IMG/VR virus record: IMGVR_UViG_3300012359_000004
Location: 1 to 56,404 of that record
DNA length: 56,404 nucleotides
Source of the DNA: a virus
Lineage: Duplodnaviria; Caudoviricetes
Strand: one strand, 5' to 3'
Shown: in pieces, positions 1-56,404 of the stretch
Numbering within the stretch: the first letter of the stretch is position 1
Layout: every line of letters begins with the position of its first letter
Program-made: the position numbers and the translations under genes
The notes under the pieces: generated by a model
What the model was told of the DNA's origin: nothing
Database searches by the model: none
What the model saw: only the letters and a program-made list of their open reading frames with translations

Positions 1-105
1 AGCATCTCGAATGGTCACAAGATGCCCTGTTGGGTTGTCGGGCTGTCCTTCGATGTGGACACGACGCTTGAAGTCTGATGTCATATTCATGATTGTTCCT
101 TTCAC
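1..105. repeat. terminal direct repeat (copy 1); circular assembly overlap
   Basis: identical to 56300-56404. Confidence 0.97.
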
Positions 106-183
106 ACTAGAACAAACTAGCTAATTGTTCTGTAAGTCACGTGAAAAATATGCGTAAATCCATTTATAGCCTCTGCCTTAAGG

Positions 184-738
184 CTAACGGTAAATGCTCC
201 TCCACGCATCTCTTACCCACAATGCATCAGCTAAAGCGTTATGTTGATTGGCTGGTTGATCGGGAAGGTCAGAGGGAATAACATATTGCTCTTCAATGGA
301 CTGCTGCAAATCATTGGTGTACATCGGAAAACCTTCCGGCAAGTCCATCATGGTACCGAAAAGCTGACAAAAGACCACATGATCATAGGCTCCGTAGTCC
401 GCCCATAGTTCAGGCTTGCCATACTTTTTGATGTCCATGAAAGCGAGAATTTCAGAAGCAATCTGAGCACGAGAGCGCCAGGGACAAACAATCTTACCCA
501 GACTACCGGCCAGGCATTGACCACCCAAAAAGAAATGCCGCTCGTAGGAAAGATCAGGACAGGATACAAGATGCGGGAGCACGTTCTCTTTTACCCACGG
601 GTTAGCCTCTTCATCGTTAAACTCTGCCGATTGTAGGTACAGTTCTCTTCCGTCCTCACAGACAATTCCGATGCTGATAAGCTCAATGGGATATCCTGGG
701 CCTCTCTCAATGAGTTCTGTATCGTAAAAATAGCGAAT
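184..738 (-). CDS. DEDDh 3'-5' exoribonuclease, RNase AS-like
   Basis: frame extends upstream of the tracked ORF: RYFYDTELIE..LISIGIV..EDGRELY, YGAYDHVVFCQLFG, HNALADA; only plausible start is ATT at 738, 7 nt after GAGGAG. Confidence 0.85.
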   Translation of the reverse strand: MRYFYDTELIERGPGYPIELISIGIVCEDGRELYLQSAEFNDEEANPWVKENVLPHLVSCPDLSYERHFFLGGQCLAGSLGKIVCPWRSRAQIASEILAFMDIKKYGKPELWADYGAYDHVVFCQLFGTMMDLPEGFPMYTNDLQQSIEEQYVIPSDLPDQPANQHNALADALWVRDAWRSIYR

Positions 739-739
739 A

Positions 740-940
740 TTAGTGCTCCTCTCGTTTCTCGTTCTGTTGTTCTTTCAAAATCACGCTCCGATTGCCGTGC
801 AGGTACATCACGCGCTTCTCAGGTGGCAACTCGTGATGCAAGATCGTGCGCAGCGACCAGTACCACAGCCGGTTGTGCTGCAATTCCACGCGCCAGTCAC
901 ACAGCCAACAGATAAACTGAGCAAGGCGGTATTTCAGCAT
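740..940 (-). CDS. hypothetical protein
   Basis: GGAGG RBS; start overlaps upstream stop. Confidence 0.6.
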   Translation of the reverse strand: MLKYRLAQFICWLCDWRVELQHNRLWYWSLRTILHHELPPEKRVMYLHGNRSVILKEQQNEKREEH

Positions 941-1305
941 CACATCCCTCCGACAATGAAAGCAGCAATCGCTAATACTGTGATATGCACAACTTGATCT
1001 CCCCATAGAGCGACGTGTAATGCTATATCACCCTCTCGTGTCTGTCGATAGATGCGCCTCCACCATTGCAAAGGCACGCGAGTATCAACGAGCAAATGAA
1101 TAATGGCAATGATAGCAGCCATCCACAGAGGGAAAATGAGCAGTAAACCTATGAAATGGATACCGCTATGTACCCATGAAGCCGGATGTTTCAAAGACGC
1201 TTTATAGCGTGCCATCCAATCATTCTGCAAAAGCCAATCACAAAATAGATGGATAACAACGCCCCAAAGCAGGAGAGATGTTGCATGTAAATCGATAGTC
1301 AGCAT
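940..1305 (-). CDS. DUF3307-like membrane protein
   Basis: HLFCDWLLQNDWMA..K..HSGIH..HLLVD..GDQVVH motif set; hydrophobic. Confidence 0.8.
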   Translation of the reverse strand: MLTIDLHATSLLLWGVVIHLFCDWLLQNDWMARYKASLKHPASWVHSGIHFIGLLLIFPLWMAAIIAIIHLLVDTRVPLQWWRRIYRQTREGDIALHVALWGDQVVHITVLAIAAFIVGGM

Positions 1306-1306
1306 C

Positions 1307-1465
1307 CTACTGTCCTCGTATCCCCTCGTTGTGCTTACCCAACTTCGCATTGTGCTTGATGCGTTTCAGGTTCTGCGTCTGCTTGGTAACGACGCTCTTG
1401 GGAGGCGTCGCGCCGGTGTTGTAATTGATCTGGCCTTTGGGCGTATGTTGGGGTTGATTGGCCAT
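1307..1465 (-). CDS. small basic hypothetical protein (52 aa, not in ORF track)
   Basis: MANQPQHTPKGQINYNTG...IRGQ*, AGGAG RBS, fills the operon gap. Confidence 0.6.
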   Translation of the reverse strand: MANQPQHTPKGQINYNTGATPPKSVVTKQTQNLKRIKHNAKLGKHNEGIRGQ

Positions 1466-1468
1466 CGG

Positions 1469-1615
1469 TTATTGCTCCTTTTGCCGTAGTGCTTTTATTG
1501 GTGTAGGCTCATCGCGTTGCTGTTTCCATTTCGCGGCCAATGCGCTGCATACTATCAATGTGCTAAGCAGCACGGTAAAGCAGATCAATACGGTGATAAT
1601 AATGTGTTCGATCAT
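1469..1615 (-). CDS. small single-TM membrane protein (48 aa)
   Basis: MIEHIIITVLICFTVLLSTLIVC...; GAGG RBS. Confidence 0.55.
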   Translation of the reverse strand: MIEHIIITVLICFTVLLSTLIVCSALAAKWKQQRDEPTPIKALRQKEQ

Positions 1616-1616
1616 G

Positions 1617-1814
1617 CTACCTCGCTACTCTATCAAGCTGATCTACCAATCTGTGCGGATTGTGACGCCGTGTCCCCTCATCAGTAAGCGAGATAACACG
1701 CCCGCAATGCGTACAAACCCGTAACTCAGTGGTATCCTCAAATGCAAGGATTTGCGTCATGTTGATATGGTTACAGGTTGCAAAGCGGTAAAGCCGCCTT
1801 AATGCTTGTATCAT
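1617..1814 (-). CDS. small Cys/His protein
   Basis: GGAGG RBS, CNH..CTHCG; coupled to neighbour. Confidence 0.55.
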   Translation of the reverse strand: MIQALRRLYRFATCNHINMTQILAFEDTTELRVCTHCGRVISLTDEGTRRHNPHRLVDQLDRVAR

Positions 1815-1984
1815 GGTGCTATGCCCTCCTCTGGTTTTGGGTATTCTTCGTCCCACTTATCGCTTAGATCAATAGCAAGGACATCGGCAATTCTCCACAG
1901 ATACCACTGCTTATGGTGAGCCGCATCATTGTAAAGCGCCTCTGCTAGCAGGTGTTTAACCTCTGCTATCTGTTCAGGTGTCAT
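1811..1984 (-). CDS. conserved phage hypothetical protein (57 aa)
   Basis: MTPEQIAEV..DAAHHKQWYL..EEGIAP*; ATGA overlaps on both sides. Confidence 0.65.
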   Translation of the reverse strand: MTPEQIAEVKHLLAEALYNDAAHHKQWYLWRIADVLAIDLSDKWDEEYPKPEEGIAP

Positions 1985-2208
1985 GTGGCTTTCTCCTCAA
2001 TCTTCCAGCAATCTGGACTCTCTTCCGCGGTGATCTGATATGTCACGAGCCGCTGTTCAGGGTAAATCTGGTACACGCTCACCTCATAATGCTGAGCATC
2101 AATGATCTGTGTTGAAGCCAACCGAAACGGGATGTTTTGCCACTGCAAGTACAGACAGATTGCGCTCACAGCCTCGCCCATGTTCATTGGAGCTTCAACG
2201 GTTTGCAT
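1981..2208 (-). CDS. hypothetical protein
   Basis: ORF packed in operon. Confidence 0.6.
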   Translation of the reverse strand: MQTVEAPMNMGEAVSAICLYLQWQNIPFRLASTQIIDAQHYEVSVYQIYPEQRLVTYQITAEESPDCWKIEEKAT

Positions 2209-2210
2209 GG

Positions 2211-2966
2211 CTATGCCTTTCCTGGTAGCCAATTCTTACCGCCATAGCGTTCGCGCCTCTTGTTGACTTGCTTGACTAGCCCATCTAATGCCTCTTGTAT
2301 CGTTGGCGCAGAACTGCCTGTAGCCATAATGGCATCGTCATCACAATCCCAACTATTTTCACCCTTGCCAGGAATAGGAACGCCGCCAGGAATGTCAATA
2401 TCAAATCCCTTGCGCACAAGCGGCCAGGGCCAGCGCGGGCGTTTCCATGTCTGAACCATCGGCTTGATCTCAACGGGATAGGACGCCTCTGGCATCGTTA
2501 ATGTAGCCTGCTGCACTTCCCCGTACTCACAGGTGTACTTTTGCTTGCCTAGGAAGAAATCATCGATGTGGAATGTACCATGCCGCCACTTGGGCGTAGT
2601 AGACTTCCATACATGCTCGTCATGCCATACACGCCACCATAGCGCCCAGTGGTGAATAGCAAGGCTTGTTTCTTTACCGTGGCTATCACGAGCCGCTTTC
2701 CACTTTTGCAGCCAGGGCCAACGTTCAAAGGAAAGATACAGCCCAAATAACCGACATGCAACGCTTATGCGTAACTGATCTTCGCACCCACCAACGGTTA
2801 GATCAATATGAAAACTGCGAGTTGGAATGTTCCACTCAACGCCAAATACACCTTGAGGACGATGATGAAGCCATGCACGGCCATGCAACCATTGCTTAGT
2901 CGAGTCCTCTTTCTTCAAGTTCTGCCAATGCCAGAAGAAACCATGTTGTTTTTCTGCTATACGCAT
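2211..2966 (-). CDS. Trp-rich hypothetical protein
   Basis: 251-aa ORF directly after portal. Confidence 0.75.
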   Translation of the reverse strand: MRIAEKQHGFFWHWQNLKKEDSTKQWLHGRAWLHHRPQGVFGVEWNIPTRSFHIDLTVGGCEDQLRISVACRLFGLYLSFERWPWLQKWKAARDSHGKETSLAIHHWALWWRVWHDEHVWKSTTPKWRHGTFHIDDFFLGKQKYTCEYGEVQQATLTMPEASYPVEIKPMVQTWKRPRWPWPLVRKGFDIDIPGGVPIPGKGENSWDCDDDAIMATGSSAPTIQEALDGLVKQVNKRRERYGGKNWLPGKA

Positions 2967-2979
2967 GTTCTATCTCTTT

Positions 2980-4644
2980 CTACTTTGTTGCTACAGGCTC
3001 ATTCACCTGATTGTCTGGTTGATCTAGTGGTGGTTGCTGCTTCGCCTGGACAATCTGCAATGCCTTATCCTGTTGTGCCTGCTGAACTTGATTGGCCTTC
3101 TCTTGCAACGCTTGCAATTCGCCTATCTCTTCATCTGTCCAGCCCTCGTCCTTGAGCACCAATTCCAGCGGAACGCCCGCATCAACCGCCATTTTGACCC
3201 CTGTCCACATCGCCTGCTTTTCCAACGCTATTTCATATTTTGTTGGCCTGAGCAACGGACGCGGCATAATCGCCATGTCCAAATCGCCTTTGGTGTACGA
3301 GTCCAGGTTGAACGGCCTGAACTTTTGCTGTTGCCTATTGAGTGTGCCCCACGCGCCACCATTAGCACGAAAACCAGCGATGGCTGTAGCCATTTGGAAA
3401 AGTTTGATATTTCCCTGGTCATATGCGGCGGCAGCTTCACTAAAGCGAGAGTTCACATCTCCTACCAAACGCTCAGCCGCCGGTCCGGTGACCTGGGACA
3501 TGCCCCGAAGCTCCTTGTAGAACACCAATTCAGGGTGACTCTCTTCAATCTCTTTCTGAACGCGCCCAATTTCCAGGTCAGCTTCTGCCAAACTGAGATT
3601 GCCAACGAGGCTTTCCACGTGTGCATCAGCAGGTCCTCCGAGCATCAGCAAGCTTTCCTCATCGCCTGTTGGATAGGTAAAATCGGTCGTTGCGCCACGT
3701 TTGGGCTTATCAAATAAATTGGCAACTCTGCCAGAGCTCGCAATCAGCATTGGCGCGCCAATAATCTTATGGATTTGGTCATTGACGTGGCTTGCAAGAT
3801 TGTTCAACTCGTCTATTTTCCCGATACTGCCTGCAATGCAGGGGCTACCATGGGTACCGCCAATGTCAGTATGCTTTATCCACACAGCAGGCACGAAGCC
3901 ATACGGGTTCTCAACGACCGAGTTCCCATCGTAGCCGAACGGTGCCCCATCTTTGAAGTACCTGAACTGACGATCATCTACCTCTTTGCGATAGATATAC
4001 GAGGTCAGTTCGTCCCTGGCCTGATACTCGAGCGCATACGCCTTCACATTGCCAGCCGGATCAAGCTTGATCTCATTCACAAAGCCTGGCCATTGCACTT
4101 CAGCGCTGACCGTACCATCCTCCACGTCGTCTACCACTTCGATCAAGACAGAGCCAAGTGCTGCACCGTAGCGCACCTGTACCGACTTACGGGCTTGCCA
4201 GTTGCTCCACTGCCAGAATTGCGCTACAGCATCCTTAAGAGCAAGCGGTGTGTCCTGGGAGAATGGCACTGCTAATTGCACACCATCGGGCAACATGGCA
4301 CCGTCTTCAGAGAGCACGCCTGGGTAAATCTGGCCTGCGTAGAAGTCCACGAGGCGACGGGTGGGATTGTAGATCAAGCGAATATTGCGATAGAGGTTGT
4401 AGTTTTGCTTGTAGAGCTGCCACCCATTGGCAGAGACCTGCCACGTCGTGTTGAGATTGCCATTGAAGATGCTGGCCACCTTCTCGAACATGGCCCCGTT
4501 GTAGTACGCCCACAGGAGGTTGTACATCGAATATTGGTTGAGGTACAAGCCTTCCTGGTGAGCTTGTGAAGGGTCTTCAAAAACCCGTCGGGCGGCGGTA
4601 TAAGCTGCAATAGAAGCGTTAATCATCGTTCCAAGAATTCCCAT
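2980..4644 (-). CDS. portal protein
   Basis: 554 aa, downstream of terL, NPYGFVPAV motif, LWAYYNG N-terminal motif. Confidence 0.85.
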   Translation of the reverse strand: MGILGTMINASIAAYTAARRVFEDPSQAHQEGLYLNQYSMYNLLWAYYNGAMFEKVASIFNGNLNTTWQVSANGWQLYKQNYNLYRNIRLIYNPTRRLVDFYAGQIYPGVLSEDGAMLPDGVQLAVPFSQDTPLALKDAVAQFWQWSNWQARKSVQVRYGAALGSVLIEVVDDVEDGTVSAEVQWPGFVNEIKLDPAGNVKAYALEYQARDELTSYIYRKEVDDRQFRYFKDGAPFGYDGNSVVENPYGFVPAVWIKHTDIGGTHGSPCIAGSIGKIDELNNLASHVNDQIHKIIGAPMLIASSGRVANLFDKPKRGATTDFTYPTGDEESLLMLGGPADAHVESLVGNLSLAEADLEIGRVQKEIEESHPELVFYKELRGMSQVTGPAAERLVGDVNSRFSEAAAAYDQGNIKLFQMATAIAGFRANGGAWGTLNRQQQKFRPFNLDSYTKGDLDMAIMPRPLLRPTKYEIALEKQAMWTGVKMAVDAGVPLELVLKDEGWTDEEIGELQALQEKANQVQQAQQDKALQIVQAKQQPPLDQPDNQVNEPVATK

Positions 4645-4663
4645 TCCACTATCCTACTTCACC

Positions 4664-5023
4664 TTAATAAGTCACCTCGTAGATATTGCCAACAATTTCA
4701 CATTTGGTATCCTTGATGAGATATAAGCCTGCCCGATAGTAGACAGGTTGCGGGCCTCCATGCCATGCTAATTCAAATTCGGCTGTCGTCTCGTCCCACT
4801 GAACTTTCCACAAAATACCCTCATAGCTTTTCAGCACATCCCCCTCGTATACATCCTTGCCTGCTTTGTCTTTGATGCCAGTGAACTGCATGATCTCATA
4901 ATCACCCTCTAAGTCTTCAGGAATAGAGCGTATGGCATTCTCTTCAAACCAATACAGGTCTACATATCGCATTGCATTTCCAAATGGCGATCTTTCCCAC
5001 GCTCTGAATTTAATCTCTCTCAT
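4664..5023 (-). CDS. yopX: YopX family protein
   Basis: MREIKFRAW..MQFTGIKDKAGKDVYEGD..EIVGNIYE. Confidence 0.95.
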   Translation of the reverse strand: MREIKFRAWERSPFGNAMRYVDLYWFEENAIRSIPEDLEGDYEIMQFTGIKDKAGKDVYEGDVLKSYEGILWKVQWDETTAEFELAWHGGPQPVYYRAGLYLIKDTKCEIVGNIYEVTY

Positions 5024-5034
5024 CGCTAATCCCC

Positions 5035-5262
5035 TCAACGCATCATATTGCGTCGTTCATAGATGCGATACGCGCCAGGAAGCGCATCCCTGACCAGTTC
5101 AGCAGCGCGCGCCATCATTTCTGCTGATACGTATGGACGTTCTATCGGTAATTGATCTGTTTCCAAGGCTAGGGCATACTCATATCCTCTTTGGCTAATT
5201 TGGTTACGACTAAAGCCCGCGCTTATCAAATTAGCCATGAACTCTTCAACTTGTTCTTTCAT
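5035..5262 (-). CDS. hypothetical protein
   Basis: ORF between terL and yopX. Confidence 0.6.
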   Translation of the reverse strand: MKEQVEEFMANLISAGFSRNQISQRGYEYALALETDQLPIERPYVSAEMMARAAELVRDALPGAYRIYERRNMMR

Positions 5263-5273
5263 GACAATCCCTT

Positions 5274-6830
5274 CTAATATCCCACATAACTACGCAGCGC
5301 CTGCGCGGTTTCTTCGTCCATTGGCTCTACATCCTTCGCTTCCTTCACAATCGTGGCAATCATGCTCTGATTATCCACCTGATCGTCATGCGCGTCTTTC
5401 GGGAAGGTATAAAGCTCTTTGCGCCACGCCTCTAACCACGAGGCATTCTTGAGAAAATACACATTTCCCAGTTTCATCCAAATAGCGGCACTGCCAGCAC
5501 GAACCATTTTGTCGCCCTTTGGGTGGAATTCCTCGCAGGGCACACCCTTTTCCAGCATGAATTGCCCAAACGCGCCTTGGTACGCCACGTCTTCAAACCA
5601 GAACGATTGAAACCGATCATCCAGGTAGGCCAGATAGACCTTGTACCCTTCCTCGATCTGCTTTGGAATGCGGAGATGCGCACGAAAGACGTACAATAGC
5701 AATATCTCTTTGGCAGGTGTCACAGCCCACACACAAAATACCGTAAAATCGTTGTGCTCTTTGGCTTTGGCGGCTACATCGGAGGTCATGATGATCTTAC
5801 AGCCAGACAGAACCACCGGCTTAATGCCGTCCGGTGTTTCGAGGAGATACAGGTTCGCTTGATGGTCAACGGTGAACAATCGTTCATATTGCGCCTCGAA
5901 GACAAAGCCGCCGGGTGGGACTGCTGCTTGCTGGAATTGACACGAGTAGGGAAGCGTGGTCATATCGTGCTTCAGTTGATCGAGGTTTTCTTGTGTGAAT
6001 TTCTCAGGCCAGAGCAATTCGCCTTCCATCTTGCGCCAGTCTTGCCCTTCCCAAACATCCTTTTTATAGACACTTGTGGAACACTTGCGCTCAGGCATGT
6101 ATTCAGCAGGCAGGTTCAGATGTTCCCAGCCACCTTGCTCTAAGATGTGGCCTGAAATGTCTTGTTGATGGATGCGTTGCCCAACGACAACCATTGCGCC
6201 TTTTTCACGGTCGTTTAGTCTCGATTGCCACGTTTCCCGAAACCACGTAAGCGCGTTTTCTCGTGAGACGGCTTTTCGTTCCAAGCTTCCATCATGAGCT
6301 GGGTGAGGGTCATCGATAAGGAGGCGGTTTCCGCCTTTTCCCGTCCCGCTTCGAGCTCCAACAGCAGTACAAAGATGATAGCCGCCTTTGTCGTTATCGA
6401 AGTTCGCTTTTTCATTTTGGTCCCTCGTCAACTTGAAGAGATGCCCATAGCGGGCCTGAAACCAATAATGCTCAATAACATTCCTGCACCTTCGGTTATC
6501 GCGTTCTGCCAGATCACTCACATACGAGGCACACAACCACTGCTCACCAGGGTCATTAATCCAGCTCCACACGCGCCACAACACGGATACAATGCTACTC
6601 TTTGCATGTCTTGGCGGCATATTGATAAGCAATCGCAGGATTTCACCACGTGAGACGGCTTCAAGGTGCTCACAAATCGCGTCAATGTGCTTACCGTCTA
6701 CGAAGGGTACAGGGTCAATCAACGGCCATGCAGCAACAACGAACGGCTTGAGATGACGGCGCATACGTTCCGCTTCAAGCAATTCATCATAGCTTAACTC
6801 TTGTGGCTGTGATTTCACCAATGTGAGCAT
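5274..6830 (-). CDS. terL: terminase large subunit
   Basis: INMPPRHAKS Walker A, LLIDDPH Walker B, C-terminal HDDQVD nuclease motif. Confidence 0.96.
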   Translation of the reverse strand: MLTLVKSQPQELSYDELLEAERMRRHLKPFVVAAWPLIDPVPFVDGKHIDAICEHLEAVSRGEILRLLINMPPRHAKSSIVSVLWRVWSWINDPGEQWLCASYVSDLAERDNRRCRNVIEHYWFQARYGHLFKLTRDQNEKANFDNDKGGYHLCTAVGARSGTGKGGNRLLIDDPHPAHDGSLERKAVSRENALTWFRETWQSRLNDREKGAMVVVGQRIHQQDISGHILEQGGWEHLNLPAEYMPERKCSTSVYKKDVWEGQDWRKMEGELLWPEKFTQENLDQLKHDMTTLPYSCQFQQAAVPPGGFVFEAQYERLFTVDHQANLYLLETPDGIKPVVLSGCKIIMTSDVAAKAKEHNDFTVFCVWAVTPAKEILLLYVFRAHLRIPKQIEEGYKVYLAYLDDRFQSFWFEDVAYQGAFGQFMLEKGVPCEEFHPKGDKMVRAGSAAIWMKLGNVYFLKNASWLEAWRKELYTFPKDAHDDQVDNQSMIATIVKEAKDVEPMDEETAQALRSYVGY

Positions 6831-7300
6831 TAGCCAGCCCTCCTGATCGGTTTCACCTTCGATGCCTCGGCTTCCTTGCGTCCATTGGCGGCTTTAATAA
6901 TAGGCTCAATGATAGCTAATTCTTCATCAGTGCAATAGCGCAACACATCGCGCAAATCATACGGGCTGTTTTCTTGCTCAGTGGGGATAATCAATTTGAG
7001 CTTGATGTACTGACTCAGAGCATCGGCAAAAAGTTTATGTTGGTTGAGTCCAATAAGACCATCTCCATCAAGAAAAGTTGCCAGATGGTTGAGAGCCTTT
7101 TGAACAATCTCTAATTCTGGCAATTCAGAAGAGTTATCACTGATAACCTGATTTTGGGGGATGATAACAGGAACGATAACCCATCGTTCCTTCGAGGCTT
7201 TTTTAGAAATTGCCGCCTGGGAGATGTTGTACTTTGTGGCAAGCGACCGCTGGGAAATACCTGACTCATATTCTTGTCGAATTGCACTCCAATCAGGCAT
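6830..7300 (-). CDS. terS: terminase small subunit
   Basis: MPDWSAIRQEYESGISQRSLATKY..W HTH; overlaps terL start. Confidence 0.85.
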   Translation of the reverse strand: MPDWSAIRQEYESGISQRSLATKYNISQAAISKKASKERWVIVPVIIPQNQVISDNSSELPELEIVQKALNHLATFLDGDGLIGLNQHKLFADALSQYIKLKLIIPTEQENSPYDLRDVLRYCTDEELAIIEPIIKAANGRKEAEASKVKPIRRAG

Positions 7301-7302
7301 CT

Positions 7303-7566
7303 TTACTTCTCCTCAACGACAAGGCACCAGGCGTCAGACCTGCCAGCCATGATACTTGAGCAAAAGCGGTGCTTGCCATTGCGTATACCGAACATGGAAG
7401 GCCCGGAAGGTCTCACCACGAGCGGATCAACGTCCAGCTCAGGATGATCGAGTAAGAGTTGCAGGTAGAGCGCGAACCTTTCAGGGTAGCAAGCTTCAGT
7501 CTCCGTAACATGTAACTGGCTCAAGGGAATACGACGGATGGAAAGTTTTGCACCTGACGGAATCAT
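7303..7566 (-). CDS. ParB/Srx-like N-terminal domain protein
   Basis: IPLSQL..DPLVV..IRNGKHRF motif. Confidence 0.65.
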   Translation of the reverse strand: MIPSGAKLSIRRIPLSQLHVTETEACYPERFALYLQLLLDHPELDVDPLVVRPSGPSMFGIRNGKHRFCSSIMAGRSDAWCLVVEEK

Positions 7567-7766
7567 TCGCTACCTCGACACATACATTGTTCAACCGGCT
7601 TGAATGCGATCTTGAGCATTTCTGGATTGACAGGCTTGCGCACTGCTGCTGGGTCGCCATAGAAGGGATAGGACAGCGTGACCAGGAAGTCGCCCACGAC
7701 CTTTTTGCAATGCGGGCACACTGCGAGAGCAGGCCCAGATGTTACGCCAGCATGAATAATTTTCAC
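7563..7766 (-). CDS. small zinc-ribbon-like protein
   Basis: CPHC..CMC; ATGA overlap. Confidence 0.55.
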   Translation of the reverse strand: MKIIHAGVTSGPALAVCPHCKKVVGDFLVTLSYPFYGDPAAVRKPVNPEMLKIAFKPVEQCMCRGSE

Positions 7767-7770
7767 TGTC

Positions 7771-7911
7771 TTATCTCCCTAGCATCACATGCACGATCAT
7801 GAACACGAGCAGCACGCGCCACGCCTCCACAGTGACGATGAAGGCCACGAGGAAGGCAGGGAACAGGCACAGGAATGACCATCGGTAGTGCAGCGCCTCT
7901 TTGTGTGTCAT
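7771..7911 (-). CDS. small membrane protein
   Basis: hydrophobic 46-aa ORF at the head of the late operon. Confidence 0.45.
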   Translation of the reverse strand: MTHKEALHYRWSFLCLFPAFLVAFIVTVEAWRVLLVFMIVHVMLGR

Positions 7912-8012
7912 GATGCCTAAGTCACAAGCGGGTGTGTGGGCTGGTTTCGCCACTCGACAGCCCCTAGAGAACGTCATTGACCCCACACGTTACCGTCGAG
8001 TGGCTTGTGTAA

Positions 8013-8042
8013 AGCATACAGGCTAGTTCGTTCGTACGTCAA
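8013..8042 (-). promoter_or_regulatory. sigma70-type promoter for the terminase/late operon
   Basis: TTGACG-18 nt-TATGCT. Confidence 0.6.
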
Positions 8043-8114
8043 CGATTTGGGGGAAGTGACGATATTTTGTTGGGGAAAAACCTATGGTATACTGGAGAAA
8101 ACTGATAAGGAAGC

Positions 8115-8378
8115 ATGATGAAAAGCAAAACACCGATAGAAGATAGAATGTTCATTGAAGCGTTACAATCTAAAGATTTTCGGAAACGGTTTCGATCACT
8201 TTTGAAGTATATTTGCAATTCATGGACAAAGATACAAAACTGGGCACAATCGCTTGATGACCATGACGCGCTGATCATTATGGCCTTGTACGATGAAGAC
8301 CTGAACCGCAATCTGTTCGGAGACGAGCGCTACGAACAACTACAGCCATTGATTGAAGGGGGAAACGATGCCAGTTGA
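8115..8378 (+). CDS. hypothetical protein
   Basis: TGGTATACT extended -10 and AAGGA RBS upstream. Confidence 0.65.
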   Translation: MMKSKTPIEDRMFIEALQSKDFRKRFRSLLKYICNSWTKIQNWAQSLDDHDALIIMALYDEDLNRNLFGDERYEQLQPLIEGGNDAS

Positions 8379-8589
8379 CTTGGAGGCTATCAAGACTGAT
8401 ATGCCTATTTCCGCTTTGGTCGATCTACTGAAGTCAATGGACGCCCTGACGGATGAAGAGAAAAAACAAGTCGCGCAAAAGCTAGAGGCGATTGGCCTGG
8501 AAATTGGGCATTTTGATGATTATCGCTTCACAGAGTTTGGCGTGCGTGCGAGCGATGGCACAAAAGACGCCTGGCAATGGTGGCTGTAG
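8368..8589 (+). CDS. hypothetical protein
   Basis: GGGGG RBS, overlaps previous gene. Confidence 0.6.
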   Translation: MPVDLEAIKTDMPISALVDLLKSMDALTDEEKKQVAQKLEAIGLEIGHFDDYRFTEFGVRASDGTKDAWQWWL

Positions 8590-8591
8590 CC

Positions 8592-8813
8592 TCACGCGAT
8601 ATCCGGCAACACTGACCTGATCTTCCCTGATTCCATTTCCGCCAGCTTGTGTAACGGCGCGATATACGCCCCATGCCATTGCCCCTGCTCGTCCCGTTTC
8701 GCTGCCCCTGCGTACCATCCACTGCGTTTGCGACTGAGATGCGGCGTCCATCCACAACGACGGAGGATGCGCCGGAGACGTGCTGAAGACGCCTCGAATT
8801 GCTCTTTGCTCAT
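8592..8813 (-). CDS. small basic hypothetical protein
   Basis: convergent ORF, Arg-rich. Confidence 0.5.
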   Translation of the reverse strand: MSKEQFEASSARLRRILRRCGWTPHLSRKRSGWYAGAAKRDEQGQWHGAYIAPLHKLAEMESGKIRSVLPDIA

Positions 8814-8881
8814 TTCCACGGTACCCCACACGAAATATGATATATTGCTAGAACGAATGAGCGAACAGGAAGGAGGATTTT

Positions 8882-9109
8882 ATGAACGAGGACACAGAAC
8901 AGAAATTGCACATTCCTGCTTTGACAGAAGAGGAGAAAGAGGAATGGCGAAAAGTCGGTGAAAAGCTTTGCGAGAGCGTTGTTAAAATGTTCGAAGGCTT
9001 GGCTGCAATGGCAGAGGAAGTTAATCGCCACTTGGAAGTCTGGCAGCATGAGCAGGCAGAAACGAACAAGCGAAAGTTGACCATCGTGCCTCCTGATAAC
9101 GAACAATAA
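8882..9109 (+). CDS. hypothetical protein
   Basis: AGGAGG RBS. Confidence 0.65.
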   Translation: MNEDTEQKLHIPALTEEEKEEWRKVGEKLCESVVKMFEGLAAMAEEVNRHLEVWQHEQAETNKRKLTIVPPDNEQ

Positions 9110-9329
9110 ATCATATCGCCCGCCTGGAGGAATTGATGAAATGGGGGTAGGGGCCATGGCAGGTTGCTTGTCCAAGGAGTGCCAAACGATTTGTAGGATG
9201 TGCCATGGCTCCTATGGGTAGAACGAACGAGAAGCCATCAGGGGGGGCAAGCGAGGATTGCATAGGGAATGTCAAGGGAAAACTCGCTTGCCGTTAGACG
9301 CGTCTGCTGAAAGTGTAACACAAATATTC

Positions 9330-9358
9330 TTGAAAAATCAAGAAATATCCTGTATAAC
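9330..9358 (+). promoter_or_regulatory. promoter of recombinase 1
   Basis: TTGAAA-17-TATAAC. Confidence 0.55.
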
Positions 9359-9396
9359 TTAACTAGGAATGTCAACAATACCCACCTCGTAACAGC

Positions 9397-10440
9397 ATGA
9401 CCAAAAGCGACGAATGGCCGCCGTTTGCCTTCGCGCCGTCCTCGCCCTGGGGCCGGTGCTATTCTGATTTCCTCCGGCGCAAATTTGACAGGTCCGGCAG
9501 TCAATCCACGCTGGACCACTACCGCCAGTACCTTGTGCAATTCTTCACCGAGCCCGCATTGATACCCGATGCCTACACGCGGGAACATGTGGAGGCGTTC
9601 GTACATTCACCCGGTCGTGGGCCTGGTAGGGAAGGCAATCCGCCTTCTGTTGGGCTCATGAACAATCGTCTCAGTGTGCTCAACTCGTTTTATGCTTATG
9701 CTGGTGGCTATGGCATCACGAACGAGCAGGGCATCATTGAGCCATTGATGAAAAGAATGCCACCCACAGCGGGATTGAAACAGATGCAGCGGGAGCAAGG
9801 CCCCTATCGTGCCCTCTCTGCGGAGGAGCTGCGTCGGTTCTTTGCCGCGATCCCACGAGACACGATTATCGGCATACGGGATTATGCGCTCTTTGCCACG
9901 TATTTCTTCACGGCGCGAAGACGCTCCGAGATCGTCAATTTGAAGTGGGGCGACATTGAAAAGACCACACTCATTGAGGCGAATGGTGGAAGGCGCGAAG
10001 GTTGGCTCTATCATTATCGGGCAAAAGCTCACAAGCGTCAGGATGCTACAGCGGAATTGCCACAGGTCGCTATGGAAGCTATTGTGCTGTACTTGGAAAA
10101 ATCAGGCAGGCTGGCGACCATCAAGCCGGAGGATTATATTTTCATCATGGCCGATCGACGCTATAAGCCCGATGCGAAGAAGCCATTGCACCCGAATACC
10201 GTGTGGCACGCAGTGAAGGTTTACGCTGCGCGGGCGGGGATACCGCAGGGGAAGATCACGACGCATTCTCTGAGGCACACAAGTGCTCGTGTCCGCTATG
10301 AAAGTGGAGTGGATATCAGGGAAATCCAACGCATCCTGGGCCATGCCAATCTCTCAGTAACGGATACATATCTCCGCCAACTTACGACCACAGCAGACCC
10401 TGGTGCAAAGTTTCTTGAGAAGAAGTTTGGGGACTTCTAG
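9397..10440 (+). CDS. tyrosine recombinase/integrase 1
   Basis: TARRRSEI, HSLRHT, ILGHAN..TDTY catalytic motifs. Confidence 0.95.
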   Translation: MTKSDEWPPFAFAPSSPWGRCYSDFLRRKFDRSGSQSTLDHYRQYLVQFFTEPALIPDAYTREHVEAFVHSPGRGPGREGNPPSVGLMNNRLSVLNSFYAYAGGYGITNEQGIIEPLMKRMPPTAGLKQMQREQGPYRALSAEELRRFFAAIPRDTIIGIRDYALFATYFFTARRRSEIVNLKWGDIEKTTLIEANGGRREGWLYHYRAKAHKRQDATAELPQVAMEAIVLYLEKSGRLATIKPEDYIFIMADRRYKPDAKKPLHPNTVWHAVKVYAARAGIPQGKITTHSLRHTSARVRYESGVDIREIQRILGHANLSVTDTYLRQLTTTADPGAKFLEKKFGDF

Positions 10441-10447
10441 ACGTGCA

Positions 10448-10485
10448 ATGAGGGCAAACATACTTCCATTTCTGTTTGCCCTCAT
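10448..10485. terminator. 13-bp hairpin between convergent genes
   Basis: ATGAGGGCAAACA / TGTTTGCCCTCAT. Confidence 0.5.
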
Positions 10486-10638
10486 CACGAGTCGCTTCAT
10501 TTGGCTGTGGTATGGCACTATGATAGCACGCTACGAAGCATCCTACAAGCCTCTGCTACGATTGTCCTACGTTCTACTCCATTGGACGCAGGGCAATCGC
10601 CATCATAAAATCTCTCGTGTGAATTTTGCGTGAATGGA

Positions 10639-11076
10639 TTAAGACAAATGTTTTTCGAGGTATTTTATCGCACTCTCTAAGCGGGTAAAGCTATCATTAG
10701 CAAAGCCCAACAGAGTATTACACTTTCGGCAAAGAAGCTCCCTTACTGTACCGCTATAATGACAATGATCAACTACAAGGTAATCTCCAGGTCCTGGCAG
10801 CACCCCACAAATGGCGCATCGTCCATTCTGTGCTTTAAGCATAGCAGCGTGATCATCAGGAGTTAACCCGTATTTACGTAAATGGCTAACATCTTTGTTA
10901 ACAGCAATAGTGTGCTGATTAGTCGGAGGTAAACAATCCCTAACAAGGGCAGTTTCTTCAGAGGCGGGTTGTATAAATTTAGCGCAAACACCACAGCAAA
11001 AAGCTTTTGGTGACATAGTACGCATTTTCCCACAGTTGCGACATAAGCGTTTTGGGCGTGGTACAATACCATTCAT
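10639..11076 (-). CDS. endonuclease VII-type homing endonuclease
   Basis: YGLT..QNGRCAIC..VDHCH..VRELLCRKCNTLLG; ATG 11076 follows GGAG of the conserved leader. Confidence 0.9.
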   Translation of the reverse strand: MNGIVPRPKRLCRNCGKMRTMSPKAFCCGVCAKFIQPASEETALVRDCLPPTNQHTIAVNKDVSHLRKYGLTPDDHAAMLKAQNGRCAICGVLPGPGDYLVVDHCHYSGTVRELLCRKCNTLLGFANDSFTRLESAIKYLEKHLS

Positions 11077-11160
11077 GGCAAGCTCCAATCTTGTCATCGG
11101 CTCAGGGGTATGTCCAGTACCGCCTGAGCAAAACAATTTTTACGCCTCTATTATACCATA
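11074..11160 (-). promoter_or_regulatory. conserved endonuclease leader (promoter + structured RNA), copy D
   Basis: TGGTATAAT; GCTCAGG-C-GGTA[CTGGACA]TACC-CCTGAGC; ATGACAAG[ATTGGAG]CTTGCCAT. Confidence 0.8.
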
Positions 11161-11180
11161 ATCTAGCCTCTTGTGTATAT

Positions 11181-11246
11181 AGGTTAAGGTTTCTCAATAC
11201 GATTTCCCCACAATGACCCTTGCAGGTTAAGGTTTCTCAATGCGAT
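11181..11246 (+). repeat. two 23-nt direct repeats, period 43
   Basis: AGGTTAAGGTTTCTCAAT(A/G)CGAT at 11181 and 11224. Confidence 0.9.
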
Positions 11247-11409
11247 AGGTGAATTTTTTCACACTCCCCATTTTGGATAATCTTGGGTTACAATAAAACA
11301 GTGAGAAACGTGGTGAGTGTTTTCTACCGTGCAACTCCACCAAAGATTACAGTTTATTCATAATTGCTCAGAGTCCGCGAAATTGGTGAAAATTTGCGTA
11401 TAGTACCCC

Positions 11410-11438
11410 TTGCAATTGATTACAGGGTATGTTACTAT
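11410..11438 (+). promoter_or_regulatory. early rightward promoter with overlapping imperfect inverted repeat
   Basis: TTGCAA-17-TACTAT; TACCC..GGGTA flanks. Confidence 0.55.
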
Positions 11439-11503
11439 CTTAATGCTGTTTAATATATTGTTATCTCAAATAACATATCGTAAAATCAAAGGGGGTCTGC
11501 GCT

Positions 11504-11704
11504 ATGAGCGCGCCAGCGATGACGGAAAAACTCTATACCATAGAAGAGGTCGCTAAAATTCTTGAGCTTCACCGGAATACCGTGAAAAAGAGAATTGAAG
11601 AGGGTGATCTTGTAGCCATCAAGGTTGGACGTGAATACAGAATCCGACCGCGAGACCTTGAAGATTTTATGGAGCGTAACCAGTACAGGCCAAAAGGCCA
11701 ATAA
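11504..11704 (+). CDS. excisionase/HTH_17 family DNA-binding protein
   Basis: LYTIEEVAKILELHRNTV..I..G.L.AIKVGREYRI. Confidence 0.9.
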   Translation: MSAPAMTEKLYTIEEVAKILELHRNTVKKRIEEGDLVAIKVGREYRIRPRDLEDFMERNQYRPKGQ

Positions 11705-12009
11705 ACGTGAAAGCGCCCGCCTCCCTGTCTGATTGCATTCCGACGTTTGGGAAACGAGCGCTGTAGTTCCAAGCAAAGAATACCATCTGCGTGAGGCAGT
11801 GTCAAGATTTGCTTGGTGGAAAGGGGTACCACTGTGTCATCTACAGACACAAAAATTGGCGGGAATAAACCCGCCACGAGTCCATCGCTCCAACCACGGT
11901 GTGACACCGTGTTACACAAGGACGATATTGTATATACAACAAACAACGAGTTTAGGCCGGTTTCTGTTGTCCATTGTAGCACATGGTGTAGCAGTCTGCG
12001 AGGTGAGTC

Positions 12010-12225
12010 ATGAACCGATTCACACCCGAAAGGCCGCCTCCACGAGACAAGCGCACTGTCGAGGAATTCAAACAGTTCCTCACGTGGGCGGGTAGTCCGT
12101 CCTATCCTGGGGTCTACATCCACCTGGCACGAGGCTGGTACCAGGGCCTACTCACCATCGAGGAAGGCCAGCGTATTGAAGCAGAGCGGCAGGTGTGGCA
12201 GTTCGTAGGGGTGCAACATGAATGA
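12010..12225 (+). CDS. hypothetical protein
   Basis: GAGGTGA RBS. Confidence 0.65.
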   Translation: MNRFTPERPPPRDKRTVEEFKQFLTWAGSPSYPGVYIHLARGWYQGLLTIEEGQRIEAERQVWQFVGVQHE

Positions 12226-12364
12226 GCCTGTTTACGGCGTTGCACCGGGCGCAACATACGACCCTGACATTGATCTGCTGTACGAGGATGACGATGAGGA
12301 CACAGTGAAGCGGGCAGCTATTGATAGTACGGTGAAGTTACGGCGCGTGGAGGTGGCAGTATGA
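12218..12364 (+). CDS. small acidic hypothetical protein (48 aa)
   Basis: MNEPVYGVAPG...; overlaps both neighbours. Confidence 0.55.
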   Translation: MNEPVYGVAPGATYDPDIDLLYEDDDEDTVKRAAIDSTVKLRRVEVAV

Positions 12365-12570
12365 GCAATCCAGGCAACTTAGGCCAGCGGTTCCGTATGT
12401 CGAAGCTGACCGGCGTAGAGGTCAAAGGCGGGAAGGTTGTGTTCCATCTCGAATGTGGGCACGACTACAGCAGTACTCCGCTATGGGGTACGCCTGAAGA
12501 GTCAGCAGAGCGAGCACAGGCCCGGATTGGCAAGCGGGAGCGATGCGACAAATGTATGGAGAGATCATGA
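12361..12570 (+). CDS. small zinc-binding protein
   Basis: LECGH..RCDKC; GGAGG RBS. Confidence 0.65.
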   Translation: MSNPGNLGQRFRMSKLTGVEVKGGKVVFHLECGHDYSSTPLWGTPEESAERAQARIGKRERCDKCMERS

Positions 12571-12788
12571 TTACCGACCTCATCGCCCACTGTGAGCAGC
12601 AGCTCCACCTCGAAGCCGTCTACCACGAGGCCAAAGCCGCCGAGCGTGCGGCATGGCAAGCCGATATCGACAATCCACATTGCCATCACGAGCGGTTCTA
12701 TTCCCAGTGCTACCTGCGTGCATTTTGGGCGATGCGTGAGGCATGGTGGAACTGGCGGGCTGCGTGTGAGAGGGAGGGTACGAAATGA
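12567..12788 (+). CDS. hypothetical protein
   Basis: ATGA overlap. Confidence 0.6.
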   Translation: MITDLIAHCEQQLHLEAVYHEAKAAERAAWQADIDNPHCHHERFYSQCYLRAFWAMREAWWNWRAACEREGTK

Positions 12789-12960
12789 TGACCGTTCTCC
12801 GAAACTTGGACATTTAGGACAGGCCCAAACGTCACGTTCGGTTCTTCGTTCAACGAGAAGAGTTTCGCTTGAGATTGCTCTCAAGCCAGCGCTCCTCTCT
12901 CCCGAAGCGTAACTTTCCGTGGAACTCACGGTAGTTCTCAAGTCTGGTAGCCATCAGAAG
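12772..12960 (-). ncRNA. putative TnpB omegaRNA (scaffold to 12792, guide about 12791-12772)
   Basis: hairpins CCGTGAG/TCCACGG, CTTGAGA[GCAA]TCTCAAG, GAGAGGAG/CTCTTCTC; internal promoter-like TTGCCG-17-GAGAAT at 13119-13091; 5' boundary uncertain. Confidence 0.65.
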
Positions 12961-13178
12961 CCTTGGTTTTTGGCTTCTGGCAAGTAGAAAGAGAAGTGTA
13001 CATTGGTCAACACGCTAGTGTTTTTACCCACGGAAACGGTTTACCGTGGAACCCACAAGCACTATTCAGTTATCAAGGTACTACAGATATATTCTCTCAC
13101 AGGAGACAAAAAGCGGCAATGGAAGAGAAGTCCATGAAGGGATATGAATGTCCATGTTTTCAGAAGCTAGTTATGACC
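12792..13178 (-). mobile_element. non-autonomous IS607-family element carrying a TnpB-type omegaRNA scaffold
   Basis: CC core at both ends; imperfect inverted subterminal motifs (GAAACTTGGACATTTA vs AAAACATGGACATTCA); right end ..TGTCCAAGTTTCGGAGAACGG; relic TnpB tail TVSSTESYASGERSAG; removal restores RBS-ATGATGACCCTCCTC. Confidence 0.75.
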
Positions 13179-13289
13179 CTCCTCTCTCGACTCATCATGC
13201 TCTCCGTGTGGCTCTTTCTGCTGGCCTGCTACATCGGATTTGTCTACGTGCTGTGGCTGGCGGTCACGACACCCATTCCGGGGAATTGA
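13173..13289 (+). CDS. small membrane protein (38 aa); start supplied by the element end
   Basis: MTLLSRLIMLSVWLFLLACYIGFVYVLWLAV.. Confidence 0.55.
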   Translation: MTLLSRLIMLSVWLFLLACYIGFVYVLWLAVTTPIPGN

Positions 13290-13297
13290 GGGAAGCC

Positions 13298-13534
13298 ATG
13301 AACGATAACCCCGACGTCTACAACGTCACCATCCAGCATGTGGCCATTGCCGCGTCTACGATTGGCTTCGATGTGCTACGTAAGCCAGGATACTACATCA
13401 TCCTCACCGATGCTCTGCCCGGCTATGGAGACGCGGTAAAGTTCCCTGATAGCCCACATGGCTACACAGAGGCCCTGGCATGGATACGGAAAATAGCGGG
13501 CGATGAGGAGGCCAATCCTGAGCAAGCAGTTTGA
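13298..13534 (+). CDS. hypothetical protein
   Basis: GAGGGA RBS. Confidence 0.6.
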   Translation: MNDNPDVYNVTIQHVAIAASTIGFDVLRKPGYYIILTDALPGYGDAVKFPDSPHGYTEALAWIRKIAGDEEANPEQAV

Positions 13535-13874
13535 CCGCAAATTATTCAGTGCCTCTATCCAGGCAAAGTTGCTCGAGTCGCAGCTTAGCTTGCGAGAAGC
13601 GGCAAAGGAATCTGGTATCAGTCTGGCTACCCTGAGTCGCCTCAGCAATGGCAAAGTACCGGATATCGATCATTTCGTGGCCGTGGTTCGCTGGCTCCAA
13701 ATCGATGCGAATGCGTTTATGGATGCACCGCGGGGAGCAATCCTGACCAATCGTGAAAAGTGGGCGTGGCTCTATCTGTGCCTGCGAGACTTGGATGTAC
13801 CGGAAGAAGTGATTCAAGCCATAATCACCGTCATCAAAGTGGTAAAGCGGGGAAGCGAGGCCAATCGTGACTGA
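13503..13874 (+). CDS. XRE/Cro-family HTH transcriptional regulator
   Basis: LSLREAAKESGISLATLSRLSNGKVPD. Confidence 0.88.
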   Translation: MRRPILSKQFDRKLFSASIQAKLLESQLSLREAAKESGISLATLSRLSNGKVPDIDHFVAVVRWLQIDANAFMDAPRGAILTNREKWAWLYLCLRDLDVPEEVIQAIITVIKVVKRGSEANRD

Positions 13875-13879
13875 GCCAC

Positions 13880-14215
13880 GTCAGGAACCCTATAGCAAAA
13901 GCTATGGGTTTGCAAACTGTTGAGCATTTTAGCTCAGGCTGTTACAAGCCCTACCTGACCAGACCCAGCCAGGAAGAGATATCACCCATATCTCTTTATC
14001 GGGCTACGATACCGGCAATGTCAAAGAACGTACCAATGGGTGCGAGGCCAGCCCATTGCTCTATAACTCTCGAATTAACCAGGTTCATAGTAGGGGTTAA
14101 AGCCAGTGTTCGAGAGATGTGCAGACCGGTATCATCGTCGAGGCCACCATTACCCGGGAAACCGGTGGGAGTTACCGGCCTACTCCATATCAACAAGGCC
14201 GCCCCGCAAGGGGAG
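13880..14215 (+). ncRNA. IscB/IsrB-type omegaRNA (HEARO-like) scaffold with no iscB gene
   Basis: GTCAGG..CCTGACCAGAC P1, end hairpin AACCCTATAGC[AAAA]GCTATGGGTT, GGCTACGATACCGG..CCGGTATC, CAATGGGTGC..AGCCCATTG, CTCTCGAA..TTCGAGAG, GTCGAGGCCACCATTACC, CCGG[GAAA]CCGG, CCCC[GCAA]GGGG in the order typical of HEARO. Confidence 0.85.
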
Positions 14216-14298
14216 ATGAAAGGTAGCGAGGCATGAGTGATGTAGTTCCCAGTGGGAGTGTGTTGGTATGGAATATAAAGACGACGTATAGTTTCCAC

Positions 14299-14327
14299 TT
14301 GACCGAATTGTATCAATGTGGTATGCT
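14299..14327 (+). promoter_or_regulatory. promoter of the replication operon
   Basis: TTGACC-17-TATGCT, extended -10 TG. Confidence 0.65.
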
Positions 14328-14365
14328 TACAGTGGCATATCGTACGTATGCCAAAGGAGGTTCTA

Positions 14366-14563
14366 GTGATCACTATGGACTATTTAACCGCAGAGGAGGT
14401 AGCTACAGAGCTTCGATATTCGGTCACAACTGTAAAACGGATGCTTCGTACCAACGAAATGCCAGGCTACAAGTTTGGCGGCGAATGGCGCATCGACCGG
14501 GCCGAGTACGAAGAGTGGAAGCGACAACGCAAAAATCAATATCAGAAACCAGCAGAGGATTAA
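14366..14563 (+). CDS. HTH_17/excisionase-family DNA-binding protein
   Basis: YLTAEEVATELRYSVTTVKRML..MPGYKFGGEWRI; GGAGG RBS. Confidence 0.88.
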   Translation: MITMDYLTAEEVATELRYSVTTVKRMLRTNEMPGYKFGGEWRIDRAEYEEWKRQRKNQYQKPAED

Positions 14564-14706
14564 CTGACCTTCTGGTTTTTCCAGTAGCGCACGTGCTGCA
14601 AAGAAGTCTCCACACACCTATGCAGCACGCTGTGTAGCACTACCTCTATGCATTTTTGCACATGTTGGGCAAGGATGCAAGGGGTAGGGAGAAAGCGAGA
14701 TAACAA

Positions 14707-15159
14707 ATGACACTTCTAGCGGGGCATATCACACCAGAGGAAGCCGAAACCTCTGATCCAACACTGGGCGTTGAGTTTGAGCCTGAACACAATCAGGTCG
14801 TGGTCTACATCGATGAAGGCCATAGTCAAACTGAGGTGAGTTTGACTTATCGGCAAGTCTGTCAACTTCAAGGTATGGTCGCCCAGGCAAGAAGCGCAAT
14901 GGAATGGCATAACGCTACATGGGTCTCTGCCTCTGAGCGATACAAGGTACCTTGTATCGAGCACCTGATGAAAAAAGGTGAGCATGACCCAAAGGGCAAA
15001 ACGCTTTGTGGAAGGGTGCCATCAGAGTTTGACTTACTCATTGGTGGGTGGCAACTTTACCCCATTCGCGGGGAGCCTTCACGCACGCTCCGCGATAAGT
15101 TTACAGGTGGCACCTGTAAGCAGTGCCTTAAAAGATACGACAAAGCAATGCAAGGGTAG
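14707..15159 (+). CDS. hypothetical protein with H/C zinc motif
   Basis: H..TLCG..TCKQC. Confidence 0.65.
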   Translation: MTLLAGHITPEEAETSDPTLGVEFEPEHNQVVVYIDEGHSQTEVSLTYRQVCQLQGMVAQARSAMEWHNATWVSASERYKVPCIEHLMKKGEHDPKGKTLCGRVPSEFDLLIGGWQLYPIRGEPSRTLRDKFTGGTCKQCLKRYDKAMQG

Positions 15160-15210
15160 TTGGCAGGGAATACTGCTATTTCTCATAACGTGAAGGGTAA
15201 GGGCAATTGT

Positions 15211-16554
15211 ATGAGTAAACGGGATGATTTTACTTTCAACGGTTTTGAACCGGCTAATACCACGCCGGTGCCAGATATTCTTTTTGATGAACTTTTATCA
15301 CAACTCACTGGGGCAGAACTCAAGGTACTCCTCTACATCATCAGGCGTACCAGGGGCTTCAAGAAAGACACCGATGCTATTTCTTTAAGCCAATTTCAAA
15401 AAGGCATCATCACGAAAGAGAGAAAACAGCTTGATAAAGGGTGTGGTGTAGGAGATCGTCAAACGATCATTGATGCCCTGGCTTCCCTAGAAAAGAAAAA
15501 ATGCATTGTGAGCGAGAAAACCAAGACAGTAAAAGGCGACAATGCTACGACGCTCTATCGCATTTTATTCAGTCAAGAGGTAGTGGGAAAAGCCTACCAC
15601 GGTAGTAGGGAAAAGCCTACCACGGTAGTGGGAAAAGCCTACCACCGTGGTAGGGAAAATGGCACTACCGTAGTTGGGAATTCCAACCCACAAGAAACAG
15701 TATTACAACAAACAGATTCACAAGAAACAGTATCACAAGAGAGTGTTACGCCCACCATTGCAGATATGCCAGCATGTGGCGCTAGCGCGCCAGCACCCTC
15801 TGCTTTGCCTCTTCAAGAAAAAACTGATAAGCAAGAGATACCGGTGACTTATGCTGATTGCCTTGCTTATCTCCAAGAGCATAACGCTCTCCCTCAAGGC
15901 GATGCCGTTCAGCAGATGACTCAGGCTCGCATACTTTACGCTTCTCAGCAGAAAGGACAAACCGATGGACATAGCCAGCTTCGTAGCACTCATCATGGTG
16001 CTGATTACCCTGATAGTGGCAGCGTTAGTCATCCTGGAGAAGCCGAAGGACAACGGATAGAACAGACACCCTCCTCCACGCCTGTTCAGGTTCTCCCCCC
16101 ACTTGCCACTTTGAGCAAGATGCCTGAACAGGCCGCGTTCATGGCACCTGCGGAACCGAAGCCGCGTGCAAAGGCAGCACCGAAAAAGCCCGTAGAGAAA
16201 CCAGCCGGGCCACCTGTCGCGCCTCCTGTGGACATGGAGTGGAGCACACGTAAATGCTTGCAATGGTTCGACTTCTGGCGTGGAGCTCCACTTATCGGCA
16301 AATTCAAGCTGATGCAGGCCTCCACGTGTGCCAAAGGACTGGCAGAGAACTATTCTGAAGCGCAGGTGCTCAGTGCGCGTACGGACATGGAAGCGGATGT
16401 GTACTGGATGGCTAGGGGTGGCTGTGATGTGTGCGATGTGGCGAATAACATTCACAAATATGTCAGGAAGCGCCAACTAACGATTGCGGAGAAAGCGAAA
16501 GACGCCGCGCCGGTGAAGATTACTCGTGAAATGTTGCACCAAAGGAAACCATGA
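15211..16554 (+). CDS. phage replication initiator (O-like winged helix)
   Basis: NTTPVPDILFD..LTGAELKVLLYIIRRTRGF..DAISLSQF; internal iterons; upstream of dnaB. Confidence 0.88.
   Translation: MSKRDDFTFNGFEPANTTPVPDILFDELLSQLTGAELKVLLYIIRRTRGFKKDTDAISLSQFQKGIITKERKQLDKGCGVGDRQTIIDALASLEKKKCIVSEKTKTVKGDNATTLYRILFSQEVVGKAYHGSREKPTTVVGKAYHRGRENGTTVVGNSNPQETVLQQTDSQETVSQESVTPTIADMPACGASAPAPSALPLQEKTDKQEIPVTYADCLAYLQEHNALPQGDAVQQMTQARILYASQQKGQTDGHSQLRSTHHGADYPDSGSVSHPGEAEGQRIEQTPSSTPVQVLPPLATLSKMPEQAAFMAPAEPKPRAKAAPKKPVEKPAGPPVAPPVDMEWSTRKCLQWFDFWRGAPLIGKFKLMQASTCAKGLAENYSEAQVLSARTDMEADVYWMARGGCDVCDVANNIHKYVRKRQLTIAEKAKDAAPVKITREMLHQRKP
15579..15740 (+). repeat. iterons / probable replication origin within the initiator gene
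   Basis: 3-5 copies of GGTAGT(A)GGGAAAAGCCTACCAC followed by A-rich 15-mers CACAAGAAACAGTAT. Confidence 0.85.
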
Positions 16555-17891
16555 TGACAGAGAAATGGGTACCGACCAACGTGGAGGCAGAAGAAAGCGT
16601 GCTTTCTCACCTGCTCAGTGCTCCACGCAAAATTACGGAAGTGGTAGACCGCTTATCCCCTGAGCACTTCTGTTCAGATCGTGCCAGCCGCATCTACCAA
16701 CTCATGGTGACGTTAGCGCATCAGGGGAAGGCATGTACCGTCTCTAACGTCTATGATGCCTGGGCAAGAATGTATGGCATGGATGATGAAGTCTACGACT
16801 TTCTTGAAGATCGCTATGGTCTTTTCTCAGCATTCATGACGCCCTTCGAGGACCAGGTAGAGAAGGTCATTCGCGTGCATACCATGCGCCGTCTCATCTC
16901 AGCCGCCCAGCACATCGCGGAAGTCGCCTACGCTCAGGACGACAATGCTATGGACGTGGCAGAACAACTCATTTACGATATTGCCAGGGGCGTAGATGGT
17001 GACACAGTGGCAACGCTGGCAGAGGTGAAACAGCGCTATATGCAGGAGTTTGAACAGCGCCGTGAAAACCTCCTCAATGGCATTGCCAACGGCATCCCGA
17101 CCGGCTTTCATGAGCTTGATACAATCCTGGGAGGACTCCAACCATCCAATCTCTATACCCTCGCAGCTCGCCCTAGCCTGGGTAAGACAGCCCTGGCTCT
17201 CAACATTGCCCTGTACATCGCTAGACATGCCCGCCGGTGCCTGTTCTTTAGCCTGGAAATGAGCGAGTCAGAATTATTCCAGCGCTTGCTAGCCATAGAA
17301 ACGCCCGTTGACCAATCGTTCTTGCGCGACGGCGATGTGAACGAGCAGGAGTTGGAAGATATCCGCTACACGGCGAACGATCTGGCCAACCTGGATATGC
17401 TGATAGACGACCGGACATACACACTTGCGGGCATCTGTAGTAAGGCCCGGCGCGAACATGCCCGCAAACCGCTTAACCTCATTGTGGTTGATTATCTCCA
17501 ATTGATCGATACCGCCCCGGAGGGCCGAAGCAAGAACAAGATGCGCTATGAGGAGGTGGGCGAATTCTCGAAGCGATTGAAACGCCTGTCCAAAGAGTTG
17601 AAAGTGCCGGTCATTGCCATAGCTCAGTTAAACCGCGACGTAGAAAGCCGACAAAGCCCAAAGCCGCGTATGTCTGATTTAGGCGAAAGTGGCAAACTTG
17701 AGCAGGATATGGACGTTGTGGCCTTCGTCTACTGCGAGGAGGCAGAGATCAAGAAAAAGGAGAATTGCGAACCGTATCAGGTGCATGTCAATGTCGCAAA
17801 ACATCGAAACGGGCGACTGGGGGACGTAGCCTTGTGGTTCAGGCCCCGGATCACTAAATTTCAGGACGAGGAACCGGACTATGACGAGTGA
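16551..17891 (+). CDS. dnaB: replicative DNA helicase
   Basis: AARPSLGKT, FSLEM, IVVDYLQL, AQLNR, SGKLEQD, KHRNG. Confidence 0.97.
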   Translation: MMTEKWVPTNVEAEESVLSHLLSAPRKITEVVDRLSPEHFCSDRASRIYQLMVTLAHQGKACTVSNVYDAWARMYGMDDEVYDFLEDRYGLFSAFMTPFEDQVEKVIRVHTMRRLISAAQHIAEVAYAQDDNAMDVAEQLIYDIARGVDGDTVATLAEVKQRYMQEFEQRRENLLNGIANGIPTGFHELDTILGGLQPSNLYTLAARPSLGKTALALNIALYIARHARRCLFFSLEMSESELFQRLLAIETPVDQSFLRDGDVNEQELEDIRYTANDLANLDMLIDDRTYTLAGICSKARREHARKPLNLIVVDYLQLIDTAPEGRSKNKMRYEEVGEFSKRLKRLSKELKVPVIAIAQLNRDVESRQSPKPRMSDLGESGKLEQDMDVVAFVYCEEAEIKKKENCEPYQVHVNVAKHRNGRLGDVALWFRPRITKFQDEEPDYDE

Positions 17892-18195
17892 GGATTATCC
17901 GGCCATGTGTCTCAATACGGCCCATGCATTCGCCAGTCCGTTTGAAGTTGTTTTTGCTACGCGCACCGATGCCTGCTGGCTGTACTGGTGCGAGGATTGT
18001 AGACACCGTGGACAGCTTTTAGACTGGGGAGCCGCGGCAAACTTTCCTGAGATAGCGATACATCCCTATGCGATAGCGGAGGGTATAGGCTTCTGGCAAA
18101 CGGCTGCGCTTCTCGGTAGTGACGACATGATCTGGATGTTTTTGGGGCTTATCGAGATGCTTGATATGGAGATACGAGAGGAAGCAAGCGTATGA
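17881..18195 (+). CDS. hypothetical protein
   Basis: overlaps dnaB end. Confidence 0.6.
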   Translation: MTSEDYPAMCLNTAHAFASPFEVVFATRTDACWLYWCEDCRHRGQLLDWGAAANFPEIAIHPYAIAEGIGFWQTAALLGSDDMIWMFLGLIEMLDMEIREEASV

Positions 18196-18410
18196 CTTGG
18201 ACAATCATTGTTACCGTGAGCGCATCTGTCCTGCTCATCGCCGCCTTCGTGGCCGATCTGCGAACCATGCAGACCGAGCACGAGGCGAAGCAGCCACCAA
18301 TGGAGCTTGCCGAGTTCAGATCCGCTTTGAAACGATTGGATGATTTCACAGAGACCGAGATATGGAAGTTGTACGGGGTGTATCGAAATAGGGGGAGAGT
18401 GAAGGTATGA
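18192..18410 (+). CDS. small protein with N-terminal TM helix
   Basis: ATGA overlap, hydrophobic N-terminus. Confidence 0.6.
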   Translation: MTWTIIVTVSASVLLIAAFVADLRTMQTEHEAKQPPMELAEFRSALKRLDDFTETEIWKLYGVYRNRGRVKV

Positions 18411-18643
18411 ACATCCGAAATTACTGGCAGCAAGGGGCAGAGGCGTATCAGGCTTTCAAGTATCAGCAGACCATGGAAAAGTTGGATGCTGAGCTTAACG
18501 CCATTATTGCAAAACAGTCGAGTTATCCGTGCAAATGTGAAAAAGTGGATGCTTACCACTGCTATGCAGAGAAGCACGATACATTTGAGATTGATGACAA
18601 TAAGTTTTGTCGGTGTCGTTGCCATAAGACAAAAGAGTTTTAA
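18407..18643 (+). CDS. Cys-rich hypothetical protein
   Basis: CKC..C..CRCRCH; ATGA overlap. Confidence 0.6.
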   Translation: MNIRNYWQQGAEAYQAFKYQQTMEKLDAELNAIIAKQSSYPCKCEKVDAYHCYAEKHDTFEIDDNKFCRCRCHKTKEF

Positions 18644-18693
18644 GGAGAAATACATGACCACAGAACAGCAGTAGACAGCGATTAGGGGGATGT

Positions 18694-18972
18694 ATGCCTG
18701 AGCAGCTATCACTGTGGGATGCCCCAGCGCCTGACACCTACGAATTTCCGTTCAGTTGGGCCGATGACGATCAGTCTCTGCCACAACTTGAACGGCTTGC
18801 GGGATTGCTCAAGCAGCATGGACATACGGCAAGGGATGACAGTGGTACGCTTTGCCGATTTAGGGTGGATTCAACGCGCATTGCTGACGGGAAAGTCTAC
18901 GGAACATGCATATTACTGCCAAGTCTCAACACGGTGATGAGCAATCCGCAAGACGATGAAGACGACTGTTGA
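18694..18972 (+). CDS. hypothetical protein
   Basis: GGGGGA RBS. Confidence 0.55.
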   Translation: MPEQLSLWDAPAPDTYEFPFSWADDDQSLPQLERLAGLLKQHGHTARDDSGTLCRFRVDSTRIADGKVYGTCILLPSLNTVMSNPQDDEDDC

Positions 18973-19024
18973 AAATAGTATAACGCTGTGTTGCATCAAA
19001 AGAAACACGAGCTCAGGGGGATGT

Positions 19025-19402
19025 ATGACCACAAAAACACAAACTCACACGTGCTCGGTGTCCGGTTGCACCGAGCCGACGCACACCATTGGCGGATCGT
19101 GCGAGAAGCACAATGCAGGGTTCCGTGCAAAGTGGCGCGAGGAGCACACCCGCAAGCCAGGAGACACCCGCAAAGGCTGGCTCATCGGTGATCGGTGCCA
19201 GGTGAAGCTCGGCAAGATCACCTATGACGCGGAAATCATCGACATGAGCAATGTTATCCGCTCAGAGTCCAATTACCACTTGGAGGTACATCTTCGGCTC
19301 ACCAAGACGGTGAAAGGGCTCGACGGGAAGCCCTACGCCTCAACGTGGGTGCATCCAGAGCCTGTCCAGTCCTATAAGCTCAAAAAGGCATTGTTGAAGT
19401 AG
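19025..19402 (+). CDS. hypothetical protein with N-terminal zinc finger
   Basis: CSVSGC..CEKH. Confidence 0.65.
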   Translation: MTTKTQTHTCSVSGCTEPTHTIGGSCEKHNAGFRAKWREEHTRKPGDTRKGWLIGDRCQVKLGKITYDAEIIDMSNVIRSESNYHLEVHLRLTKTVKGLDGKPYASTWVHPEPVQSYKLKKALLK

Positions 19403-19488
19403 TCAATGGCTGGCCCAATGAGAGCCAGCCCAAGCCCTGGTATCGATTCAAGGCTCGGTATTGAAACGAGCCAAGAAGGGAAACACAC

Positions 19489-20145
19489 ATGTCAAAGTTT
19501 CAGATCCAACGGAAGCATAGCAACATTGGTTTGTTCATGGTCATTTCACTGGCCTATATCGCGTTGCTGTTGCTGTTTGGGTGGCAAACGTGGGAATTCG
19601 TCAACTTTTTATTCCCTGATGACCAGCTTCTGATGAAGCTGCTTACCGTCTTCTCATTCGATGTCATGGCCCTTATTTGGGGCTGTGCACATATCTTTTA
19701 TCGGTTCGCCCATCCTCACGCAAAAACGGCCGTAGGCTGGGGCTGGGCGATTACCAATATTCTTTCGTTGGTCGCAACCATCTTGTATATGGTCATTCAG
19801 TCGATGTTTCGCTTTCACGTAGTGGTGAGCACCGATGTAGTGAACTTCGGGTATGGAGTCACTATCACGGCCTTGGTGTTCAACCTGGCGATGATCGCGG
19901 TGTTTCTGTACAAAGAGATTGCAACGCGCTTCCCCAATGAGGACGAGTTTGAATTGGTGGACGTGCCCAAGAAGCGATCTAGTACGCCTGTTCAACCTGA
20001 TTATGAGCAAATACGGCGTGATGACGAGGCGTGGTTAGAGCGGCAAAAAGCGCGTTGGGAACGGGAGCGACAACAATCCAGCCCTTTATCAAATCCCCAA
20101 GTGGAGACATCAGGCAGCCACGAGGGGAAGAACGGCAACAAGTAG
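19489..20145 (+). CDS. four-TM membrane protein
   Basis: four hydrophobic segments then a charged tail. Confidence 0.8.
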   Translation: MSKFQIQRKHSNIGLFMVISLAYIALLLLFGWQTWEFVNFLFPDDQLLMKLLTVFSFDVMALIWGCAHIFYRFAHPHAKTAVGWGWAITNILSLVATILYMVIQSMFRFHVVVSTDVVNFGYGVTITALVFNLAMIAVFLYKEIATRFPNEDEFELVDVPKKRSSTPVQPDYEQIRRDDEAWLERQKARWERERQQSSPLSNPQVETSGSHEGKNGNK

Positions 20146-20174
20146 CGCCTGAAATCGACGGTGGAGCGGAAGCA

Positions 20175-20615
20175 ATGGACGCTCCACCTGATGCGGAACC
20201 CGAATTGTTTGAAGGTGAAAACAATTCGGGTAGGGAAGAGGAACCCGAATTGTTTGAAGGGCCTGAACAGCCAGTACAAGCAGGTTCAGGCAAAATTAAA
20301 AAACTCGGTACTGTTGGAAGAAAAAGGAAATATGAGCGACCTGGGAATGATGGTATTCCCCCTGTAAAGGATGTGGTTGTATACCGTTACAAGATGGGTC
20401 GTCATTGGCCTGGGATGTCTCAGGACATGAAAGAGTGGTACGAGTGGTACTACTTTACAAAGCCAATAAGAACGGAAAGGGCAAAAGATGCACGAGACTA
20501 CGAACGGCATGTCAAAGCCTGGGAGCGGGGGCGTAAGTGGATCGCCGAAGAATGTGGCATTGAAGCCCTGGGAGATAGCCGTAAAGTTATTGCCATTAGA
20601 AAGCGGTCCAGTTAG
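20175..20615 (+). CDS. hypothetical protein with EPELFEG repeats
   Basis: GGAG RBS; basic/aromatic C-terminal half; start uncertain. Confidence 0.6.
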   Translation: MDAPPDAEPELFEGENNSGREEEPELFEGPEQPVQAGSGKIKKLGTVGRKRKYERPGNDGIPPVKDVVVYRYKMGRHWPGMSQDMKEWYEWYYFTKPIRTERAKDARDYERHVKAWERGRKWIAEECGIEALGDSRKVIAIRKRSS

Positions 20616-20828
20616 CGTCGAACTAGCGTCTGATGCTCAGTTTCAAGCCTGGATGGATGCTAGCGGATTGAATGATCTGGTAGATGATGACGGAATAGCA
20701 GGATGGTCATTTGATGATCGAGTGAGGGTTATCAATTTCGCAATCAAGCAGGGAAGAACACTCAATTTTGCTGATGAAAACAATTCCAATAATTCGGTTA
20801 GCAAGACAGAACCCGAATTGTTTGAAGG
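20196..20828. repeat. three copies of a 20-mer plus inverted half-copies
   Basis: GAACCCGAATTGTTTGAAGG at 20196, 20241, 20809; inverted AAACAATTCGGGT at 20219. Confidence 0.9.
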
Positions 20829-20856
20829 TGATAAACCCGCTTCAGAAGCGATGTGA
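20488..20856 (+). CDS. hypothetical protein (start uncertain)
   Basis: ORF ending in a third EPELFEG copy. Confidence 0.5.
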   Translation: MHETTNGMSKPGSGGVSGSPKNVALKPWEIAVKLLPLESGPVSVELASDAQFQAWMDASGLNDLVDDDGIAGWSFDDRVRVINFAIKQGRTLNFADENNSNNSVSKTEPELFEGDKPASEAM

Positions 20857-20865
20857 GGTTGACTT

Positions 20866-23797
20866 ATGAGTAACGCTTGTGAAACACATGTCCACGGAGA
20901 GTATGTAACATTTCCATCGAGCGGCATCTATCATCTAAGTGAAAGTGATCTAGAACATACGCGCTGTGGTCTGTTGCTTTTCCATCCATACCATTTGAAG
21001 AATGGACTGATTGTTGACGCCTTTGAGGGAGGGGTGCCATTTCCCTCTTTTCATCAACCTATTCCAGAAGGTAGGAGGCTATGTCTCCATTGTCAGAAAA
21101 GAGAGGAGCAAGCTACATGAGCTTAGAAGATGAATTATTGGAACTCAACAGCGTCTATCACAACCAACGTGAACGTATGGCCCAACTCGAAGCCATCTTG
21201 CGCGAATACGTGAAGCTGCTCGATGAGTACGAAAAGCATTTTTTCTTTCGCGCCACAGAAGAGGCGAGGGAAGCCCTTCAGAAACGCGCAAAGAAATTGT
21301 TAGGAGGGAAATGAACAAACGCATCATGTTCGCTCTCATCGGGCTCGTGCTCGGCCTGATTGCCTGGTATCTGCTCGTTAGGATGGGATTAGTCATCAAT
21401 TGAAAGGGGAATTATGAGCGATTTAACTGACCAGGAAATAGCCGAAACGCTTGCGACTTACTTGAATGACATTGATGCAAAGATATGTCCACACTGCAAA
21501 GCTGCCATTGAAGAAGAGAAGCAAGTAGGCAGATGCGTGTACGCCTTGCCCTGTTACCATCGACTCTACCAGGGGAGAGCCAAACGGGAGGAACGGATAC
21601 ATCCGTATTTTCGTGAACAGCAGGAACGAGGTGAATAATTGAGCGGCAGAATAACCACCCTTCGCGCCGAAACCAAAACTGAACGCGAATTGCACAAGAT
21701 TATTAAGCGCAATGCCACCGATGCGATGCTGACTGTAGCGAAGCGGGAATGCATCAACGGCATATTCAAAGATCATGGTCATTGCTACCGGATTAGCAGC
21801 GTCTACCGCGATGAGATCAACCGACTGATCGTCGTCGGCCAATTGGAGGACAAATAACCAATGGCTGAATTATCGCAACAGCAACGCGCATGGCTGGAAG
21901 GCGAAGCGCACGATGTCGCGCAAATCTGCCAGCATATGCAATGGGAGCGGAAGTCGGCCAAAGATCAAATCCTCGCTACCTTTCGTATCGGTGAAGAGGA
22001 ATGGCACGGACAAGTTGATGAACACCAGGACGAGATTGAGGGAATTGTGTGTAGTGCGTTGAATGAGTTTTATGGGATAGAAGTACAGGACAAGTAGAAA
22101 GGGAGAGTGCGGTGATGGCGGAGTGGAAACAGAGGGTAAAGGATATGTTGTTTGATGTATTGTGTCTGCTCCGTCCAACGGAGCGGCCCAGCGAGACGGA
22201 GCTCATAGCCTACGGCAAGGAAATGGAGCGACGGCAACACATGAAAGCGAGCGTGTGGATTGACCCAGCAGTCAAGCCGTGCGCCTATCCACAAGTGGCC
22301 GCATACGAGCCGCCACAGCGTACGACCGACCCGGTGAAAGTGCCGCCCTATCCACATGGCGCGTACTTTCTCCAGGAGAGGAAGCGCTACACGCGGCTCG
22401 TGGATACCGAGACACAAGGATTGCAGGCTCTCACGCAAGAACGAATGCAAGAATTGCTGAGAAAGGTGGAACCGTGAGTAAATGTGCTATGTGCGGTCAG
22501 GTGAAGCATTCTGATATTGAGCCGCACGTGTTTGACAGGACGAAGCGGCTGGTACACATTTGGTGGGATACATCGGTGTGGATATGTCACGAATGCTGGG
22601 TAGATTACCGTGTTGATGCGCTTCTTGCCCCAGTGCGTTTTATGATTTCTAGCAACAGACAATACAGAGGTGAAGAGCCAAGTATGCTTGATCCTGAGCG
22701 CGAGGAAATAGATGTCATTTTTGGGGTAGTAAAAATGCCTAGGGAGTCTAGTGAATGAGCACCCACTTTCTTGTGCTCCACGACCAGGACTACGCTACTC
22801 GTGTGCGTCAAGCCATTGCGCGTGATGTGTGCGCGCTATCCAGCGTCGTTCCACCAGTGGAGAAGAAGCAGCCACGACGGAGACAACGCAAGACCAAGCC
22901 GTTGCCACGTTTCCACGACCGGCAAACAGAAGTCGGCACGTATACGACGGTGCCGAGTATGGAGGATAGATGAGCGGATTACGAGAAAAGTACAAGATCA
23001 GAGAATTTCAGCAGGCTAGATTTGCTCTCGACAGCTACTATACAGCGCTCAATACGCTTGCTTTGCTCATCAAGGCCAACGCTTCCAAAGAGCGTATAGA
23101 CGAGACGGTAATCCAAGCAAAAGAAGCTAGGGCACGACTTGGCAGAGCGATAGGACAATTAGGTTTTACAGTGGAAGATCAGGAGGGTAGCAAGTGAGCG
23201 AACAATACCCAACGCCACAAGAGACGCAGGAATGGCTTGACGAAATTTGGTCATCAGACCCGGACTTGTGGGAATATCTGATGTTCTACGAAGACGAGGA
23301 GCCAGCAAACCTTGATGCACTTGAAGAGAGGCTCTATCTGATGGGAGAACGTGATGAGCGGATCTGAACTATTTTGGACCACCTATTTTATGCTCAGTGG
23401 GATGATCGTCAATGTTGCACTCGTCATGGCCCTGGCGCTGTTCCTGGTCCTCTGGCTAGTTGGCAAAGTGGAGGATGCCCAGCGACGGCGCAAGCTGTAC
23501 GCGGAGCTGAAGCAATCGTTACTTGATGAGATAGAGAGCAGGTGAACCATGCAGCAGAACGATTTGCGAGGCCACAGCCCGCCACAGTATGAATTGTTTA
23601 TCCGGCGTAGCGACCATGCCGCGCTACTTGTGGAGAAGGTATCACGCCGTCGTATTGCGATTAGGAGCGTGCTAGGGAGCCTCAAGGAGTCGAAAGGTCT
23701 CTTTGTGCTGCTGCGAGACAAACGAAGGGTTACGCCTTATCTGATGGGCGATGAGATTCATTATTGCAGTGAGTTTCCAAAAGAGGATGGACGCTAA
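20866..23797 (+). other. run of about 13 small, tightly packed early hypothetical genes (e.g. 20866-21120, 21117-21314, 21414-21638, 21639-21857, 21861-22097, 22115-22477, 22474-22758, 22755-22973, 22970-23197, 23354-23545, 23549-23797)
   Basis: consecutive ORFs with RBSs and ATGA/GTGA overlaps; several have CxxC motifs. Confidence 0.7.
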
Positions 23798-23817
23798 TTG
23801 CTAGCGTCCATCCTCTT
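23781..23817. terminator. perfect 16-bp hairpin at a convergent gene junction
   Basis: AAGAGGATGGACGCTA-attgc-TAGCGTCCATCCTCTT. Confidence 0.7.
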
Positions 23818-24061
23818 CATTTGCGTGGTCAACGGCGCGTCTTCTGCCTCTTGTCGTCCCTACCACATACTGATCAATGTCCACTTTGCGGTAGAGTTTG
23901 CCACGAGCCCCTATCTCGATGCTATCCACCTTGCCAACCCTGGCCAGCCCGCGGGGATAGTTTTTGTCTATCGTGCGACCGCTGTTTTCCGAGAGCCTGA
24001 CCGCGGCCTCCTCCGCGCTGTACCACTCATCAAGATTGATAGCGTGCTGCTTTTTTGCCAT
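23801..24061 (-). CDS. MerR/HTH_17-like DNA-binding protein
   Basis: WYSAEEAAVRL..Y.R.LAR.G....LYRK.DID; divergent from a strong promoter. Confidence 0.7.
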   Translation of the reverse strand: MAKKQHAINLDEWYSAEEAAVRLSENSGRTIDKNYPRGLARVGKVDSIEIGARGKLYRKVDIDQYVVGTTRGRRRAVDHANEEDGR

Positions 24062-24167
24062 ATCAGTTCCTTCTAAATCTTCAAAAACTCGTTTCGTGTA
24101 TACATTATACCATCGAAACGAGTTTTTGCAAAGTGGCAAATATTGCCTCTAAAATGGCTTAAAGGGC

Positions 24168-24196
24168 TTGACTAATTAGCACGTAACGTGTATACT
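24168..24196 (+). promoter_or_regulatory. strong sigma70 promoter
   Basis: TTGACT-17-TATACT with CACGTAACGTG palindrome in the spacer. Confidence 0.75.
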
Positions 24197-24239
24197 TAGA
24201 TCAGTGAAGAACACAAAAAACTTTTAGGGGGACAAATCA

Positions 24240-24752
24240 ATGAGCAGCAAGAGCACCATCGCAAAGGTTCAAGGCAAATCGGCACTGCGCCGTACCAATA
24301 TCGGCCCATCGCAGAGCATTCAAGCGTTAATGGTTCGCATCGAATGGACAGACGCGAAAGTGGTTCGCATCGAAGCTCGCAAGGATTTCGTTCTGCAAGC
24401 CTCTACCGTCCAAGTCAAAAAAGGCGACTACAAGGTTCTGGTAGCAGCCCCCGTAAACATTCAAAAGGGCATGGTGATCTACTTCGTAGCCAGTGATGAG
24501 TTTGAAGGCTACTACTACCTGAACCTTTATTCTGAGGCACGATCAAGCTTCAGTTGCACCTGCCCGAAGTCAGCACAGTTCCATCAGCAGTGTTCGCACC
24601 AGAGCGCTGCTATGGACTTCGTGACGAAGAAATATACCAATCGCATCGAGACTGAGCATCGCATTGATGCTGATCTCGACATACATATCAGTGAGGAATT
24701 AGACGTTGCCCGTCGTGAACGGCAATTTGAGAATTTAGCGAGTGTTGCATAG
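24240..24752 (+). CDS. SWIM zinc-finger protein
   Basis: FSCTCP..CSH. Confidence 0.7.
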   Translation: MSSKSTIAKVQGKSALRRTNIGPSQSIQALMVRIEWTDAKVVRIEARKDFVLQASTVQVKKGDYKVLVAAPVNIQKGMVIYFVASDEFEGYYYLNLYSEARSSFSCTCPKSAQFHQQCSHQSAAMDFVTKKYTNRIETEHRIDADLDIHISEELDVARRERQFENLASVA

Positions 24753-24771
24753 TAAAGAAAGGGATTTTGAA

Positions 24772-25116
24772 ATGAGCACAGTTGAGCAGAAGCAAGCCGA
24801 GTTAGAAGCAGCGTGGGCAGCATTGCAGAGCGTGCCCAGCTACGTGGAACGCTTAGCTAATGTGGTAGAGTATCCCGTTTGCAAGCGATGCAAGCGGCCA
24901 ATTGAGCAGTCTATTGAAGGTGAGTTGATTTGTAATCTGTGTTGGGAGCAAGGCCAGATGAGTGATGAGGAGAGGGAGCAATATAGGCTTATAGAGGAAT
25001 GCCGCAAAGAGCAATGGGAAGAAGCGAAGCGGCTTCAAGCAGAAAAGAAGTGCTTCGTATGTGAGGAGACTATCAACAATAGTCCAGTCGGGCATAAGTG
25101 TTGGTATCTGGCATAG
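24772..25116 (+). CDS. Cys-motif hypothetical protein
   Basis: CKRC..CNLC..CFVC..HKC. Confidence 0.6.
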   Translation: MSTVEQKQAELEAAWAALQSVPSYVERLANVVEYPVCKRCKRPIEQSIEGELICNLCWEQGQMSDEEREQYRLIEECRKEQWEEAKRLQAEKKCFVCEETINNSPVGHKCWYLA

Positions 25117-25161
25117 TAGTTTGCCACGAATGTCGGCAGGCAGAGAAAATGAGGTAAAGTT

Positions 25162-25842
25162 ATGGCAACGGCAAATACACGAGTCGTCAATGGGGTAAAT
25201 ACGCGCCTATTGCATAATAAAGATTACGTTGAGGTGAATGAGAGGGTGCGTATCTTGCACGCTCTAAGGAAGTCAGGGGAGATCAAAGAATTCGAGATGC
25301 TGAAAAGTGAGCCCTTTGAAATTGCTGGCAGGTTAGTATGGATAGTCTCTGCAAAAGTTGATGGTATGCTCTATATCGGCAATGCAGAGGTTAAGTTGGA
25401 TGCGCCTAAGAATTCTCCAGATGGTACAAACCCCTTTGAGTGTGCCGAAACGAGTGCATTCGGGCGTATGCTGGCCTTTGCTGGATTAGGAACGGTAGAG
25501 AGCATCGCTAGTTATGATGAGGTGATGCGCGGACAACCCTTTACAGCAGTCATTGAGGAGCCAAAGAACGGCAATAAGGTTGTAGAGGCTAGGCAGATTG
25601 AAGCCCCTCAACCGAAAGTGAATCCAGTAGCTGTGCTTATGCTTCAGGCGAGAGAAGCCAATTTTGTTGTCGGCAATACGAAAGAGGAGCGTATCAAATC
25701 GTGGAATGATCGGCTCCGCGCCGTATTCCAACGTGACATCACCGACCAGGACTTGTACGAGTCGGAAGCGCTACAAGGCACGCTGCGTGATGCCATTGAA
25801 CGCTACGTTGCCAGGAATGCAGCTGCGACGAGCGGGAAGTAG
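25162..25842 (+). CDS. probable single-strand annealing recombinase (Rad52/Sak-like)
   Basis: KDYVEVNERV..ECAETSAFGRMLAFAGLG..SIASYDEV motif. Confidence 0.65.
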   Translation: MATANTRVVNGVNTRLLHNKDYVEVNERVRILHALRKSGEIKEFEMLKSEPFEIAGRLVWIVSAKVDGMLYIGNAEVKLDAPKNSPDGTNPFECAETSAFGRMLAFAGLGTVESIASYDEVMRGQPFTAVIEEPKNGNKVVEARQIEAPQPKVNPVAVLMLQAREANFVVGNTKEERIKSWNDRLRAVFQRDITDQDLYESEALQGTLRDAIERYVARNAAATSGK

Positions 25843-25888
25843 CGAATAGCGGCCTGGAGCGTGCCTTAACGCTCCAAAGGAGAAAGAT

Positions 25889-26152
25889 ATGTATCATGAT
25901 TCACAGGGACGCGAAATCGAGGACGCGGAAATGGACAACATGCGCCAATCTTGGCGCGATATCGAGGCACAGGCCAAAGTAGACCTGGAAGCCATAGCAA
26001 CCGACCAGGATGCGTATGCCTTCATCGGGAAATATCTCTCGCGAGATTTGCGCGGCAGGTATCTTGCGATCTATCGCAGTGATAGGCAGGAGATGAATCG
26101 AAGTCCAAAGGAAGCGATAGAGAGCCTTCTATCCCTGCCCCCGTTGGAATGA
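25889..26152 (+). CDS. hypothetical protein
   Basis: AGGAG RBS. Confidence 0.65.
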   Translation: MYHDSQGREIEDAEMDNMRQSWRDIEAQAKVDLEAIATDQDAYAFIGKYLSRDLRGRYLAIYRSDRQEMNRSPKEAIESLLSLPPLE

Positions 26153-26191
26153 GGTGAACCGCTAAAGAGCCACAACTGAATATCAGGCAGC

Positions 26192-26220
26192 AGCGCACGC
26201 GAGGCTTCGTGCGCTTTTGT
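26192..26220 (+). terminator. intrinsic terminator
   Basis: AGCGCACG/CGTGCGCT stem followed by T-run. Confidence 0.65.
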
Positions 26221-26284
26221 GTTGCTCCTCACCATGAATATTTCCCAGCTTTCCCAAATTGCCCCTCTTTTCATCGGCAAAGGC

Positions 26285-26313
26285 TTGACAAATATATACG
26301 TATATATTATAAT
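26285..26313 (+). promoter_or_regulatory. consensus sigma70 promoter with palindromic spacer
   Basis: TTGACA-17-TATAAT; ATATATACGTATATAT. Confidence 0.9.
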
Positions 26314-26360
26314 ATAGGACAGAAGTAAGGGAACACTACAAAATCAAAGGAGAAACACAG

Positions 26361-26570
26361 ATGAAGGCAACACGAGACATGATTGGCAAGACGCTTGTAT
26401 TCCAATTGCGCGATGGTGAAGGTTCTGAATGGGAGCCTGAGTTGCGGGGAAAAGTCCTCCGCATCAGTTTTTCCACCGACAACCCGAATGGGATGGTGGA
26501 AGTGAACAAGCCAGGGAACTGGCAAGAGGATGATGGCGGTGAGTACTGTCGGTTCCTGCGAGTCGAGTAA
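26361..26570 (+). CDS. hypothetical protein
   Basis: AGGAG RBS after promoter. Confidence 0.7.
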   Translation: MKATRDMIGKTLVFQLRDGEGSEWEPELRGKVLRISFSTDNPNGMVEVNKPGNWQEDDGGEYCRFLRVE

Positions 26571-26580
26571 GGAGATTTCA

Positions 26581-26997
26581 ATGGCTATTCATGGACCCCA
26601 TATCGGGGAGTATCGCGTAGCAGATGGGGCAGGCCACATCTATGAGCCTGTTACCATTGAACAAGCTCAGAGGCTATTCCTCCGGCTCAAGTATAGCGGG
26701 TTGGTTCCTGCTGTTCATCAGTGGGATGAGGCTAGTCAGTGCTACGAGTTTTCCGAAGTGCTGACTGATGAGATGGACAGTATCCCTCGTTCAGTGCCAG
26801 GGCGTCCCGTCGAGCGAACGGGCGACTACCAGCGCATCACGCTGGAGATCGAAAAGTCGCTCCTGGCCCGGATTGATGCAATGATTGCTCAGGGAGAAGT
26901 TGAAAGCCGTAGGGCATTTGTTGAGCAAGCGGTAAACGAGTTCTTACGAGTTTTTGAAATCTCGCGAAACTCACCCCAAAAAGGCTTGACAAGTTAG
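26581..26997 (+). CDS. protein with C-terminal ribbon-helix-helix domain
   Basis: RITLEIEKSLLARIDAMI..SRRAFVEQAV. Confidence 0.75.
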   Translation: MAIHGPHIGEYRVADGAGHIYEPVTIEQAQRLFLRLKYSGLVPAVHQWDEASQCYEFSEVLTDEMDSIPRSVPGRPVERTGDYQRITLEIEKSLLARIDAMIAQGEVESRRAFVEQAVNEFLRVFEISRNSPQKGLTS

Positions 26998-27014
26998 TTA
27001 AATACGTATATAAT
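26986..27014 (+). promoter_or_regulatory. consensus sigma70 promoter
   Basis: TTGACA-17-TATAAT, TACGTA in spacer. Confidence 0.9.
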
Positions 27015-27048
27015 TAAGATAAGAACACAGTCAAGAGGAGAAACACAA

Positions 27049-27492
27049 ATGGACATCGATCAGCTGATGAGCAAGCACTCAAGCAACTATTGCTTTCACG
27101 GCGTGCGCTCTGCGACATTGAGTCGTCTGATTGCTCAGAGCAACGGTTCCATCGCCCTTTGGGGGACCGACCACGACGAGCACATTGATAATCAAGATGG
27201 TGAGTTGGATGCCAAGTACGTACAGGGCGAGGGCTTCTTGTACGTAACGGACATCTCCGATCTTGAGATGAGCTTCAATGAGTTCTGTGATGAGGGCGGG
27301 GTAGTCCTGGTACTTGAGAAGCAAGTTGCAGATCCATTTGAATTCATCCATGAGGATGACAGCCGCCAGCACATCATTCAAGTGCAGGAGTGGAAAGTCA
27401 TCGGTAGCCTTCGTCCGGTGGTTGATGAGGATGGCGAAGTGATCGATCAAGAGTGTTTCTCCCTTGACGAAATCTTGAATGAAGAATTTTAG
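27049..27492 (+). CDS. acidic hypothetical protein
   Basis: GAGGAG RBS; D/E-rich. Confidence 0.75.
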   Translation: MDIDQLMSKHSSNYCFHGVRSATLSRLIAQSNGSIALWGTDHDEHIDNQDGELDAKYVQGEGFLYVTDISDLEMSFNEFCDEGGVVLVLEKQVADPFEFIHEDDSRQHIIQVQEWKVIGSLRPVVDEDGEVIDQECFSLDEILNEEF

Positions 27493-27504
27493 TTCAGAAA
27501 GGAA

Positions 27505-27927
27505 ATGGCAATGAAGGGGTACCGAGTTTGCAGTAAATCAGAGGCCGAGGTTCAACAGGTAGGTAAGTTCTACCGTATACCCTCTACTGTCAAAGTGGTG
27601 CATTCCGCTCATTCTGGTTTTCATGCGACGCTCGTACCTGAGCATTGGCGTCGCATCCTGAACCACCATATGTGCGAACAGGGCTTAGGCTCGCGCTACA
27701 CGCATACTCTCCTGCTCGAAATTCCAGACGATAGCCTTGAGACGATAAGTGACCCGTTGCCAGGGATGGAATATCGCTTAGAGGATGTATCACGGGTCAT
27801 CGTGCGTGGTATTGCTGGCCCTCAGTGGCCTGTACCTGATTGGGTACCTCAACCTAGGCGGGCAATTGACTGGGAGCCCGAGTCAACCCAGTGGAGTACC
27901 AAAGTTTGCAAATGGCAACCAAAGTAG
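27505..27927 (+). CDS. hypothetical protein
   Basis: AAGGA RBS. Confidence 0.65.
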   Translation: MAMKGYRVCSKSEAEVQQVGKFYRIPSTVKVVHSAHSGFHATLVPEHWRRILNHHMCEQGLGSRYTHTLLLEIPDDSLETISDPLPGMEYRLEDVSRVIVRGIAGPQWPVPDWVPQPRRAIDWEPESTQWSTKVCKWQPK

Positions 27928-28009
27928 AATGGCAAAAGAGATGTAATCTAGTCGCCTCGCCCTCCACAGCGAGGCACGCAGCGGCTCTAAGGCCGGGAAG
28001 GACAGGAAG

Positions 28010-28219
28010 ATGACAAAGGACATTATCAATGGTTTTGAATGGTTAATTTTTAGTGAAGATGAGTTGGAAGCGGCTTCGCGTGCCGCTAAAACAGACAACT
28101 TTGTACGTGTTTCCACAACCTGCGATGGGTGTGGAGGCTACATCGAAGCCTCCGTGAAGCACATCCAGGATCGCAATGCCGATCCTGATGAAACTATCAT
28201 GCATGGCTATTGTCGATAG
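28010..28219 (+). CDS. hypothetical protein
   Basis: CDGCG..HGYC. Confidence 0.55.
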   Translation: MTKDIINGFEWLIFSEDELEAASRAAKTDNFVRVSTTCDGCGGYIEASVKHIQDRNADPDETIMHGYCR

Positions 28220-28244
28220 TCCAATAGCCAGCCCATCAAGCGGC

Positions 28245-28280
28245 AGAGCCTCCTACCATAGAGCGTAGGAGGCTCTTTCT
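28245..28280. terminator. intrinsic terminator between convergent genes
   Basis: AGAGCCTCCTAC/GTAGGAGGCTCT then TTCT. Confidence 0.75.
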
Positions 28281-28461
28281 ACGCCGTCTTGCCCCGCTTC
28301 TTTGATAACTGAGCAGTTGGACTTTCAGCAGTCAGTCGCACTGCCAATCTCACCGCATCGGAGGCCGTACTGAGCCCGTACTTGTCCATGATCGTGGCGA
28401 TAGCCTGGGTGTCCACCGCGCCGAGATAATGTGTTTTGCGTTGATAGTTGAGTTTGAGCAT
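28279..28461 (-). CDS. small ribbon-helix-helix-like protein
   Basis: RKTHYL..D..AIATIMDKYGLSTASDAVRLAVR; AGGAGG RBS. Confidence 0.7.
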   Translation of the reverse strand: MLKLNYQRKTHYLGAVDTQAIATIMDKYGLSTASDAVRLAVRLTAESPTAQLSKKRGKTA

Positions 28462-28624
28462 CGTCCCTCCCTTTCGACATGTACACAAGGTCATGCTGAA
28501 AGTATACATGATGACACCCGGAAATGGGACGTTGTGGGACATTGCGAGTGGGATTTGTTGGGGAAATGTTGGGTGTCATGACGGGGACTATGGAGAGACG
28601 GTATTGTCTCTCCATAGCAGACTT

Positions 28625-29203
28625 TTAGAATAATTCTTGTTGGTTGCCTTTAGTTTTATTTACCTTCTTTACAACACGCAATTCCAGTTGCGTGTCTGTT
28701 GATGCCAGCAATCTTAGAGAAAACCGAATTACATCGCTATCACTCGATAGCCCATAGCGATGTTTGATCGTGTCAATATCTCTATCACTCTGCATGCTAC
28801 TATAAAATGTTCTTCGGGCAATCTGAGACCGATGGGCAAATGAATTTGTATCAAAGGGTTTGGGTTGCGCTCGTTCACCAGACTGATTATTGATAACATT
28901 GGTGATAGAATGTCCTTGCTCTTTATAATAATTCATCCAATATATTTCGCGCATCTCTCCCTGATCTCTTGGCACTTCTTCAACAATGCGCATTTCTGGC
29001 ACCAGCCCCCTTTTTATCAGGCCTTGAATCCAATCCCCTTTTTGAGATCGTGTATGATCGTGCATGTGAGCATTAAATCTACTTTCTGGATGGAGAGATT
29101 TGCCGATGTAGCGTACTTGTTCGGTTTCAGGATCAACAAGTGCATAGATGGAGATGAGGGTTTTGTAATTGCGGTCAGGGGAATTTAATGGTAAACTGTT
29201 CAC
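28625..29203 (-). CDS. GIY-YIG endonuclease fused to an RHH-like domain
   Basis: SIYALVDP..RYIGKS..R..H..REIYW..TN; C-terminus similar to 28279-28461. Confidence 0.85.
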   Translation of the reverse strand: MNSLPLNSPDRNYKTLISIYALVDPETEQVRYIGKSLHPESRFNAHMHDHTRSQKGDWIQGLIKRGLVPEMRIVEEVPRDQGEMREIYWMNYYKEQGHSITNVINNQSGERAQPKPFDTNSFAHRSQIARRTFYSSMQSDRDIDTIKHRYGLSSDSDVIRFSLRLLASTDTQLELRVVKKVNKTKGNQQELF

Positions 29204-29312
29204 AGGCTAGCCTCCTAACGGGTTAGTCTCACGCCTGGGGGTGCTTCCAACACCGTCCAGGCACACCAATATTTTAGGTTTCTATTATACCATATTCCCC
29301 TTATCTGAGCAA
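29201..29312 (-). promoter_or_regulatory. conserved endonuclease leader, copy A
   Basis: TTGCTC-17-TATAAT; GCCTGG-AC-GGTG[TTGGAAG]CACC-C-CCAGGC; ACTAACC..TAGGAGGCTAGC. Confidence 0.8.
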
Positions 29313-29331
29313 GAAAAATGCCCTTAAATCC

Positions 29332-29360
29332 TTGCAAAATGCGTGACGTTGTGTCATACT
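29332..29360 (+). promoter_or_regulatory. promoter of recombinase 2
   Basis: TTGCAA-17-CATACT. Confidence 0.55.
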
Positions 29361-29363
29361 TCT

Positions 29364-29391
29364 ATTTGAACTAATTCTCGTTAGATGTAAT
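29364..29391. other. dif/xrs-like 28-bp recombination site
   Basis: ATTTGAACTAA-TTCTCG-TTAGATGTAAT: 11-6-11, arms 8/11 inverted, TAA/TTA inner edges. Confidence 0.55.
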
Positions 29392-29413
29392 ACTAGCAAG
29401 CAGGTAGGAAGAT

Positions 29414-30382
29414 ATGGACGGGCAAGTTTTACCAGTTCCGAACGATAAGACAAGCATTGACTTTGCTGTTACCAAATGGCTGGAAGCCAGCTTTTCACAT
29501 TCTCAGAGTTTGCGCACTATTGGTGAATACAAGGATACTCTTGAGTCTTTTCGTTCCTACCTTCACCTCGATGGACTTGATCTGTTGAGCAATCCCGATC
29601 TGGTTTCATCTCATGCTCAGACCTGGGCTAGGATACGTTCAGATAAATCACGGCGTCCGGGCCCAGTCTCAGGAGCTACGTATAATTTGCGATTGGCGGC
29701 CATAAGCAGCTTCTATCAGTACTGCATACAGTCTTTGCGTTACAAGGGTGAAAATCCGATTAGCCGCCTCAAAAAGACAAAGGTTCAGAAGTATGGAAAA
29801 GCCCGCTCTCTGAACCGAGGGGAAGTTATACGGTTACTTAAAAAGATTGATCGCAGTACGCTTGAAGGACAACGTGATTATGTGCTCCTACAAGTTGGTT
29901 TGAATACAGGTAGACGGGCACAAGAATTAGCGTCTCTGCGATGGCGACATGTTGAGATGGAAGGTGAGTGTGTGACTTTGACTTTTGAAGAGTGCAAAGG
30001 GCATAAAACAATGCGTGATACCTTGGCTGCCAGCCTTTCTAAAGCGTTGCTTCGGTATCTGCGTACCGTCTATGATGGACTACACAATATGGAACCTGAG
30101 AGCCCCCTTTGGGTTTCTTTCAGCGACCGCAATAAGGGCAAAGGAATAGGGATGCAAACCATTGCCGATATCTGTGAGGCTCGCTTAGGAGTTTCAACGG
30201 TGCATAGTATGCGCCATACCTTCGCCCATACTATGCAAGAAGCTGGGGCCAGCATTACAGATATTCAGTCTCGTTTAGGGCATGAAAGCCTGGCAACAAC
30301 AGGGATTTATCTAGCCCGCTTAAAAAGCGCTTATAATCCCTATGCTGAGAAGATAGCGGGTATGTTTGGACTCGAAGAGTAA
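29414..30382 (+). CDS. tyrosine recombinase 2 (Xer-like)
   Basis: TGRRAQEL, CKG, HSMRHTFA, LGHESLATTGIY. Confidence 0.95.
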   Translation: MDGQVLPVPNDKTSIDFAVTKWLEASFSHSQSLRTIGEYKDTLESFRSYLHLDGLDLLSNPDLVSSHAQTWARIRSDKSRRPGPVSGATYNLRLAAISSFYQYCIQSLRYKGENPISRLKKTKVQKYGKARSLNRGEVIRLLKKIDRSTLEGQRDYVLLQVGLNTGRRAQELASLRWRHVEMEGECVTLTFEECKGHKTMRDTLAASLSKALLRYLRTVYDGLHNMEPESPLWVSFSDRNKGKGIGMQTIADICEARLGVSTVHSMRHTFAHTMQEAGASITDIQSRLGHESLATTGIYLARLKSAYNPYAEKIAGMFGLEE

Positions 30383-30396
30383 AGGAAGGACAGACC

Positions 30397-31323
30397 ATGG
30401 ATTGGAGAGACATTACAACCAGGGACGCCTATCTTGCAGGCTCTCTAGCCGCTCGTTCTTGGGAACCGTGGGACGAGACGACCGCAGAGAGCGAAGCCGA
30501 TAGCGTCGGGCTATCAGGTGAACGCCGTGCCGACTTCCTGCGAGGCTGGCACGATGAGCGAGTGGAACAGGACAAAGAGCGCGACCCGAAAGAGGTCATG
30601 CTGCGAGAGTATGACGAGATGGCAACTGGTTGGGACAAAGGCGACCCTGCTGCAAGATGAAGGGAAGGGAATGATGGACGAACAAACCAAACTATCAAAG
30701 GATGCATGGGACATCCTTGAACTCGTGCGCGTCAGAAAGTATATTCCAAAGAGTCGCGTTCAAGAGCAATGGAGTCCCGAGTCTGTTCTGGCATTGCGCG
30801 AATTGCTCTTAGCTGGATTAATTGAAGAGATAGCCGTCTATCAGCTCAAGGAAGAAAGAGATGCACGACCGCACGAAACGCGATGAGGATGTAGCCGCAG
30901 AATTGGACTATATACGCGCCAATATAGAGCTTATGCGTCACGCCAATGATCCGCTTGATACGCCGCTAGACGTGAAAGTACAGGCATTCACGATAGAGCG
31001 ATTGAAGCGCTACATGGCCGATGTCAGGTATACTGGCAGCATGGACAGCCTGATAAATGATATCCTCAAGGATTGGCTGTATGGAGAGGGGGAATAAAGC
31101 AATGGCAGAATTTCAAGGCAGTTGGATAGAAGCCCTGCAAAATGATAAAATCCCTACCCATATCTATCATTGGCAGAATGGGATGGTTATGTGTTTCAAC
31201 GCCAAAGGAGAGCAGATACCAGAATACCAGGGAACATATGAGGAAGCAATCAAAGCTATACCTCAAGAATATCACTACTTGATTGAGGACAAGGTATGGC
31301 CTGGGACGTGGCTCACTACGTAG
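30397..31323 (+). other. four small hypothetical genes (30397-30660, 30671-30886, 30861-31097, 31102-31323)
   Basis: packed ORFs with RBSs downstream of recombinase 2. Confidence 0.65.
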
Positions 31324-31528
31324 TCGGCTCCGTCTCTCCGTCATCCATCCACGCATCTTCACCTGGCACACCGTCTAGCAGCCACGCCTCTTGCGCCTTT
31401 CGCATCGCGTCCAGGTCCTCCACCGTATTCCACGTCACGAGTTCCACGCCTGGCTTGATCTGCTGCAATTTCGCTGTTGTGGAGCGCGAGAAACCGACTT
31501 TGCGAAAGTGGCGATTGATGACGAACAT
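31316..31528 (-). CDS. hypothetical protein (70 aa)
   Basis: AGGAGG RBS before MFVINRHF. Confidence 0.6.
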   Translation of the reverse strand: MFVINRHFRKVGFSRSTTAKLQQIKPGVELVTWNTVEDLDAMRKAQEAWLLDGVPGEDAWMDDGETEPTT

Positions 31529-31578
31529 AGCACCTCCTATGAGTTTTGGTGAACCTGGGAAATTGGTACCGAAAACCC

Positions 31579-31607
31579 TTGACTTTTCTACGTACATAGA
31601 ATATAAT
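31579..31607 (+). promoter_or_regulatory. strong sigma70 promoter
   Basis: TTGACT-17-TATAAT; TTCTACGTACATAGAA in spacer. Confidence 0.85.
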
Positions 31608-31660
31608 AAGAATGTACCAAGAATGAGGTACGCGAAATGAGAAAGCGAGGAGATAAGGCA

Positions 31661-32044
31661 ATGGAGAAAAAAGTATTCGAGAGCCACCATAAGGTTGGTG
31701 ATGTGATTTCTTACGAAGGAAAGTTCTGGATTGCAGAAAGCAGCGTCTATCAGAATGCTGCTGATATGGAAGATGGATTTGACATCTTCCTCGATTCGGG
31801 TTACTACACCGTAGCCCATGAGGCTTCTCCTGAAGAGACTCAGGCATATCTTGATACTCTTGCTCAGACTAAAAAGCAGGAGCAAGATAAAGCAAACTCT
31901 TTCCAGGTTGGTCAGACAGTCCGCCGCCGTGGTTCGACAAAAACAGCAATAGTGCTTGAGGTTCAAGCCGAACAAGGGATGCTTCGGCTTCAGTTTGGCA
32001 GTATCACCTCGCGGGAAACTGCCAAGAACTTTGAGATCGCTTAG
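31661..32044 (+). CDS. hypothetical protein
   Basis: ORF after promoter, GGAG RBS. Confidence 0.7.
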   Translation: MEKKVFESHHKVGDVISYEGKFWIAESSVYQNAADMEDGFDIFLDSGYYTVAHEASPEETQAYLDTLAQTKKQEQDKANSFQVGQTVRRRGSTKTAIVLEVQAEQGMLRLQFGSITSRETAKNFEIA

Positions 32045-32045
32045 C

Positions 32046-32234
32046 ATGAAAACAATATCAGAGATTGCTATTGAGTGTGGTGTCCATCGCACCACACTCA
32101 ATAAGGCAATACAACGTGGTGATATTGTCGCCACGCTATATGGCAAAACATACCTACTTGATACTGAGGATATCTCATTCAAGCAGTGGCTATCAAAGCA
32201 TAATGCCCGTAAATCTGCTGCCTCTCCAAAGTGA
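32046..32234 (+). CDS. HTH_17-like DNA-binding protein
   Basis: TISEIAIECGVHRTTLNKAIQRG.I.A...GKTYLL. Confidence 0.8.
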   Translation: MKTISEIAIECGVHRTTLNKAIQRGDIVATLYGKTYLLDTEDISFKQWLSKHNARKSAASPK

Positions 32235-32274
32235 GAGGCATATTCTTGAGTATTGGAAAGAGGCAACGAATTAA

Positions 32275-32613
32275 ATGCAAACCAAGCAGGAGCGACGAGA
32301 ATATAACCAAAAGTATAAGAAAGAAGGCTATGGGCCTTGCATCTACCTCATCACAAACAAACTCACAGGCGAGCAGTATATTGGGGCTACAGTCAATCTG
32401 AGGCAAAGGATGTTTGCTCACTGGTGCAGTTTAAGAGGAGGTAGGCACCACTCAGAGAGATTCGTTGAGGCTTTCTATCGCGACGGGAAAAGCGCGTTTG
32501 AAGTAAGCGTGTTGGAATATCTTGCTGAACGTCTGCTCTATCAGCGTGAGGCTTATTACATCATCACTATGCAACCAGCCTATAATGACACACACAAGAA
32601 AAGCATGGCTTAG
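32275..32613 (+). CDS. GIY-YIG endonuclease (catalytic domain only)
   Basis: CIYLITN..YIGAT..R..H..REAYYI..PAYN. Confidence 0.9.
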   Translation: MQTKQERREYNQKYKKEGYGPCIYLITNKLTGEQYIGATVNLRQRMFAHWCSLRGGRHHSERFVEAFYRDGKSAFEVSVLEYLAERLLYQREAYYIITMQPAYNDTHKKSMA

Positions 32614-32654
32614 AGAAAAGGCAAGCCAAGACGAAGAATAAATTGTTAAGGTGC

Positions 32655-32684
32655 TAGCCGCTCCACGAGGGACGCGGCTATTTT
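32655..32684. terminator. terminator at the early/late convergence
   Basis: TAGCCGC/GCGGCTA then TTTT. Confidence 0.55.
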
Positions 32685-33310
32685 GTTGGCTGCACGACCG
32701 GTATCAACGCGCTATCGTTCCAATTTCGCTGGTCGGGCTGCATGGTCAAATCGGGCGTTGCTGTCAATGTGGCCATATTTGCCCCTGGCGCATTGGGCAC
32801 CATATTTGCTGTAGCCAAATTCACCGCAGGTAGCACCGAGACCGGATTGGGTACAAACTGTGGCCGCTGTGGGATAACCGACTGGGGTGCTTGCACTGTA
32901 GGTGCTGGCGCAATCGGCTGTTGTTGGCTCTGTACTGGCTCTGGTGGCTTCGTCTGTACAGGTGCTTGCGGTGGTGAGCTGATCTCGACAGGCGGCTGTA
33001 CGACCACCGTAGGCGTAGCTTGTGCTTGTTGCTGAAACACCTGGACGAGACCCGGAATGATGCCAACAAACTGGGAGATCACCTGCTGCAAAGATTGCTG
33101 TTGCTGGCCTATCTGCGCTTGCTGGCCAGGTGAGGGAGCTTTAAACGCCAGATTGAGGCCGAAGACACCGGCGGCTATGCCCCAAATGGCTAATGCTCCA
33201 TTCAGATCAATCTTGCCGATATACAGCAACGCTGCGCCGATAATGGCAAGCAGGCACGCGAAGAGAATGGCCGCAATTTCAAGGGCGAGATTGGTGTTTT
33301 GTTGTTGCAT
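32678..33310 (-). CDS. two-TM membrane protein with Pro/Gln-rich tail (holin candidate)
   Basis: two TM helices; last gene of the lysis region. Confidence 0.7.
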   Translation of the reverse strand: MQQQNTNLALEIAAILFACLLAIIGAALLYIGKIDLNGALAIWGIAAGVFGLNLAFKAPSPGQQAQIGQQQQSLQQVISQFVGIIPGLVQVFQQQAQATPTVVVQPPVEISSPPQAPVQTKPPEPVQSQQQPIAPAPTVQAPQSVIPQRPQFVPNPVSVLPAVNLATANMVPNAPGANMATLTATPDLTMQPDQRNWNDSALIPVVQPTK

Positions 33311-33360
33311 ACGTTTGTTCCTTTCGTGTTATACTGTTGTTCAAAACGAGAGAGAAACCG

Positions 33361-33675
33361 ATGACTACGAACGGGCGTGATACACATTTTCAAGGTTTTG
33401 CTGACCTTCTTTTTCCAGAGATTTCTAAACTTTTCTTTACCATGTATGCCCGTATCTTGGAACATAGGCAGATAGAAGAAATCGATGCAATTGAGGATGA
33501 GATTAGAACCCTCATCGCTCAGGGTGCTTATGATCTGGCTATTCATGTCTTGAGTCATGCGAATGAACGCATGAACTTGAAATTAACGAACATCAAGGCG
33601 TGGGTGGACTTAGGAATACCAGACCTCACAGAATGGCCTACTCGTGGAAGCCCAGACTTACCAGAGCAGCAATAA
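33361..33675 (+). CDS. hypothetical protein, paralog of 33862-34140
   Basis: RDTHFQGFA..IAQGAYDL. Confidence 0.75.
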   Translation: MTTNGRDTHFQGFADLLFPEISKLFFTMYARILEHRQIEEIDAIEDEIRTLIAQGAYDLAIHVLSHANERMNLKLTNIKAWVDLGIPDLTEWPTRGSPDLPEQQ

Positions 33676-33814
33676 TCAAGAGAAAAGCCAGGATGCCGTA
33701 AGCGATAGCCCAGCCCCATGAGCCACCTCTGTAGTGAGTCAGAGCCAATTCAGTAGAGCGAACGACAAACCAGAGCAGGATGAGAAAGCCGACGTGCGTT
33801 TGTAAAACCAGCAT
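33638..33814 (-). CDS. small two-TM protein (58 aa; holin/antiholin candidate, not in ORF track)
   Basis: MLVLQTHVGFLILLWFVV..GWAIAYGILAFLLIIAALVSLGFHE*; AAAGGA RBS. Confidence 0.6.
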   Translation of the reverse strand: MLVLQTHVGFLILLWFVVRSTELALTHYRGGSWGWAIAYGILAFLLIIAALVSLGFHE

Positions 33815-33861
33815 GTGTTTTTCCTTTCATGGTATACTTTTCTCAAAACGAGAGAAAACAA

Positions 33862-34140
33862 ATGAGTATAGAGCGGGATACGTACTTTCAAGATTACGCT
33901 GAGCAAGTTTGGCGCGATCTTATTGAAATCATAGGTGAGCCTTTGACCAATTCTGCTGCAAACTTTGAAGAGTTTCATCGGGAAAACAATAAGATCAAGC
34001 TGATTATCGCTCAAAACACCTATGATCTGATGCAGCAAGCCACTTTATCTATTAGTGACCAACAGACGCGGCAAGGCGGCGTTACATTGCATCCAAATGC
34101 GATGCTTCGAGTAGTGCCAGGTGTCCTACTTAACAAGTAA
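33862..34140 (+). CDS. hypothetical protein, paralog of 33361-33675
   Basis: RDTYFQDYA..IAQNTYDL. Confidence 0.75.
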   Translation: MSIERDTYFQDYAEQVWRDLIEIIGEPLTNSAANFEEFHRENNKIKLIIAQNTYDLMQQATLSISDQQTRQGGVTLHPNAMLRVVPGVLLNK

Positions 34141-34149
34141 TTTTTCCTC

Positions 34150-35112
34150 CTACACCTTCGCCACAATCGCCTTAATCGCGTTCATGGCATCGACCAGCGC
34201 TTGTGAGGTTTGTGGCTGCTGGGCAAGCTGTTGACGCAGCTTTGCTAGTTCAGGGTCTACACCAGGGCTGCCTGGCTCGTACAAAGCCACAGGCGAGACT
34301 TTCTGATCTTTCCACTGTCTGACACCAAACTGATAGAACTGGATCACCCAATTTTGATTGATGTAAATCTCGTTGCTCATGGGACGCCCCAGCACATCAA
34401 ACCCGCATAAGCCCTTGTTGCCCTCAGATTTGTAATTACCTAAAAGAGCATATTGAATGATCTTCCCTTGCCATGGCCCGCCAGTGTCCGTACATTCCCA
34501 CTGATGCGGGTTGAGCTCCTTGAAGTGTTTTTTGATTTCAGGATTATTGATATCGATAATCACGGTTTCCTCCTGTTGTGCTATTCGTTGGACGGTCCAG
34601 ATTTGTTTGAAGCGTAGCAGGGAAGCCCATTCAGCATCGCTTTTTTCGATAGGGCGAGCTATATACGGGTCCATCGCTGTTAGATGCCCAGGACCCTCTT
34701 CGAACCATGGGCATACGTGAGTCCAGCCCAATACATCACGTTGATAAGCGCTACAATACGGGTCGGGTATTGTGAAGATGACCGGGACCTGAGCTTGAAC
34801 ATATTTGTGGGCTTGTTGGACCAGGTAGCCAGGTTCACCGTCCAGCGAGGAGAGCTTGAAGCCTCGTGATTGGCAGAAGGGAATATATCTCGCTGCTGCT
34901 GTGCCATCATTGCGGTACGCTTCCCCATAAACATTGTCCTTCAGGAGGTCCGGATTCAGTTCCTGGTCCCATTGGTGCTTGCCCTCATACCAGAGCATAG
35001 CCGCTCCAATCGAGGCGGGCACACATTCCCAGCCAGCATCCTCTGAAGGGCGATTGTCTGAAGTTATCGTGGTGAGTTGGCTCACCATGGGAAAATTAGC
35101 TAATACTGCCAT
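34150..35112 (-). CDS. probable endolysin, C39-like cysteine peptidase
   Basis: SQL..CVPASIGAAM..THV..MDPY (Q/C/H/D pattern); position next to TM genes. Confidence 0.7.
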   Translation of the reverse strand: MAVLANFPMVSQLTTITSDNRPSEDAGWECVPASIGAAMLWYEGKHQWDQELNPDLLKDNVYGEAYRNDGTAAARYIPFCQSRGFKLSSLDGEPGYLVQQAHKYVQAQVPVIFTIPDPYCSAYQRDVLGWTHVCPWFEEGPGHLTAMDPYIARPIEKSDAEWASLLRFKQIWTVQRIAQQEETVIIDINNPEIKKHFKELNPHQWECTDTGGPWQGKIIQYALLGNYKSEGNKGLCGFDVLGRPMSNEIYINQNWVIQFYQFGVRQWKDQKVSPVALYEPGSPGVDPELAKLRQQLAQQPQTSQALVDAMNAIKAIVAKV

Positions 35113-35114
35113 AA

Positions 35115-35225
35115 ACTAGCCTTTCAAGCGGATTTATGGTATAATAAGAACACCAAAAATGGTGTTGCCCTGGCGATGCTGGAAACATCCCAAGGCGTGA
35201 TAGCAAAGTTAGGAGCTTTACTATG
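35115..35225 (+). promoter_or_regulatory. conserved endonuclease leader, copy C
   Basis: TGGTATAAT; GCCCTGG-C-GATG[CTGGAAA]CATC-CCAAGGC; ATAGCAAAG[TTAGGAG]CTTTACTAT. Confidence 0.8.
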
Positions 35226-36191
35226 AAACCTATTATACCTCAAAAACATTGTTCCAAATGTCAACAAGAAAAACCTCTTACGAGAGAGTACTTTCATTGT
35301 GACAAATACCAAAAAGATGGCTTTACTAGCCGATGTATTGTTTGTCGTACTCCACCTAAAGTTATTCGCCTTCCTAAAGATACTGCCCCTGAAGGATATA
35401 AAACTTGTGATACGTGCAATCAGGTTTATCTTGCTACTACTGAGTTTTTTCATAGAGCACCGGACACTTATGACAGACTGCGATCTCGATGCAAAATATG
35501 TCAGAAAGAACATGATCGCCTTCGATACGCTCAAATGAAAGAGCATCCACTTAAAGATATGATTCCAAGCCATTTGACTTGCCCTATGTGTGAGCAATGT
35601 AAGCCAATTGCTCTTTTTCATAAAAGCCCAAAGGGGAAATATGGCTTGGCTGCCTACTGTAAGATTTGTGCTGCTCAAGTTGGCAAGCGTAGCCTTGCCA
35701 AACCAGAAGTAAAAGCTAAAGCAGACAAGCGTAGAAAAGACTATTATTATGAACATCAGGAAGAACAAAAGCAAAGCCGCCAGCAATGGTATCAAGCCAA
35801 TAGGGAACGCGTTCTTGAGGGAGACCACCAGTTCAGAAAAGAACATCCTGAAATCCTTGCTGAAAGATGGCAACGTTGGGCAAAGACTGAGCGCGGGTAT
35901 GAGCATTGTCGTGTACGTGTGCGCAATCGTCATGCTCGCAGTAAGGGAGCGCAAGGGAATTATACCTTTAACGATATTCAAAAGCAGTATGCAAATCAGA
36001 AGGGCAAATGCTACTATTGTCGGGTTAAGATAAAAAATCACACAAGCGCTTACCATATTGAGCATGTAATACCCCTCTCTCGTGGAGGGACTAATGATAT
36101 GAGCAATATTGTTCTTGCTTGTCCTTCCTGTAATCTGAGCAAAAGCAACAAGCTTCCCCATGAATGGCCCCAGGGAAACCGCTTGCTCTAA
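35223..36191 (+). CDS. HNH homing endonuclease with three CxxC..CxxC zinc modules
   Basis: CYYC..HIEHVIPLSRGGTN..NIVLACPSCNLSK. Confidence 0.93.
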   Translation: MKPIIPQKHCSKCQQEKPLTREYFHCDKYQKDGFTSRCIVCRTPPKVIRLPKDTAPEGYKTCDTCNQVYLATTEFFHRAPDTYDRLRSRCKICQKEHDRLRYAQMKEHPLKDMIPSHLTCPMCEQCKPIALFHKSPKGKYGLAAYCKICAAQVGKRSLAKPEVKAKADKRRKDYYYEHQEEQKQSRQQWYQANRERVLEGDHQFRKEHPEILAERWQRWAKTERGYEHCRVRVRNRHARSKGAQGNYTFNDIQKQYANQKGKCYYCRVKIKNHTSAYHIEHVIPLSRGGTNDMSNIVLACPSCNLSKSNKLPHEWPQGNRLL

Positions 36192-36213
36192 AACGCTCAT
36201 AAACCCCTCCTTT

Positions 36214-36552
36214 CTAATGAATCGGATTGACGGTAATCGTATCAATATTCATCGTTTTCGGGCCATTCGAGAAGATGATCGACAGATACACCGTCCACGT
36301 TCCCACTGTGTCAATATCTGCCGCTACCGGTTGATAGACCACAATGCTATTGGTCCCATCGGTATCCGTTTGTACGCTAAATGTCCCTCCGTTGCACACT
36401 TTCAGCACAGGCGGATTGGCCTGAGCATTGTACAGGTGCAGTGTAAAGTTGGCATTGGTAAAGCCGCTCAGATTGGGTCTTACTCCATTAATCAAGCTGA
36501 TCGGGAACCGAAATGGTGTCCCAGTATCGCCCTGGAAGGTCGTCATGCTCAT
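36214..36552 (-). CDS. BppU N-terminal-like virion protein
   Basis: QGDTGTP..Y.P.A.D.DTVGTW pattern. Confidence 0.6.
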   Translation of the reverse strand: MSMTTFQGDTGTPFRFPISLINGVRPNLSGFTNANFTLHLYNAQANPPVLKVCNGGTFSVQTDTDGTNSIVVYQPVAADIDTVGTWTVYLSIIFSNGPKTMNIDTITVNPIH

Positions 36553-38174
36553 TAGGGATTGGCCTCCTTCATGGGTAAATTGCCGTCGCTGGCCGTCATG
36601 GGTAAATTGCCGTCTGAAGCCGTAAGCGGCATCGTCTTGGGATAAATCGTCACATTGGCGGGCACAATGAAAAAGGTGGTGCGCGTGTTCGTGCGCGTCT
36701 GTGCGCGTATCTTGAATGCTGCACGAGCGTTGGTCTGTAGCGTGTTGAGTGGTGAGGAAAGCCACGACGGATGCGCCGTCATGTAATCGGTAATGGCTTT
36801 CCACGACGAGCCTGTTCCCGTTCCCAAGCTTGGACTGACCGACGCTGCTTGCAGTGGCTTCTGGTAATCAATCGTCCATATGCCGAGTTTCCCGACTGGA
36901 TTCGGATTTTGCGTGCGCAGCGCATCAAACATAGCCGTGAAGTAGGGTGCTCGTGATTGGTGCTTCGCGTCGGTGGTACCGTCGGTAATCATCACGGCCC
37001 ACTGCACGGTCTCCCCGTTGGCATGGGTCAAGTTTGATGAGGTTGAAACATCCTTCTCAATATTTCTCTGATCGATGGTGAACGCGGTGCCTGTTCGTGT
37101 ACTACAGTGCATCCATTCATTGGCAACGATCAGATAGAAGTCGTTGCCTGTCGTCGGAAAACCTGTACCAGCAGCCACATTGAGTGTGAATGGCGTGGCC
37201 TGCGTGGAACTAATCGTCCCTGAAAGCGTCGTCGTCACGAGCGAGGTAGGATTGCCCACAACATCCCCAACATTCCATCCGGTTTCCAGTGCATAAATCG
37301 GGGTTGTCTTCTGGCCTGTTGGCGCGTAGGATTGCAGTGCGTTCCCGATGAGCGTCAGTTCATTGGCAATACTCACCCCCGTCGTATCCACCGTTGAGGT
37401 TGGATCAGGCGACAATCTACCGGCATAATAGCAGTGCGCATCCACGAAATCAGGGAAGTTTGCCGCCGTAATGCCAGAAAAGACGTTCTGGCACCAGTTT
37501 GAGATATGCGTGCTGGAATTCGTAGGCGTCTTGCGCACCGCACAAATACCCATGAGTAGCGCGGGATTGATTGCGCGTACTGCTGGTATGGATGCATTGG
37601 CTACAGCCGGTAATGCCCGGCCTGTACGACCTGCCACCGTGTCAAATTCCTCATTGCCTATTTGGATGCTTTCCACGTGGCCATGGCCGTGATTGCCATC
37701 GTAGCGCTGCGCTAGGTGCTGTGCAAAGCGCGAGTAGGCTTGTGGACCTCCGAGCGTGCCCGTCGCCAGCCCGACGTTGGTTCCTGAATCATCAAAGATC
37801 AAATAGTTGTCCGGCGCATCCTGAATGGTCAGCATGACATTCAAGCCAGAGATGGCGTTGAAGGCCGCTATAGCATTATCCATCGTCTGAACGGCTGATT
37901 TGGTCGGATCAGTATTGCCTACCGGCCCATCCCAGTAGATCGGCGTATTGGTCGGCGGCTCACTTACCGCGCCGCCCGCGGGATTGGTCTCGTAGTTGCG
38001 CCAACGGAACTGATAGCGCACCCACAGCCCGCCGCCGATGATGTTATTGAGCGCTGTGAGGTCGGTAATCAGTGCAGCAGGTAGCGCTGGGTACGTAGGG
38101 TTGCTGACCGGTTTCGCACCATCCTGATAATAGGTGTAGACGTAGGGGCTATCTATCGTTGGGGTATATGGCAT
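36552..38174 (-). CDS. virion-associated clan GH-A glycoside hydrolase
   Basis: WVRYQFRW, QIGNEEF acid/base motif, DFVDAHCY, ALETGWN nucleophile motif. Confidence 0.75.
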   Translation of the reverse strand: MPYTPTIDSPYVYTYYQDGAKPVSNPTYPALPAALITDLTALNNIIGGGLWVRYQFRWRNYETNPAGGAVSEPPTNTPIYWDGPVGNTDPTKSAVQTMDNAIAAFNAISGLNVMLTIQDAPDNYLIFDDSGTNVGLATGTLGGPQAYSRFAQHLAQRYDGNHGHGHVESIQIGNEEFDTVAGRTGRALPAVANASIPAVRAINPALLMGICAVRKTPTNSSTHISNWCQNVFSGITAANFPDFVDAHCYYAGRLSPDPTSTVDTTGVSIANELTLIGNALQSYAPTGQKTTPIYALETGWNVGDVVGNPTSLVTTTLSGTISSTQATPFTLNVAAGTGFPTTGNDFYLIVANEWMHCSTRTGTAFTIDQRNIEKDVSTSSNLTHANGETVQWAVMITDGTTDAKHQSRAPYFTAMFDALRTQNPNPVGKLGIWTIDYQKPLQAASVSPSLGTGTGSSWKAITDYMTAHPSWLSSPLNTLQTNARAAFKIRAQTRTNTRTTFFIVPANVTIYPKTMPLTASDGNLPMTASDGNLPMKEANP

Positions 38175-38189
38175 GTCTCCTCTTCCTCC

Positions 38190-38840
38190 CTACACCGATT
38201 GATAGGCGAGGTTGACTACGCACGCCTGTGGATTGTTCGTAAAACTCTGCCCCGATGTGACTTCGGCTACCGCCCAAAACTGCACTTGTGCCCCGGATGC
38301 AATATTGCCCATGGCAAGCGAAGCGGCAAACCCCGCCGTCGCACTCGTTTGCGAGAGCAATGTATCTGTGTAGCCCTGGCTGGTGCTGGGGGATACATTG
38401 GACGTGCTCATGGTCACTGTTTGCGCCTTCTGGTCGCCCGCATTGTAGAGGTAGAAGTTCTGAACATTGACGCCGATCCCGTTTGGCGTGGCATTGGTGC
38501 CATCGTTCAAAACACCGTTTACCTGATCGCCAACTGGAAGAGAATAATACCATTCGTTCACGACACAGTTATTCGGGTGAAGGTGAGCCAGGGGCGTCAG
38601 CAGATTGAGCGTTGTGCTCGCTACGCCAGGCGTAGGCGTAGCGTAGGCTATCGTCTCATTGCCATTGGTCGCATCGATAATGTCGATGGTGCCATAGCCC
38701 GGAAGCGCGTTTGCCACCACAATCGATGTCGCCCCAGCAGCGTAGCCGCCGGTGTGGTTGATCGTGGTGGCGATGTCGGTATTGTGCGCCAGCTCTACGG
38801 TATGCAAATTGTCTGAATAGATTTTCAGGAATGCACTCAT
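38190..38840 (-). CDS. virion structural protein
   Basis: T/A/G/N-rich, in tail module. Confidence 0.7.
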   Translation of the reverse strand: MSAFLKIYSDNLHTVELAHNTDIATTINHTGGYAAGATSIVVANALPGYGTIDIIDATNGNETIAYATPTPGVASTTLNLLTPLAHLHPNNCVVNEWYYSLPVGDQVNGVLNDGTNATPNGIGVNVQNFYLYNAGDQKAQTVTMSTSNVSPSTSQGYTDTLLSQTSATAGFAASLAMGNIASGAQVQFWAVAEVTSGQSFTNNPQACVVNLAYQSV

Positions 38841-39353
38841 CTACAGTCCTCCCTGGATAATCGCGGAGAGCGACGGCATGAGATTGGAAGCCGCTGTCCC
38901 GCCTGTTGTCGAGGGGAGAACAGGTGTGGTTGTGCCGGTACTGTTGTTCGTGGCCGTCATTGCGCGGGTAATGGTGATTGTCCCTGCCACTAATCCGCCT
39001 GCCCGCCCGTAGAGGTCGGTGCTGTTTCCTGGTGTTAAGGCCATATAGTATTTGCCAGGCGATAGGTTGAGAGCCGTAGCAAAGTTGACGCTTTGGTCAA
39101 GGTTGGCCGTGTTGACCGTCGCGCCGATATTGGCCAGGAGATTGCCGCCGCTATCATAAATCCCTGCATCCGTCTTCCCTGTGGCCGTGGCCGCCATACG
39201 CCAGCGCATTCCTAGAATGGTTGTTGGGCTGTTTAACTCGAAGGCCCACAAGTAGACGGTGTTGGCCACAAGCACCGCGTTCCCGTTGCCCGCAATGGCC
39301 GAGATACCTTCAACAATCCAAGGCGTTGGCATGGGAGGTAGAAACAAAGGCAT
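38841..39353 (-). CDS. virion structural protein
   Basis: GIYDSGGNLLA..LSPGKYY beta-sandwich pattern. Confidence 0.7.
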   Translation of the reverse strand: MPLFLPPMPTPWIVEGISAIAGNGNAVLVANTVYLWAFELNSPTTILGMRWRMAATATGKTDAGIYDSGGNLLANIGATVNTANLDQSVNFATALNLSPGKYYMALTPGNSTDLYGRAGGLVAGTITITRAMTATNNSTGTTTPVLPSTTGGTAASNLMPSLSAIIQGGL

Positions 39354-39367
39354 GATTGGCTCCTCTC

Positions 39368-40087
39368 TTATGTAAGCTCTTCTAAGTAGGTGATAAGGGC
39401 TTTCAGGTGCTCAGTACTGTCCTGAACCATCCCCAAAGCCACATTACATTTATGGCAAAGCAGACCGCGAACCTTGCCCGTATCATGATCGTGGTCAACG
39501 TGGTAACGCTCTCTTCTCCCATGTGGAGGCCCTTTGCATACCTTGCACACTCCACCTTGTACCTCAAGCATAGCGTCATATTCTGCACTGGTTATCCCAT
39601 AGAGCCTTTGTAGGCTTTTATTTCGTTGGTGTGCAGGATTTGATGATGGGTACTTCGTCCCTTTTACATATGGGCGATATGGGCGTGTTTCACTAAGGCA
39701 TTGCTTACAACTGGAAGCCACACCTACACTTCTTCCCGACCTTTTTGTGAAATCTGAAAGAGGCTTCGGTTGATGGCATCTTGAGCATTCTTTCTTTATA
39801 TCAAGAGTTACAAGACACTGTATGCATGTATTTCTGTCGAGTTTAGTCCTTGTCCTGGGAAATTCTGAGAGAGGCTTCATTTCATGACAGTATAAACAGC
39901 ATTTTTCCTTTGGAGCGGCAACGCACTGCTTACACTGGGAAGCAACGCCTATCTTGCGGCCCTTTCTCTTATGGAAATCTGAGAAGGGCTTCACCTTACC
40001 ACATTTTGAACAAGGTTTTACCTTCTGAGGGGAATCAATGAAAGAGAGTTCTTGCTGAAAAAGGCCATGAGGTGATATGGTATTCAC
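39368..40087 (-). CDS. endonuclease VII-type homing endonuclease with zinc modules
   Basis: YGIT..QGGVCKVC..HVDHDHDTGKVRGLLCHKCNVALG; GTG start after AGGAGG. Confidence 0.92.
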   Translation of the reverse strand: MNTISPHGLFQQELSFIDSPQKVKPCSKCGKVKPFSDFHKRKGRKIGVASQCKQCVAAPKEKCCLYCHEMKPLSEFPRTRTKLDRNTCIQCLVTLDIKKECSRCHQPKPLSDFTKRSGRSVGVASSCKQCLSETRPYRPYVKGTKYPSSNPAHQRNKSLQRLYGITSAEYDAMLEVQGGVCKVCKGPPHGRRERYHVDHDHDTGKVRGLLCHKCNVALGMVQDSTEHLKALITYLEELT

Positions 40088-40194
40088 GATGAACCTCCTA
40101 CAAAGGTTTATCCGGCCTGGGGGTGTTAGCGCACCCGCCAGGTACACAATATTTCTAATGTGCTTATCATACCATACATCGGCTTTAGAAGCAA
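40085..40194 (-). promoter_or_regulatory. conserved endonuclease leader, copy B
   Basis: TTGCTT-17-TATGAT; CCTGG-C-GGGTG[CGCTAA]CACCC-CCAGG; GATAAACCT[TTGTAGG]AGGTTCATC. Confidence 0.8.
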
Positions 40195-40219
40195 GTTTAT
40201 CCACTATTTGCTACTCTCC

Positions 40220-40825
40220 TTAAGTCAATTCTGTTATTCTAACTGAACCTGCCGCGGCCGACCATATTCCCCGGATTGCGCCTGTAAACATTGGCGACGT
40301 TGGCAATTCAAAGAAGCCTTGGGATGGGACTTGCACGGTATATGCGGTGGTCGAGGCCGCTCCTGCCCCAAAGCTCAGGTAGAGAATGGCCGTTGAGTCA
40401 TTGTAGAAGAATGCTCCCTTACGTCCAGTGTTCGAGGCGAGTAGCGACGTGTCAGACACGGCTGCCGCAACGCTCGTACGTGCTACTGTTGAGCAGGTGA
40501 GCGGCCCCTGATCGCTTGCAAGGGTCACCGCCAGACTTGCGGCCATCGTCTGCTGGCCCACGAGCAACTTTCCCAGGAGCCGTTTCACAAAGGCCATAAA
40601 GGTGAAAGTGCCACTATCAGACGTGGCCGATGCATCGGCCTTCGCGCCAAAGGTGACGCCATCCCCGTCGTACTGATACAGCGCAACGGCTGTATTGCTA
40701 TTTCCTCCTGTCGAGACCGCAGGCCCTCCCCGGATTGCTAGCGGCGTATTTGTCCCATCGGGAACGGCGCTGGACATAGGCAGGGGTGTGCCGGACCCGT
40801 CAAGCGGGGTGCTTGTGTAAGCCAT
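40220..40825 (-). CDS. virion structural protein
   Basis: LLASNTGRKG..NDSTAILYL..G pattern. Confidence 0.75.
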   Translation of the reverse strand: MAYTSTPLDGSGTPLPMSSAVPDGTNTPLAIRGGPAVSTGGNSNTAVALYQYDGDGVTFGAKADASATSDSGTFTFMAFVKRLLGKLLVGQQTMAASLAVTLASDQGPLTCSTVARTSVAAAVSDTSLLASNTGRKGAFFYNDSTAILYLSFGAGAASTTAYTVQVPSQGFFELPTSPMFTGAIRGIWSAAAGSVRITELT

Positions 40826-40845
40826 AGCTTATCCTCCCTTCTCGA

Positions 40846-41310
40846 TCACAGATATTCAATGTCAATCGAGAGGTCACTGGCCGCCACACTCGTATTGTCT
40901 GTATCACTGATGCCAGTCACGGCAGCAATCCCGATACCAGCGCTAAAGGCTAGCCCGGACAGCGTGGCATTGACGCGCCCACCCGCAGGGATGCCAATGA
41001 CGCGGCGTAATAGCGCATTATCTGTTGCTGGCGCGGGTGCGGTCGCTTTGTTGTACAGCTTCACGTAGCGTATGGCTGCCGACGCATTAAAGATTTCGTA
41101 GCCATAGACCGTCCCAGGCGTTCCTTTGATGCTGGTCGCATTGTTGGAGGCCGCTGTTATCAGATGGAAGCCGATGTTGCCCCCAGTGCTTATCGCGGGC
41201 TCTATGATTTTGCCCGTTGACGGACTCAGCAGGTACACGACGCGCATATCATTGCGTCCCTGCCCATTAAAATGGGTGTCCGGATCGGCCCAAATCTTTG
41301 AATTGGCCAT
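40846..41310 (-). CDS. virion structural protein
   Basis: IKGTPG.VYG..N....YVKLYNKATAP pattern. Confidence 0.75.
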   Translation of the reverse strand: MANSKIWADPDTHFNGQGRNDMRVVYLLSPSTGKIIEPAISTGGNIGFHLITAASNNATSIKGTPGTVYGYEIFNASAAIRYVKLYNKATAPAPATDNALLRRVIGIPAGGRVNATLSGLAFSAGIGIAAVTGISDTDNTSVAASDLSIDIEYL

Positions 41311-41313
41311 AGG

Positions 41314-41682
41314 TTATTTCCCTTCCTCTACAATTTTTTCAAGTTGTCCTGTCGTATGAATTTGCACGATATGTTCTACCCCCGTACGTTGATCGGTGAG
41401 CGTAATCACATCGTCGTTGACTTCGATCAAAAGCCCCCGCCGCTTCTTCAAGGTCACTTGCAGCGTGAAGAACACGCCTTCTAAGCGCGTGATCTTCTTC
41501 TCAAGCACCTGTATTTGCTTCTCCTGCGCAGCATTTTGTGCTTGAAGCGCCGTGATCGTGCTACTCTGCACTTCCGACAGTCCCCTATTTTTATTGCCAA
41601 CAAAGGCATAGATCACGCCAATGGCCGCCGAGAGCGCAATAGCAATACTCAAGAGTGGTAGGAATACTCCGAAATCAGGCAT
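41314..41682 (-). CDS. membrane-anchored coiled-coil protein
   Basis: N-terminal TM then heptad region; AGGAG RBS. Confidence 0.7.
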   Translation of the reverse strand: MPDFGVFLPLLSIAIALSAAIGVIYAFVGNKNRGLSEVQSSTITALQAQNAAQEKQIQVLEKKITRLEGVFFTLQVTLKKRRGLLIEVNDDVITLTDQRTGVEHIVQIHTTGQLEKIVEEGK

Positions 41683-41887
41683 GGTGCTCCTTTTCAAGCA
41701 TTTCTGCCAATCGATTTGCCACCTCCGCCGATTTGAGCGCCGCCGAGGCCTCGATGGCGCGACTGGTGAGCATCGTCTCTTCCATGCGATGGATATAGCG
41801 TGTCGTCGTCCACCAGATGAGCCATAAAAAGGCCAGCACGGCACACAGCCACACAAGATAAAAAATGGTTAAGATCGTTTGCCACAT
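41675..41887 (-). CDS. small single-TM protein
   Basis: GGAGG RBS, hydrophobic N-terminus. Confidence 0.7.
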   Translation of the reverse strand: MWQTILTIFYLVWLCAVLAFLWLIWWTTTRYIHRMEETMLTSRAIEASAALKSAEVANRLAEMLEKEHHA

Positions 41888-41897
41888 ATTCCCTCCT

Positions 41898-44800
41898 CTA
41901 CGCTGCTTTTTTCTGTATCATTGTTGCGAGCGACTTCCACGCGGAGCCCAAGTTCGGCCCCTCGGTCGCAGTCACGTTGTACCAATACAAGAGTGTCCCA
42001 CCGGCCACGATAGACGCCGTGGTATCAATGCCAATAATCAGGAATTGCCCGGCTATGACGTTTTGCTCAGGCACGAATACTTCAAGCAGTTGCCCGGGCG
42101 CTAAGCCCTGACGCACGGTCTTGAAGGTGAGTGTCCTGCCAATCTTGCCGTACCGAACGAGAAGCTGATTGGCCAGCGTCGTTGCTGCCGCCTTGCTCAT
42201 TCCCTGCCCGCTCACATCCTCCACGGCTTCATAAATGCCACTTGAATTATCGATAGCGGCCATTTGGGCGATAGACGTGGTACCTGGAAACTGGCCCGTA
42301 TTGCTGATGGTGACATTCACCTCGAAATCGCCCGTATAGGTGATCTTGAGTGTGTCTGTTTCCACGAGCACCGTTCCGCCGCTGTCCTGCGTGATAGCGG
42401 TACTTCCCGCCTGGTAGTAGAAGTCTTTCCCAGTATCGACACCTTGCACGCCGACGGTCTTCAATTGCCCGTTGAGGCGAATGGTCGGAGCCTTTGTGAG
42501 CGGATTAGCGACATTCCATGTGGTAGCCTGCTCGTCCCCGATGAACTTCTGTGTGAACGTCGCGGTATCGATTGCGCCCTTCACCGTTTGCCGATTGCGA
42601 TAGAGGTCAGCGCTATTCTCCAGCGTGAGATTTTCCACGAACACATCCCCGATGGATTGGCCTGCCACGACGGTACCCGCATTGGAGCTATCCAGTATCC
42701 ACGGTGCATTGGTCGCAGCGTTGGCCTGAAACCAGACCTTGAGATTTTGGTCAATCGTCCACCAATAATTCGATTGGCGCGCAAGGTCGGATAGGTTGGC
42801 ATCGACAAAGGTGAGCAGATAACTGGGAGTTGGCATGAGCACGCCTGGCCCGATAGATGGTCCGTACACGGCCATGGTCACGTCCTGGACCTGTGGGGTA
42901 GCGGTGGGGTCGGTGCTGGTCAGGGTAAGCCTGTTGTAGACATTTGCCCCAGTCGCATCGTTGCCCAAGGGCTGCACATTGAATTGATAGAACTGTGAAG
43001 TATTGCCCACATTGCGAAGCCCGATACTACCCGCTCCAAAGGGGCTGGTAGAGTCGGTGTAGGTGATGATCGAAAGACCATCCATGTAGACCGTGATGAC
43101 CGGATTGGTTGTCCCTCCGAGCATCGTCACTCTAAATCGGTGATACGTGTTGCGGGGGAAGCTGATGTTGGCTGTGCCGATCTGCGTAGGTGTGCCGCCA
43201 GATACCTTATTGATCTTCACCGTGTTGGGGACGGACGAAGCGGAGGCATCGCTGACCACGATTGTGTAGTAATTGCTCGTGCCTTGCCACCTCCACGTGG
43301 CCCCGCCCTGGTCGGAATAGTTCATGTCAAAGAAGAAATCGACATCCAGCGCCGTAAAGCCATTGTACAAGAGCACGGCTTTGTTGCCGCCCACTGCAAT
43401 CAACCGTTTATTGGCCGTATCCCACGTCCAGGTGGCAGCGGATCCGCTACTGCCAAAGGTGCTGGTATATTGTGATGCTGATGTACTGGGGATCGTAAGC
43501 GTCCCGCCGAAGACGCGAGGCACGTACGTTGTCCCTACCAGGCCAAATGTATCAATCCACGGCGCTACCTGCGAGGGATAGCCAGGAATAGCGCCACCAT
43601 TGGAGCCGGTCACATCCGTCCAGGTGACTTGATTATCAGCAGTCGTCTCGACCTTGAGCGTCGTGCCTGAAGCTAAAATGGCATTCCAGTTGATTAAGCT
43701 GGAGCCAATCCTGCCCACAGGTGTGAGCGAGAGGACAGGCGTTACCCGCGTGCCGGTGGAGGTGTAGGCAGATGATACCCAGGCAGTCAGGCCGTGCAAA
43801 TTGATCTGCTGCGAGGCCACAGGGGATTGCATCTGTACTTTCAGTTGCAGCGTCCCGCTGGACAGAACTGTACCAGCAGTGAGTCCTGGGATGACTGCCC
43901 CATTGGTGCAAGCCGTGTAAGCGCCCCCATTGACGCTAGCCAACACGTTGAGAATGCCCCCGCTGGGCACATCAGCATCCCAAAAGATGACGCTGTTCCC
44001 CACGGTGATAGAGCCCAGGCTCACGGATTGTGATATCCAGTTGGGGAGCGTGTAGCTTGTGGGCGGGATAGGAATGACGCCCTGGTAGGGCATGACGCCG
44101 AAGTTATCGAAGTACCCGGAGTAGGTCGCGCCCGAGTCGTTGTACATCACCGGCGCGAAGTAGCCCGCCGCCGTCCAGGTATTATCCACGACCGAAATAT
44201 ATTGCACGCCATCCAGGAAGATCGTGTGCGTCGTGTTGCCGCCGGAGGTTGAGACCAGCACGGTAAGCGTGTGCCAGTCGCCTGAGGTAAGCGTGAGTGT
44301 GACCGGACTTGGCCCAAGTGCTGTACGCGAACCGGTGCCAGTGCTGCTATTGGTGCCACGCGAGAGGGAAATCTGATACGGGCGCACATCCACCTTGTAG
44401 GCGTAGGTATCGTTATTGTCCTGCCACCCGGTCGTGAGATAGCTCAGCCCGATAGCATCGCTGGTGGTGACCTGGAAATCAATGGAAGCAATGAAGTTTG
44501 GCCCCCAGGTCCCGACATCATCAAGCCTGGCACGCACATCGGCAATATTGCTCACGGTAAGCTGCAACTGGCCTTTGTAAATGGCCATGGCCTTGCCAGC
44601 GCCACCGTAGAGCGTCTGATTGGCCAGACTCGCATTATTCCAATTGCGCAAGTTGGCCGTGATCTGCACATCTCCCCCGGATGTTGCCGTAATGTTCGTC
44701 TTCGTGCCTGCATTCCAGTCAGATTGGCTATCCCAGGTCTGTTTTGTATCCGATTTGGTCGCCACGTACGAGGGGTAGACGGCCCAGGTGTAGCTTGTCA

Positions 44801-46184
44801 TCACGGGTGTCACCGTCGGGTTTTTACCGGTGATACTCAGGACTTGCCGGGCCTGCATTGTGCGGCTCGTCAGGTTTACCCCAGGCATCAGATTAGCAAT
44901 GGCTCCATAGAGGGTGGCAGGTTGGAAGGTGGCTGCACCATCAATGGACGTGCTCATAGCGATAGCGGTATCAGTCGGCTGTGTCTGTACCCAACTGATA
45001 AAGCTGGATTTGACGATAGCAGCAGCATCCAGCGCCGTGGTGTTCGCTACCCTGGTACCTGATTGCTCATAGGCGATAACCGGTGTGAGTACGATGTTGC
45101 TGTAGCCATTTGACTTGACGGTGCTATTTTGCGCCGGTTGCACGATGGACGCATGTGGCCCTGTGCCTTGATAGATCGTGAGCGAGGTTGATCCCCCATT
45201 GGTGATGAGAATGTCCCTGAAATAGGAGGTATATGCCCCTCCATTGTCCCCTTCAAACTCGGCATTCACGAAGGATAAAGTTTTCCCTGCTAAGGTGGAA
45301 ATATCAATCGTACGCAAATACCATTGGTCGTTGGCAAATGAGGATAAATCCGTATTTGGATGGGCTCGCAGGCCGTTCTGATCGACAATCGAGGTCGTAT
45401 CTCTGATGGTTGTACCGTCGCTGCATGTACCATCAATGCCGCTCATAATCTGCGGGCTATCTGAACTGATCCATACGCCGTAGGTCAGTTTATCTCCACT
45501 GACAATCGTGTAGGAGCCGCTCCATATCTTCTGATGCACAACGGCATTGCCAAAGTTATTGCCGCAATTGCCAGTCATTCGCAAAGCAGAGACCGATGCA
45601 AGCTGCAACTGATTGCCGGTCGTATCCAGATTGGAGAGCGAGAGGTAGTTCGCCCAGTTGGCCGTAGTTGAGACAATCTTCGTTACCGGTGTCCCCGCGA
45701 GCGCAAGCTCTAAATCTCCGTCGTCCACATTCGAGGTGGGCACGACATTGGTGAGCGTGCCGTCTCCCCATTCGCTTGTAGTGCTATCAAAGTCAATGGC
45801 ATAGGCCCCGGTGACACCTTCTTGGGAGAGAATGCTGTTGATCTGGTCGGCCACAATCGTACCCGCATACTGATTGATGTACGCCTTATTGGAGGTACGT
45901 TTCATCGCCAAATCGGTCATATCGTTACAGTCGATGCTCCACATTCTGTGTGCATTGGGAGGCATCTTGACAGCTTTGGCCTTATTCACAAAGCCACGAA
46001 AGAGCGTTCCCTGTACGCTATCGGTGAGAAGAACCGGTTGTCGCTTGGAAAAGGACGCATTCCCTGTTGGGTCAAGCACCGTGAAGCTACAGCGCGACTG
46101 TTCATCTACTTTGTCGGAAATCTGCCAGGTCTGTTCTAAGATGTCCACGGAAGCGCCGCCGATGGTAGCTGACATCGTGCTCAT
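41898..46184 (-). CDS. large tail tip/baseplate hub protein with inserted beta-sandwich (lectin-like) domains
   Basis: 1428 aa directly after tape measure; T/S/G-rich. Confidence 0.85.
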   Translation of the reverse strand: MSTMSATIGGASVDILEQTWQISDKVDEQSRCSFTVLDPTGNASFSKRQPVLLTDSVQGTLFRGFVNKAKAVKMPPNAHRMWSIDCNDMTDLAMKRTSNKAYINQYAGTIVADQINSILSQEGVTGAYAIDFDSTTSEWGDGTLTNVVPTSNVDDGDLELALAGTPVTKIVSTTANWANYLSLSNLDTTGNQLQLASVSALRMTGNCGNNFGNAVVHQKIWSGSYTIVSGDKLTYGVWISSDSPQIMSGIDGTCSDGTTIRDTTSIVDQNGLRAHPNTDLSSFANDQWYLRTIDISTLAGKTLSFVNAEFEGDNGGAYTSYFRDILITNGGSTSLTIYQGTGPHASIVQPAQNSTVKSNGYSNIVLTPVIAYEQSGTRVANTTALDAAAIVKSSFISWVQTQPTDTAIAMSTSIDGAATFQPATLYGAIANLMPGVNLTSRTMQARQVLSITGKNPTVTPVMTSYTWAVYPSYVATKSDTKQTWDSQSDWNAGTKTNITATSGGDVQITANLRNWNNASLANQTLYGGAGKAMAIYKGQLQLTVSNIADVRARLDDVGTWGPNFIASIDFQVTTSDAIGLSYLTTGWQDNNDTYAYKVDVRPYQISLSRGTNSSTGTGSRTALGPSPVTLTLTSGDWHTLTVLVSTSGGNTTHTIFLDGVQYISVVDNTWTAAGYFAPVMYNDSGATYSGYFDNFGVMPYQGVIPIPPTSYTLPNWISQSVSLGSITVGNSVIFWDADVPSGGILNVLASVNGGAYTACTNGAVIPGLTAGTVLSSGTLQLKVQMQSPVASQQINLHGLTAWVSSAYTSTGTRVTPVLSLTPVGRIGSSLINWNAILASGTTLKVETTADNQVTWTDVTGSNGGAIPGYPSQVAPWIDTFGLVGTTYVPRVFGGTLTIPSTSASQYTSTFGSSGSAATWTWDTANKRLIAVGGNKAVLLYNGFTALDVDFFFDMNYSDQGGATWRWQGTSNYYTIVVSDASASSVPNTVKINKVSGGTPTQIGTANISFPRNTYHRFRVTMLGGTTNPVITVYMDGLSIITYTDSTSPFGAGSIGLRNVGNTSQFYQFNVQPLGNDATGANVYNRLTLTSTDPTATPQVQDVTMAVYGPSIGPGVLMPTPSYLLTFVDANLSDLARQSNYWWTIDQNLKVWFQANAATNAPWILDSSNAGTVVAGQSIGDVFVENLTLENSADLYRNRQTVKGAIDTATFTQKFIGDEQATTWNVANPLTKAPTIRLNGQLKTVGVQGVDTGKDFYYQAGSTAITQDSGGTVLVETDTLKITYTGDFEVNVTISNTGQFPGTTSIAQMAAIDNSSGIYEAVEDVSGQGMSKAAATTLANQLLVRYGKIGRTLTFKTVRQGLAPGQLLEVFVPEQNVIAGQFLIIGIDTTASIVAGGTLLYWYNVTATEGPNLGSAWKSLATMIQKKAA

Positions 46185-49100
46185 GCGACACGCCCCAATC
46201 CATGGCTGCGTAACCGATCAACCACGACCTCCCCAACATCATCGGCAATGTAGTGCCCGATCTCATGCGCGCCAATATGCACATGTACATGGATTTCGCG
46301 CTTACCCTGCGCATTGCCAGAACCGGCAACCGGCGCGGTACTCGAAGCAGGTGCAACATGCATGGCCTGTCCTACTGGACGCATCAAGAGATCAAGGGAT
46401 GCTTGCAAGAGCGGCTGGGATGCGGCAATTCCTTGTGAGATGCCCTTCACCAACGCAGGCCCGTACTCATTCAGATGCGAGAGTTCGCCTTGCTTTGCGG
46501 GCGAACGCGGGAGCCACGAGCCGATGAGACCCGCGAGATTACTCATCGCATTGCTGACATTGCCGAACATGGACGTAATGCCATTGATCACGCCCTGGAT
46601 GATGTTCGCGCCCCAGGATACCGCTTGAGAAGCCAATCCTGAGAAGAAACCCGCGAGTTGCCCTGCTAGCCCCTGTACAGCGCCTATAGCCCGTCCTGGC
46701 AGTTGGGCGAACCAGGAAATAATGGCATTTATCATGTCCGGAATGATCGAATGCCCCACAAGCGCCGCAGATAAGCCCTGGAATATGCCCTTGATGACAG
46801 CGCAGAAACCATCAACGATGCCGGTTACAAGCCCCATAAATGTATTGAAGATGCCTGCAATGATGTTCCATGTGCCCAGGAACATCGTCACCAGGCCCTG
46901 CATAATGTTGTCGATGTCGGTACCGAGCTTCCCGAAGTTGCCCGTAAAGAGATCAACTAGCAACTGAGAAAGCCCGCTCATCACCTGCACGAAGCCACTG
47001 AAAAACTGGATAATGCCCGTAATGATCTGAACCACCCCAGCCAATGCACGCGCAAGGCCGGTAATGATACCCACTGCCAAGGCCAGCACAATCACCAGCA
47101 CGACGCCGAGAGCCTCGCCAAGCATCTTGATTTGCGGCATAATGGGGGTTATGGCCGCGACGATATCGCGCCACGAGTTTTGCAGTTGTTTCCAGATCGG
47201 AAGGAATGTCGAGACAACAAAAGACCCGATTTGCTGAAAGACGGGCTGCAGCTTCACAAATGTATCGTGGACGTTCTTGACCGCCGTGACGAGGGCGTTC
47301 CATATTCCGCCCCAGTCCACTTTAGAAATGACGTTCCATATATTCGTCACAGCCGTTTTGACATTGTTGAAATCAGTGACCAGCGTCTTCCAAACCGTCC
47401 CCCAGTCAATGTGTGACATGAAATCCACAACGTTCTTCACAATCTGGAAAAACTGAGTAAAGGGATTAGACGCCTTATGGACAGCATCAGGTATGCCCGC
47501 GAGGCCCGTTTTTGTTCTATCAAAGGCATCGCTAATTGGCGGTACAAGCGGCGCTACTGCTGCGAGGGCTGTCTTTGTGCGGTCAAAGGCATCAGCAATC
47601 GGCTGGATCAGGGGCGACATGCCCGCTAGAGCCGTTTTTGTCCTATCAAACGCATCATTCACCGGTGATAAGATCGGGGCAAGTTTCTGCACAGGATTGA
47701 AGATTTGATTGAAAGCGTCTCCAAGTTGCCCCAGGATGCCCGCCAGGCCCCTACTACTCGTGACCCAATTCCCGAAGGCTGTAATAATTGGATTAATCTT
47801 ATCCATGATGGACGAGAGGACGGGTAACAGCAACGTCCCGATTTTGATGCCCACAACCTCTAAAGCCGCGCCCGCTTGTGCCATTTTCGTATTGAAATCG
47901 CCCTGCACATTGGCCCACCCAGTAATCGCATTCCCACCCTTTTTCACCGAGTCGGCTATCCCATTCACATTGTCCTGGAAGGTCTTCAGATGCGTCCCCG
48001 TTAGCTCAAGAGCCCCTTGCAGTTGTTTTGTGCCACCAAATATGTTCTTCAAGGCGTCGATATAGGCTGCTGAACCTTCAGGAAATTTCTTCCCTATCGC
48101 ATCCGTGATAAGTTGCATGGCCCCTGGTAGAGACACTTTCATTTCAGAGGCAACTTGCTGTGTCGTCAAGCCAATGGAGTGGAGTGTGGTTGATGCTGCC
48201 TTACTGGGTGCCTCTAAAGAGAGAATGGTTTGTCGCAGGTAGGTAGCGGCAGAGGCCGCATCGGTACCCTCCCCGGTCATGGTTGCAAGCGCCCCTGCGG
48301 TATCCCTGAACGAGACGCCAGCGGCAGCAGATGTAGGGAGGATGGTAGAAAAGGCAGTCGAGAGATCAGCTACATGCGTCTTGCCCTCGCTTACTGCTGC
48401 AATTAATGTATTCGTGGCTTGTGCAGCGGTCAATCCTGTTGCTGCATAATCGGTCATGGCCGTGGTGACACCATTGGCGACATCGGCCAATTGTGCGCCC
48501 CCAACCTTCGCGCCCTCACTCGCGGCGGTCAGCACTTCCAGCCCTTTTGCGCCGTGGAAGCCTGCGGATTCTATTTGATACATTCCGGCAATAAGCGAAC
48601 CCGTCGTTTGCCCCACTTTTGGAGCCAGGGCTAAGATACCATCCCCCACCATCTGGATATTTTTTTGTGCTTCACCCGCGCCAGTAACAAGCGAAGTCAA
48701 ACCTGCCTGGAAATCACCGGCAAGCTTGGCAGAGACACCGGCTATAGCGATGCCAACGACGCCTAAAACAGCAACGACGATAGCAGCGGCAGATACCACG
48801 GCCATAAGCGCATTAGCCACAAAGCCAATGCCCGTCGCAGCAGCCTCTCCAATAGTGCCCATGCCCGCCGTGACATCTGCCCATATGCCTTCTTCCGAGG
48901 CCGCTGCTTCTGTAGCAGCAGTCAATTTCAGTTGGGCCAGCTGTGTCTGGATTTGTGCTTTGCTCAAGGCTTGCGCACTGATCGCTGCACGGTTCTGTGC
49001 TGCTTCAAAACGCGCCATCGCGCTATCACTTTGCAGCATGGCCGCGTTGAGGCGTTCCTGAGAGATCGCTACTTTGTTGGCTTCCATGGCAGCGGCAGAG

Positions 49101-49384
49101 AGGGAAGTGGAAAGGGCATCGGTGGAAACGGTCGCCTCTACTGACGTGGAGGCGTACAGGGCCATTTGGTCATCAAGATAGGTTGTCGCCTCACCGAGAG
49201 ACGTAAAGGAAGCGACGACTGCCCCGGAAGCGTTATCGATGGTCGCAAAGGAAGCATCGACACTGGCGGCCATTTCTGCGGCCACCGGTGTCAGGCTTTC
49301 CACGGCTGCGTTCGCTTGCGCTATGCCCTCCTCAAGTGAGGACATCTCGGCTGCATAACGAACTACCATCTCTTGTACTAACAA
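46181..49384 (-). CDS. tape measure protein
   Basis: 1067 aa, Ala/Gly-rich, TP901-type core, aromatic-spaced repeats, 3x DAFDRTKT. Confidence 0.95.
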   Translation of the reverse strand: MLVQEMVVRYAAEMSSLEEGIAQANAAVESLTPVAAEMAASVDASFATIDNASGAVVASFTSLGEATTYLDDQMALYASTSVEATVSTDALSTSLSAAAMEANKVAISQERLNAAMLQSDSAMARFEAAQNRAAISAQALSKAQIQTQLAQLKLTAATEAAASEEGIWADVTAGMGTIGEAAATGIGFVANALMAVVSAAAIVVAVLGVVGIAIAGVSAKLAGDFQAGLTSLVTGAGEAQKNIQMVGDGILALAPKVGQTTGSLIAGMYQIESAGFHGAKGLEVLTAASEGAKVGGAQLADVANGVTTAMTDYAATGLTAAQATNTLIAAVSEGKTHVADLSTAFSTILPTSAAAGVSFRDTAGALATMTGEGTDAASAATYLRQTILSLEAPSKAASTTLHSIGLTTQQVASEMKVSLPGAMQLITDAIGKKFPEGSAAYIDALKNIFGGTKQLQGALELTGTHLKTFQDNVNGIADSVKKGGNAITGWANVQGDFNTKMAQAGAALEVVGIKIGTLLLPVLSSIMDKINPIITAFGNWVTSSRGLAGILGQLGDAFNQIFNPVQKLAPILSPVNDAFDRTKTALAGMSPLIQPIADAFDRTKTALAAVAPLVPPISDAFDRTKTGLAGIPDAVHKASNPFTQFFQIVKNVVDFMSHIDWGTVWKTLVTDFNNVKTAVTNIWNVISKVDWGGIWNALVTAVKNVHDTFVKLQPVFQQIGSFVVSTFLPIWKQLQNSWRDIVAAITPIMPQIKMLGEALGVVLVIVLALAVGIITGLARALAGVVQIITGIIQFFSGFVQVMSGLSQLLVDLFTGNFGKLGTDIDNIMQGLVTMFLGTWNIIAGIFNTFMGLVTGIVDGFCAVIKGIFQGLSAALVGHSIIPDMINAIISWFAQLPGRAIGAVQGLAGQLAGFFSGLASQAVSWGANIIQGVINGITSMFGNVSNAMSNLAGLIGSWLPRSPAKQGELSHLNEYGPALVKGISQGIAASQPLLQASLDLLMRPVGQAMHVAPASSTAPVAGSGNAQGKREIHVHVHIGAHEIGHYIADDVGEVVVDRLRSHGLGRVA

Positions 49385-49397
49385 CGCCTACCCCTAC

Positions 49398-49596
49398 TTA
49401 CTTATCCTTAGCGGCTGCCTCATCCTCAATCTGGAAGATTGCCGCCCAATCTGAGATTTCATCCGAGCCGATACGCGCAAGCATTTCGCGCACCGTCATT
49501 CCGCCGATGGTTCTGGCGATACGGTGGTAGAGGCCCCGCTCGATCCCTCCACGACCGTCCCCGTCACTGTCGTCACCCCGGAAACTGCTTTTTTTT
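49398..49596 (-). CDS. -1 frameshift extension of tail assembly chaperone (gpGT-like)
   Basis: slippery A8G at 49596-49588; -1 frame reads ..GGMTVREMLARIGSDEISDWAAIF.. to TAA 49398. Confidence 0.85.
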
Positions 49597-50101
49597 CCTC
49601 GATCTGTTCAGGCGTCAATCCTGAAAGTTTCGCGCCCAATTGGCTGATTAATTCCAACACAGCCCCGCCTGATATCTTGTTGAGCGTGTCACGTACAGCC
49701 AGATCAGGCACACCTGCTTGCCGTGGGTCTTCAAATACGAGTTTCCCGGCGCGTGGGTCACTACCTACTTCTTGCATCATGGCCTGGAAGTCAGCAAGAC
49801 GCGGATGAGGGATAGTACGCTTCACATCGTTGCCTTCCTCGTCCATCTCAGTAATCTCCACCGGGTCAAGGACACAATCCACGTCCGGGTAACGCGTGGA
49901 AAGAATAACCAGGTGAGGATACAGCGTCTTCTGATTGACTTTCTTGAGCTTCGTATTGAAATTGGCTTCGATGAGTCCCGCCCGTTCCTCTCCGGTCAAT
50001 TCCTGGATCATCACCCAGGCTTCCCATGCATCCACCCACAAGCCCTTTTTTCGGAGTTTGATGTCACCTGAGAGCACTTTTTGCCGTAGATCGATAGACA
50101 T
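49496..50101 (-). CDS. tail assembly chaperone (gpG-like)
   Basis: position before TMP; V.IQELTGEER; slippery site near 3' end. Confidence 0.85.
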   Translation of the reverse strand: MSIDLRQKVLSGDIKLRKKGLWVDAWEAWVMIQELTGEERAGLIEANFNTKLKKVNQKTLYPHLVILSTRYPDVDCVLDPVEITEMDEEGNDVKRTIPHPRLADFQAMMQEVGSDPRAGKLVFEDPRQAGVPDLAVRDTLNKISGGAVLELISQLGAKLSGLTPEQIEEKKAVSGVTTVTGTVVEGSSGASTTVSPEPSAE

Positions 50102-50131
50102 AGGTTATTATTTCCCTTCAATTCATAACTT

Positions 50132-50779
50132 TTAAACCAAATAGAAGCTTCCGCTAACCTGAAACTCCAAATCTTCCTCTACCAATCCATCCATCGCGGC
50201 CTTGATGCCATCCACTTTCGTGGTTGCGTATGCTTCCATCCGATTGCTACCCGCGACATCAGGCAACAGCGAGAGCACATAGCGCGTAGCAGCAGTGATC
50301 GCCGCCAGAAACGTATTATCTGTATTCCATTTGGTGATTTTGAGCGTCGTCATGTTCGTGGTCGGCAAGAAAGTGCTCCATTTGACCGCCGTCCCGCTCG
50401 TGGTGAAGCTGGTTGTGTCCACCATTTTTGCTGCTGCACTAGGCTCTGCTTTGGTGGCATCGGCCATGGCGCTATAAGGCAGATAGGAACCGGCGTTGAT
50501 GCGTACCTGCGTGCCAGATGCTAAGGCAGGGGTAAATTTGATCTTCGCGCCAACATACTGGATGCTGTAGAGCGTGGGGCTAATTGTCGTCCAGGTCGTC
50601 CCATCGGGTGATGTTTGCACCGTCGTGGCTACGCTGTCATCCAGGTAGCGTTTTGTGGACGTCGGCGTGTAGTTGATATGGTCGCCAGAGTCGGTATATG
50701 CCGCCGGTGAACCTGTACTGATGGTGACACCCACGCCTGTGATGAGTATTTGGGCATTTAAGCCAGCTTTTGCCGTCAT
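50132..50779 (-). CDS. tail tube-like protein 2
   Basis: MTAKAG..VDTTSF..W.TFLP..LEFQVSG pattern with inserted N-terminal domain. Confidence 0.65.
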   Translation of the reverse strand: MTAKAGLNAQILITGVGVTISTGSPAAYTDSGDHINYTPTSTKRYLDDSVATTVQTSPDGTTWTTISPTLYSIQYVGAKIKFTPALASGTQVRINAGSYLPYSAMADATKAEPSAAAKMVDTTSFTTSGTAVKWSTFLPTTNMTTLKITKWNTDNTFLAAITAATRYVLSLLPDVAGSNRMEAYATTKVDGIKAAMDGLVEEDLEFQVSGSFYLV

Positions 50780-50790
50780 TTCTCACCTCT

Positions 50791-51195
50791 TTACGGTGTA
50801 TAGGTGACTGCGCCAGTCGCTTGAAACTCAATAGCCACCGTTTCCGCTGCGCCTACATCGAGCTTTGGGTTGAAGCTCTTGATGTAGCCACTGATACCAA
50901 ATAAACTGGTAGCGGTAACGCCAGTGAGCACCGAGAGCGTGAGCAGTGCGCCAGTAGCCACACTGTTGAAGAAAGCCAGTTGACCGTTGGTATCCGTCAT
51001 ATCCAGGTTGGCCTCTGCTTTCAAGCTAGCATTCGCTAGTCCTGGAATGAATGTCTCGGCATTGGAGCCCGCGTTGCCGGTCATTTTTGTGGTATTGAGT
51101 TGGGCCACGCTGATTGGCAAGTCCATTTTCATGATCTCTGCAACCACGTTGGCTCCGCTCTTAAGCTGAGCTTTATAGCCGGGTGATGCTGCCAT
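50791..51195 (-). CDS. major tail tube protein
   Basis: LNTT..ETFIPGL..D..GQ..IEFQATGAVT. Confidence 0.75.
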   Translation of the reverse strand: MAASPGYKAQLKSGANVVAEIMKMDLPISVAQLNTTKMTGNAGSNAETFIPGLANASLKAEANLDMTDTNGQLAFFNSVATGALLTLSVLTGVTATSLFGISGYIKSFNPKLDVGAAETVAIEFQATGAVTYTP

Positions 51196-51213
51196 AAGTT
51201 AAACCCTTTCTAC

Positions 51214-51648
51214 TTATTCTTGAGTAAAAGCCCTGTACCTGATTGGAATATGTTGTAAACGCCCACGCGCATCCTCATCATTCATCGTCTGTAAGCCATC
51301 GTACATGGTGCTTACAGACTGCTGCGTTGGCAGCGTGAGCGATTGTTGATCGAACAATTGGTTCAAGCGATTGGCGATGAGAAACGCCTGCTGGAAGCCG
51401 CCTTGCCGCGTCCAGATATGTAGCGTCATCGTTGCCTCATAGCCTCGGTGCTGCAGCGCGTTCCACGGAACCTCTGTCACGTCTCCGAGCGTCACATAAT
51501 CGTATGGCTGGTCTTCCGGCACGCCTGCCTGGTCGAATATGCCGGTAAGCCCCAGTGCTGCAAGTCCGGTGTCCAGCGTTCCACCTGGTACCATGACCGC
51601 GTAGAACGCCGTCGGTAGTTCGGCTCCGGCTGTCTGACTTACTGGCAT
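51214..51648 (-). CDS. tail terminator (DUF3168/gp17-like)
   Basis: IFDQAGVP..PYDYVTLG..TLHIWTR. Confidence 0.8.
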   Translation of the reverse strand: MPVSQTAGAELPTAFYAVMVPGGTLDTGLAALGLTGIFDQAGVPEDQPYDYVTLGDVTEVPWNALQHRGYEATMTLHIWTRQGGFQQAFLIANRLNQLFDQQSLTLPTQQSVSTMYDGLQTMNDEDARGRLQHIPIRYRAFTQE

Positions 51649-51651
51649 GGC

Positions 51652-52020
51652 TTACACCTTCATCGCTTCCAACTGGTCAACCATCCACACGCGGTTTTTC
51701 TCGAAAGCGGGAAATAGCGCCGGTCGGGCAGCGACAAAGCTTCCTGATCGGGTGTGATGCCCGAACTCGATAGGCGGCGCGTAGGGCACATCACTGCCGA
51801 CGGTGGAGGCTAAATCCTCTTGCGTAGCCTGATAGGAGCCGCGCAAGCGTCCAGTCTTCACCGCGCCCTGGTCGGTCAGGTTCTTCTGCGTGTCAGTTAC
51901 GGTGTTCTCACCTGTCTGATGGATGATGTCATTGGCCTGCCTGCGCATGTTCGCTGTGGCCTGCCTGAACGCTGCTATGGCTTCATTGCCGCCGGTAATC
52001 GTGACTGAAAAGCTACTCAT
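51652..52020 (-). CDS. HK97 gp10-like neck protein
   Basis: VKTGRLRGS..YAPPIEFGH..ARPALFPA. Confidence 0.9.
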   Translation of the reverse strand: MSSFSVTITGGNEAIAAFRQATANMRRQANDIIHQTGENTVTDTQKNLTDQGAVKTGRLRGSYQATQEDLASTVGSDVPYAPPIEFGHHTRSGSFVAARPALFPAFEKNRVWMVDQLEAMKV

Positions 52021-52424
52021 CAGCTTGCCCCCTGTCCGAGTCGATTCACTTCCACCCGACGCACGATCTCAAAGGACGTCGGGTCAAATGCCGCGGTCAC
52101 CTCGTAGATCGTGGTTGTGCCTGAAGTTGCCGACACAACCTGTAATCGATCGGTATCGAGAACAACCGTCCCTCGTGGGAACAGCATCATTTTGATGGTT
52201 GCGCTTTCCAGAGATCCGCCGAGGACGCGCTCCATACCCATCTTGCGTAGATCGATAATTGCACAAGGCACCGTAGACGATTGCGGTACATAGGTATCCA
52301 CATAGCCGCCTGAAGCATTGCGCACACGGCTCACATTCAAGATCGTGCAGGTGTCCCTGAGTGCAAGGCTTTGCGCCAGTGCAGCAAGGCTGGTAAGGTC
52401 GGCATCTGAAAGCATTGCTGGCAT
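52020..52424 (-). CDS. head closure / head-tail adaptor
   Basis: DTCTI..NASGG..DRLQV..YEV; synteny. Confidence 0.75.
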   Translation of the reverse strand: MPAMLSDADLTSLAALAQSLALRDTCTILNVSRVRNASGGYVDTYVPQSSTVPCAIIDLRKMGMERVLGGSLESATIKMMLFPRGTVVLDTDRLQVVSATSGTTTIYEVTAAFDPTSFEIVRRVEVNRLGQGAS

Positions 52425-52855
52425 CAGCTAAAGTCTCCTAACGTCGGCTCCAAGAAATCGAGTTCCATCCTGCCAAGTTGGAATTGCGGTGTATCCACTG
52501 CAAAGCCAAGTGAGGTGCATTCGACTTTCGCGTCATCCAGCAGTGCCTTGATCTGTTTCGCTGCCTGTGACCTGAAAGCCTGAAGACTCCCCGCAATATT
52601 GGTGTCAAACCTGATGGAAAAGGCTCGTGCAAACCGCTTCAGTGCGTAGTAGTTGAGCAGTGCCAGGTAGCCTACGATCTGCGTTTGAGGGACATCCTGC
52701 GTCAACAGCACGTCCTCTGTGTAGCCTAGCTGCCTGAGTGACATGTCAATGGCAGTCGAGTAACAATCTCCGAGTTGCTGTGGCGTGAAATTGACCTCCA
52801 CGGCAAGCTCGTTGAATTCCTCAGTCAACCAAGTTGTTGCAGCAGATCGTAGCAC
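52424..52855 (-). CDS. head-tail connector
   Basis: synteny after capsid genes. Confidence 0.6.
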   Translation of the reverse strand: MLRSAATTWLTEEFNELAVEVNFTPQQLGDCYSTAIDMSLRQLGYTEDVLLTQDVPQTQIVGYLALLNYYALKRFARAFSIRFDTNIAGSLQAFRSQAAKQIKALLDDAKVECTSLGFAVDTPQFQLGRMELDFLEPTLGDFS

Positions 52856-53080
52856 TTAGCTTTGCTCCTCTTGCCATGCTTTGGGAATGGCCCAGCCAAA
52901 GCGTTTGGCCTTCCTGATCGTGCAAGCCTTGATATCGGCCTGTGCGGACGGTGAAGCCTTGCCGATGAGAGAAGCCACACCGCGCACATCGGAAGAGTCC
53001 AGCACCGGATACGTCCGATTAGGGCCACAGAACGCGCTATCCGGCAATTTGTCACGTTGGGCCTGAGTGAGGGTACTCAA
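52856..53080 (-). CDS. small conserved head-region protein
   Basis: TTG start; QRDKLPDSAFCGPNRTYP motif. Confidence 0.65.
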   Translation of the reverse strand: MSTLTQAQRDKLPDSAFCGPNRTYPVLDSSDVRGVASLIGKASPSAQADIKACTIRKAKRFGWAIPKAWQEEQS

Positions 53081-53084
53081 TGCC

Positions 53085-53339
53085 TTAGTCCTTTTGGTTC
53101 TTATGCGGCACACCGTCAGCATTGACGTAAATTCCGTTTACCTTGTAGCGCCCACCAGCACGCAGCGTACCATCGGCATTCATCACCGCCGGATACTGGG
53201 TTTCTTCGTCCTTCTGCTCTTGCTCAGCAATCCGGGCCGCTTCCGCTATGGCCTTTTGCGTTTGAGACACAGAGTCAAGCACAACGACTTGCTGTGGCTG
53301 CTGATCTGGCGGTGGAGTCTTCGTGGTGTCATCTGCCAT
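53085..53339 (-). CDS. hypothetical protein
   Basis: AGGAG RBS, follows capsid gene. Confidence 0.7.
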   Translation of the reverse strand: MADDTTKTPPPDQQPQQVVVLDSVSQTQKAIAEAARIAEQEQKDEETQYPAVMNADGTLRAGGRYKVNGIYVNADGVPHKNQKD

Positions 53340-53357
53340 GTTTTATCTCCTTTGGGA

Positions 53358-53398
53358 GTGTCCTTTTACCGCTCATACAATCAGTGGTAAAAGGACAC
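53358..53398 (-). terminator. 13-bp hairpin after major capsid gene
   Basis: GTGTCCTTTTACC/GGTAAAAGGACAC. Confidence 0.65.
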
Positions 53399-53412
53399 AT
53401 CAGTCAATCGGT

Positions 53413-54483
53413 TTACAGCGTGGATAGAGCAGGAGCCACGTATGAGCCACCGCCGATGTACAAAACGGCTCCAGCCACGCGATTCCAAACCCCAAAACCG
53501 AATTCACGGCCATATGACCGAGCGCGCAATGGGAAAATCTCACTGTCGAACAGAAGGTTCAAGTCACCACTACCCGCGTTGCGTGTGCGCATCACGACCG
53601 CCCGTTGAGGGGTGTTTACCTGTATGGCCACCATGTAGTTGGCAGGTATCCATGGCTTAACCCAAATTTCACTTGGGCCAAAGATGCCAATAGCCCGGTT
53701 GGTCAGGTTCTCGACATCCAACTTTGTCATATCGGCGTTGGTCGTCTGGATGGTGGGAGTCAAACGAGCATCAAAGTAGGGGTAAAAGCCGGTCAGGGCA
53801 CGCACCGCAGCTTCTTGTGCCTGGTTGATGAGTACCAGTGTTTTGCCGGTCAGAAAGTGCTCAATGACGGTCGTATTCAGTGCCGTGAGGTCAGCAGCAC
53901 TAAACGAAGCCGTTGCGAGATAGTGCGTATGCGTCGAGCCGTTGAAGGTCGTCCCATCCGGAGCTATCGGAATAGCCGCGCCGTCAGCATTGACCAGGGC
54001 CTTGACTGGGAGCTGCACGTGATCTACGCGCCTGTCCTCGAAGGTCACATTGGTGGGCAGCAACAGCGCGGCTTTCAACTGCTTGTGAACGTTCTTCACA
54101 TCGGCGTCCATCATGGCGTCCACCTGGGCCGCCAATTCCGCGCCGGTGGCATTCATGAAGTACACACGCGACCATTGGAGCGAGCCGCCGTAGAACTTCA
54201 TCGGGAAGCCGATCGTTGCGCCTGGGGTGATTTTCTGAGCACCTGGGGTTCCGTACTCATCCAGTTCTTCCATAGCCATGGAGTCCGGGCCACCATACCG
54301 TCTGAGACGGTCAGTGGTCATCTCCACAAAATCAGTCATCGCTTCCTGAAGAAGCGCGCTATGCGTTTTGAGAGCGGCGTCAATGCTTTCAAACGCAACA
54401 TCCTCGCCAATTTCTGCGACTACGTTACTCGCAGCTCGCAGAGAGGCAAGGGTATCAAGAGAGTTTAATGTGCCATAGGGCAT
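53413..54483 (-). CDS. major capsid protein
   Basis: 356 aa after scaffold and decoration genes; followed by hairpin. Confidence 0.85.
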   Translation of the reverse strand: MPYGTLNSLDTLASLRAASNVVAEIGEDVAFESIDAALKTHSALLQEAMTDFVEMTTDRLRRYGGPDSMAMEELDEYGTPGAQKITPGATIGFPMKFYGGSLQWSRVYFMNATGAELAAQVDAMMDADVKNVHKQLKAALLLPTNVTFEDRRVDHVQLPVKALVNADGAAIPIAPDGTTFNGSTHTHYLATASFSAADLTALNTTVIEHFLTGKTLVLINQAQEAAVRALTGFYPYFDARLTPTIQTTNADMTKLDVENLTNRAIGIFGPSEIWVKPWIPANYMVAIQVNTPQRAVVMRTRNAGSGDLNLLFDSEIFPLRARSYGREFGFGVWNRVAGAVLYIGGGSYVAPALSTL

Positions 54484-54503
54484 AGCTTTCTATCCTTCCT
54501 TGC

Positions 54504-54905
54504 CTAATATCGGCTGTTCATCACAAAAATGCGCGTTGCATCGACGGCATAGCCAATAGGCGTGGTGCCACCGGTGGACGCAGCATCAGCAATGCCACCG
54601 ACAACGGTGCCACTGAGGTAGTAGTCCGCGCCTGGGGTAAGGCCAGAGCCGTACTGGAAGACAACATGGTATACAAGCGTGAGGGGTTCTCCGCTGTTGG
54701 CTTTGGTGGGAGCAAAGCCGCGCACTTTGGCGGCGGCATTGGCGGCTGCTCCGGTGGAGCGCCAGATCAGACCGTCATTCTTGACATAACATGCATCGCC
54801 CGCGGCTATCGCCTCTCCTGTAAGCAGGGTTGGCGCTTTCTGGCTGCCTGGATCGATGCCGACAGAGGACACGCTGGGCGTGCCACTCTTGGATATCTCG
54901 GCCAA
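54504..54905 (-). CDS. head decoration/cement protein
   Basis: GEAIAAGDACY..GLTPGADYYL..IGYAV. Confidence 0.75.
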   Translation of the reverse strand: MAEISKSGTPSVSSVGIDPGSQKAPTLLTGEAIAAGDACYVKNDGLIWRSTGAAANAAAKVRGFAPTKANSGEPLTLVYHVVFQYGSGLTPGADYYLSGTVVGGIADAASTGGTTPIGYAVDATRIFVMNSRY

Positions 54906-54973
54906 TGGAATACATCCTTTCCCGCTTGTAAAGAGCGGTCAAAAGGGACAATGTTCAGTTGTTGTTGCGTTGG

Positions 54974-55567
54974 TTACAGACCATAGGAGCGTTGTCTCAC
55001 GAACGCTTGCCTGTTTCTCTGGTCAGCATCGGCTTGCGTGCCTGCGCGATTGGCGGCTGGCGGATTAGGCCGGTTGCCAGGTAACGCAGCGCGTTGCTGC
55101 GTCTGAAGCTTTTCCAAGAGCGGCTGTGAGCGGTCGTACCAATCTTGCAATTGCATGATATCCGCGTCATCGCCAGGGTAGAACGCTTTAATTTCCGCTG
55201 GCCAATCCTTGGTATTTGCCTTGATTTGCTTGCGGATACGCTCGGCCATCTCTTCAAAGCGTGCTGCCTTGGGCTCTAGCTCTTTGGCGCGGGCCTCGTG
55301 CTGCTTCGCTAATTCCTCGAATTGGCCTTGCTTTTTCAAGCGTTCTTGCTCGGCTTCCTGATCTGCTGCTTCCTGGTCTCGGATACGCTTCCGCAAGCCT
55401 TGACTTTCGCGCTTCACTTCGGCAAGTTGACGCTGTAATTCTTCAAGAGAAACAGTGGAGGTCTGTGTGCTCTGATCTGCCTGAGATGCAGAGGTGGCCA
55501 CCTGGGCCTGGGGGTCTGATCCGCTAGCCGCCTGGGCTGCTGGATCAGCGTTGTTTGTTGTTGTCAT
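54974..55567 (-). CDS. capsid scaffolding protein
   Basis: coiled coil, ES..R, QGQFEELA; upstream of capsid genes. Confidence 0.8.
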   Translation of the reverse strand: MTTTNNADPAAQAASGSDPQAQVATSASQADQSTQTSTVSLEELQRQLAEVKRESQGLRKRIRDQEAADQEAEQERLKKQGQFEELAKQHEARAKELEPKAARFEEMAERIRKQIKANTKDWPAEIKAFYPGDDADIMQLQDWYDRSQPLLEKLQTQQRAALPGNRPNPPAANRAGTQADADQRNRQAFVRQRSYGL

Positions 55568-55593
55568 AAGCGTACATGCCTTTCGTTAGGAAG

Positions 55594-56076
55594 TCAATAA
55601 TTTTTCCCCAACAGGTTTACTTGGTTGTGCTCTACGGCGCGTTGGATAGCAACTGCCACGCGGGATACATCTACATCGGTATGAAATGGCTCTGCATACG
55701 CTTCACCAGTGTAACGGTTCAGTTCGTCAAGCACTTCATAGGCGATATCCATGTACCGTCTATCAAAGTCGATGGCAAGATTGGCCTGTGTTGGCTTGCC
55801 TGGAAATTTCGGCATATATTTCTCCGTTCGTTGCCAGCTAGGAACGTTCACAAAGAAGCGTTGGCTATATGTTTCCTCACCGCGCATCGCTGTTACGGTA
55901 TAATGGATTGGAGGCTTGAATATCATCCAACGCTCGTTACTCGCAGCTTCTGCCTCATAATCACGCTCCGATGGGCCAGCCGTGAACTGATACTCTAATT
56001 CGTCCTCATCCCAGCCAAGCTCATGTACCCATTTAATCACTGATGAGGGAAGATACTCTTTCAGTAGCTTACTCAT
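55594..56076 (-). CDS. hypothetical protein
   Basis: start overlaps upstream gene. Confidence 0.65.
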   Translation of the reverse strand: MSKLLKEYLPSSVIKWVHELGWDEDELEYQFTAGPSERDYEAEAASNERWMIFKPPIHYTVTAMRGEETYSQRFFVNVPSWQRTEKYMPKFPGKPTQANLAIDFDRRYMDIAYEVLDELNRYTGEAYAEPFHTDVDVSRVAVAIQRAVEHNQVNLLGKNY

Positions 56077-56389
56077 GGGGCGCTTGCTCAACCGCTGGTA
56101 TCGTCTCGAACGCCGTGATGTTGAGTGACACATCCTCACCCTCTACAATAGCGGTATGTGTCACCGGCTCGCGGTTCTCATCGGCAACCACATTGCCACG
56201 CTCATTTATTTCGTAGTAGGTGATCTCAGCCTTGTTCACCTGTCCAGCATCCAAGTACACCACAATACTTTTGATACCGGTGATCGCCTCGTCAGTGTCA
56301 GCATCTCGAATGGTCACAAGATGCCCTGTTGGGTTGTCGGGCTGTCCTTCGATGTGGACACGACGCTTGAAGTCTGATGTCATATTCAT
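56069..56389 (-). CDS. hypothetical protein
   Basis: AAAGGA RBS; upstream region continues at base 106 on the circle. Confidence 0.7.
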   Translation of the reverse strand: MNMTSDFKRRVHIEGQPDNPTGHLVTIRDADTDEAITGIKSIVVYLDAGQVNKAEITYYEINERGNVVADENREPVTHTAIVEGEDVSLNITAFETIPAVEQAPHE

Positions 56390-56404
56390 GATTGTTCCTT
56401 TCAC
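56300..56404. repeat. terminal direct repeat (copy 2)
   Basis: identical to 1-105. Confidence 0.97.

Follow-up and report, generated by a model that had tools for sequence, protein, structure and literature searches.

The window, a 56,404-nt stretch of DNA analysed at full length (IMG/VR record IMGVR_UViG_3300012359_000004, Caudoviricetes), is a complete 56-kb phage that carries four copies, and no others, of a promoter followed by an element of ~80 nt. The initial annotation had placed a structured leader RNA at 11074-11160(-), 29201-29312(-), 35115-35225(+) and 40085-40194(-), and all four sites are as it described. The string TATGGTATRAT occurs exactly four times in the window, once per element site, and with up to one mismatch it gives seven matches against 1.15 expected (0/100 shuffles reach seven). 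In an alignment of the four copies (c1 to c4), mean column identity is 70-76% from the -10 element through the second codon. A covariance model built from these copies (R1), as the annotation had suggested, recovered all four with E-values from 2e-13 to 9e-12 (next match, E 3.5). A second, antisense covariance model derived mostly from other phages' sequences (R2) found exactly the same four (E 1.6e-13 to 3.8e-4; next match, E 0.05). These results support the four copies as one conserved, covarying element.

The window copies precede two Endonuclease VII (EndoVII) genes, one HNH gene and one weak GIY-YIG gene. The first gene (10639..11076, - strand) encodes a 145-aa protein of the Endonuclease VII family (Endonuclease_7, E 3e-22) and is preceded by a sense promoter with the extended -10 element TATGGTATAAT (11150..11160, -). 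Hairpin 1 of c1 (11101..11128) has 6 bp, a bulged C, 4 bp and a 7-nt loop on the sense strand, and its plus-strand counterpart, hairpin 1', would form the 3' hairpin of a predicted antisense RNA. Hairpin 2/2' (11075..11097) has the Shine-Dalgarno sequence (SD) in its mRNA loop and CUCC in its antisense loop, with the AU of the AUG paired. An antisense extended -10 element, TGGTACAAT (11059..11067, +), lies within codons 4-6 of the EndoVII gene. The predicted antisense RNA (11074..11141, +; z -3.99, two hairpins; R2 22.5 bits) is given a 5' end 6-7 nt past this -10 element by inference, and its 3' end is uncertain, as the U-run begins 9 nt beyond hairpin 1' and a clean terminator is absent.

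The c2 copy has a sense extended -10 promoter at 29284..29294 (-), hairpin 1/1' at 29234..29261 and hairpin 2/2' at 29204..29230, in which two sense A.C appositions are antisense G.U pairs. Its antisense extended -10 element, TGGTAAACT (29189..29197, +), lies within codons 3-5, and the predicted antisense RNA spans 29204..29290 (+; z -4.57; R2 23.3 bits) with an uncertain 3' end. The 192-aa product of the c2 gene (28625..29203, -) shows just a weak GIY-YIG match (E 0.0047, 17.6 bits, under the Pfam cut-off of 22.6) and no PHROG match. Thus, from the endonuclease types listed in the annotation, EndoVII (twice) and HNH were confirmed and the GIY-YIG call is weak.

The c3 copy is on the plus strand, with a sense extended -10 promoter at 35135..35145 (+) and a palindrome spanning the sense transcription start (35149..35166), which on the minus strand reads as a terminator-like hairpin followed by CTTATTAT (a terminator-like site was called there on that strand). 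Hairpin 1/1' (35168..35195) and hairpin 2/2' (35200..35224, antisense loop CUCCUAA) follow, and the antisense -10 element TATAAT (35232..35237, -) lies within codons 4-5 of the HNH endonuclease gene (35223..36191, +; 322 aa; HNH, E 3e-12), whose product has N-terminal zinc-finger-like repeats. The predicted antisense RNA of ~85 nt (35140..35225, -; R2 40.1 bits) contains three hairpins, and its fold of -34.2 kcal/mol (z -6.31) was equalled by 0/200 shuffles. In c4, the sense extended -10 element TATGGTATGAT (40166..40176, -) is followed by hairpin 1/1' (40116..40142) and hairpin 2/2' (40088..40112). The antisense extended -10 element TGATATGGT (40073..40081, +) is located within codons 3-5 of a gene for a 239-aa protein with a Stc1-like zinc finger and an Endonuclease VII domain (39368..40087, -; E 6.5e-27), and the predicted antisense RNA covers 40088..40170 (+; z -3.63; R2 57.2 bits, E 1.6e-13).

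Hairpin 1 of c1, c3 and c4 is composed of 5-6 bp, a bulged C, 4-5 bp and a 6-7-nt loop; the bulged C ascribed to every copy is replaced in c2 by an A.C apposition and an extra C. Hairpin 2 was found as annotated, with an A.C mismatch and a paired start codon in 4/4 window copies and the SD inside its loop on the mRNA. The proposed T-loop-like character of the hairpin 1 loop did not hold up, since 131 relatives have at least 27 different loop sequences, 6 or 7 nt long, which makes a T-loop-like site for a protein unlikely.

The novelty claimed against Rfam was borne out: the element has no match on either strand in Rfam 15, which includes the sar, RNA-OUT, C4 and HEARO models. At E<=10 the c3 region gave four chance-level matches only (E 2.6-6.8), and at E<=1 eight carrier loci gave just tRNA and one weak sRNA match elsewhere. 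The sole match at gathering thresholds in the whole window is a HEARO RNA at 13880-14153, which is unrelated to the element. No description of the element was found in the freely accessible article texts searched, and its hairpin 1 12-mer is absent from all of these papers.

Relatives were collected with two DNA patterns, each of which fixes parts of hairpin 1. The first, the core 21-mer of c4 hairpin 1, matches 47 IMG/VR stretches and 36 bacterial genome contigs, and the second at least 120 IMG/VR stretches. BLAST identified the element in seven named phages of Actinomycetota and Microcystis, and carriers are also present among genomes labelled Planctomycetota, Myxococcota and Gemmatimonadota; a megablast search of window positions 34000-42000 against GenBank phages gave no match. 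When loci were chosen by protein similarity (37 EndoVII, 2 HNH and 2 terminase relatives), R1 detected the element in 1/41 and R2 added one more EndoVII locus (L022); the majority of distant homologues of the nucleases are without it.

The majority of copies precede HNH, EndoVII or T5orf172-type genes. The 39 downstream open reading frames from IMG/VR include HNH (15), HNH_3 (9), Endonuclease_7 (4) and MUG113 (4), and the 34 from bacterial genomes HNH (16), HNH_3 (4), Endonuclease_7 (1) and T5orf172 (1), along with a few non-nuclease frames (HATPase_c_2, 2/34; HTH, 1/34). The element thus accompanies several unrelated kinds of nuclease gene (HNH, HNH_3, Endonuclease_7 and T5orf172/MUG113), as the annotation had supposed in calling the leader independent of the nuclease family. 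Its suggested link to cassette mobility agrees with the location of the element inside cassettes missing from the sister phage G001, in which window 10613-11252 (c1) corresponds to 62 bp and window 39327-40524 (c4) to 467 bp. The c1 insertion boundary lies ~90 bp upstream of the promoter, away from the hairpins. The carriers in Gordonia phage Malisha (gp15) and Microbacterium phage Footloose (gp16) are situated between tail genes, and a further cultivable carrier is Mycobacterium phage LilSpotty (gp83), a phage of M. smegmatis. A nuclease frame that sits between conserved genes and is present or absent in relatives has the layout expected of a free-standing homing endonuclease gene cassette. 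Copies c1, c2 and c4, like the carriers in Malisha, Footloose and Twonlo, share the orientation of their neighbours, and c3 is opposite to its neighbours, which makes its inner promoter (the antisense -10 element) co-directional with the flanking operon.

The annotation regarded the element as a sense leader awaiting a trans factor, with the A-C mismatch as part of its second hairpin. The relatives point to the other strand. In an alignment of 119 sequences and 18 pairs (A5), pattern-collected, biased to high-GC relatives and with fixed hairpin 1 columns that cannot vary, antisense pairing holds in 96.4% of cells, compared to 84.9% in shuffles (0/500 as high) and 31-50% with slid partners. Changes on both sides occur in 16/18 pairs, in agreement with the covarying stems of the annotation. 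On the sense strand pairing drops to 87.6%, because departures from Watson-Crick pairing are antisense G.U in 201 cells and antisense A.C (that is, sense G.U) in 17. One hairpin 2' pair is U.G in 94/119 sequences and matches the annotated A-C mismatch, so that the mismatches of the sense leader are G.U pairs of the opposite strand.

The opposite strand also folds better. Antisense minimum free energies were below sense values in 117/129 pattern-found copies (mean difference 3.7 kcal/mol, Wilcoxon p 1e-19) and in 12/12 copies of the small sample collected without a pattern, although a strand richer in G+U folds better by composition alone, which shuffle z-scores control in the four window copies only. 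For identical window segments, antisense z-scores were -6.3, -4.0, -4.6 and -3.6 (c3, c1, c2, c4) with the same two-hairpin fold every time, against -2.6, -2.6, -2.2 and -2.4 for sense segments with discordant folds. Sense folds overall were little better than shuffles (z -1.8 to -2.6), and their minimum-energy structures differ among copies. RNAalifold on the four sense copies returned hairpin 1 as the only helix, with 5/11 pairs compensatory. Pairing of the linker CRUG with C-RUG at the start codon survives on the sense strand, and GUG starts pair better there (A5 read by eye, uncounted); given this pairing at the base of hairpin 2, the mRNA fold may also be under selection. The SD complement falls wholly within the predicted hairpin 2' loop in 18-25/119 folds, but in 4/4 window copies.

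Comparison of 129 copies anchored at the start codon revealed that informative coding positions are limited to A8 (100/129), T12 (100/129) and A13 (102/129), regardless of the amino acids encoded. They correspond to an antisense TAnnnT located at exactly sense +13..+8 in 95/129 copies and within 3 nt in 106/129 (background 0.15 per position, maximum 2), 6-7 nt before hairpin 2'. On the sense strand no TAnnnT enrichment was found between hairpin 1 and the start (<=4/129 per position, -39 to +159). All four window copies have full or extended antisense -10 elements, the low-GC forms being TATAAT in c3 and TGGTACAAT, TGGTAAACT and TGATATGGT in c1, c2 and c4. The element thus has a candidate opposite-strand promoter placed for a transcript that would overlap the ribosome-binding site (RBS) and start codon, and this predicted transcript appears to have a conserved secondary structure.

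At the other end, the 10 nt following hairpin 1' are 50% T compared to 20% T in the remaining element (high-GC copies). A terminator-like site was called on the antisense strand in c3 and none in c4, and c1 and c2 have no canonical terminator past hairpin 1', with a U-run ~9 nt later and no third hairpin predicted. From the mismatch asymmetry, the position-fixed antisense -10 element in codons 3-5 and the T-rich tail past hairpin 1', the selected structure is best read as that of the antisense strand, not a sense leader.

With moderate confidence, we favour the reading that the element specifies a 60-85-nt cis-antisense RNA over the SD and start codon, associated with portable nuclease cassettes. 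Each nuclease gene would sit in a small self-contained cassette with two facing promoters ~90 bp apart. The outer promoter (TGnTATAAT type) would produce the nuclease mRNA, and the inner -10 hexamer, on the opposite strand within codons 3-5, would produce an antisense RNA starting opposite the start codon. Its 5' hairpin 2' would bear the SD complement in or beside the loop, and its G+C-rich 3' hairpin 1' would be followed by a U-rich tail where the RNA ends. As its complementarity to the nuclease mRNA is complete, from the SD and start codon through the entire 5' UTR, the predicted RNA would most likely pair with that mRNA, and the duplex would block ribosome binding and may become open to RNase III. 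The potentially toxic nuclease would in this way be held at a low, copy-number-buffered level. The existence of the antisense RNA, its end point and translational repression are inferred from sequence features; if they are as proposed, the RNA probably restrains these selfish nuclease genes. The module would rely solely on the host housekeeping RNA polymerase and could therefore move with any nuclease family between phages of different phyla.

A bolder version, which we put forward tentatively and judge rather unlikely, is that the cassette is a portable, host-independent unit akin to a type I toxin-antitoxin or immunity system, its RNA acting not only in cis but also in trans by way of the hairpin 1 region, which is near-identical in many cassettes. 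Copies that enter or co-infect would then be silenced by the one already resident, much as in multicopy inhibition, and the nuclease would be released once the RNA was lost or diluted. If true, the element would serve phages in competing with one another, or prophages in enforcing addiction, across at least Actinomycetota, Cyanobacteria and other phyla.

The cis-antisense reading competes with several others. In the sense-leader alternative, the mRNA 5' end would carry hairpin 1 as an operator or stabiliser, hairpin 2 would hide the start codon until opened by a protein, by a ribosome-linked factor or under some condition, and the antisense features would be by-products. Both hairpins exist on the mRNA too, hairpin 1 has compensatory changes there, the tolerance of GUG starts is seen on that strand only, and hairpins that occlude the RBS or start are a documented control of T4-type homing endonucleases (PMC2988022). 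We nevertheless consider this alternative unlikely: it predicts neither the excess of sense A.C appositions (201 vs 17) nor the weak, inconsistent sense folds, the SD lies unsequestered in a loop, the many hairpin 1 loop variants argue against a conserved protein site, and A8, T12 and A13 in the coding region as well as the T-rich complement upstream of hairpin 1 are left unexplained.

Less probable still is a transcriptional insulator without a regulatory RNA, in which a terminator and an outward promoter shield the host operon or restart the neighbours. According to PMC2988022, the insertion of free-standing endonuclease genes can displace promoters, bring in new ones and give rise to antisense transcripts, and the c3 inner promoter does point along the flanking operon, with a terminator-like site on the same strand. 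However, the inner promoters of c1, c2, c4, Malisha, Footloose and Twonlo face back into the preceding gene, where the backward-facing transcription would stop within ~70 nt. The covariation of hairpin 2', and its invariable placement exactly across the SD and start codon, would likewise be superfluous in an insulator.

Bottom-strand hairpins or cruciforms could instead serve at the DNA level, where they might be recognised, nicked or recombined to move the cassette. Structure specificity is a known property of Endonuclease VII enzymes, the element is found at the upstream border of cassettes that one sister phage has and another lacks, and the G.T asymmetry is also compatible with a single-stranded DNA hairpin. 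This is highly improbable, as the c1 insertion boundary is distant from the hairpins, the fixed TAnnnT before hairpin 2' and the T-rich tail are transcription signals, and one element serves HNH, EndoVII and T5orf172-type enzymes with differing substrates.

Other candidates were rejected. A pseudoknot between the hairpin 1 loop (CGCU) and coding AGCG was discarded as AGCG, by eye, occurs only where the protein has Gln/Lys-Arg and is missing in many copies sharing that loop. Anticodon-loop or T-loop mimicry by hairpin 1 does not fit loops of 6 or 7 nt with at least 27 sequences, and boxA/boxB or put-like antitermination, a ribozyme or a riboswitch have neither Rfam support nor a conserved single-stranded core and are further disfavoured by the strand asymmetry. 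A hairpin '0' in the mRNA leader has a 5' arm located at the expected sense start site or upstream of it; read in antisense, it is a terminator-like hairpin, limited to c3 and c4.

Among the selfish genes of phages, free-standing homing endonuclease genes rank with the commonest, and to our knowledge little has been described of how they spare their carrier outside T4-like phages. The cis-antisense reading would provide one compact module, seemingly reused by at least four nuclease families, and would explain the portability of these genes, as control would require just the host RNA polymerase. The element is also a ready marker for nuclease cassettes, corrects start-codon annotation in deposited phage genomes, and offers a small natural antisense switch for M. 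smegmatis, Gordonia and Microbacterium phage systems. More generally, a 'structured leader' may mirror the molecule truly under selection.

One close parallel to the proposed arrangement is in IS10/Tn10, where an outward promoter inside the 5' end of the open reading frame produces RNA-OUT, a ~70-nt stem-loop RNA directed against the transposase RBS and start. In both systems a mobile element would limit its own potentially harmful enzyme, the promoters face each other, and the antisense RNA (here predicted) covers the RBS and start codon of its mRNA by complementarity. In contrast to RNA-OUT, the element has no sequence or Rfam relationship to it (no Rfam match on either strand), its targets are nucleases of several families rather than a transposase, and the predicted RNA has two or three hairpins. 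SymR/SymE is a type I toxin-antitoxin system in which a cis-antisense RNA covers the SD and start of a gene with a nucleic-acid-damaging product. The predicted RNA likewise overlaps the SD and start codon, a resemblance in gene architecture, but here ordinary nucleases of HNH, EndoVII or GIY-YIG type, borne on phage cassettes, take the place of the 'toxins'.

The sar RNA of phage P22, which acts on ant mRNA (mentioned in PMC6582537; Rfam family sar), is similarly a small phage cis-antisense RNA with two stem-loops over the ribosome-binding region of its target, as predicted here. In contrast to P22, no Rfam sar match was found in the window or in the eight carrier loci, the target is a nuclease gene in a mobile cassette and not an antirepressor, and the element spans the phages of several phyla. 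A 'Sar-like' RNA has been reported in a Mycobacterium mucogenicum prophage (PMC6582537). In T4, as described in the available text of PMC2988022, a hairpin hides the RBS of I-TevI, segB and mobE, and a late promoter inside it gives a translatable transcript; antisense transcripts are raised in that text only as a possible side effect of insertion. Like these T4-type genes, the cassette nucleases are each equipped with a promoter of their own and with structure in the translation-initiation region, which would limit expression. The element lacks an SD-sequestering hairpin with an internal late promoter, however: its SD lies in a loop, the hairpin contains no sense promoter, and it is the opposite strand that bears the conserved promoter.

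The four element sites in the window (c1 to c4), each consisting of a promoter and a conserved hairpin region of about 80 nt located 5' of a nuclease-type gene, agree in sequence with their description in the initial annotation. The extended -10 string occurs four times in the window, every time at an element site, and the four copies align with 70-76% column identity from the -10 through the second codon. A covariance model built from these copies (R1) recovered c1-c4 at E ~1e-12, with no further match in the window below E 3.5. With an antisense model built mostly from copies of other phages (R2), the next-best window match was found at 31053-31117 (-) (14.7 bits, E 0.05), which is probably due to chance since there is no start codon at the model-implied position.

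Of the three gene types assigned downstream, two Endonuclease_7 genes and one HNH gene were confirmed, but GIY-YIG appeared as a sub-threshold match only. The c1 gene encodes an Endonuclease_7 protein of 145 aa, the c3 gene (35223-36191) an HNH protein of 322 aa, and the c4 gene (39368-40087) a protein of 239 aa with Stc1 and Endonuclease_7 matches; the 192-aa product of the c2 gene has nothing beyond the sub-threshold match. A CxxC zinc-finger-like module is common to the N-termini of the c3 HNH and c4 EndoVII proteins (Stc1 / Lar-like PHROG hits), which suggests an exchange of nuclease domains behind a shared DNA-binding head. This module was observed in the products of window 35223-36191 and 39368-40087, as well as at the relatives' loci L007, L008 and L048.

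The element had been described as a leader structured on the sense (mRNA) strand, with an A-C mismatch in hairpin 2. The A.C is indeed present on this strand, but the same apposition is a G.U wobble on the antisense strand. At the two free upper-stem positions of hairpin 1, 114 of 131 unique relatives have Watson-Crick pairs (eight kinds), and the remaining 17 cases are all A.C with zero G.U; the hairpin 2 A.C and the lower-stem C.A of c3 point in the same direction as this excess. The antisense strand was examined because an A.C on one strand corresponds to a G.U wobble on the other. Like the other large samples used here, a set of 129 copies was collected with patterns in which much of hairpin 1 is kept constant and which bias the sample towards high-GC relatives. 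In this set, the antisense minimum free energy was more stable in 117 copies (by 3.7 kcal/mol on average; Wilcoxon p 1e-19), with 313 predicted G.U pairs on the antisense strand versus 84 on the sense strand. The same direction was seen in all 12 pattern-independent copies (four from the window, L007, L048 and six from named phages), with an antisense margin of 2.3-8.9 kcal/mol. Matched window segments gave antisense z-scores of -6.3, -4.0, -4.6 and -3.6 with one common fold in all four, and sense z-scores of -2.6, -2.6, -2.2 and -2.4 with differing folds. In an alignment of 119 antisense sequences with 18 analyst-specified pairs, 96.4% of cells were paired, compared to 84.9% in shuffles and 31-50% with the partners slid. 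The proposed covariation was borne out, with 16 of the 18 pairs altered on both sides, and the antisense reading contained 201 G.U and 17 A.C cells.

When the 129 copies were anchored at the predicted start codon, the sole informative positions within the first 30 coding nucleotides were A8 (100/129), T12 (100/129) and A13 (102/129), which are conserved whatever amino acids are encoded. On the opposite strand they read TAnnnT, the -10 consensus, and an antisense promoter is thus predicted to be embedded in the nuclease coding sequence. The antisense TAnnnT is present at the exact position in 95 of 129 copies and no more than 3 nt away in 106 (background 0.15 per position); on the sense strand, for comparison, 74 of 129 copies have a TAnnnT 5' of hairpin 1, with variable spacing. 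The low-GC copies of the window have a full or extended antisense -10: TGGTACAAT in c1, TGGTAAACT in c2, TATAAT in c3 and TGATATGGT in c4. The implied antisense start lies 6-7 nt past the -10, at the base of hairpin 2' (the antisense counterpart of hairpin 2) and across from the start codon. At the other end of the element, the purine-rich run 5' of hairpin 1 on the mRNA strand represents an antisense T-tail right behind the G+C-rich hairpin 1', with a T content of 50% versus 20% in the rest of the element. In c3, an extra hairpin and CTTATTAT were called on the antisense strand by a terminator scan; c4 has a weaker version of this arrangement, and c1 and c2 show nothing but a displaced U-run after hairpin 1'.

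The element is a large family rather than a repeat private to the window phage. The sister phage (G001; terminase 69% identical) has a single copy, which precedes a diverged HNH gene at the position equivalent to c3, and another contig (G003) has two, at 28264-28358 and 30553-30651 (L048 and L047/L008), before two tandem HNH genes. A 21-nt hairpin-1 core common to c4 and G003, with two positions left free, matched 47 IMG/VR stretches and 36 contigs among GTDB species genomes, the majority from Actinomycetota and others labelled Planctomycetota, Polyangiaceae, 'delta proteobacterium', Gemmatimonadaceae and Conexibacter; when the loop was left unconstrained in a looser pattern, at least 120 matches were obtained. 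With one copy as BLAST query, the GenBank phage set yielded 10 records from seven phages: Gordonia phages Malisha, Twonlo and EdmundFerry, Microbacterium phage Footloose, Mycobacterium phage LilSpotty, Rhodococcus phage REQ2 and Microcystis phage MinS1. The converse does not apply, as distant relatives of the nucleases mostly lack the element: R1 was positive in one of 41 loci searched (37 EndoVII, two HNH and two terminase relatives' loci), and R2 revealed one additional EndoVII locus with the element. Several genomes have two modules no more than 2-3 kb apart, each with its own nuclease gene as in the window, including G003, L215 (3659-3744 and 6602-6680) and L237 (825-908 and 2573-2656).

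In annotated phage records, the element is located immediately 5' of genes annotated as endonuclease VII or HNH endonuclease, and several of them lie between tail genes, a typical location of free-standing homing endonuclease genes. Its association with several nuclease families extends beyond the window: counted per family, with overlaps, the 39 distinct downstream ORFs from IMG/VR include HNH (PF01844; 15), HNH_3 (9), Endonuclease_7 (4) and MUG113/T5orf172 (4), and the 34 from bacterial genomes include HNH (16), HNH_3 (4), Endonuclease_7 (1), T5orf172 (1), HATPase_c_2 (2) and HTH (1). The HATPase_c_2 and HTH ORFs, which are not nuclease genes, follow lower-scoring copies (51-53 bits) on the bacterial contigs L207, L210 and L217; the A8/T12/A13 rule is absent in L207 and L210, and L217 retains A8 and A13. 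A possible explanation is reuse of the hairpin-1 core in another context. Deposited gene starts conflict with the element-implied ones in LilSpotty (gp83, annotated from locus position 1901 with a CDS spanning the whole element, versus 2057), Malisha (gp15, 2046 versus 2061) and Footloose (gp16, 2101 versus 2059).

Comparison with G001 indicates that the element sits inside mobile cassettes. Window 10613-11252 comprises upstream DNA, the promoter, the element and the c1 ORF with ~25 nt beyond its stop; G001 has 62 bp in place of this whole stretch, and 467 bp in place of the c4 cassette (39327-40524). Directly upstream of the c1 promoter, within the stretch missing from G001, an 18-nt direct repeat (ATTGAGAAACCTTAACCT, minus-strand reading) occurs at 11181-11198 and 11224-11241; it may be a cassette-edge mark or a binding site. 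The c2 gene and the integrase form a ~1.8-kb block (28570-30379) with no DNA-level match in G001, where a similar-sized block occupies this position (50349-52117); no element copy was detected in the latter.

The 56,404-bp window, which has direct terminal repeats, is a complete virus record, and its gene set is of the temperate siphovirus type, including a large terminase (5274-6830, -), a tape measure protein (46181-49384, -), a major head protein (53413-54483, -), an integrase (29414-30382, +) and a DnaB-like helicase (16551-17891, +). No tRNA genes were found in it. The closest capsid homologues among bacterial genomes are from a Blastocatellia MAG (54% identity) and Thermosporothrix hazakensis (48%). 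The window also has a full-length match to HEARO RNA at 13880-14153 (+) (100 bits, gathering score 83), described in Rfam as 'HNH endonuclease-associated RNA and ORF'. The ORFs overlapping it or 3' of it are short (13904-14236, 110 aa; 14233-14637, 134 aa) and gave no hit in a PHROG search, and the ORF directly upstream (13503-13874) has a weak match to a transcriptional repressor family.

In the proposed mechanism, each cassette would have two promoters face to face, the inner one producing a 60-85-nt cis-antisense RNA of two parts. Hairpin 2' would hold the complement of the Shine-Dalgarno sequence (SD), predicted in its loop in all four window copies and wholly within it in only 18-25 of 119 folds, and hairpin 1' would act as terminator. 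By pairing with the mRNA, this RNA would cover both its SD and its start codon. The mRNA's own hairpin 2 may also contribute to control: at its base the start codon pairs with the conserved linker CRUG, and for GUG starts this pairing is better on the sense strand (both by eye in the 119-sequence alignment). Hairpin 1 shows strong sequence conservation, bulge included, for which recent spread by transfer and a function in trans are both possibilities.

As anticipated, Rfam 15 has no match to the element on either strand, and no description of it was found in a full-text search of the main texts of openly accessible papers. Cis-antisense regulation by which a mobile element restrains its own enzyme is a known principle; the new part would be its link with cassettes that carry nucleases of several families in different phyla. 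IS10 RNA-OUT, P22 sar and SymR pair with their mRNAs over the SD and the start codon, and the antisense cover proposed here would resemble them. It would differ from the control of T4 endonuclease genes by a hairpin plus a late promoter (PMC2988022).

Follow-up and report, generated by a model that had tools for sequence, protein, structure and literature searches.

Two protein-less IS200/IS605-type elements with candidate guide RNAs at early-gene junctions of a probably temperate phage

The phage genome analyzed here carries two discrete insertions, both with identifiable empty sites and both falling precisely where one co-directional early gene stops and the next starts. We are highly confident about their identity and origin. 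They are separate non-autonomous elements of the IS200/IS605 superfamily, each encoding a guide RNA and no protein, and each is a member of a family with multiple copies in Chloroflexota genomes, of which the named ones are Ktedonobacteria. One RNA is of the TnpB type and points left, and the other is of the IscB type and points right. The reading that we favor as a whole, and regard as probable, is that these guide-only elements are used by nucleases of the host. The actual use of the RNAs with host nucleases is the tentative part of it.

The window, by which we mean the whole stretch of 56,404 nt, is a complete phage genome of 56.4 kb; it has direct terminal repeats, and CheckV rates it as 100% complete. 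The phage comes from a metagenome whose sample type is soil. Two tyrosine integrases are encoded, and the phage therefore probably exists at times as a prophage, in which state host transposition can reach it; we take it to be probably temperate. The features of the locus are the following.

12773–12788, minus strand: candidate guide of the TnpB-type RNA, 16 nt that adjoin the right end on its 3′ side, placed by the variable 3′ flanks
12788–12937, minus strand: TnpB-type omegaRNA core with the right end, as delimited by the covariance model R1
12789–13179, minus strand: left element, 391 nt, protein-less, IS605-type, with a standalone TnpB-type omegaRNA gene; borders from an empty-site contig and from host-based prediction
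12952–13084, minus strand: leader module "B", between the promoter and the omegaRNA core
13091–13119, minus strand: promoter-like region, TTGCCG (13119–13114), a 17-nt spacer and GAGAAT (13096–13091) preceded by TGn
13120–13179, minus strand: left end of the left element, with the terminus GGGTCATAAC on the minus strand (alignment A5)
~13173–13289: small membrane-like ORF between the two RNAs
13309–13534: 75-aa ORF between the two RNAs
13503–13874, plus strand: XRE-type HTH gene between the two RNAs (Pfam HTH_3, E 2.6e-5)
13864–13879, plus strand: candidate guide of the IscB-type RNA, 16 nt directly 5′ of the scaffold, placed by the variable 5′ flanks and by the match in the related phage L099
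13880–14251, plus strand: right element, 372 nt, protein-less, ISC-type, with an IscB-type omegaRNA inside; HEARO at 13880–14153, then a conserved 3′ extension up to a hairpin at 14202–14213, then a 38-nt tail

A preliminary description of this DNA had proposed two omegaRNAs, one pointing left and one pointing right, around three small genes including the XRE regulator, at 12772–14230. The two RNA types and directions are confirmed by the model matches given below, the three genes are as listed, and the coordinates were nearly exact, except that the right element continues to 14251.

Structure of the two elements

The left element is a complete miniature element. Read from right to left, it consists of a left end, a promoter-like region, the leader module, the TnpB-type omegaRNA core and a right end. 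Both ends align with host solo elements, no ORF lies between them, and the borders set by the empty site agree with those independently predicted from host copies. In alignment A5 the left end matches the corresponding region of L076 and of the host solo elements; upstream of the terminus the copies differ. A TAM was sought in the left-end flanks of six copies and no consistent motif was found.

Rfam gives nothing over the left element at E≤10. The covariance model R1, built from 14 host copies (alignment A4) with the window excluded, matches 12788–12937 (−) over the full model at 115.8 bits (E ~1e-27). Its structure has 36 pairs, 8 of which show compensatory changes among the host copies, and four non-standard pairs are marked in the core of the window. 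The left scaffold is structurally intact. The conserved core runs from about 12792 to 12932 (−) and is followed by TCA at 12789–12791. Eight of the 14 host copies in R1 lie 5–10 nt after the stop codon of ORFs of 380–386 aa. Two of these eight ORFs were scanned against Pfam and contain HTH_OrfB_IS605, OrfB_IS605 and Cas12f1-like TNB; the other six are assigned to tnpB by ORF position and by aligned tnpB 3′ ends. The same core follows tnpB in the viral loci L094, L095 and L097, and a truncated tnpB in L096. A view of the left region as a mere hairpin-rich intergenic spacer was dropped in the face of its multiple host-genome copies and of the homologous cores after tnpB. Folding z-scores of the region are −2.25 for the minus strand and −1.11 for the plus strand.

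Each host copy has a different flank on the 3′ side of the core (alignment A2), and the divergence sets in right after ...AACGG. By analogy with known IS605 omegaRNAs, nt 12773–12788 would be the guide of the TnpB-type RNA. This 16-mer overlaps the last codons and the stop of the ORF at 12543–12788. Within the window it matches only itself, the next best site having three mismatches, which is at chance level.

Expression of the left RNA may be driven from within the element. The promoter-like region aligns with the TTGACA-17-TATAAT or TATGAT boxes of the host solo copies L051, L053, L056 and L072, and also with the TAGAAT box of the units in the genome G001. In the window the boxes agree with the consensus at 8 of 12 positions, which is under the threshold of the promoter scan and weaker than in the host copies. 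In the tnpB-less copies of the host a strong internal promoter is retained just in front of the RNA, and this suggests that the left family has been selected to express its RNA. From its sequence, the corresponding region of the window is a candidate for an active promoter. The leader module is 72–81% identical to copies in G001, G003 and G004, and in G001 it is found ahead of a related core, in units without tnpB whose neighboring genes are unrelated.

The right element is recognized by Rfam. The HEARO model (RF02033) matches 13880–14153 (+) at 100 bits (E ~1e-20), above its gathering score of 83, and the match spans the whole model, positions 1–211 of 211. The 3′ extension that follows is common to three phage copies and many host copies. 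The copy in the window keeps 62 of the 63 consensus pairs of its own subfamily and breaks one. Compensatory changes are seen in 36 of the 63 pairs among 36 IscB-less copies, L017 being left out of the count; this covariation could in part be inherited from IscB-linked ancestors. The right scaffold is intact and under structural constraint. The preliminary description had said that both scaffolds look intact, and the pair counts of both families agree with it.

The 45 nt upstream of the scaffold differ in all 37 copies of the family, and the start of the scaffold, GTCAGG, is conserved. From the arrangement of known IscB omegaRNAs, nt 13864–13879 are the putative guide. The last 11 nt of the XRE gene (13864–13874, stop codon included) lie inside it. 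Within the window this guide matches nothing other than its own flank. The promoter scan predicted no promoter upstream of the HEARO guide.

The distal part of the right element differs from that of its relatives. Its tail is 38 nt long, while most host copies have 100–140 nt ending in a CCTCCCC...GGGGTATCC hairpin. That hairpin occurs after iscB stop codons and in most IscB-less copies, including the phage copy L008; L006 and L016 have a variant hairpin, and the window has none. On account of the short tail without the distal hairpin, the right element may no longer be mobile. A view of it as a truncated, immobile relic was softened after a precise empty site was found in L099. IscB-less copies of the same subfamily are present in three further phage contigs, at different positions.

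Empty sites, host families and absent proteins

The phage L099 is the nearest relative of the window. In it, ...CAATCGTGACTGAGCCAC is followed directly by GTGGGAGTGTGTTGG; these are the two flanks of the right element in the window with nothing between, and this precise empty site sets the borders of the right element, which contains no ORF. The junction is GT|GG, which fits the ISC target given for Ktedonobacter racemifer in the excerpts of PMC4810608. L099 matches the IscB-type guide at 16 of 16 positions, right at the empty site, a perfect target that follows from how such elements define their guides. At the TnpB-type target, L099 departs from the window at two of the 19 positions that follow the junction, and one of the two falls in the 16-nt guide. 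L099 and contigs from the metagenome runs X3/X4 lack both RNAs and the XRE gene, and L099 has an unrelated 72-aa ORF in place of the latter. The 405 nt to the right of the right-element site are 99.3% identical between the window and L099, whereas other aligned blocks are 69–88% identical, so the two lineages do recombine.

For the left element, a minor contig in runs X1/X2 joins nt 12788 to nt 13180 and skips exactly the 391 nt of the element, at a depth of 2.7 versus about 15. Six letters that are not in the window lie between the joined ends; the contig is a slightly different allele and hence not a simple excision product. X1/X2 may be the source of the window itself and may not be independent of each other. 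A scan of metagenomes for the exact empty-site junction of the left element gave no match. Runs X1–X4 are DNA contigs from soil metagenomes (four runs), and element-free alleles were found in the same soil metagenomes and in others.

The two kinds of RNA occur together in none of 19 other viral loci examined: 14 loci (L003–L016) have no R1 match and five (L094–L098) have no HEARO. The two elements thus do not appear as the single two-RNA system bracketing XRE that had been proposed, since they belong to different families, L099 lacks both RNAs as well as XRE, and none of the 19 loci has both. Nor are both scaffolds retained in the related phages, as L099 and the X3/X4 contigs show. These relatives were reached only via RNA patterns and one exact 29-mer; viral contigs searched with single proteins (XRE, replication, integrase) yielded no relatives, and among 50,697 cultured-phage records blastn found nothing that matches either element region.

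In host genomes the picture is one of abundance. A 19-mer scan gave 33 genome loci, which by record title are 7 from Dictyobacter, 5 from Ktedonobacteraceae MAGs and 21 from "uncultured Chloroflexia" MAGs. Matches to the left region number 8 in G001, 19 in G003 and 4 in G004. The scaffolds are accordingly not confined to this genome, being multi-copy in the host families and present in other phage contigs. Host copies are 71–81% identical to the phage copies, and for this reason none of the genomes examined is the donor. The shared elements make the host of the phage likely a member of Chloroflexota and probably of Ktedonobacteria. The large terminase was searched in the candidate-host genomes G001–G005 for prophage homology, with no match.

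No protein partner is encoded by the phage. Profiles of RRXRR, OrfB_IS605, Cas12f1-like TNB and Y1_Tnp found nothing at E≤1 in the whole 56.4 kb, and tblastn with one host TnpB gave no match. With nine host IscB proteins, the sole match was the HNH part of a homing-type endonuclease at 35223–36191. This 322-aa protein was considered as the missing effector and rejected; it matches HNH/EndoVII homing-endonuclease families of phages, and an RRXRR or RuvC part is lacking. An IscB ORF (RuvC plus HNH) is absent from the 3′ end of the HEARO RNA, where the first downstream gene is an 81-aa HTH_17 gene, and the HNH gene matched by host IscB is unrelated and 21 kb away. Likewise, no tnpB lies upstream within the left element (profiles at E≤1; tblastn with host TnpB). 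The phage thus lacks IscB, TnpB and TnpA, as had been noted for this apparently complete genome, and the record is indeed complete.

Since neither element encodes a protein, a host TnpA would be required to move it, and a host TnpB or IscB for any RNA-guided cutting. All five candidate-host genomes contain RRXRR (IscB) matches, 3–28 per genome, and Y1_Tnp matches, 6–18 per genome, which fits the earlier suggestion that host nucleases would be borrowed; for the phage elements to move, these Y1 transposases would have to recognize their ends. When the nine IscB proteins were compared with the 33 host loci by tblastn, one locus (L037) had a match, with iscB upstream of the RNA and not downstream. 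The supposition that both proteins were lost by decay in place is not upheld: host genomes contain numerous instances of the same protein-less architectures, and the elements therefore most likely lacked proteins when they entered the phage.

Possible roles of the guide RNAs

Two independent guide-only elements have inserted at gene junctions of the early operon in a probably temperate phage. Because the guide is the DNA adjoining the RNA end of its element, each RNA would be aimed at the same phage locus in insertion-free genomes. In a lysogen or a co-infected cell, element-free alleles would be cut by a host nuclease that carries the phage-borne RNA. Repair of the cut allele would copy the element in, resulting in selfish homing or retention. 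This is the most likely activity of the RNAs, and it presumes that they would be expressed, that they would load onto host nucleases and find compatible TAMs, and that the elements would home.

Alternatively, both insertions can be inert. Miniature IS elements may have landed at tolerated junctions with their RNAs unused, the intact structures being due to a recent arrival and to constraint on the source copies in the host. The phage needs neither element, as the closest relative is without both and a co-occurring variant is without the left one, and no other viral locus among the 19 has both kinds. The two integrases with their probable prophage phase and exposure to host transposition, the promoter boxes weaker than those of the host copies, and the short distal end of the right element are all consistent with hitch-hiking. 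Nevertheless, whole scaffolds of about 335 nt and about 145 nt are kept intact, and these lengths are far beyond what TnpA needs at the ends of IS200/IS605 elements. The strong promoter before the RNA in tnpB-less host copies and the IscB-less subfamily copies at different positions in three further phage contigs also argue against inertness. We consider this explanation unlikely, yet a real alternative to selfish homing.

Another possibility is that the phage benefits, and not only the element, if the RNAs re-aim host IscB/TnpB at insertion-free competing phages in superinfection or marker exclusion. Natural relatives with the perfect 16/16 IscB-type target do exist in L099 and the X3/X4 contigs, and the nearly identical 405-nt block in otherwise diverged genomes indicates that the lineages recombine. 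With at least three homing-type HNH/EndoVII genes, the phage already has marker-exclusion tactics at its disposal. Against this, relatives of the phage do not show that the elements are retained, the TnpB-type target of L099 differs at 2 of 19 positions including one within the guide, and within the window both guides match their own flanks only. Since the insertion site fixes the guide, it can hit only near-identical alleles of one junction. Use of the RNAs as a phage weapon is thus quite improbable. Slightly better, though still unlikely, is a bolder form of the homing reading, in which guide-only OMEGA elements in phages of Chloroflexota, probably of Ktedonobacteria, would take over host IscB/TnpB as homing endonucleases that cut co-infecting relatives at the element-free junction, for instance the L099-type allele with its 16/16 match. 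Such cutting would drive the element and flanking genes into competitors or exclude them, the 99%-identical block of 405 nt would be a co-conversion tract, and the elements would be an OMEGA counterpart of mini-CRISPR arrays.

Two further roles can be considered. Abundant phage scaffolds could act as decoys that titrate host IscB/TnpB, which would matter if standalone guides of the host defend against phages. Host genomes do hold dozens of such guides. When 50 of them were compared with the window, the best match was that of the tnpB-less copy L051, 15 of 16 at 35527 (−). As evidence that the host targets the phage, this match was set aside as not significant: it is the best of 50 guides, about 0.06 is our own estimate for chance matches with at most one mismatch, and it is a low-complexity 16-mer with no surrounding homology. 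A decoy would also have no need of an intact guide-proximal end or of transposon ends, and the elements are absent from the closest relatives; this role is very unlikely. Least probable of all is that the RNAs regulate the early operon, the left one as a minus-strand antisense to the end of the ORF at 12543–12788, or both as insulators or terminators around XRE. Their exact placement at stop/start junctions of co-directional early genes is suggestive, and the 3′ part of the left RNA would be antisense to the last codons of the upstream ORF. However, no terminator-like site is predicted in 12300–14800, relatives run the same operon without the elements, and the sequences are not phage-specific but generic copies of repeat families found in hosts.

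Virus-borne mini-CRISPR arrays without cas genes are thought to use host Cas proteins in virus-virus conflicts. The elements described here resemble them in that the virus carries the guide part only, a host effector would be needed, and related viruses would be the targets. The RNA class and the effector are different, and the spacers of mini-CRISPR arrays are acquired and aimed at other viruses, whereas the guides here are fixed by the insertion site. Phage-encoded TldR, a nuclease-dead TnpB, is a further case of a TnpB-family guide RNA in a temperate phage. As far as the partial accounts of TldR go, those phages encode the protein and the guide represses a host gene; here there is no protein and the guide corresponds to flanking phage DNA.

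Several transposable elements are closer. In the available portions of PMC10691335 and PMC9581776, both citing Altae-Tran 2021, standalone omegaRNAs are reported to work in trans with a compatible IscB. Those of K. racemifer, as related there, have the same HEARO-type scaffold, variable 5′ flank and lack of an adjacent IscB or transposase as the right element, and they are present in many copies in genomes with IscB loci, evidently mobilized. The host clade would be the same if the Chloroflexota MAGs are Ktedonobacteria. Unlike them, going by these accounts, the phage copy sits in a complete phage genome without IscB, so that the nuclease would come from the host genome; a function in trans is suggested here by analogy.

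The left element is like PATE-like protein-less IS200/IS605 elements, which often encode omegaRNAs according to the sections available of a preprint (10.1101/2023.03.14.532601) and which are also named in the available text of PMC4810608. It has both ends and no ORF, would depend on TnpA and TnpB in trans, and shows a presence/absence polymorphism in the X1/X2 contig. The transposase that such elements require in trans would be available from the candidate hosts, with Y1_Tnp matches in 5/5 genomes and none in the phage, provided that these enzymes recognize the ends. In contrast to PATEs as described in those portions, the left element and its host relatives have a sigma-70-like internal promoter directly before the RNA, some have a leader module of about 130 nt, and the carrier genome is a phage. 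The right element lacks the distal terminal hairpin typical of its family, by which it departs from PATE-like elements. It agrees with the ISC transposons of K. racemifer (Kapitonov et al. 2016, PMC4810608), to the extent that these are covered in the excerpts, in its GT|GG-type site, the absence of target duplication and the conserved 5′ terminus. Y1 transposases are predicted there to mobilize ISC transposons in trans, as they may do for the right element. By the same excerpts, its differences from them are the absence of an iscB gene and of the distal terminal hairpin.

Standalone omegaRNAs in a phage look new, though the survey tables of Altae-Tran 2021/2023 may already include viral ones. 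The biological role of standalone omegaRNAs is stated to be unknown in the part of PMC10691335 at hand. With two of them in a nuclease-less virus and a relative that carries an exact guide target, the role of effector-less guides becomes testable. If the RNAs are unused, the locus is a clean natural example of IS200/IS605 miniature elements colonizing gene junctions of a phage. If they are used, guide RNAs would cross genome boundaries and re-aim a host enzyme in conflicts between phages.

The phage genome and its two effector-less guide RNAs

The 56,404-bp phage record is classified in IMG/VR as 100% complete, with direct terminal repeats. Among its gene products are a large terminase, a major head protein, a DnaB-like helicase and a replication-O-like protein, together with two tyrosine integrases and several HNH/EndoVII homing-type endonucleases; from these genes, the phage is tailed and probably temperate. 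A Y1 transposase (Y1_Tnp) profile search of the phage found none.

HNH/EndoVII homing-type endonuclease genes in the window
10639-11136 (-), HNH/EndoVII homing-type endonuclease gene
35223-36191 (+), HNH/EndoVII homing-type endonuclease gene
39368-40204 (-), HNH/EndoVII homing-type endonuclease gene

The gene at 35223-36191 runs on the strand opposite to the structural module around it, where GC is low (0.43). A 373-aa antisense ORF, which matches no family, overlaps this gene.

HEARO (RF02033), an RNA now recognised as the IscB omegaRNA, is the sole Rfam family above its gathering score across the whole window. The match at 13880-14153 (+) scores 100 bits against a cut-off of 83 and covers all 211 model positions. 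The gene that follows encodes an 81-aa HTH_17 protein and not IscB. A search of the phage for RRXRR, the IscB N-terminal family, gave zero matches at E<=1, and in tblastn against the window nine host IscB proteins matched solely at the HNH motif of a homing-type endonuclease (322 aa) that lies 21 kb away.

To the left, Rfam searches over 12000-15000, relaxed to E<=10, returned HEARO alone. A repeat occupies part of the 360-nt gap at 12789-13147, as blastn against retrieved loci showed. Of five Chloroflexota genomes then searched, three had matches (8, 19 and 4), which fall into two blocks, A and B. Block A (12790-12934) was matched by some 16 copies in one genome, G003. In the window's minus-strand sense, it starts 5-10 nt past the stop of a 380-386-aa ORF in eight copies, and two of these ORFs, scanned against Pfam, carry the HTH_OrfB_IS605, OrfB_IS605 and Cas12f1-like TNB domains of a textbook TnpB. 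In the alignment, a core of ~145 nt from ACCGTGAGTT to AACGG is common to the copies, and beyond it all similarity is lost, as one would expect if a TnpB omegaRNA scaffold preceded a flank-derived guide. Compensatory changes occur in 8 of the 36 pairs of the consensus fold. R1, a covariance model trained on 14 host copies with the window excluded, matches the window over its full length at 12788-12937 (-) with 115.8 bits. The same core lies 3′ of tnpB in three viral contigs (L094, L095 and L097), 3′ of a truncated tnpB in L096, and alone in L098. No TnpB domain was found in the phage at E<=1, and tblastn for TnpB found none. The preliminary description had seen a TnpB-type and an IscB-type omegaRNA and no recognisable effector or transposase ORF; given the HEARO and R1 matches and the absent effectors, this observation was right for both RNAs.

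L094 and L095 are near-identical, tRNA-rich viral contigs (~17 tRNA genes in L094) with two tnpB genes apiece, each with an R1-type core. In five loci (L059, L062, L066, L070 and L077), a conserved stretch immediately upstream of tnpB, read by eye, resembles the C-terminal part of a serine recombinase, and these would be IS607-type elements if that reading is true. L076 has a left end of IS605 type. One omegaRNA core would then serve both IS607-type and IS605-type elements.

Anatomy and insertion of the left element

The remainder of the gap is accounted for by host copies that lack tnpB. Four solo copies of G003 (L051, L053, L056 and L072) consist of a left-end region, a near-consensus promoter (TTGACA or TTGGCA, 17 nt, TATAAT or TATGAT) and the core, which starts ~20 nt past the promoter. 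The region noted in these four is the one some 100 nt ahead of the core. Since tnpB-less copies retain a near-consensus promoter before the core, their layout suggests that such elements are built to express the RNA. Solo units of another genome, G001, run from a promoter through block B, a leader module, to a related core (51-52 bits with R1); their neighbours are unrelated genes, for example those of a LacI-type regulator, a phenol hydroxylase and a chromate transporter. All parts of a solo element are present, in order, on the minus strand of the window.

Parts of the left element in the window
13179 (-), start of the left end, GGGTCATAAC, from alignment with host copies
13119-13091 (-), promoter-like boxes TTGCCG-17-GAGAAT with TG upstream, from alignment with host copies
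12952-13084 (-), block B, preceding the core
12791-12789 (-), TCA after the core

The promoter-like boxes agree with consensus at 8 of 12 positions, weaker than those of the host copies, and were not called by a simple promoter scan.

Contigs of four soil-metagenome DNA runs (X1-X4) were aligned to window 10000-17000 at 80% likeness. A minor contig in X1 and X2, which are possibly the window's own source and possibly not mutually independent, joins 12788 to 13180 at a depth of 2.7 versus ~15. This contig omits exactly 391 nt, in place of which stand six different letters. Both borders of the skipped stretch agree with the ends predicted from host copies; judged by these joints, the left element is a discrete insertion. 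The element-free allele retains an ATGA stop/start overlap between the ORF at 12543-12788 and a small membrane-like ORF, which places the element precisely at a gene junction. A slight difference from the window marks the allele as that of a variant strain and not a plain excision product. Depth rises to ~3x baseline over 12808-13275 and 13978-14211, which at 80% likeness indicates further copies of both repeat families in the same samples.

Relatives and empty site of the right element

A degenerate HEARO pattern retrieved 14 viral loci, 11 of them with HEARO above threshold (13 matches altogether). An IscB ORF lies behind the RNA in five (L003, L004, L007, L013 and L014) and is missing there in five others (L006, with just 544 nt of downstream sequence to search, L008, L010, L011 and L016); L012 is cut by its contig end. 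A 19-mer is common to the window, L006, L008 and L016, as is a conserved 3′ extension past the Rfam model that terminates in a CCCC-GCAA-GGGG hairpin. The 19-mer context occurs at 33 loci of prokaryote genomes, one genome per species being scanned, labelled as Dictyobacter (7), Ktedonobacteraceae MAGs (5) and 'uncultured Chloroflexia' MAGs (21). IscB is detectable at one of the 33 (L037), upstream of the RNA; downstream DNA is shorter than 1.6 kb for a few. Across 36 IscB-less copies (L017, whose start is unclear, was excluded), compensatory changes occur in 36 of 63 consensus pairs, and the window copy breaks one of the 63. The majority of copies extend 100-140 nt further and end in a CCTCCCC...GGGGTATCC hairpin, which is also found 3′ of iscB stop codons in full-length host elements; by this shared end the hairpin-bearing IscB-less copies are identified as internal-deletion derivatives keeping both ends. 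In the window the tail measures only 38 nt and lacks this hairpin.

Tandem HEARO pairs occur in two viral contigs, at L004 3455-3891, where two omegaRNAs precede a single IscB gene, and at L010 12035-12518, with no IscB. L027 and L040 carry an identical 50-nt palindromic insertion in one scaffold loop (columns 224-275 of alignment A6), possibly a miniature insertion nested there.

A search for an exact 29-mer of the right flank led to L099, which belongs to a metagenome contig of 55.8 kb and is the same relative as in X3 and X4. Its identity to the window is 74% over 12200-12788, 88% over 13280-13521 and 99.3% over 14252-14656. In L099, CAATCGTGACTGAGCCAC directly abuts GTGGGAGTGTGTTGG; in the window, 372 nt (13880-14251) separate the two. 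The junction can be written GT|GG, the target given for K. racemifer ISC elements in a passage of PMC4810608. If the guide is placed as is known for IscB omegaRNAs, it would be the 16 nt that precede the scaffold; these match L099 16/16, precisely where its site is unoccupied. In place of the XRE gene (13503-13874), L099 has a 72-aa ORF unrelated to it, and it has a 91-aa ORF in place of the left element and small ORF, and an R1 search of it gave no match. Consequently, no conserved unit of the two RNAs surrounds the XRE gene, contrary to the one system proposed earlier.

A 405-nt block comprising the HTH_17 gene and promoter region (window 14252-14656, L099 3257-3662) is 99.3% identical, and an X3 contig is identical to the window across 14252-14645; the remaining aligned window/L099 blocks show 69-88% identity. 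The block begins exactly where the right element is inserted and extends to another non-homologous replacement; it could represent a tract of recent recombination or of co-conversion. A junction motif, GAGGC.CAATCGTGA, made up of a ribosome-binding site followed by a GTG start that overlaps a TGA stop, joins consecutive early genes (window 13855-13879; L099 2815-2830, 3041-3054 and 3229-3247), and largely composes the IscB-type guide. GAAAGG...ATG in the element's tail (14233-14251) reads in frame into an ORF at 14233-14637, the equivalent frame of which begins in L099 with GTG at the junction. This ORF overlaps the Pfam-supported HTH_17 gene in a different frame and is probably spurious.

Candidate hosts and a possible role in trans

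Assignment of the host to Chloroflexota is put forward on the basis of shared elements (71-81% identity) and co-occurrence in samples. All five genomes tested have matches to RRXRR (28, 3, 21, 10 and 4) and to the Y1 transposase (16, 18, 9, 6 and 6), and TnpB genes adjoin core copies in G003. The IscB-linked omegaRNAs of these genomes are related to the window scaffold yet distinct, with ~68-70% identity over parts. A terminase search of the five found no prophage relative. The putative guide (16-nt flank) of L051 matches window 35527 (-) within an HNH gene at 15/16, the best among 50 host guides tested (chance estimate ~0.06); the 16-mer is of low complexity and no homology surrounds the site.

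The elements themselves are of known kinds. Passages of a preprint (10.1101/2023.03.14.532601) and of PMC10691335 describe IS200/IS605 elements as moved by TnpA, the guide of TnpB or IscB RNAs as the DNA just beyond the element's RNA end, and the element-free joint as cut by the nuclease, whereupon repair restores or spreads the element. PMC10691335 and PMC9581776 present effector-less omegaRNAs as mobilised and, given a compatible IscB, as functional in trans, and call their role unknown. A literature check that covered titles, abstract starts and passages listed no paper on omegaRNA-only elements in phage genomes; on this basis the phage context is probably unreported, rather than shown to be new.

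It would be plainer to take both elements as recent, unused insertions, which we consider rather unlikely. For a role in trans, we infer expression, loading, TAM fit and homing of both RNAs. A 2026 review, in the part consulted, places co-infecting phages among the possible targets of non-restorative homing (PMC13565253). In the most likely reading, the phage carries two such guide-only elements, both of which a host TnpA could mobilise, and a host TnpB or IscB could turn the phage RNAs on element-free alleles, such as that of L099 or of the X1/X2 variant.

Follow-up and report, generated by a model that had tools for sequence, protein, structure and literature searches.

A stand-alone IscB-type omegaRNA on a 372-bp insert in the genome of a temperate soil phage

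The window, as the DNA analysed here is called, comprises a full IMG/VR virus record; it is 56,404 bp long, carries direct repeats at its termini and is estimated to be 100% complete. We show that it contains a genuine omegaRNA of the type that guides IscB, the ancestor of Cas9. The omegaRNA has an intact structure and lies, in a temperate tailed phage from soil, between the stop codon of an XRE-type repressor gene and the promoter region ahead of an excisionase-like gene. In our preferred reading, which we regard as moderately probable, the omegaRNA lies on a 372-bp, one-ended and protein-less derivative of a Ktedonobacteria ISC mini-transposon of the IS200/IS605 family and, if active, would use a host IscB and be aimed at the phage allele without the insert. 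Among 67 chosen ORFs of the window, Pfam searches recognized two tyrosine integrases, a DnaB helicase and a tape-measure protein, as well as tail-completion and head-completion proteins and two EndoVII-type nucleases.

An earlier note, made from the letters of this DNA, had read the region as a stand-alone IscB-type omegaRNA and had proposed a cmscan comparison with the HEARO model as a check. Run against Rfam at the gathering threshold, cmscan returned a single match in the whole window, HEARO (RF02033) at 13880..14153 (+). The match covers model positions 1-211 of 211, is not truncated and reaches 100.0 bits (E 2.1e-19), above the Rfam cut-off of 83 bits for this family; together with the lack of IscB in the phage, this bears out the proposal. 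The scaffold starts with GTCAGG at 13880, where bases 13880-13885 form stem P1 with 13954-13959. The first hairpin, at 13886-13910, represents the right-end hairpin of the transposon and lies six bases in from the boundary. All of the scaffold motifs that the note had listed are present, as are the RBS-like GAAAGG and the ATG AGT GAT GTA that it had placed downstream.

The structured part continues past the Rfam model, up to 14213. An alignment of 14 sequences analysed with RNAalifold defined here a 3′ module of three hairpins at 14154..14213 (+): a GAAA-capped one (CCGG-GAAA-CCGG, 14154-14165), one with a 14-nt loop (CGGCC...GGCCG, 14176-14201) and a GCAA-capped one (CCCC-GCAA-GGGG, 14202-14213). 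All three are kept with compensatory changes in 13 chromosomal relatives, and both sides of pairs are changed in the corresponding RNAalifold helices 12-15. Over the whole family alignment, compensatory changes were found in 40 of the 70 consensus pairs. The paired cells amount to 93.6% vs. 78.3% after shuffling, a value that none of 500 shuffles attained, and they drop to 33-44% when the partners are slid. The phage sequence itself has a minimum free energy of -133.1 kcal/mol over 13860-14240, compared with -112.7 +/- 6.1 kcal/mol for shuffles (z -3.4; 0 of 100 shuffles as low). It keeps 67 of the 70 consensus pairs, equal to the better chromosomal copies, and the scaffold can thus be called intact, as had been claimed.

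Beyond the third hairpin the element has a non-canonical 3′ end at 14214..14251 (+), with the Shine-Dalgarno-like GAAAGG at 14218-14223 and an ATG AGT GAT GTA from 14233, and it ends in TTCCCA. The ATG opens a frame at 14233-14637 that belongs to no Pfam or PHROG family, is not an IscB, and has no homologue except the sister phage's own copy (132 aa there); for lack of a family and of further homologues, the ATG that the insert contributes in frame may be without meaning.

The observation that no IscB follows the scaffold held for the whole genome. A six-frame search of the entire window with a 439-aa IscB query (from contig L005) found no IscB; the sole match was to an HNH domain of 47 residues at 36000-36152. 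It belongs to an unrelated gene at 35223-36191 (+), whose 322-aa product has a C-terminal HNH domain and falls into EndoVII/HNH PHROGs. As a partner for the omegaRNA this protein was rejected, as the 49 residues that it has in common with IscB are those of the HNH domain and no RuvC similarity was seen. The phage nuclease genes comprise three of the HNH/EndoVII type and one of the GIY-YIG type. The Y1_Tnp profile (PF01797) had no match in any frame of the phage, with the control positive in 10 of 14 genomes. A compatible effector is therefore absent from this 56.4-kb genome and, as the genome is complete, any IscB would come from another one, that is, from the host's.

A blastn search with 13855-14250 gave no match in 50,697 GenBank phages, and relatives of the XRE protein and of the 150-aa product of ORF 14707-15156 were not found in IMG/VR. 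Two narrow sequence patterns, which do not amount to a census, retrieved six other IMG/VR contigs with the same HEARO subfamily (L004, L005 and L114-L117). All six have a full IscB ORF, leaving the window as the sole stand-alone copy among the seven viral contigs so found.

A search with the DnaB protein identified one related viral contig, L068, a sister phage of 55,820 bp and 99% completeness whose DnaB is 96% identical. The two genomes align in 42 blastn segments that cover 32.4 kb at a mean identity of 82% (range 68-99%). Near the insert, the sister matches window positions 13280-13521 (88%) and then 14252-14656 (99.3%). Its site is unbroken and reads ...CAATCGTGACTGAGCCAC/GTGGGAG..., the slash marking the junction. 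Window positions 13879 and 14252 correspond to the contiguous sister positions 4002 and 4003, as seen by blastn and by direct reading: where the sister has ...ggcaCAATCGTGACTGAGCCAC/GTGGGAGTGTGTTGG..., the window has ...ggcCAATCGTGACTGAGCCAC, followed by GTCAGGAACC...GTAGTTCCCA and then GTGGGAGTGTGTTGG.... The unbroken sister site defines the omegaRNA as a discrete insert of 372 bp at 13880..14251 (+). Its boundaries are ambiguous by up to 2 nt owing to a common GT, and its left boundary coincides exactly with scaffold position 1. Compared with the empty site, the insertion is scarless, with no target duplication and no base lost. No HEARO was detected in the sister phage record at E <= 1.

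The empty-site form was also found on contigs of 20.8 and 2.6 kb from two further soil runs of two studies. In the two probable source runs the contigs have the filled form only, although contigs cannot show absence. The soil runs listed as containing the sequence are six DNA runs, with no RNA run among them. A 23-mer of the right flank occurs, in IMG/VR and the JGI metagenomes, in the sister phage contig only. On this sequence comparison, the best description of the element is an omegaRNA insert that became fixed recently, in one of the two sister phages known. Such presence/absence polymorphism is the signature of a recent selfish insertion and not of an old fixed gene.

In IscB elements the right end of the transposon is scaffold position 1, according to PMC10055086. 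The window copy has both the subterminal hairpin near the boundary and homology that begins at the boundary, and GTCAGG is the exact start of homology to IscB-linked and stand-alone copies alike. An 18-mer of the scaffold occurs at 62 loci of a species-representative genome set, 26 of them titled as Ktedonobacteria taxa. An IscB-like ORF starts within about 60 nt at 25 of the 62; the eight loci that lack an IscB ORF all score at or above the Rfam cut-off. A blastn search of 169 Ktedonobacteria genomes gave matches to the insert in 48 (a tally that includes the unpublished G117, on which nothing here depends), with 84% identity over 154 nt in the best match and 82% over 168 nt in the next. The matches end at insert position 335, and positions 336-372 were unmatched in these 169 genomes. 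The nearest relatives are protein-less, stand-alone copies in Ktedonobacteria chromosomes with the same 3′ extension.

These chromosomal stand-alone copies have a constant order: GTCAGG, scaffold, CATTACC, a GNRA hairpin, a hairpin with the loop TTCCCAnnCAAAA, and CCCC-GCAA-GGGG. After the GCAA hairpin come a linker, a terminal hairpin (TTCCTCCCA...TGGGTCTCC), a tail of 17-19 nt with AGAAAGGA, and ATGR. At least 11 of 18 IscB-encoding elements examined have the same terminal hairpin, tail and ATGR, the other seven not being resolved; as the ends are the same, the stand-alone elements are internal-deletion derivatives. L106 and L107, two copies in one genome, do not differ between GTCAGG and ...CAAACTG, after which each has ATGA, and their flanks are unrelated, which identifies them as mobile units.

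The phage copy has all of these parts through the GCAA hairpin and then 38 nt ending in TTCCCA. The TTCCCA aligns with the first bases of the 5′ arm of the terminal hairpin, and there the insert stops. We considered that a left end might be hidden in the window flank or survive as a remnant in the sister phage, and rejected both: nhmmer, run with a profile built from 24 canonical left ends, gave no match at E <= 100 in window positions 13800-14500, nor in the sister phage region. The earlier statement that no second transposon end can be found is thus upheld. With a right end and no recognizable left end, the insert is not mobilizable by TnpA via the known mechanism and, judged from its sequence, probably cannot transpose. 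The clean insertion of an element without a left end may go back to aberrant outer cleavage, to a later collapse of the left end or to recombination. Two features may bear on it: the palindromic site CCAC/GTGG, in agreement with the GT/GG of K. racemifer ISC2-1, and the GCAA hairpin, 19 nt and ATGA at 14202-14236, which mimic the canonical geometry of hairpin, tail and ATGR.

In every IS200/IS605 element, the guide is the DNA beside the right end (excerpts of PMC10055086 and PMC10691335). The guide-equivalent flank of the phage copy is CAATCGTGACTGAGCCAC at 13862..13879 (+), directly 5′ of scaffold position 1. The earlier note had placed the guide at the 3′ end of the XRE gene, and so it lies: the 20 nt upstream of the scaffold, from 13860, read GCCAATCGTGACTGAGCCAC as it had stated, the last XRE codons and the TGA stop (13872-13874) fall within the guide position, and five bases separate the stop from the scaffold GTCAGG. 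The XRE-type repressor gene itself occupies 13503..13874 (+) and encodes 123 aa. Its product matches Pfam HTH_3 with 24.6 bits (cut-off 23) and PHROG 4583, 'transcriptional repressor', at E 3.8e-6.

The guide flank is identical to sister positions 3985-4002 in 18 of 18 bases, and the next two bases leftward differ. The 18-mer occurs once in the window, even with up to 3 mismatches, and a 21-mer of guide plus GTGG occurs in IMG/VR in the sister phage only. A search for the guide in host and phage genomes had been suggested in the earlier note: the sister offers the empty site with GTGG next to it, and the 169 Ktedonobacteria genomes contain no exact match. Near-matches in these genomes numbered 59 (4 with one mismatch, 55 with two) vs. 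7 for the reversed control. In the reverse test, 44 host guides (36 distinct) compared with the two phages gave one match, with 2 mismatches. No exact target other than the empty site was found in the window, IMG/VR or the 169 genomes. Because the guide is the flank, the omegaRNA is aimed at the allele without the element, and the guide itself is not a chosen target. As in homing, the specificity is for the allele that lacks the element in a related genome, here the sister site.

The would-be position of the target-adjacent motif in the uninterrupted allele is GTGG at 14252..14255 (+), as defined by comparison with the sister. The empty site forms the palindrome CCAC/GTGG. ISC elements of K. 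racemifer insert at GT/GG or GT/GA (PMC4810608, in excerpt); the phage site fits the GT/GG of ISC2-1 from that paper and differs from the ATGR of the family. Of the chromosomal copies examined, all 14 stand-alone ones and at least 11 of the 18 linked to IscB have ATGR as their right flank. One copy lies in front of a MetRS gene, all 11 orthologues of which share the position of the ATG start codon, indicating that the ATG is native and that ATGR is the target-adjacent motif. The closest MetRS orthologue (G006) reads ...gaggattgt/ATGAAC where the left flank of the filled locus is ...gaggattt, and this empty site fits both the N/ATGR and the GT/... insertion rules. Orthologues of a dUTPase-like gene start with ATG in 6 of 10 cases and with GTG in 2 of 10, the remaining 2 not being resolved. 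It is uncertain how well the phage GTGG would suit an IscB of the Ktedonobacteria family. The chromosomal mini-elements coincide exactly in position with the start codons of genes, to which they add a ribosome-binding site of their own. This placement may matter more broadly, as it bears on how harm to hosts is avoided.

To the right of the insert, 14252..14656 (+) comprises promoter-like sites at 14263-14292 and 14299-14327 (promoter scan) and an excisionase-like HTH_17 gene at 14375-14563 (Pfam, 47.6 bits; PHROG excisionase families). These 405 bp are 99.26% identical between the phages, the highest value among the 42 segments, followed by 96.2% and 93.4%. Such identity means that the event separating the two alleles is young relative to the divergence of the genomes, and a tract of 99.3% abutting the insert suggests a recent exchange at the insertion site. 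It is also suggestive, though only that, of recombination starting at the insertion site as in homing. The sister with the 99.3% tract has no insert, so in that genome the tract itself is not a product of homing.

Candidate partner proteins are common in the hosts of related elements. Of nine genomes that carry a stand-alone copy, eight encode full-length IscB (58-79% identical to the query), and several have more than one full-length gene; the exception is G003, which holds the closest overall relative of the phage copy (L061) and has no full-length IscB. A related capsid gene was found in one of 169 Ktedonobacteria genomes, G164, at 48% identity. This genome also has no full-length IscB, and the Rep-like protein of the phage has no match in it. 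Since the closest chromosomal copy is 84% identical over 154 nt, a cognate IscB cannot be singled out.

Under our preferred reading of a one-ended ISC derivative, the omegaRNA would make up the 3′ portion of the RNA transcribed from the XRE gene, and the insert is presumed immobile with respect to TnpA. If active, it might load onto IscB made by the host, as most related hosts encode several. The complex would then cut phage genomes with an uninterrupted site, and repair from the insert-bearing genome could copy the insert and nearby markers, a form of RNA-guided retention or homing with a borrowed nuclease. Any activity would plausibly be directed only at the empty allele, by means of a host IscB. 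Set against an inert relic, we give such an RNA-only homing or retention element using host IscB a low to doubtful chance.

The explanation that survives best beside the preferred one, though we think it doubtful, is that the insert is an inert relic, a dead-end passenger of aberrant transposition or recombination that is tolerated between genes, inactive and bound to decay. The element without a left end, the phage without IscB or TnpA, a GTGG instead of the family's ATGR beside the target, the insert in one of two known sister phages and the lack of exact guide matches in the 169 Ktedonobacteria genomes are all as a relic would have them. A scaffold with 67 of 70 pairs and 100 bits, which equals the best chromosomal copies in intactness, is not, and trans action of stand-alone omegaRNAs has been reported (PMC10691335). 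The event looks recent from the 99.3% flank, however, and intactness may reflect youth only, a consideration that weakens both sides. Going further in the opposite direction, the insert would be a guide-only selfish element, for which host IscB cuts rival phages without the insert and homing spreads the omegaRNA with the linked XRE cassette; we hold this to be unlikely.

Of comparably low likelihood in our view is a cassette exchange, in which XRE gene and omegaRNA (13522-14251) arrived jointly by recombination at the junction repeat GGAGGC(C/A)CAATCGTGACTGAG, so that the 'empty site' would be the junction of an alternative cassette. Left of the insert, the two phages have only 18 nt in common, beyond which the XRE gene in one faces an unrelated ORF of 66-72 aa in the other. 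The junction motif is repeated at consecutive gene boundaries in both phages, and genomes aligning in 42 segments at 68-99% identity are mosaic. A swap does not predict, however, a break exactly at the transposon right end, and the sister sequence ...GAGCCAC/GTGGGAG, with no base missing, meets the window exactly at scaffold position 1 and at 14252. This explanation concerns origin and is compatible with homing, retention or a relic.

We find it very improbable that the omegaRNA is a domesticated phage tool (a weapon against rival phages, a regulator of XRE or the early promoter, or a decoy tying up host IscB). Its position in the lysogeny-control region by a repressor gene and promoter-like sites, its lost ability to transpose, HNH/EndoVII and GIY-YIG genes that may make nuclease-based genome conflict part of this phage's biology, and the precedent of viral mini-CRISPR arrays without cas genes (PMC6858448, in excerpt) are outweighed by a guide that is simply the flank, an insert not conserved between the only two relatives, an IscB linkage in 6 of 6 of the other viral contigs from the two narrow patterns, and no host or phage target found except the empty site. 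The suggestion of domestication in the earlier note is accordingly unsupported, with the guide equal to the flank and the insert polymorphic between two sister phages.

To return to the one-ended ISC derivative, the pair of phages offers a clean natural test of what stand-alone omegaRNAs do: one phage, complete, has a guide and lacks an effector, and its sister has the empty site that the guide matches. Stand-alone omegaRNAs are described as mobilized without an effector and as acting in trans with compatible effectors, their role being stated as unknown, in PMC10691335 and PMC11610941; PATEs with an omegaRNA that depend on a nuclease supplied in trans are likewise described in PMC10055086. 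PMC13565253 treats homing among co-infecting phages at a conceptual level. Literature searches on IscB, HEARO and omegaRNAs brought up, as judged by titles and abstract beginnings, no phage-borne stand-alone omegaRNA. If host IscB is recruited, guide RNAs of transposons could move out of the cell into a virus and work across genomes, homing could by itself maintain an IS200/IS605 derivative that no longer transposes, and RNA-guided cuts could set the boundaries of phage mosaicism. Guide-only homing, if true, would make the insert an RNA-only homing element, a virus-borne 'gene drive with an outsourced nuclease'. If nothing happens, the phage omegaRNA is one more decaying transposon fragment.

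Compared with known systems, the phage copy agrees with HEARO/IscB omegaRNAs (RF02033) in its full-length match, P1 stem, core helices and single-stranded motifs and in a 5′ end that is the transposon end. It differs in having no IscB ORF genome-wide and in the three-hairpin 3′ extension outside the Rfam model. With the stand-alone omegaRNAs of OMEGA systems (Altae-Tran et al. 2021, as related in the excerpts of PMC10691335 and PMC11610941) it has in common that no effector or transposase is adjacent, that it evidently moved as a unit and, following PMC10691335, that a compatible effector is needed in trans; unlike these, it resides in a virus genome without an effector, so that the dependence crosses genomes. 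Its chromosomal stand-alone relatives keep the left end that it lacks. PATE-like elements of the IS200/IS605 group (PMC10055086, excerpt) are also protein-less, carry an omegaRNA and insert scarlessly without duplication, but they have both ends and are mobilized by TnpA, whereas only the right end of the phage insert is recognizable. Ktedonobacter racemifer ISC2, in the excerpted account of Kapitonov et al. 2016 (PMC4810608), resembles the insert in its 5′ terminus (GT)CA..., its GT/GG insertion without duplication and its Ktedonobacteria origin, yet it encodes IscB and ends in ...AT-3′, while the insert has no ORF and ends in ...CCCA(GT).

Among systems that act between phages, the free-standing Seg/Mob homing endonucleases of T4, reviewed in PMC13565253, show the same presence/absence polymorphism, specificity for the allele without the element and adjoining similar tract. 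They encode their nuclease, whereas the phage insert carries the specificity RNA only and its cleavage is putative. Mini-CRISPR arrays of viruses, as presented in the excerpt of PMC6858448, are likewise guides without an effector that would use a host enzyme on related viruses. These arrays consist of repeat-spacer units that rely on host Cas and acquired spacers, in contrast to the omegaRNA of the phage, whose guide is fixed by its site of insertion.

Alignment of the window phage with the sister phage contig L068 showed that the omegaRNA insert sits at the exact centre of an 8-bp palindrome, CCACGTGG, with the core CACGTG. This site is uninterrupted in the sister (L068 3999-4006) and is divided by the insert in the window phage (13876-13879 and 14252-14255). 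A segment with 99.26% identity (window 14252-14656 vs. L068 4003-4408), the highest of 42 segments between both phages (mean 82%), begins exactly at the insertion site. At consecutive gene boundaries, both phages also carry a repeated junction cassette, GAGGAGGC(C/A)CAATCGTGACTGAG (window 13505-13525 and 13855-13876; L068 3781-3802 and 3976-3998), in which an SD and a GTG start are combined with an overlapping TGA stop. It is a likely place for crossovers that exchange cassettes. We also noted a 10-nt identity, GTGATGTAGT, between window 14237-14246, inside the insert's final 15 nt, and L068 3815-3824, at the beginning of the alternative 66-72-aa ORF of the sister; this match could be due to chance or could be a remnant of phage sequence within the 'insert'.

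Four free-standing nuclease genes were identified in the window phage, one HNH with zinc-ribbon repeats, two of EndoVII type and one GIY-YIG (35223-36191 (+), 10639-11136 (-), 39368-40204 (-) and 32275-32613 (+)), and the gene at 35223-36191 (+) is overlapped by a longer minus-strand ORF. Two tyrosine integrase genes, at 9397-10440 (+) and 29414-30382 (+), matched Pfam Phage_integrase with 91.6 and 75.3 bits, respectively.

Other HEARO-like elements of the same soils were seen in sequencing runs X1 and X2, where their contigs mapped onto the conserved core of the scaffold (window 13938-14071) at a depth several times that of the phage. HEARO-related elements are thus abundant in these soil communities. 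Among chromosomal copies, L061 (74% over 264 nt), from genome G003, has the greatest overall similarity to the phage omegaRNA; a six-frame search of this MAG, which may be incomplete, found no full-length IscB and gave an HNH-domain match only. In the IscB-linked copy L024, the IscB stop is followed by a left-end-like hairpin, the 3' module (TTCCCAnnCAAAA hairpin and CCCC-GCAA-GGGG) and a second left-end hairpin. The arrangement looks tandem or nested and may offer a clue to the source of the 3' module of the stand-alone family.

Fourteen stand-alone chromosomal copies were examined (L058, L064, L095, L096, L098, L100, L105, L108 and L109, plus L055, L061, L097, L106 and L107). In these mini-elements the motif ATGR comes directly after the terminal ...AGAAAGGA-N(6-9), and in 9 of the 14 the element-adjacent ATG starts a reading frame that either spans 87 aa or more or runs without a stop to the end of the locus. 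The genes opened in this way include, for example, MetRS and a dUTPase-like gene. To the left of the elements, a native SD or -10 box of the gene is often present. In the Kapitonov 2016 text (PMC4810608) the phrase 'start codon' is absent. In the chromosomal family, the position of this terminus before ATGR, together with the native SD or -10 box in the left flank, shows that the stand-alone mini-elements are placed exactly on start codons and supply their own ribosome-binding site.
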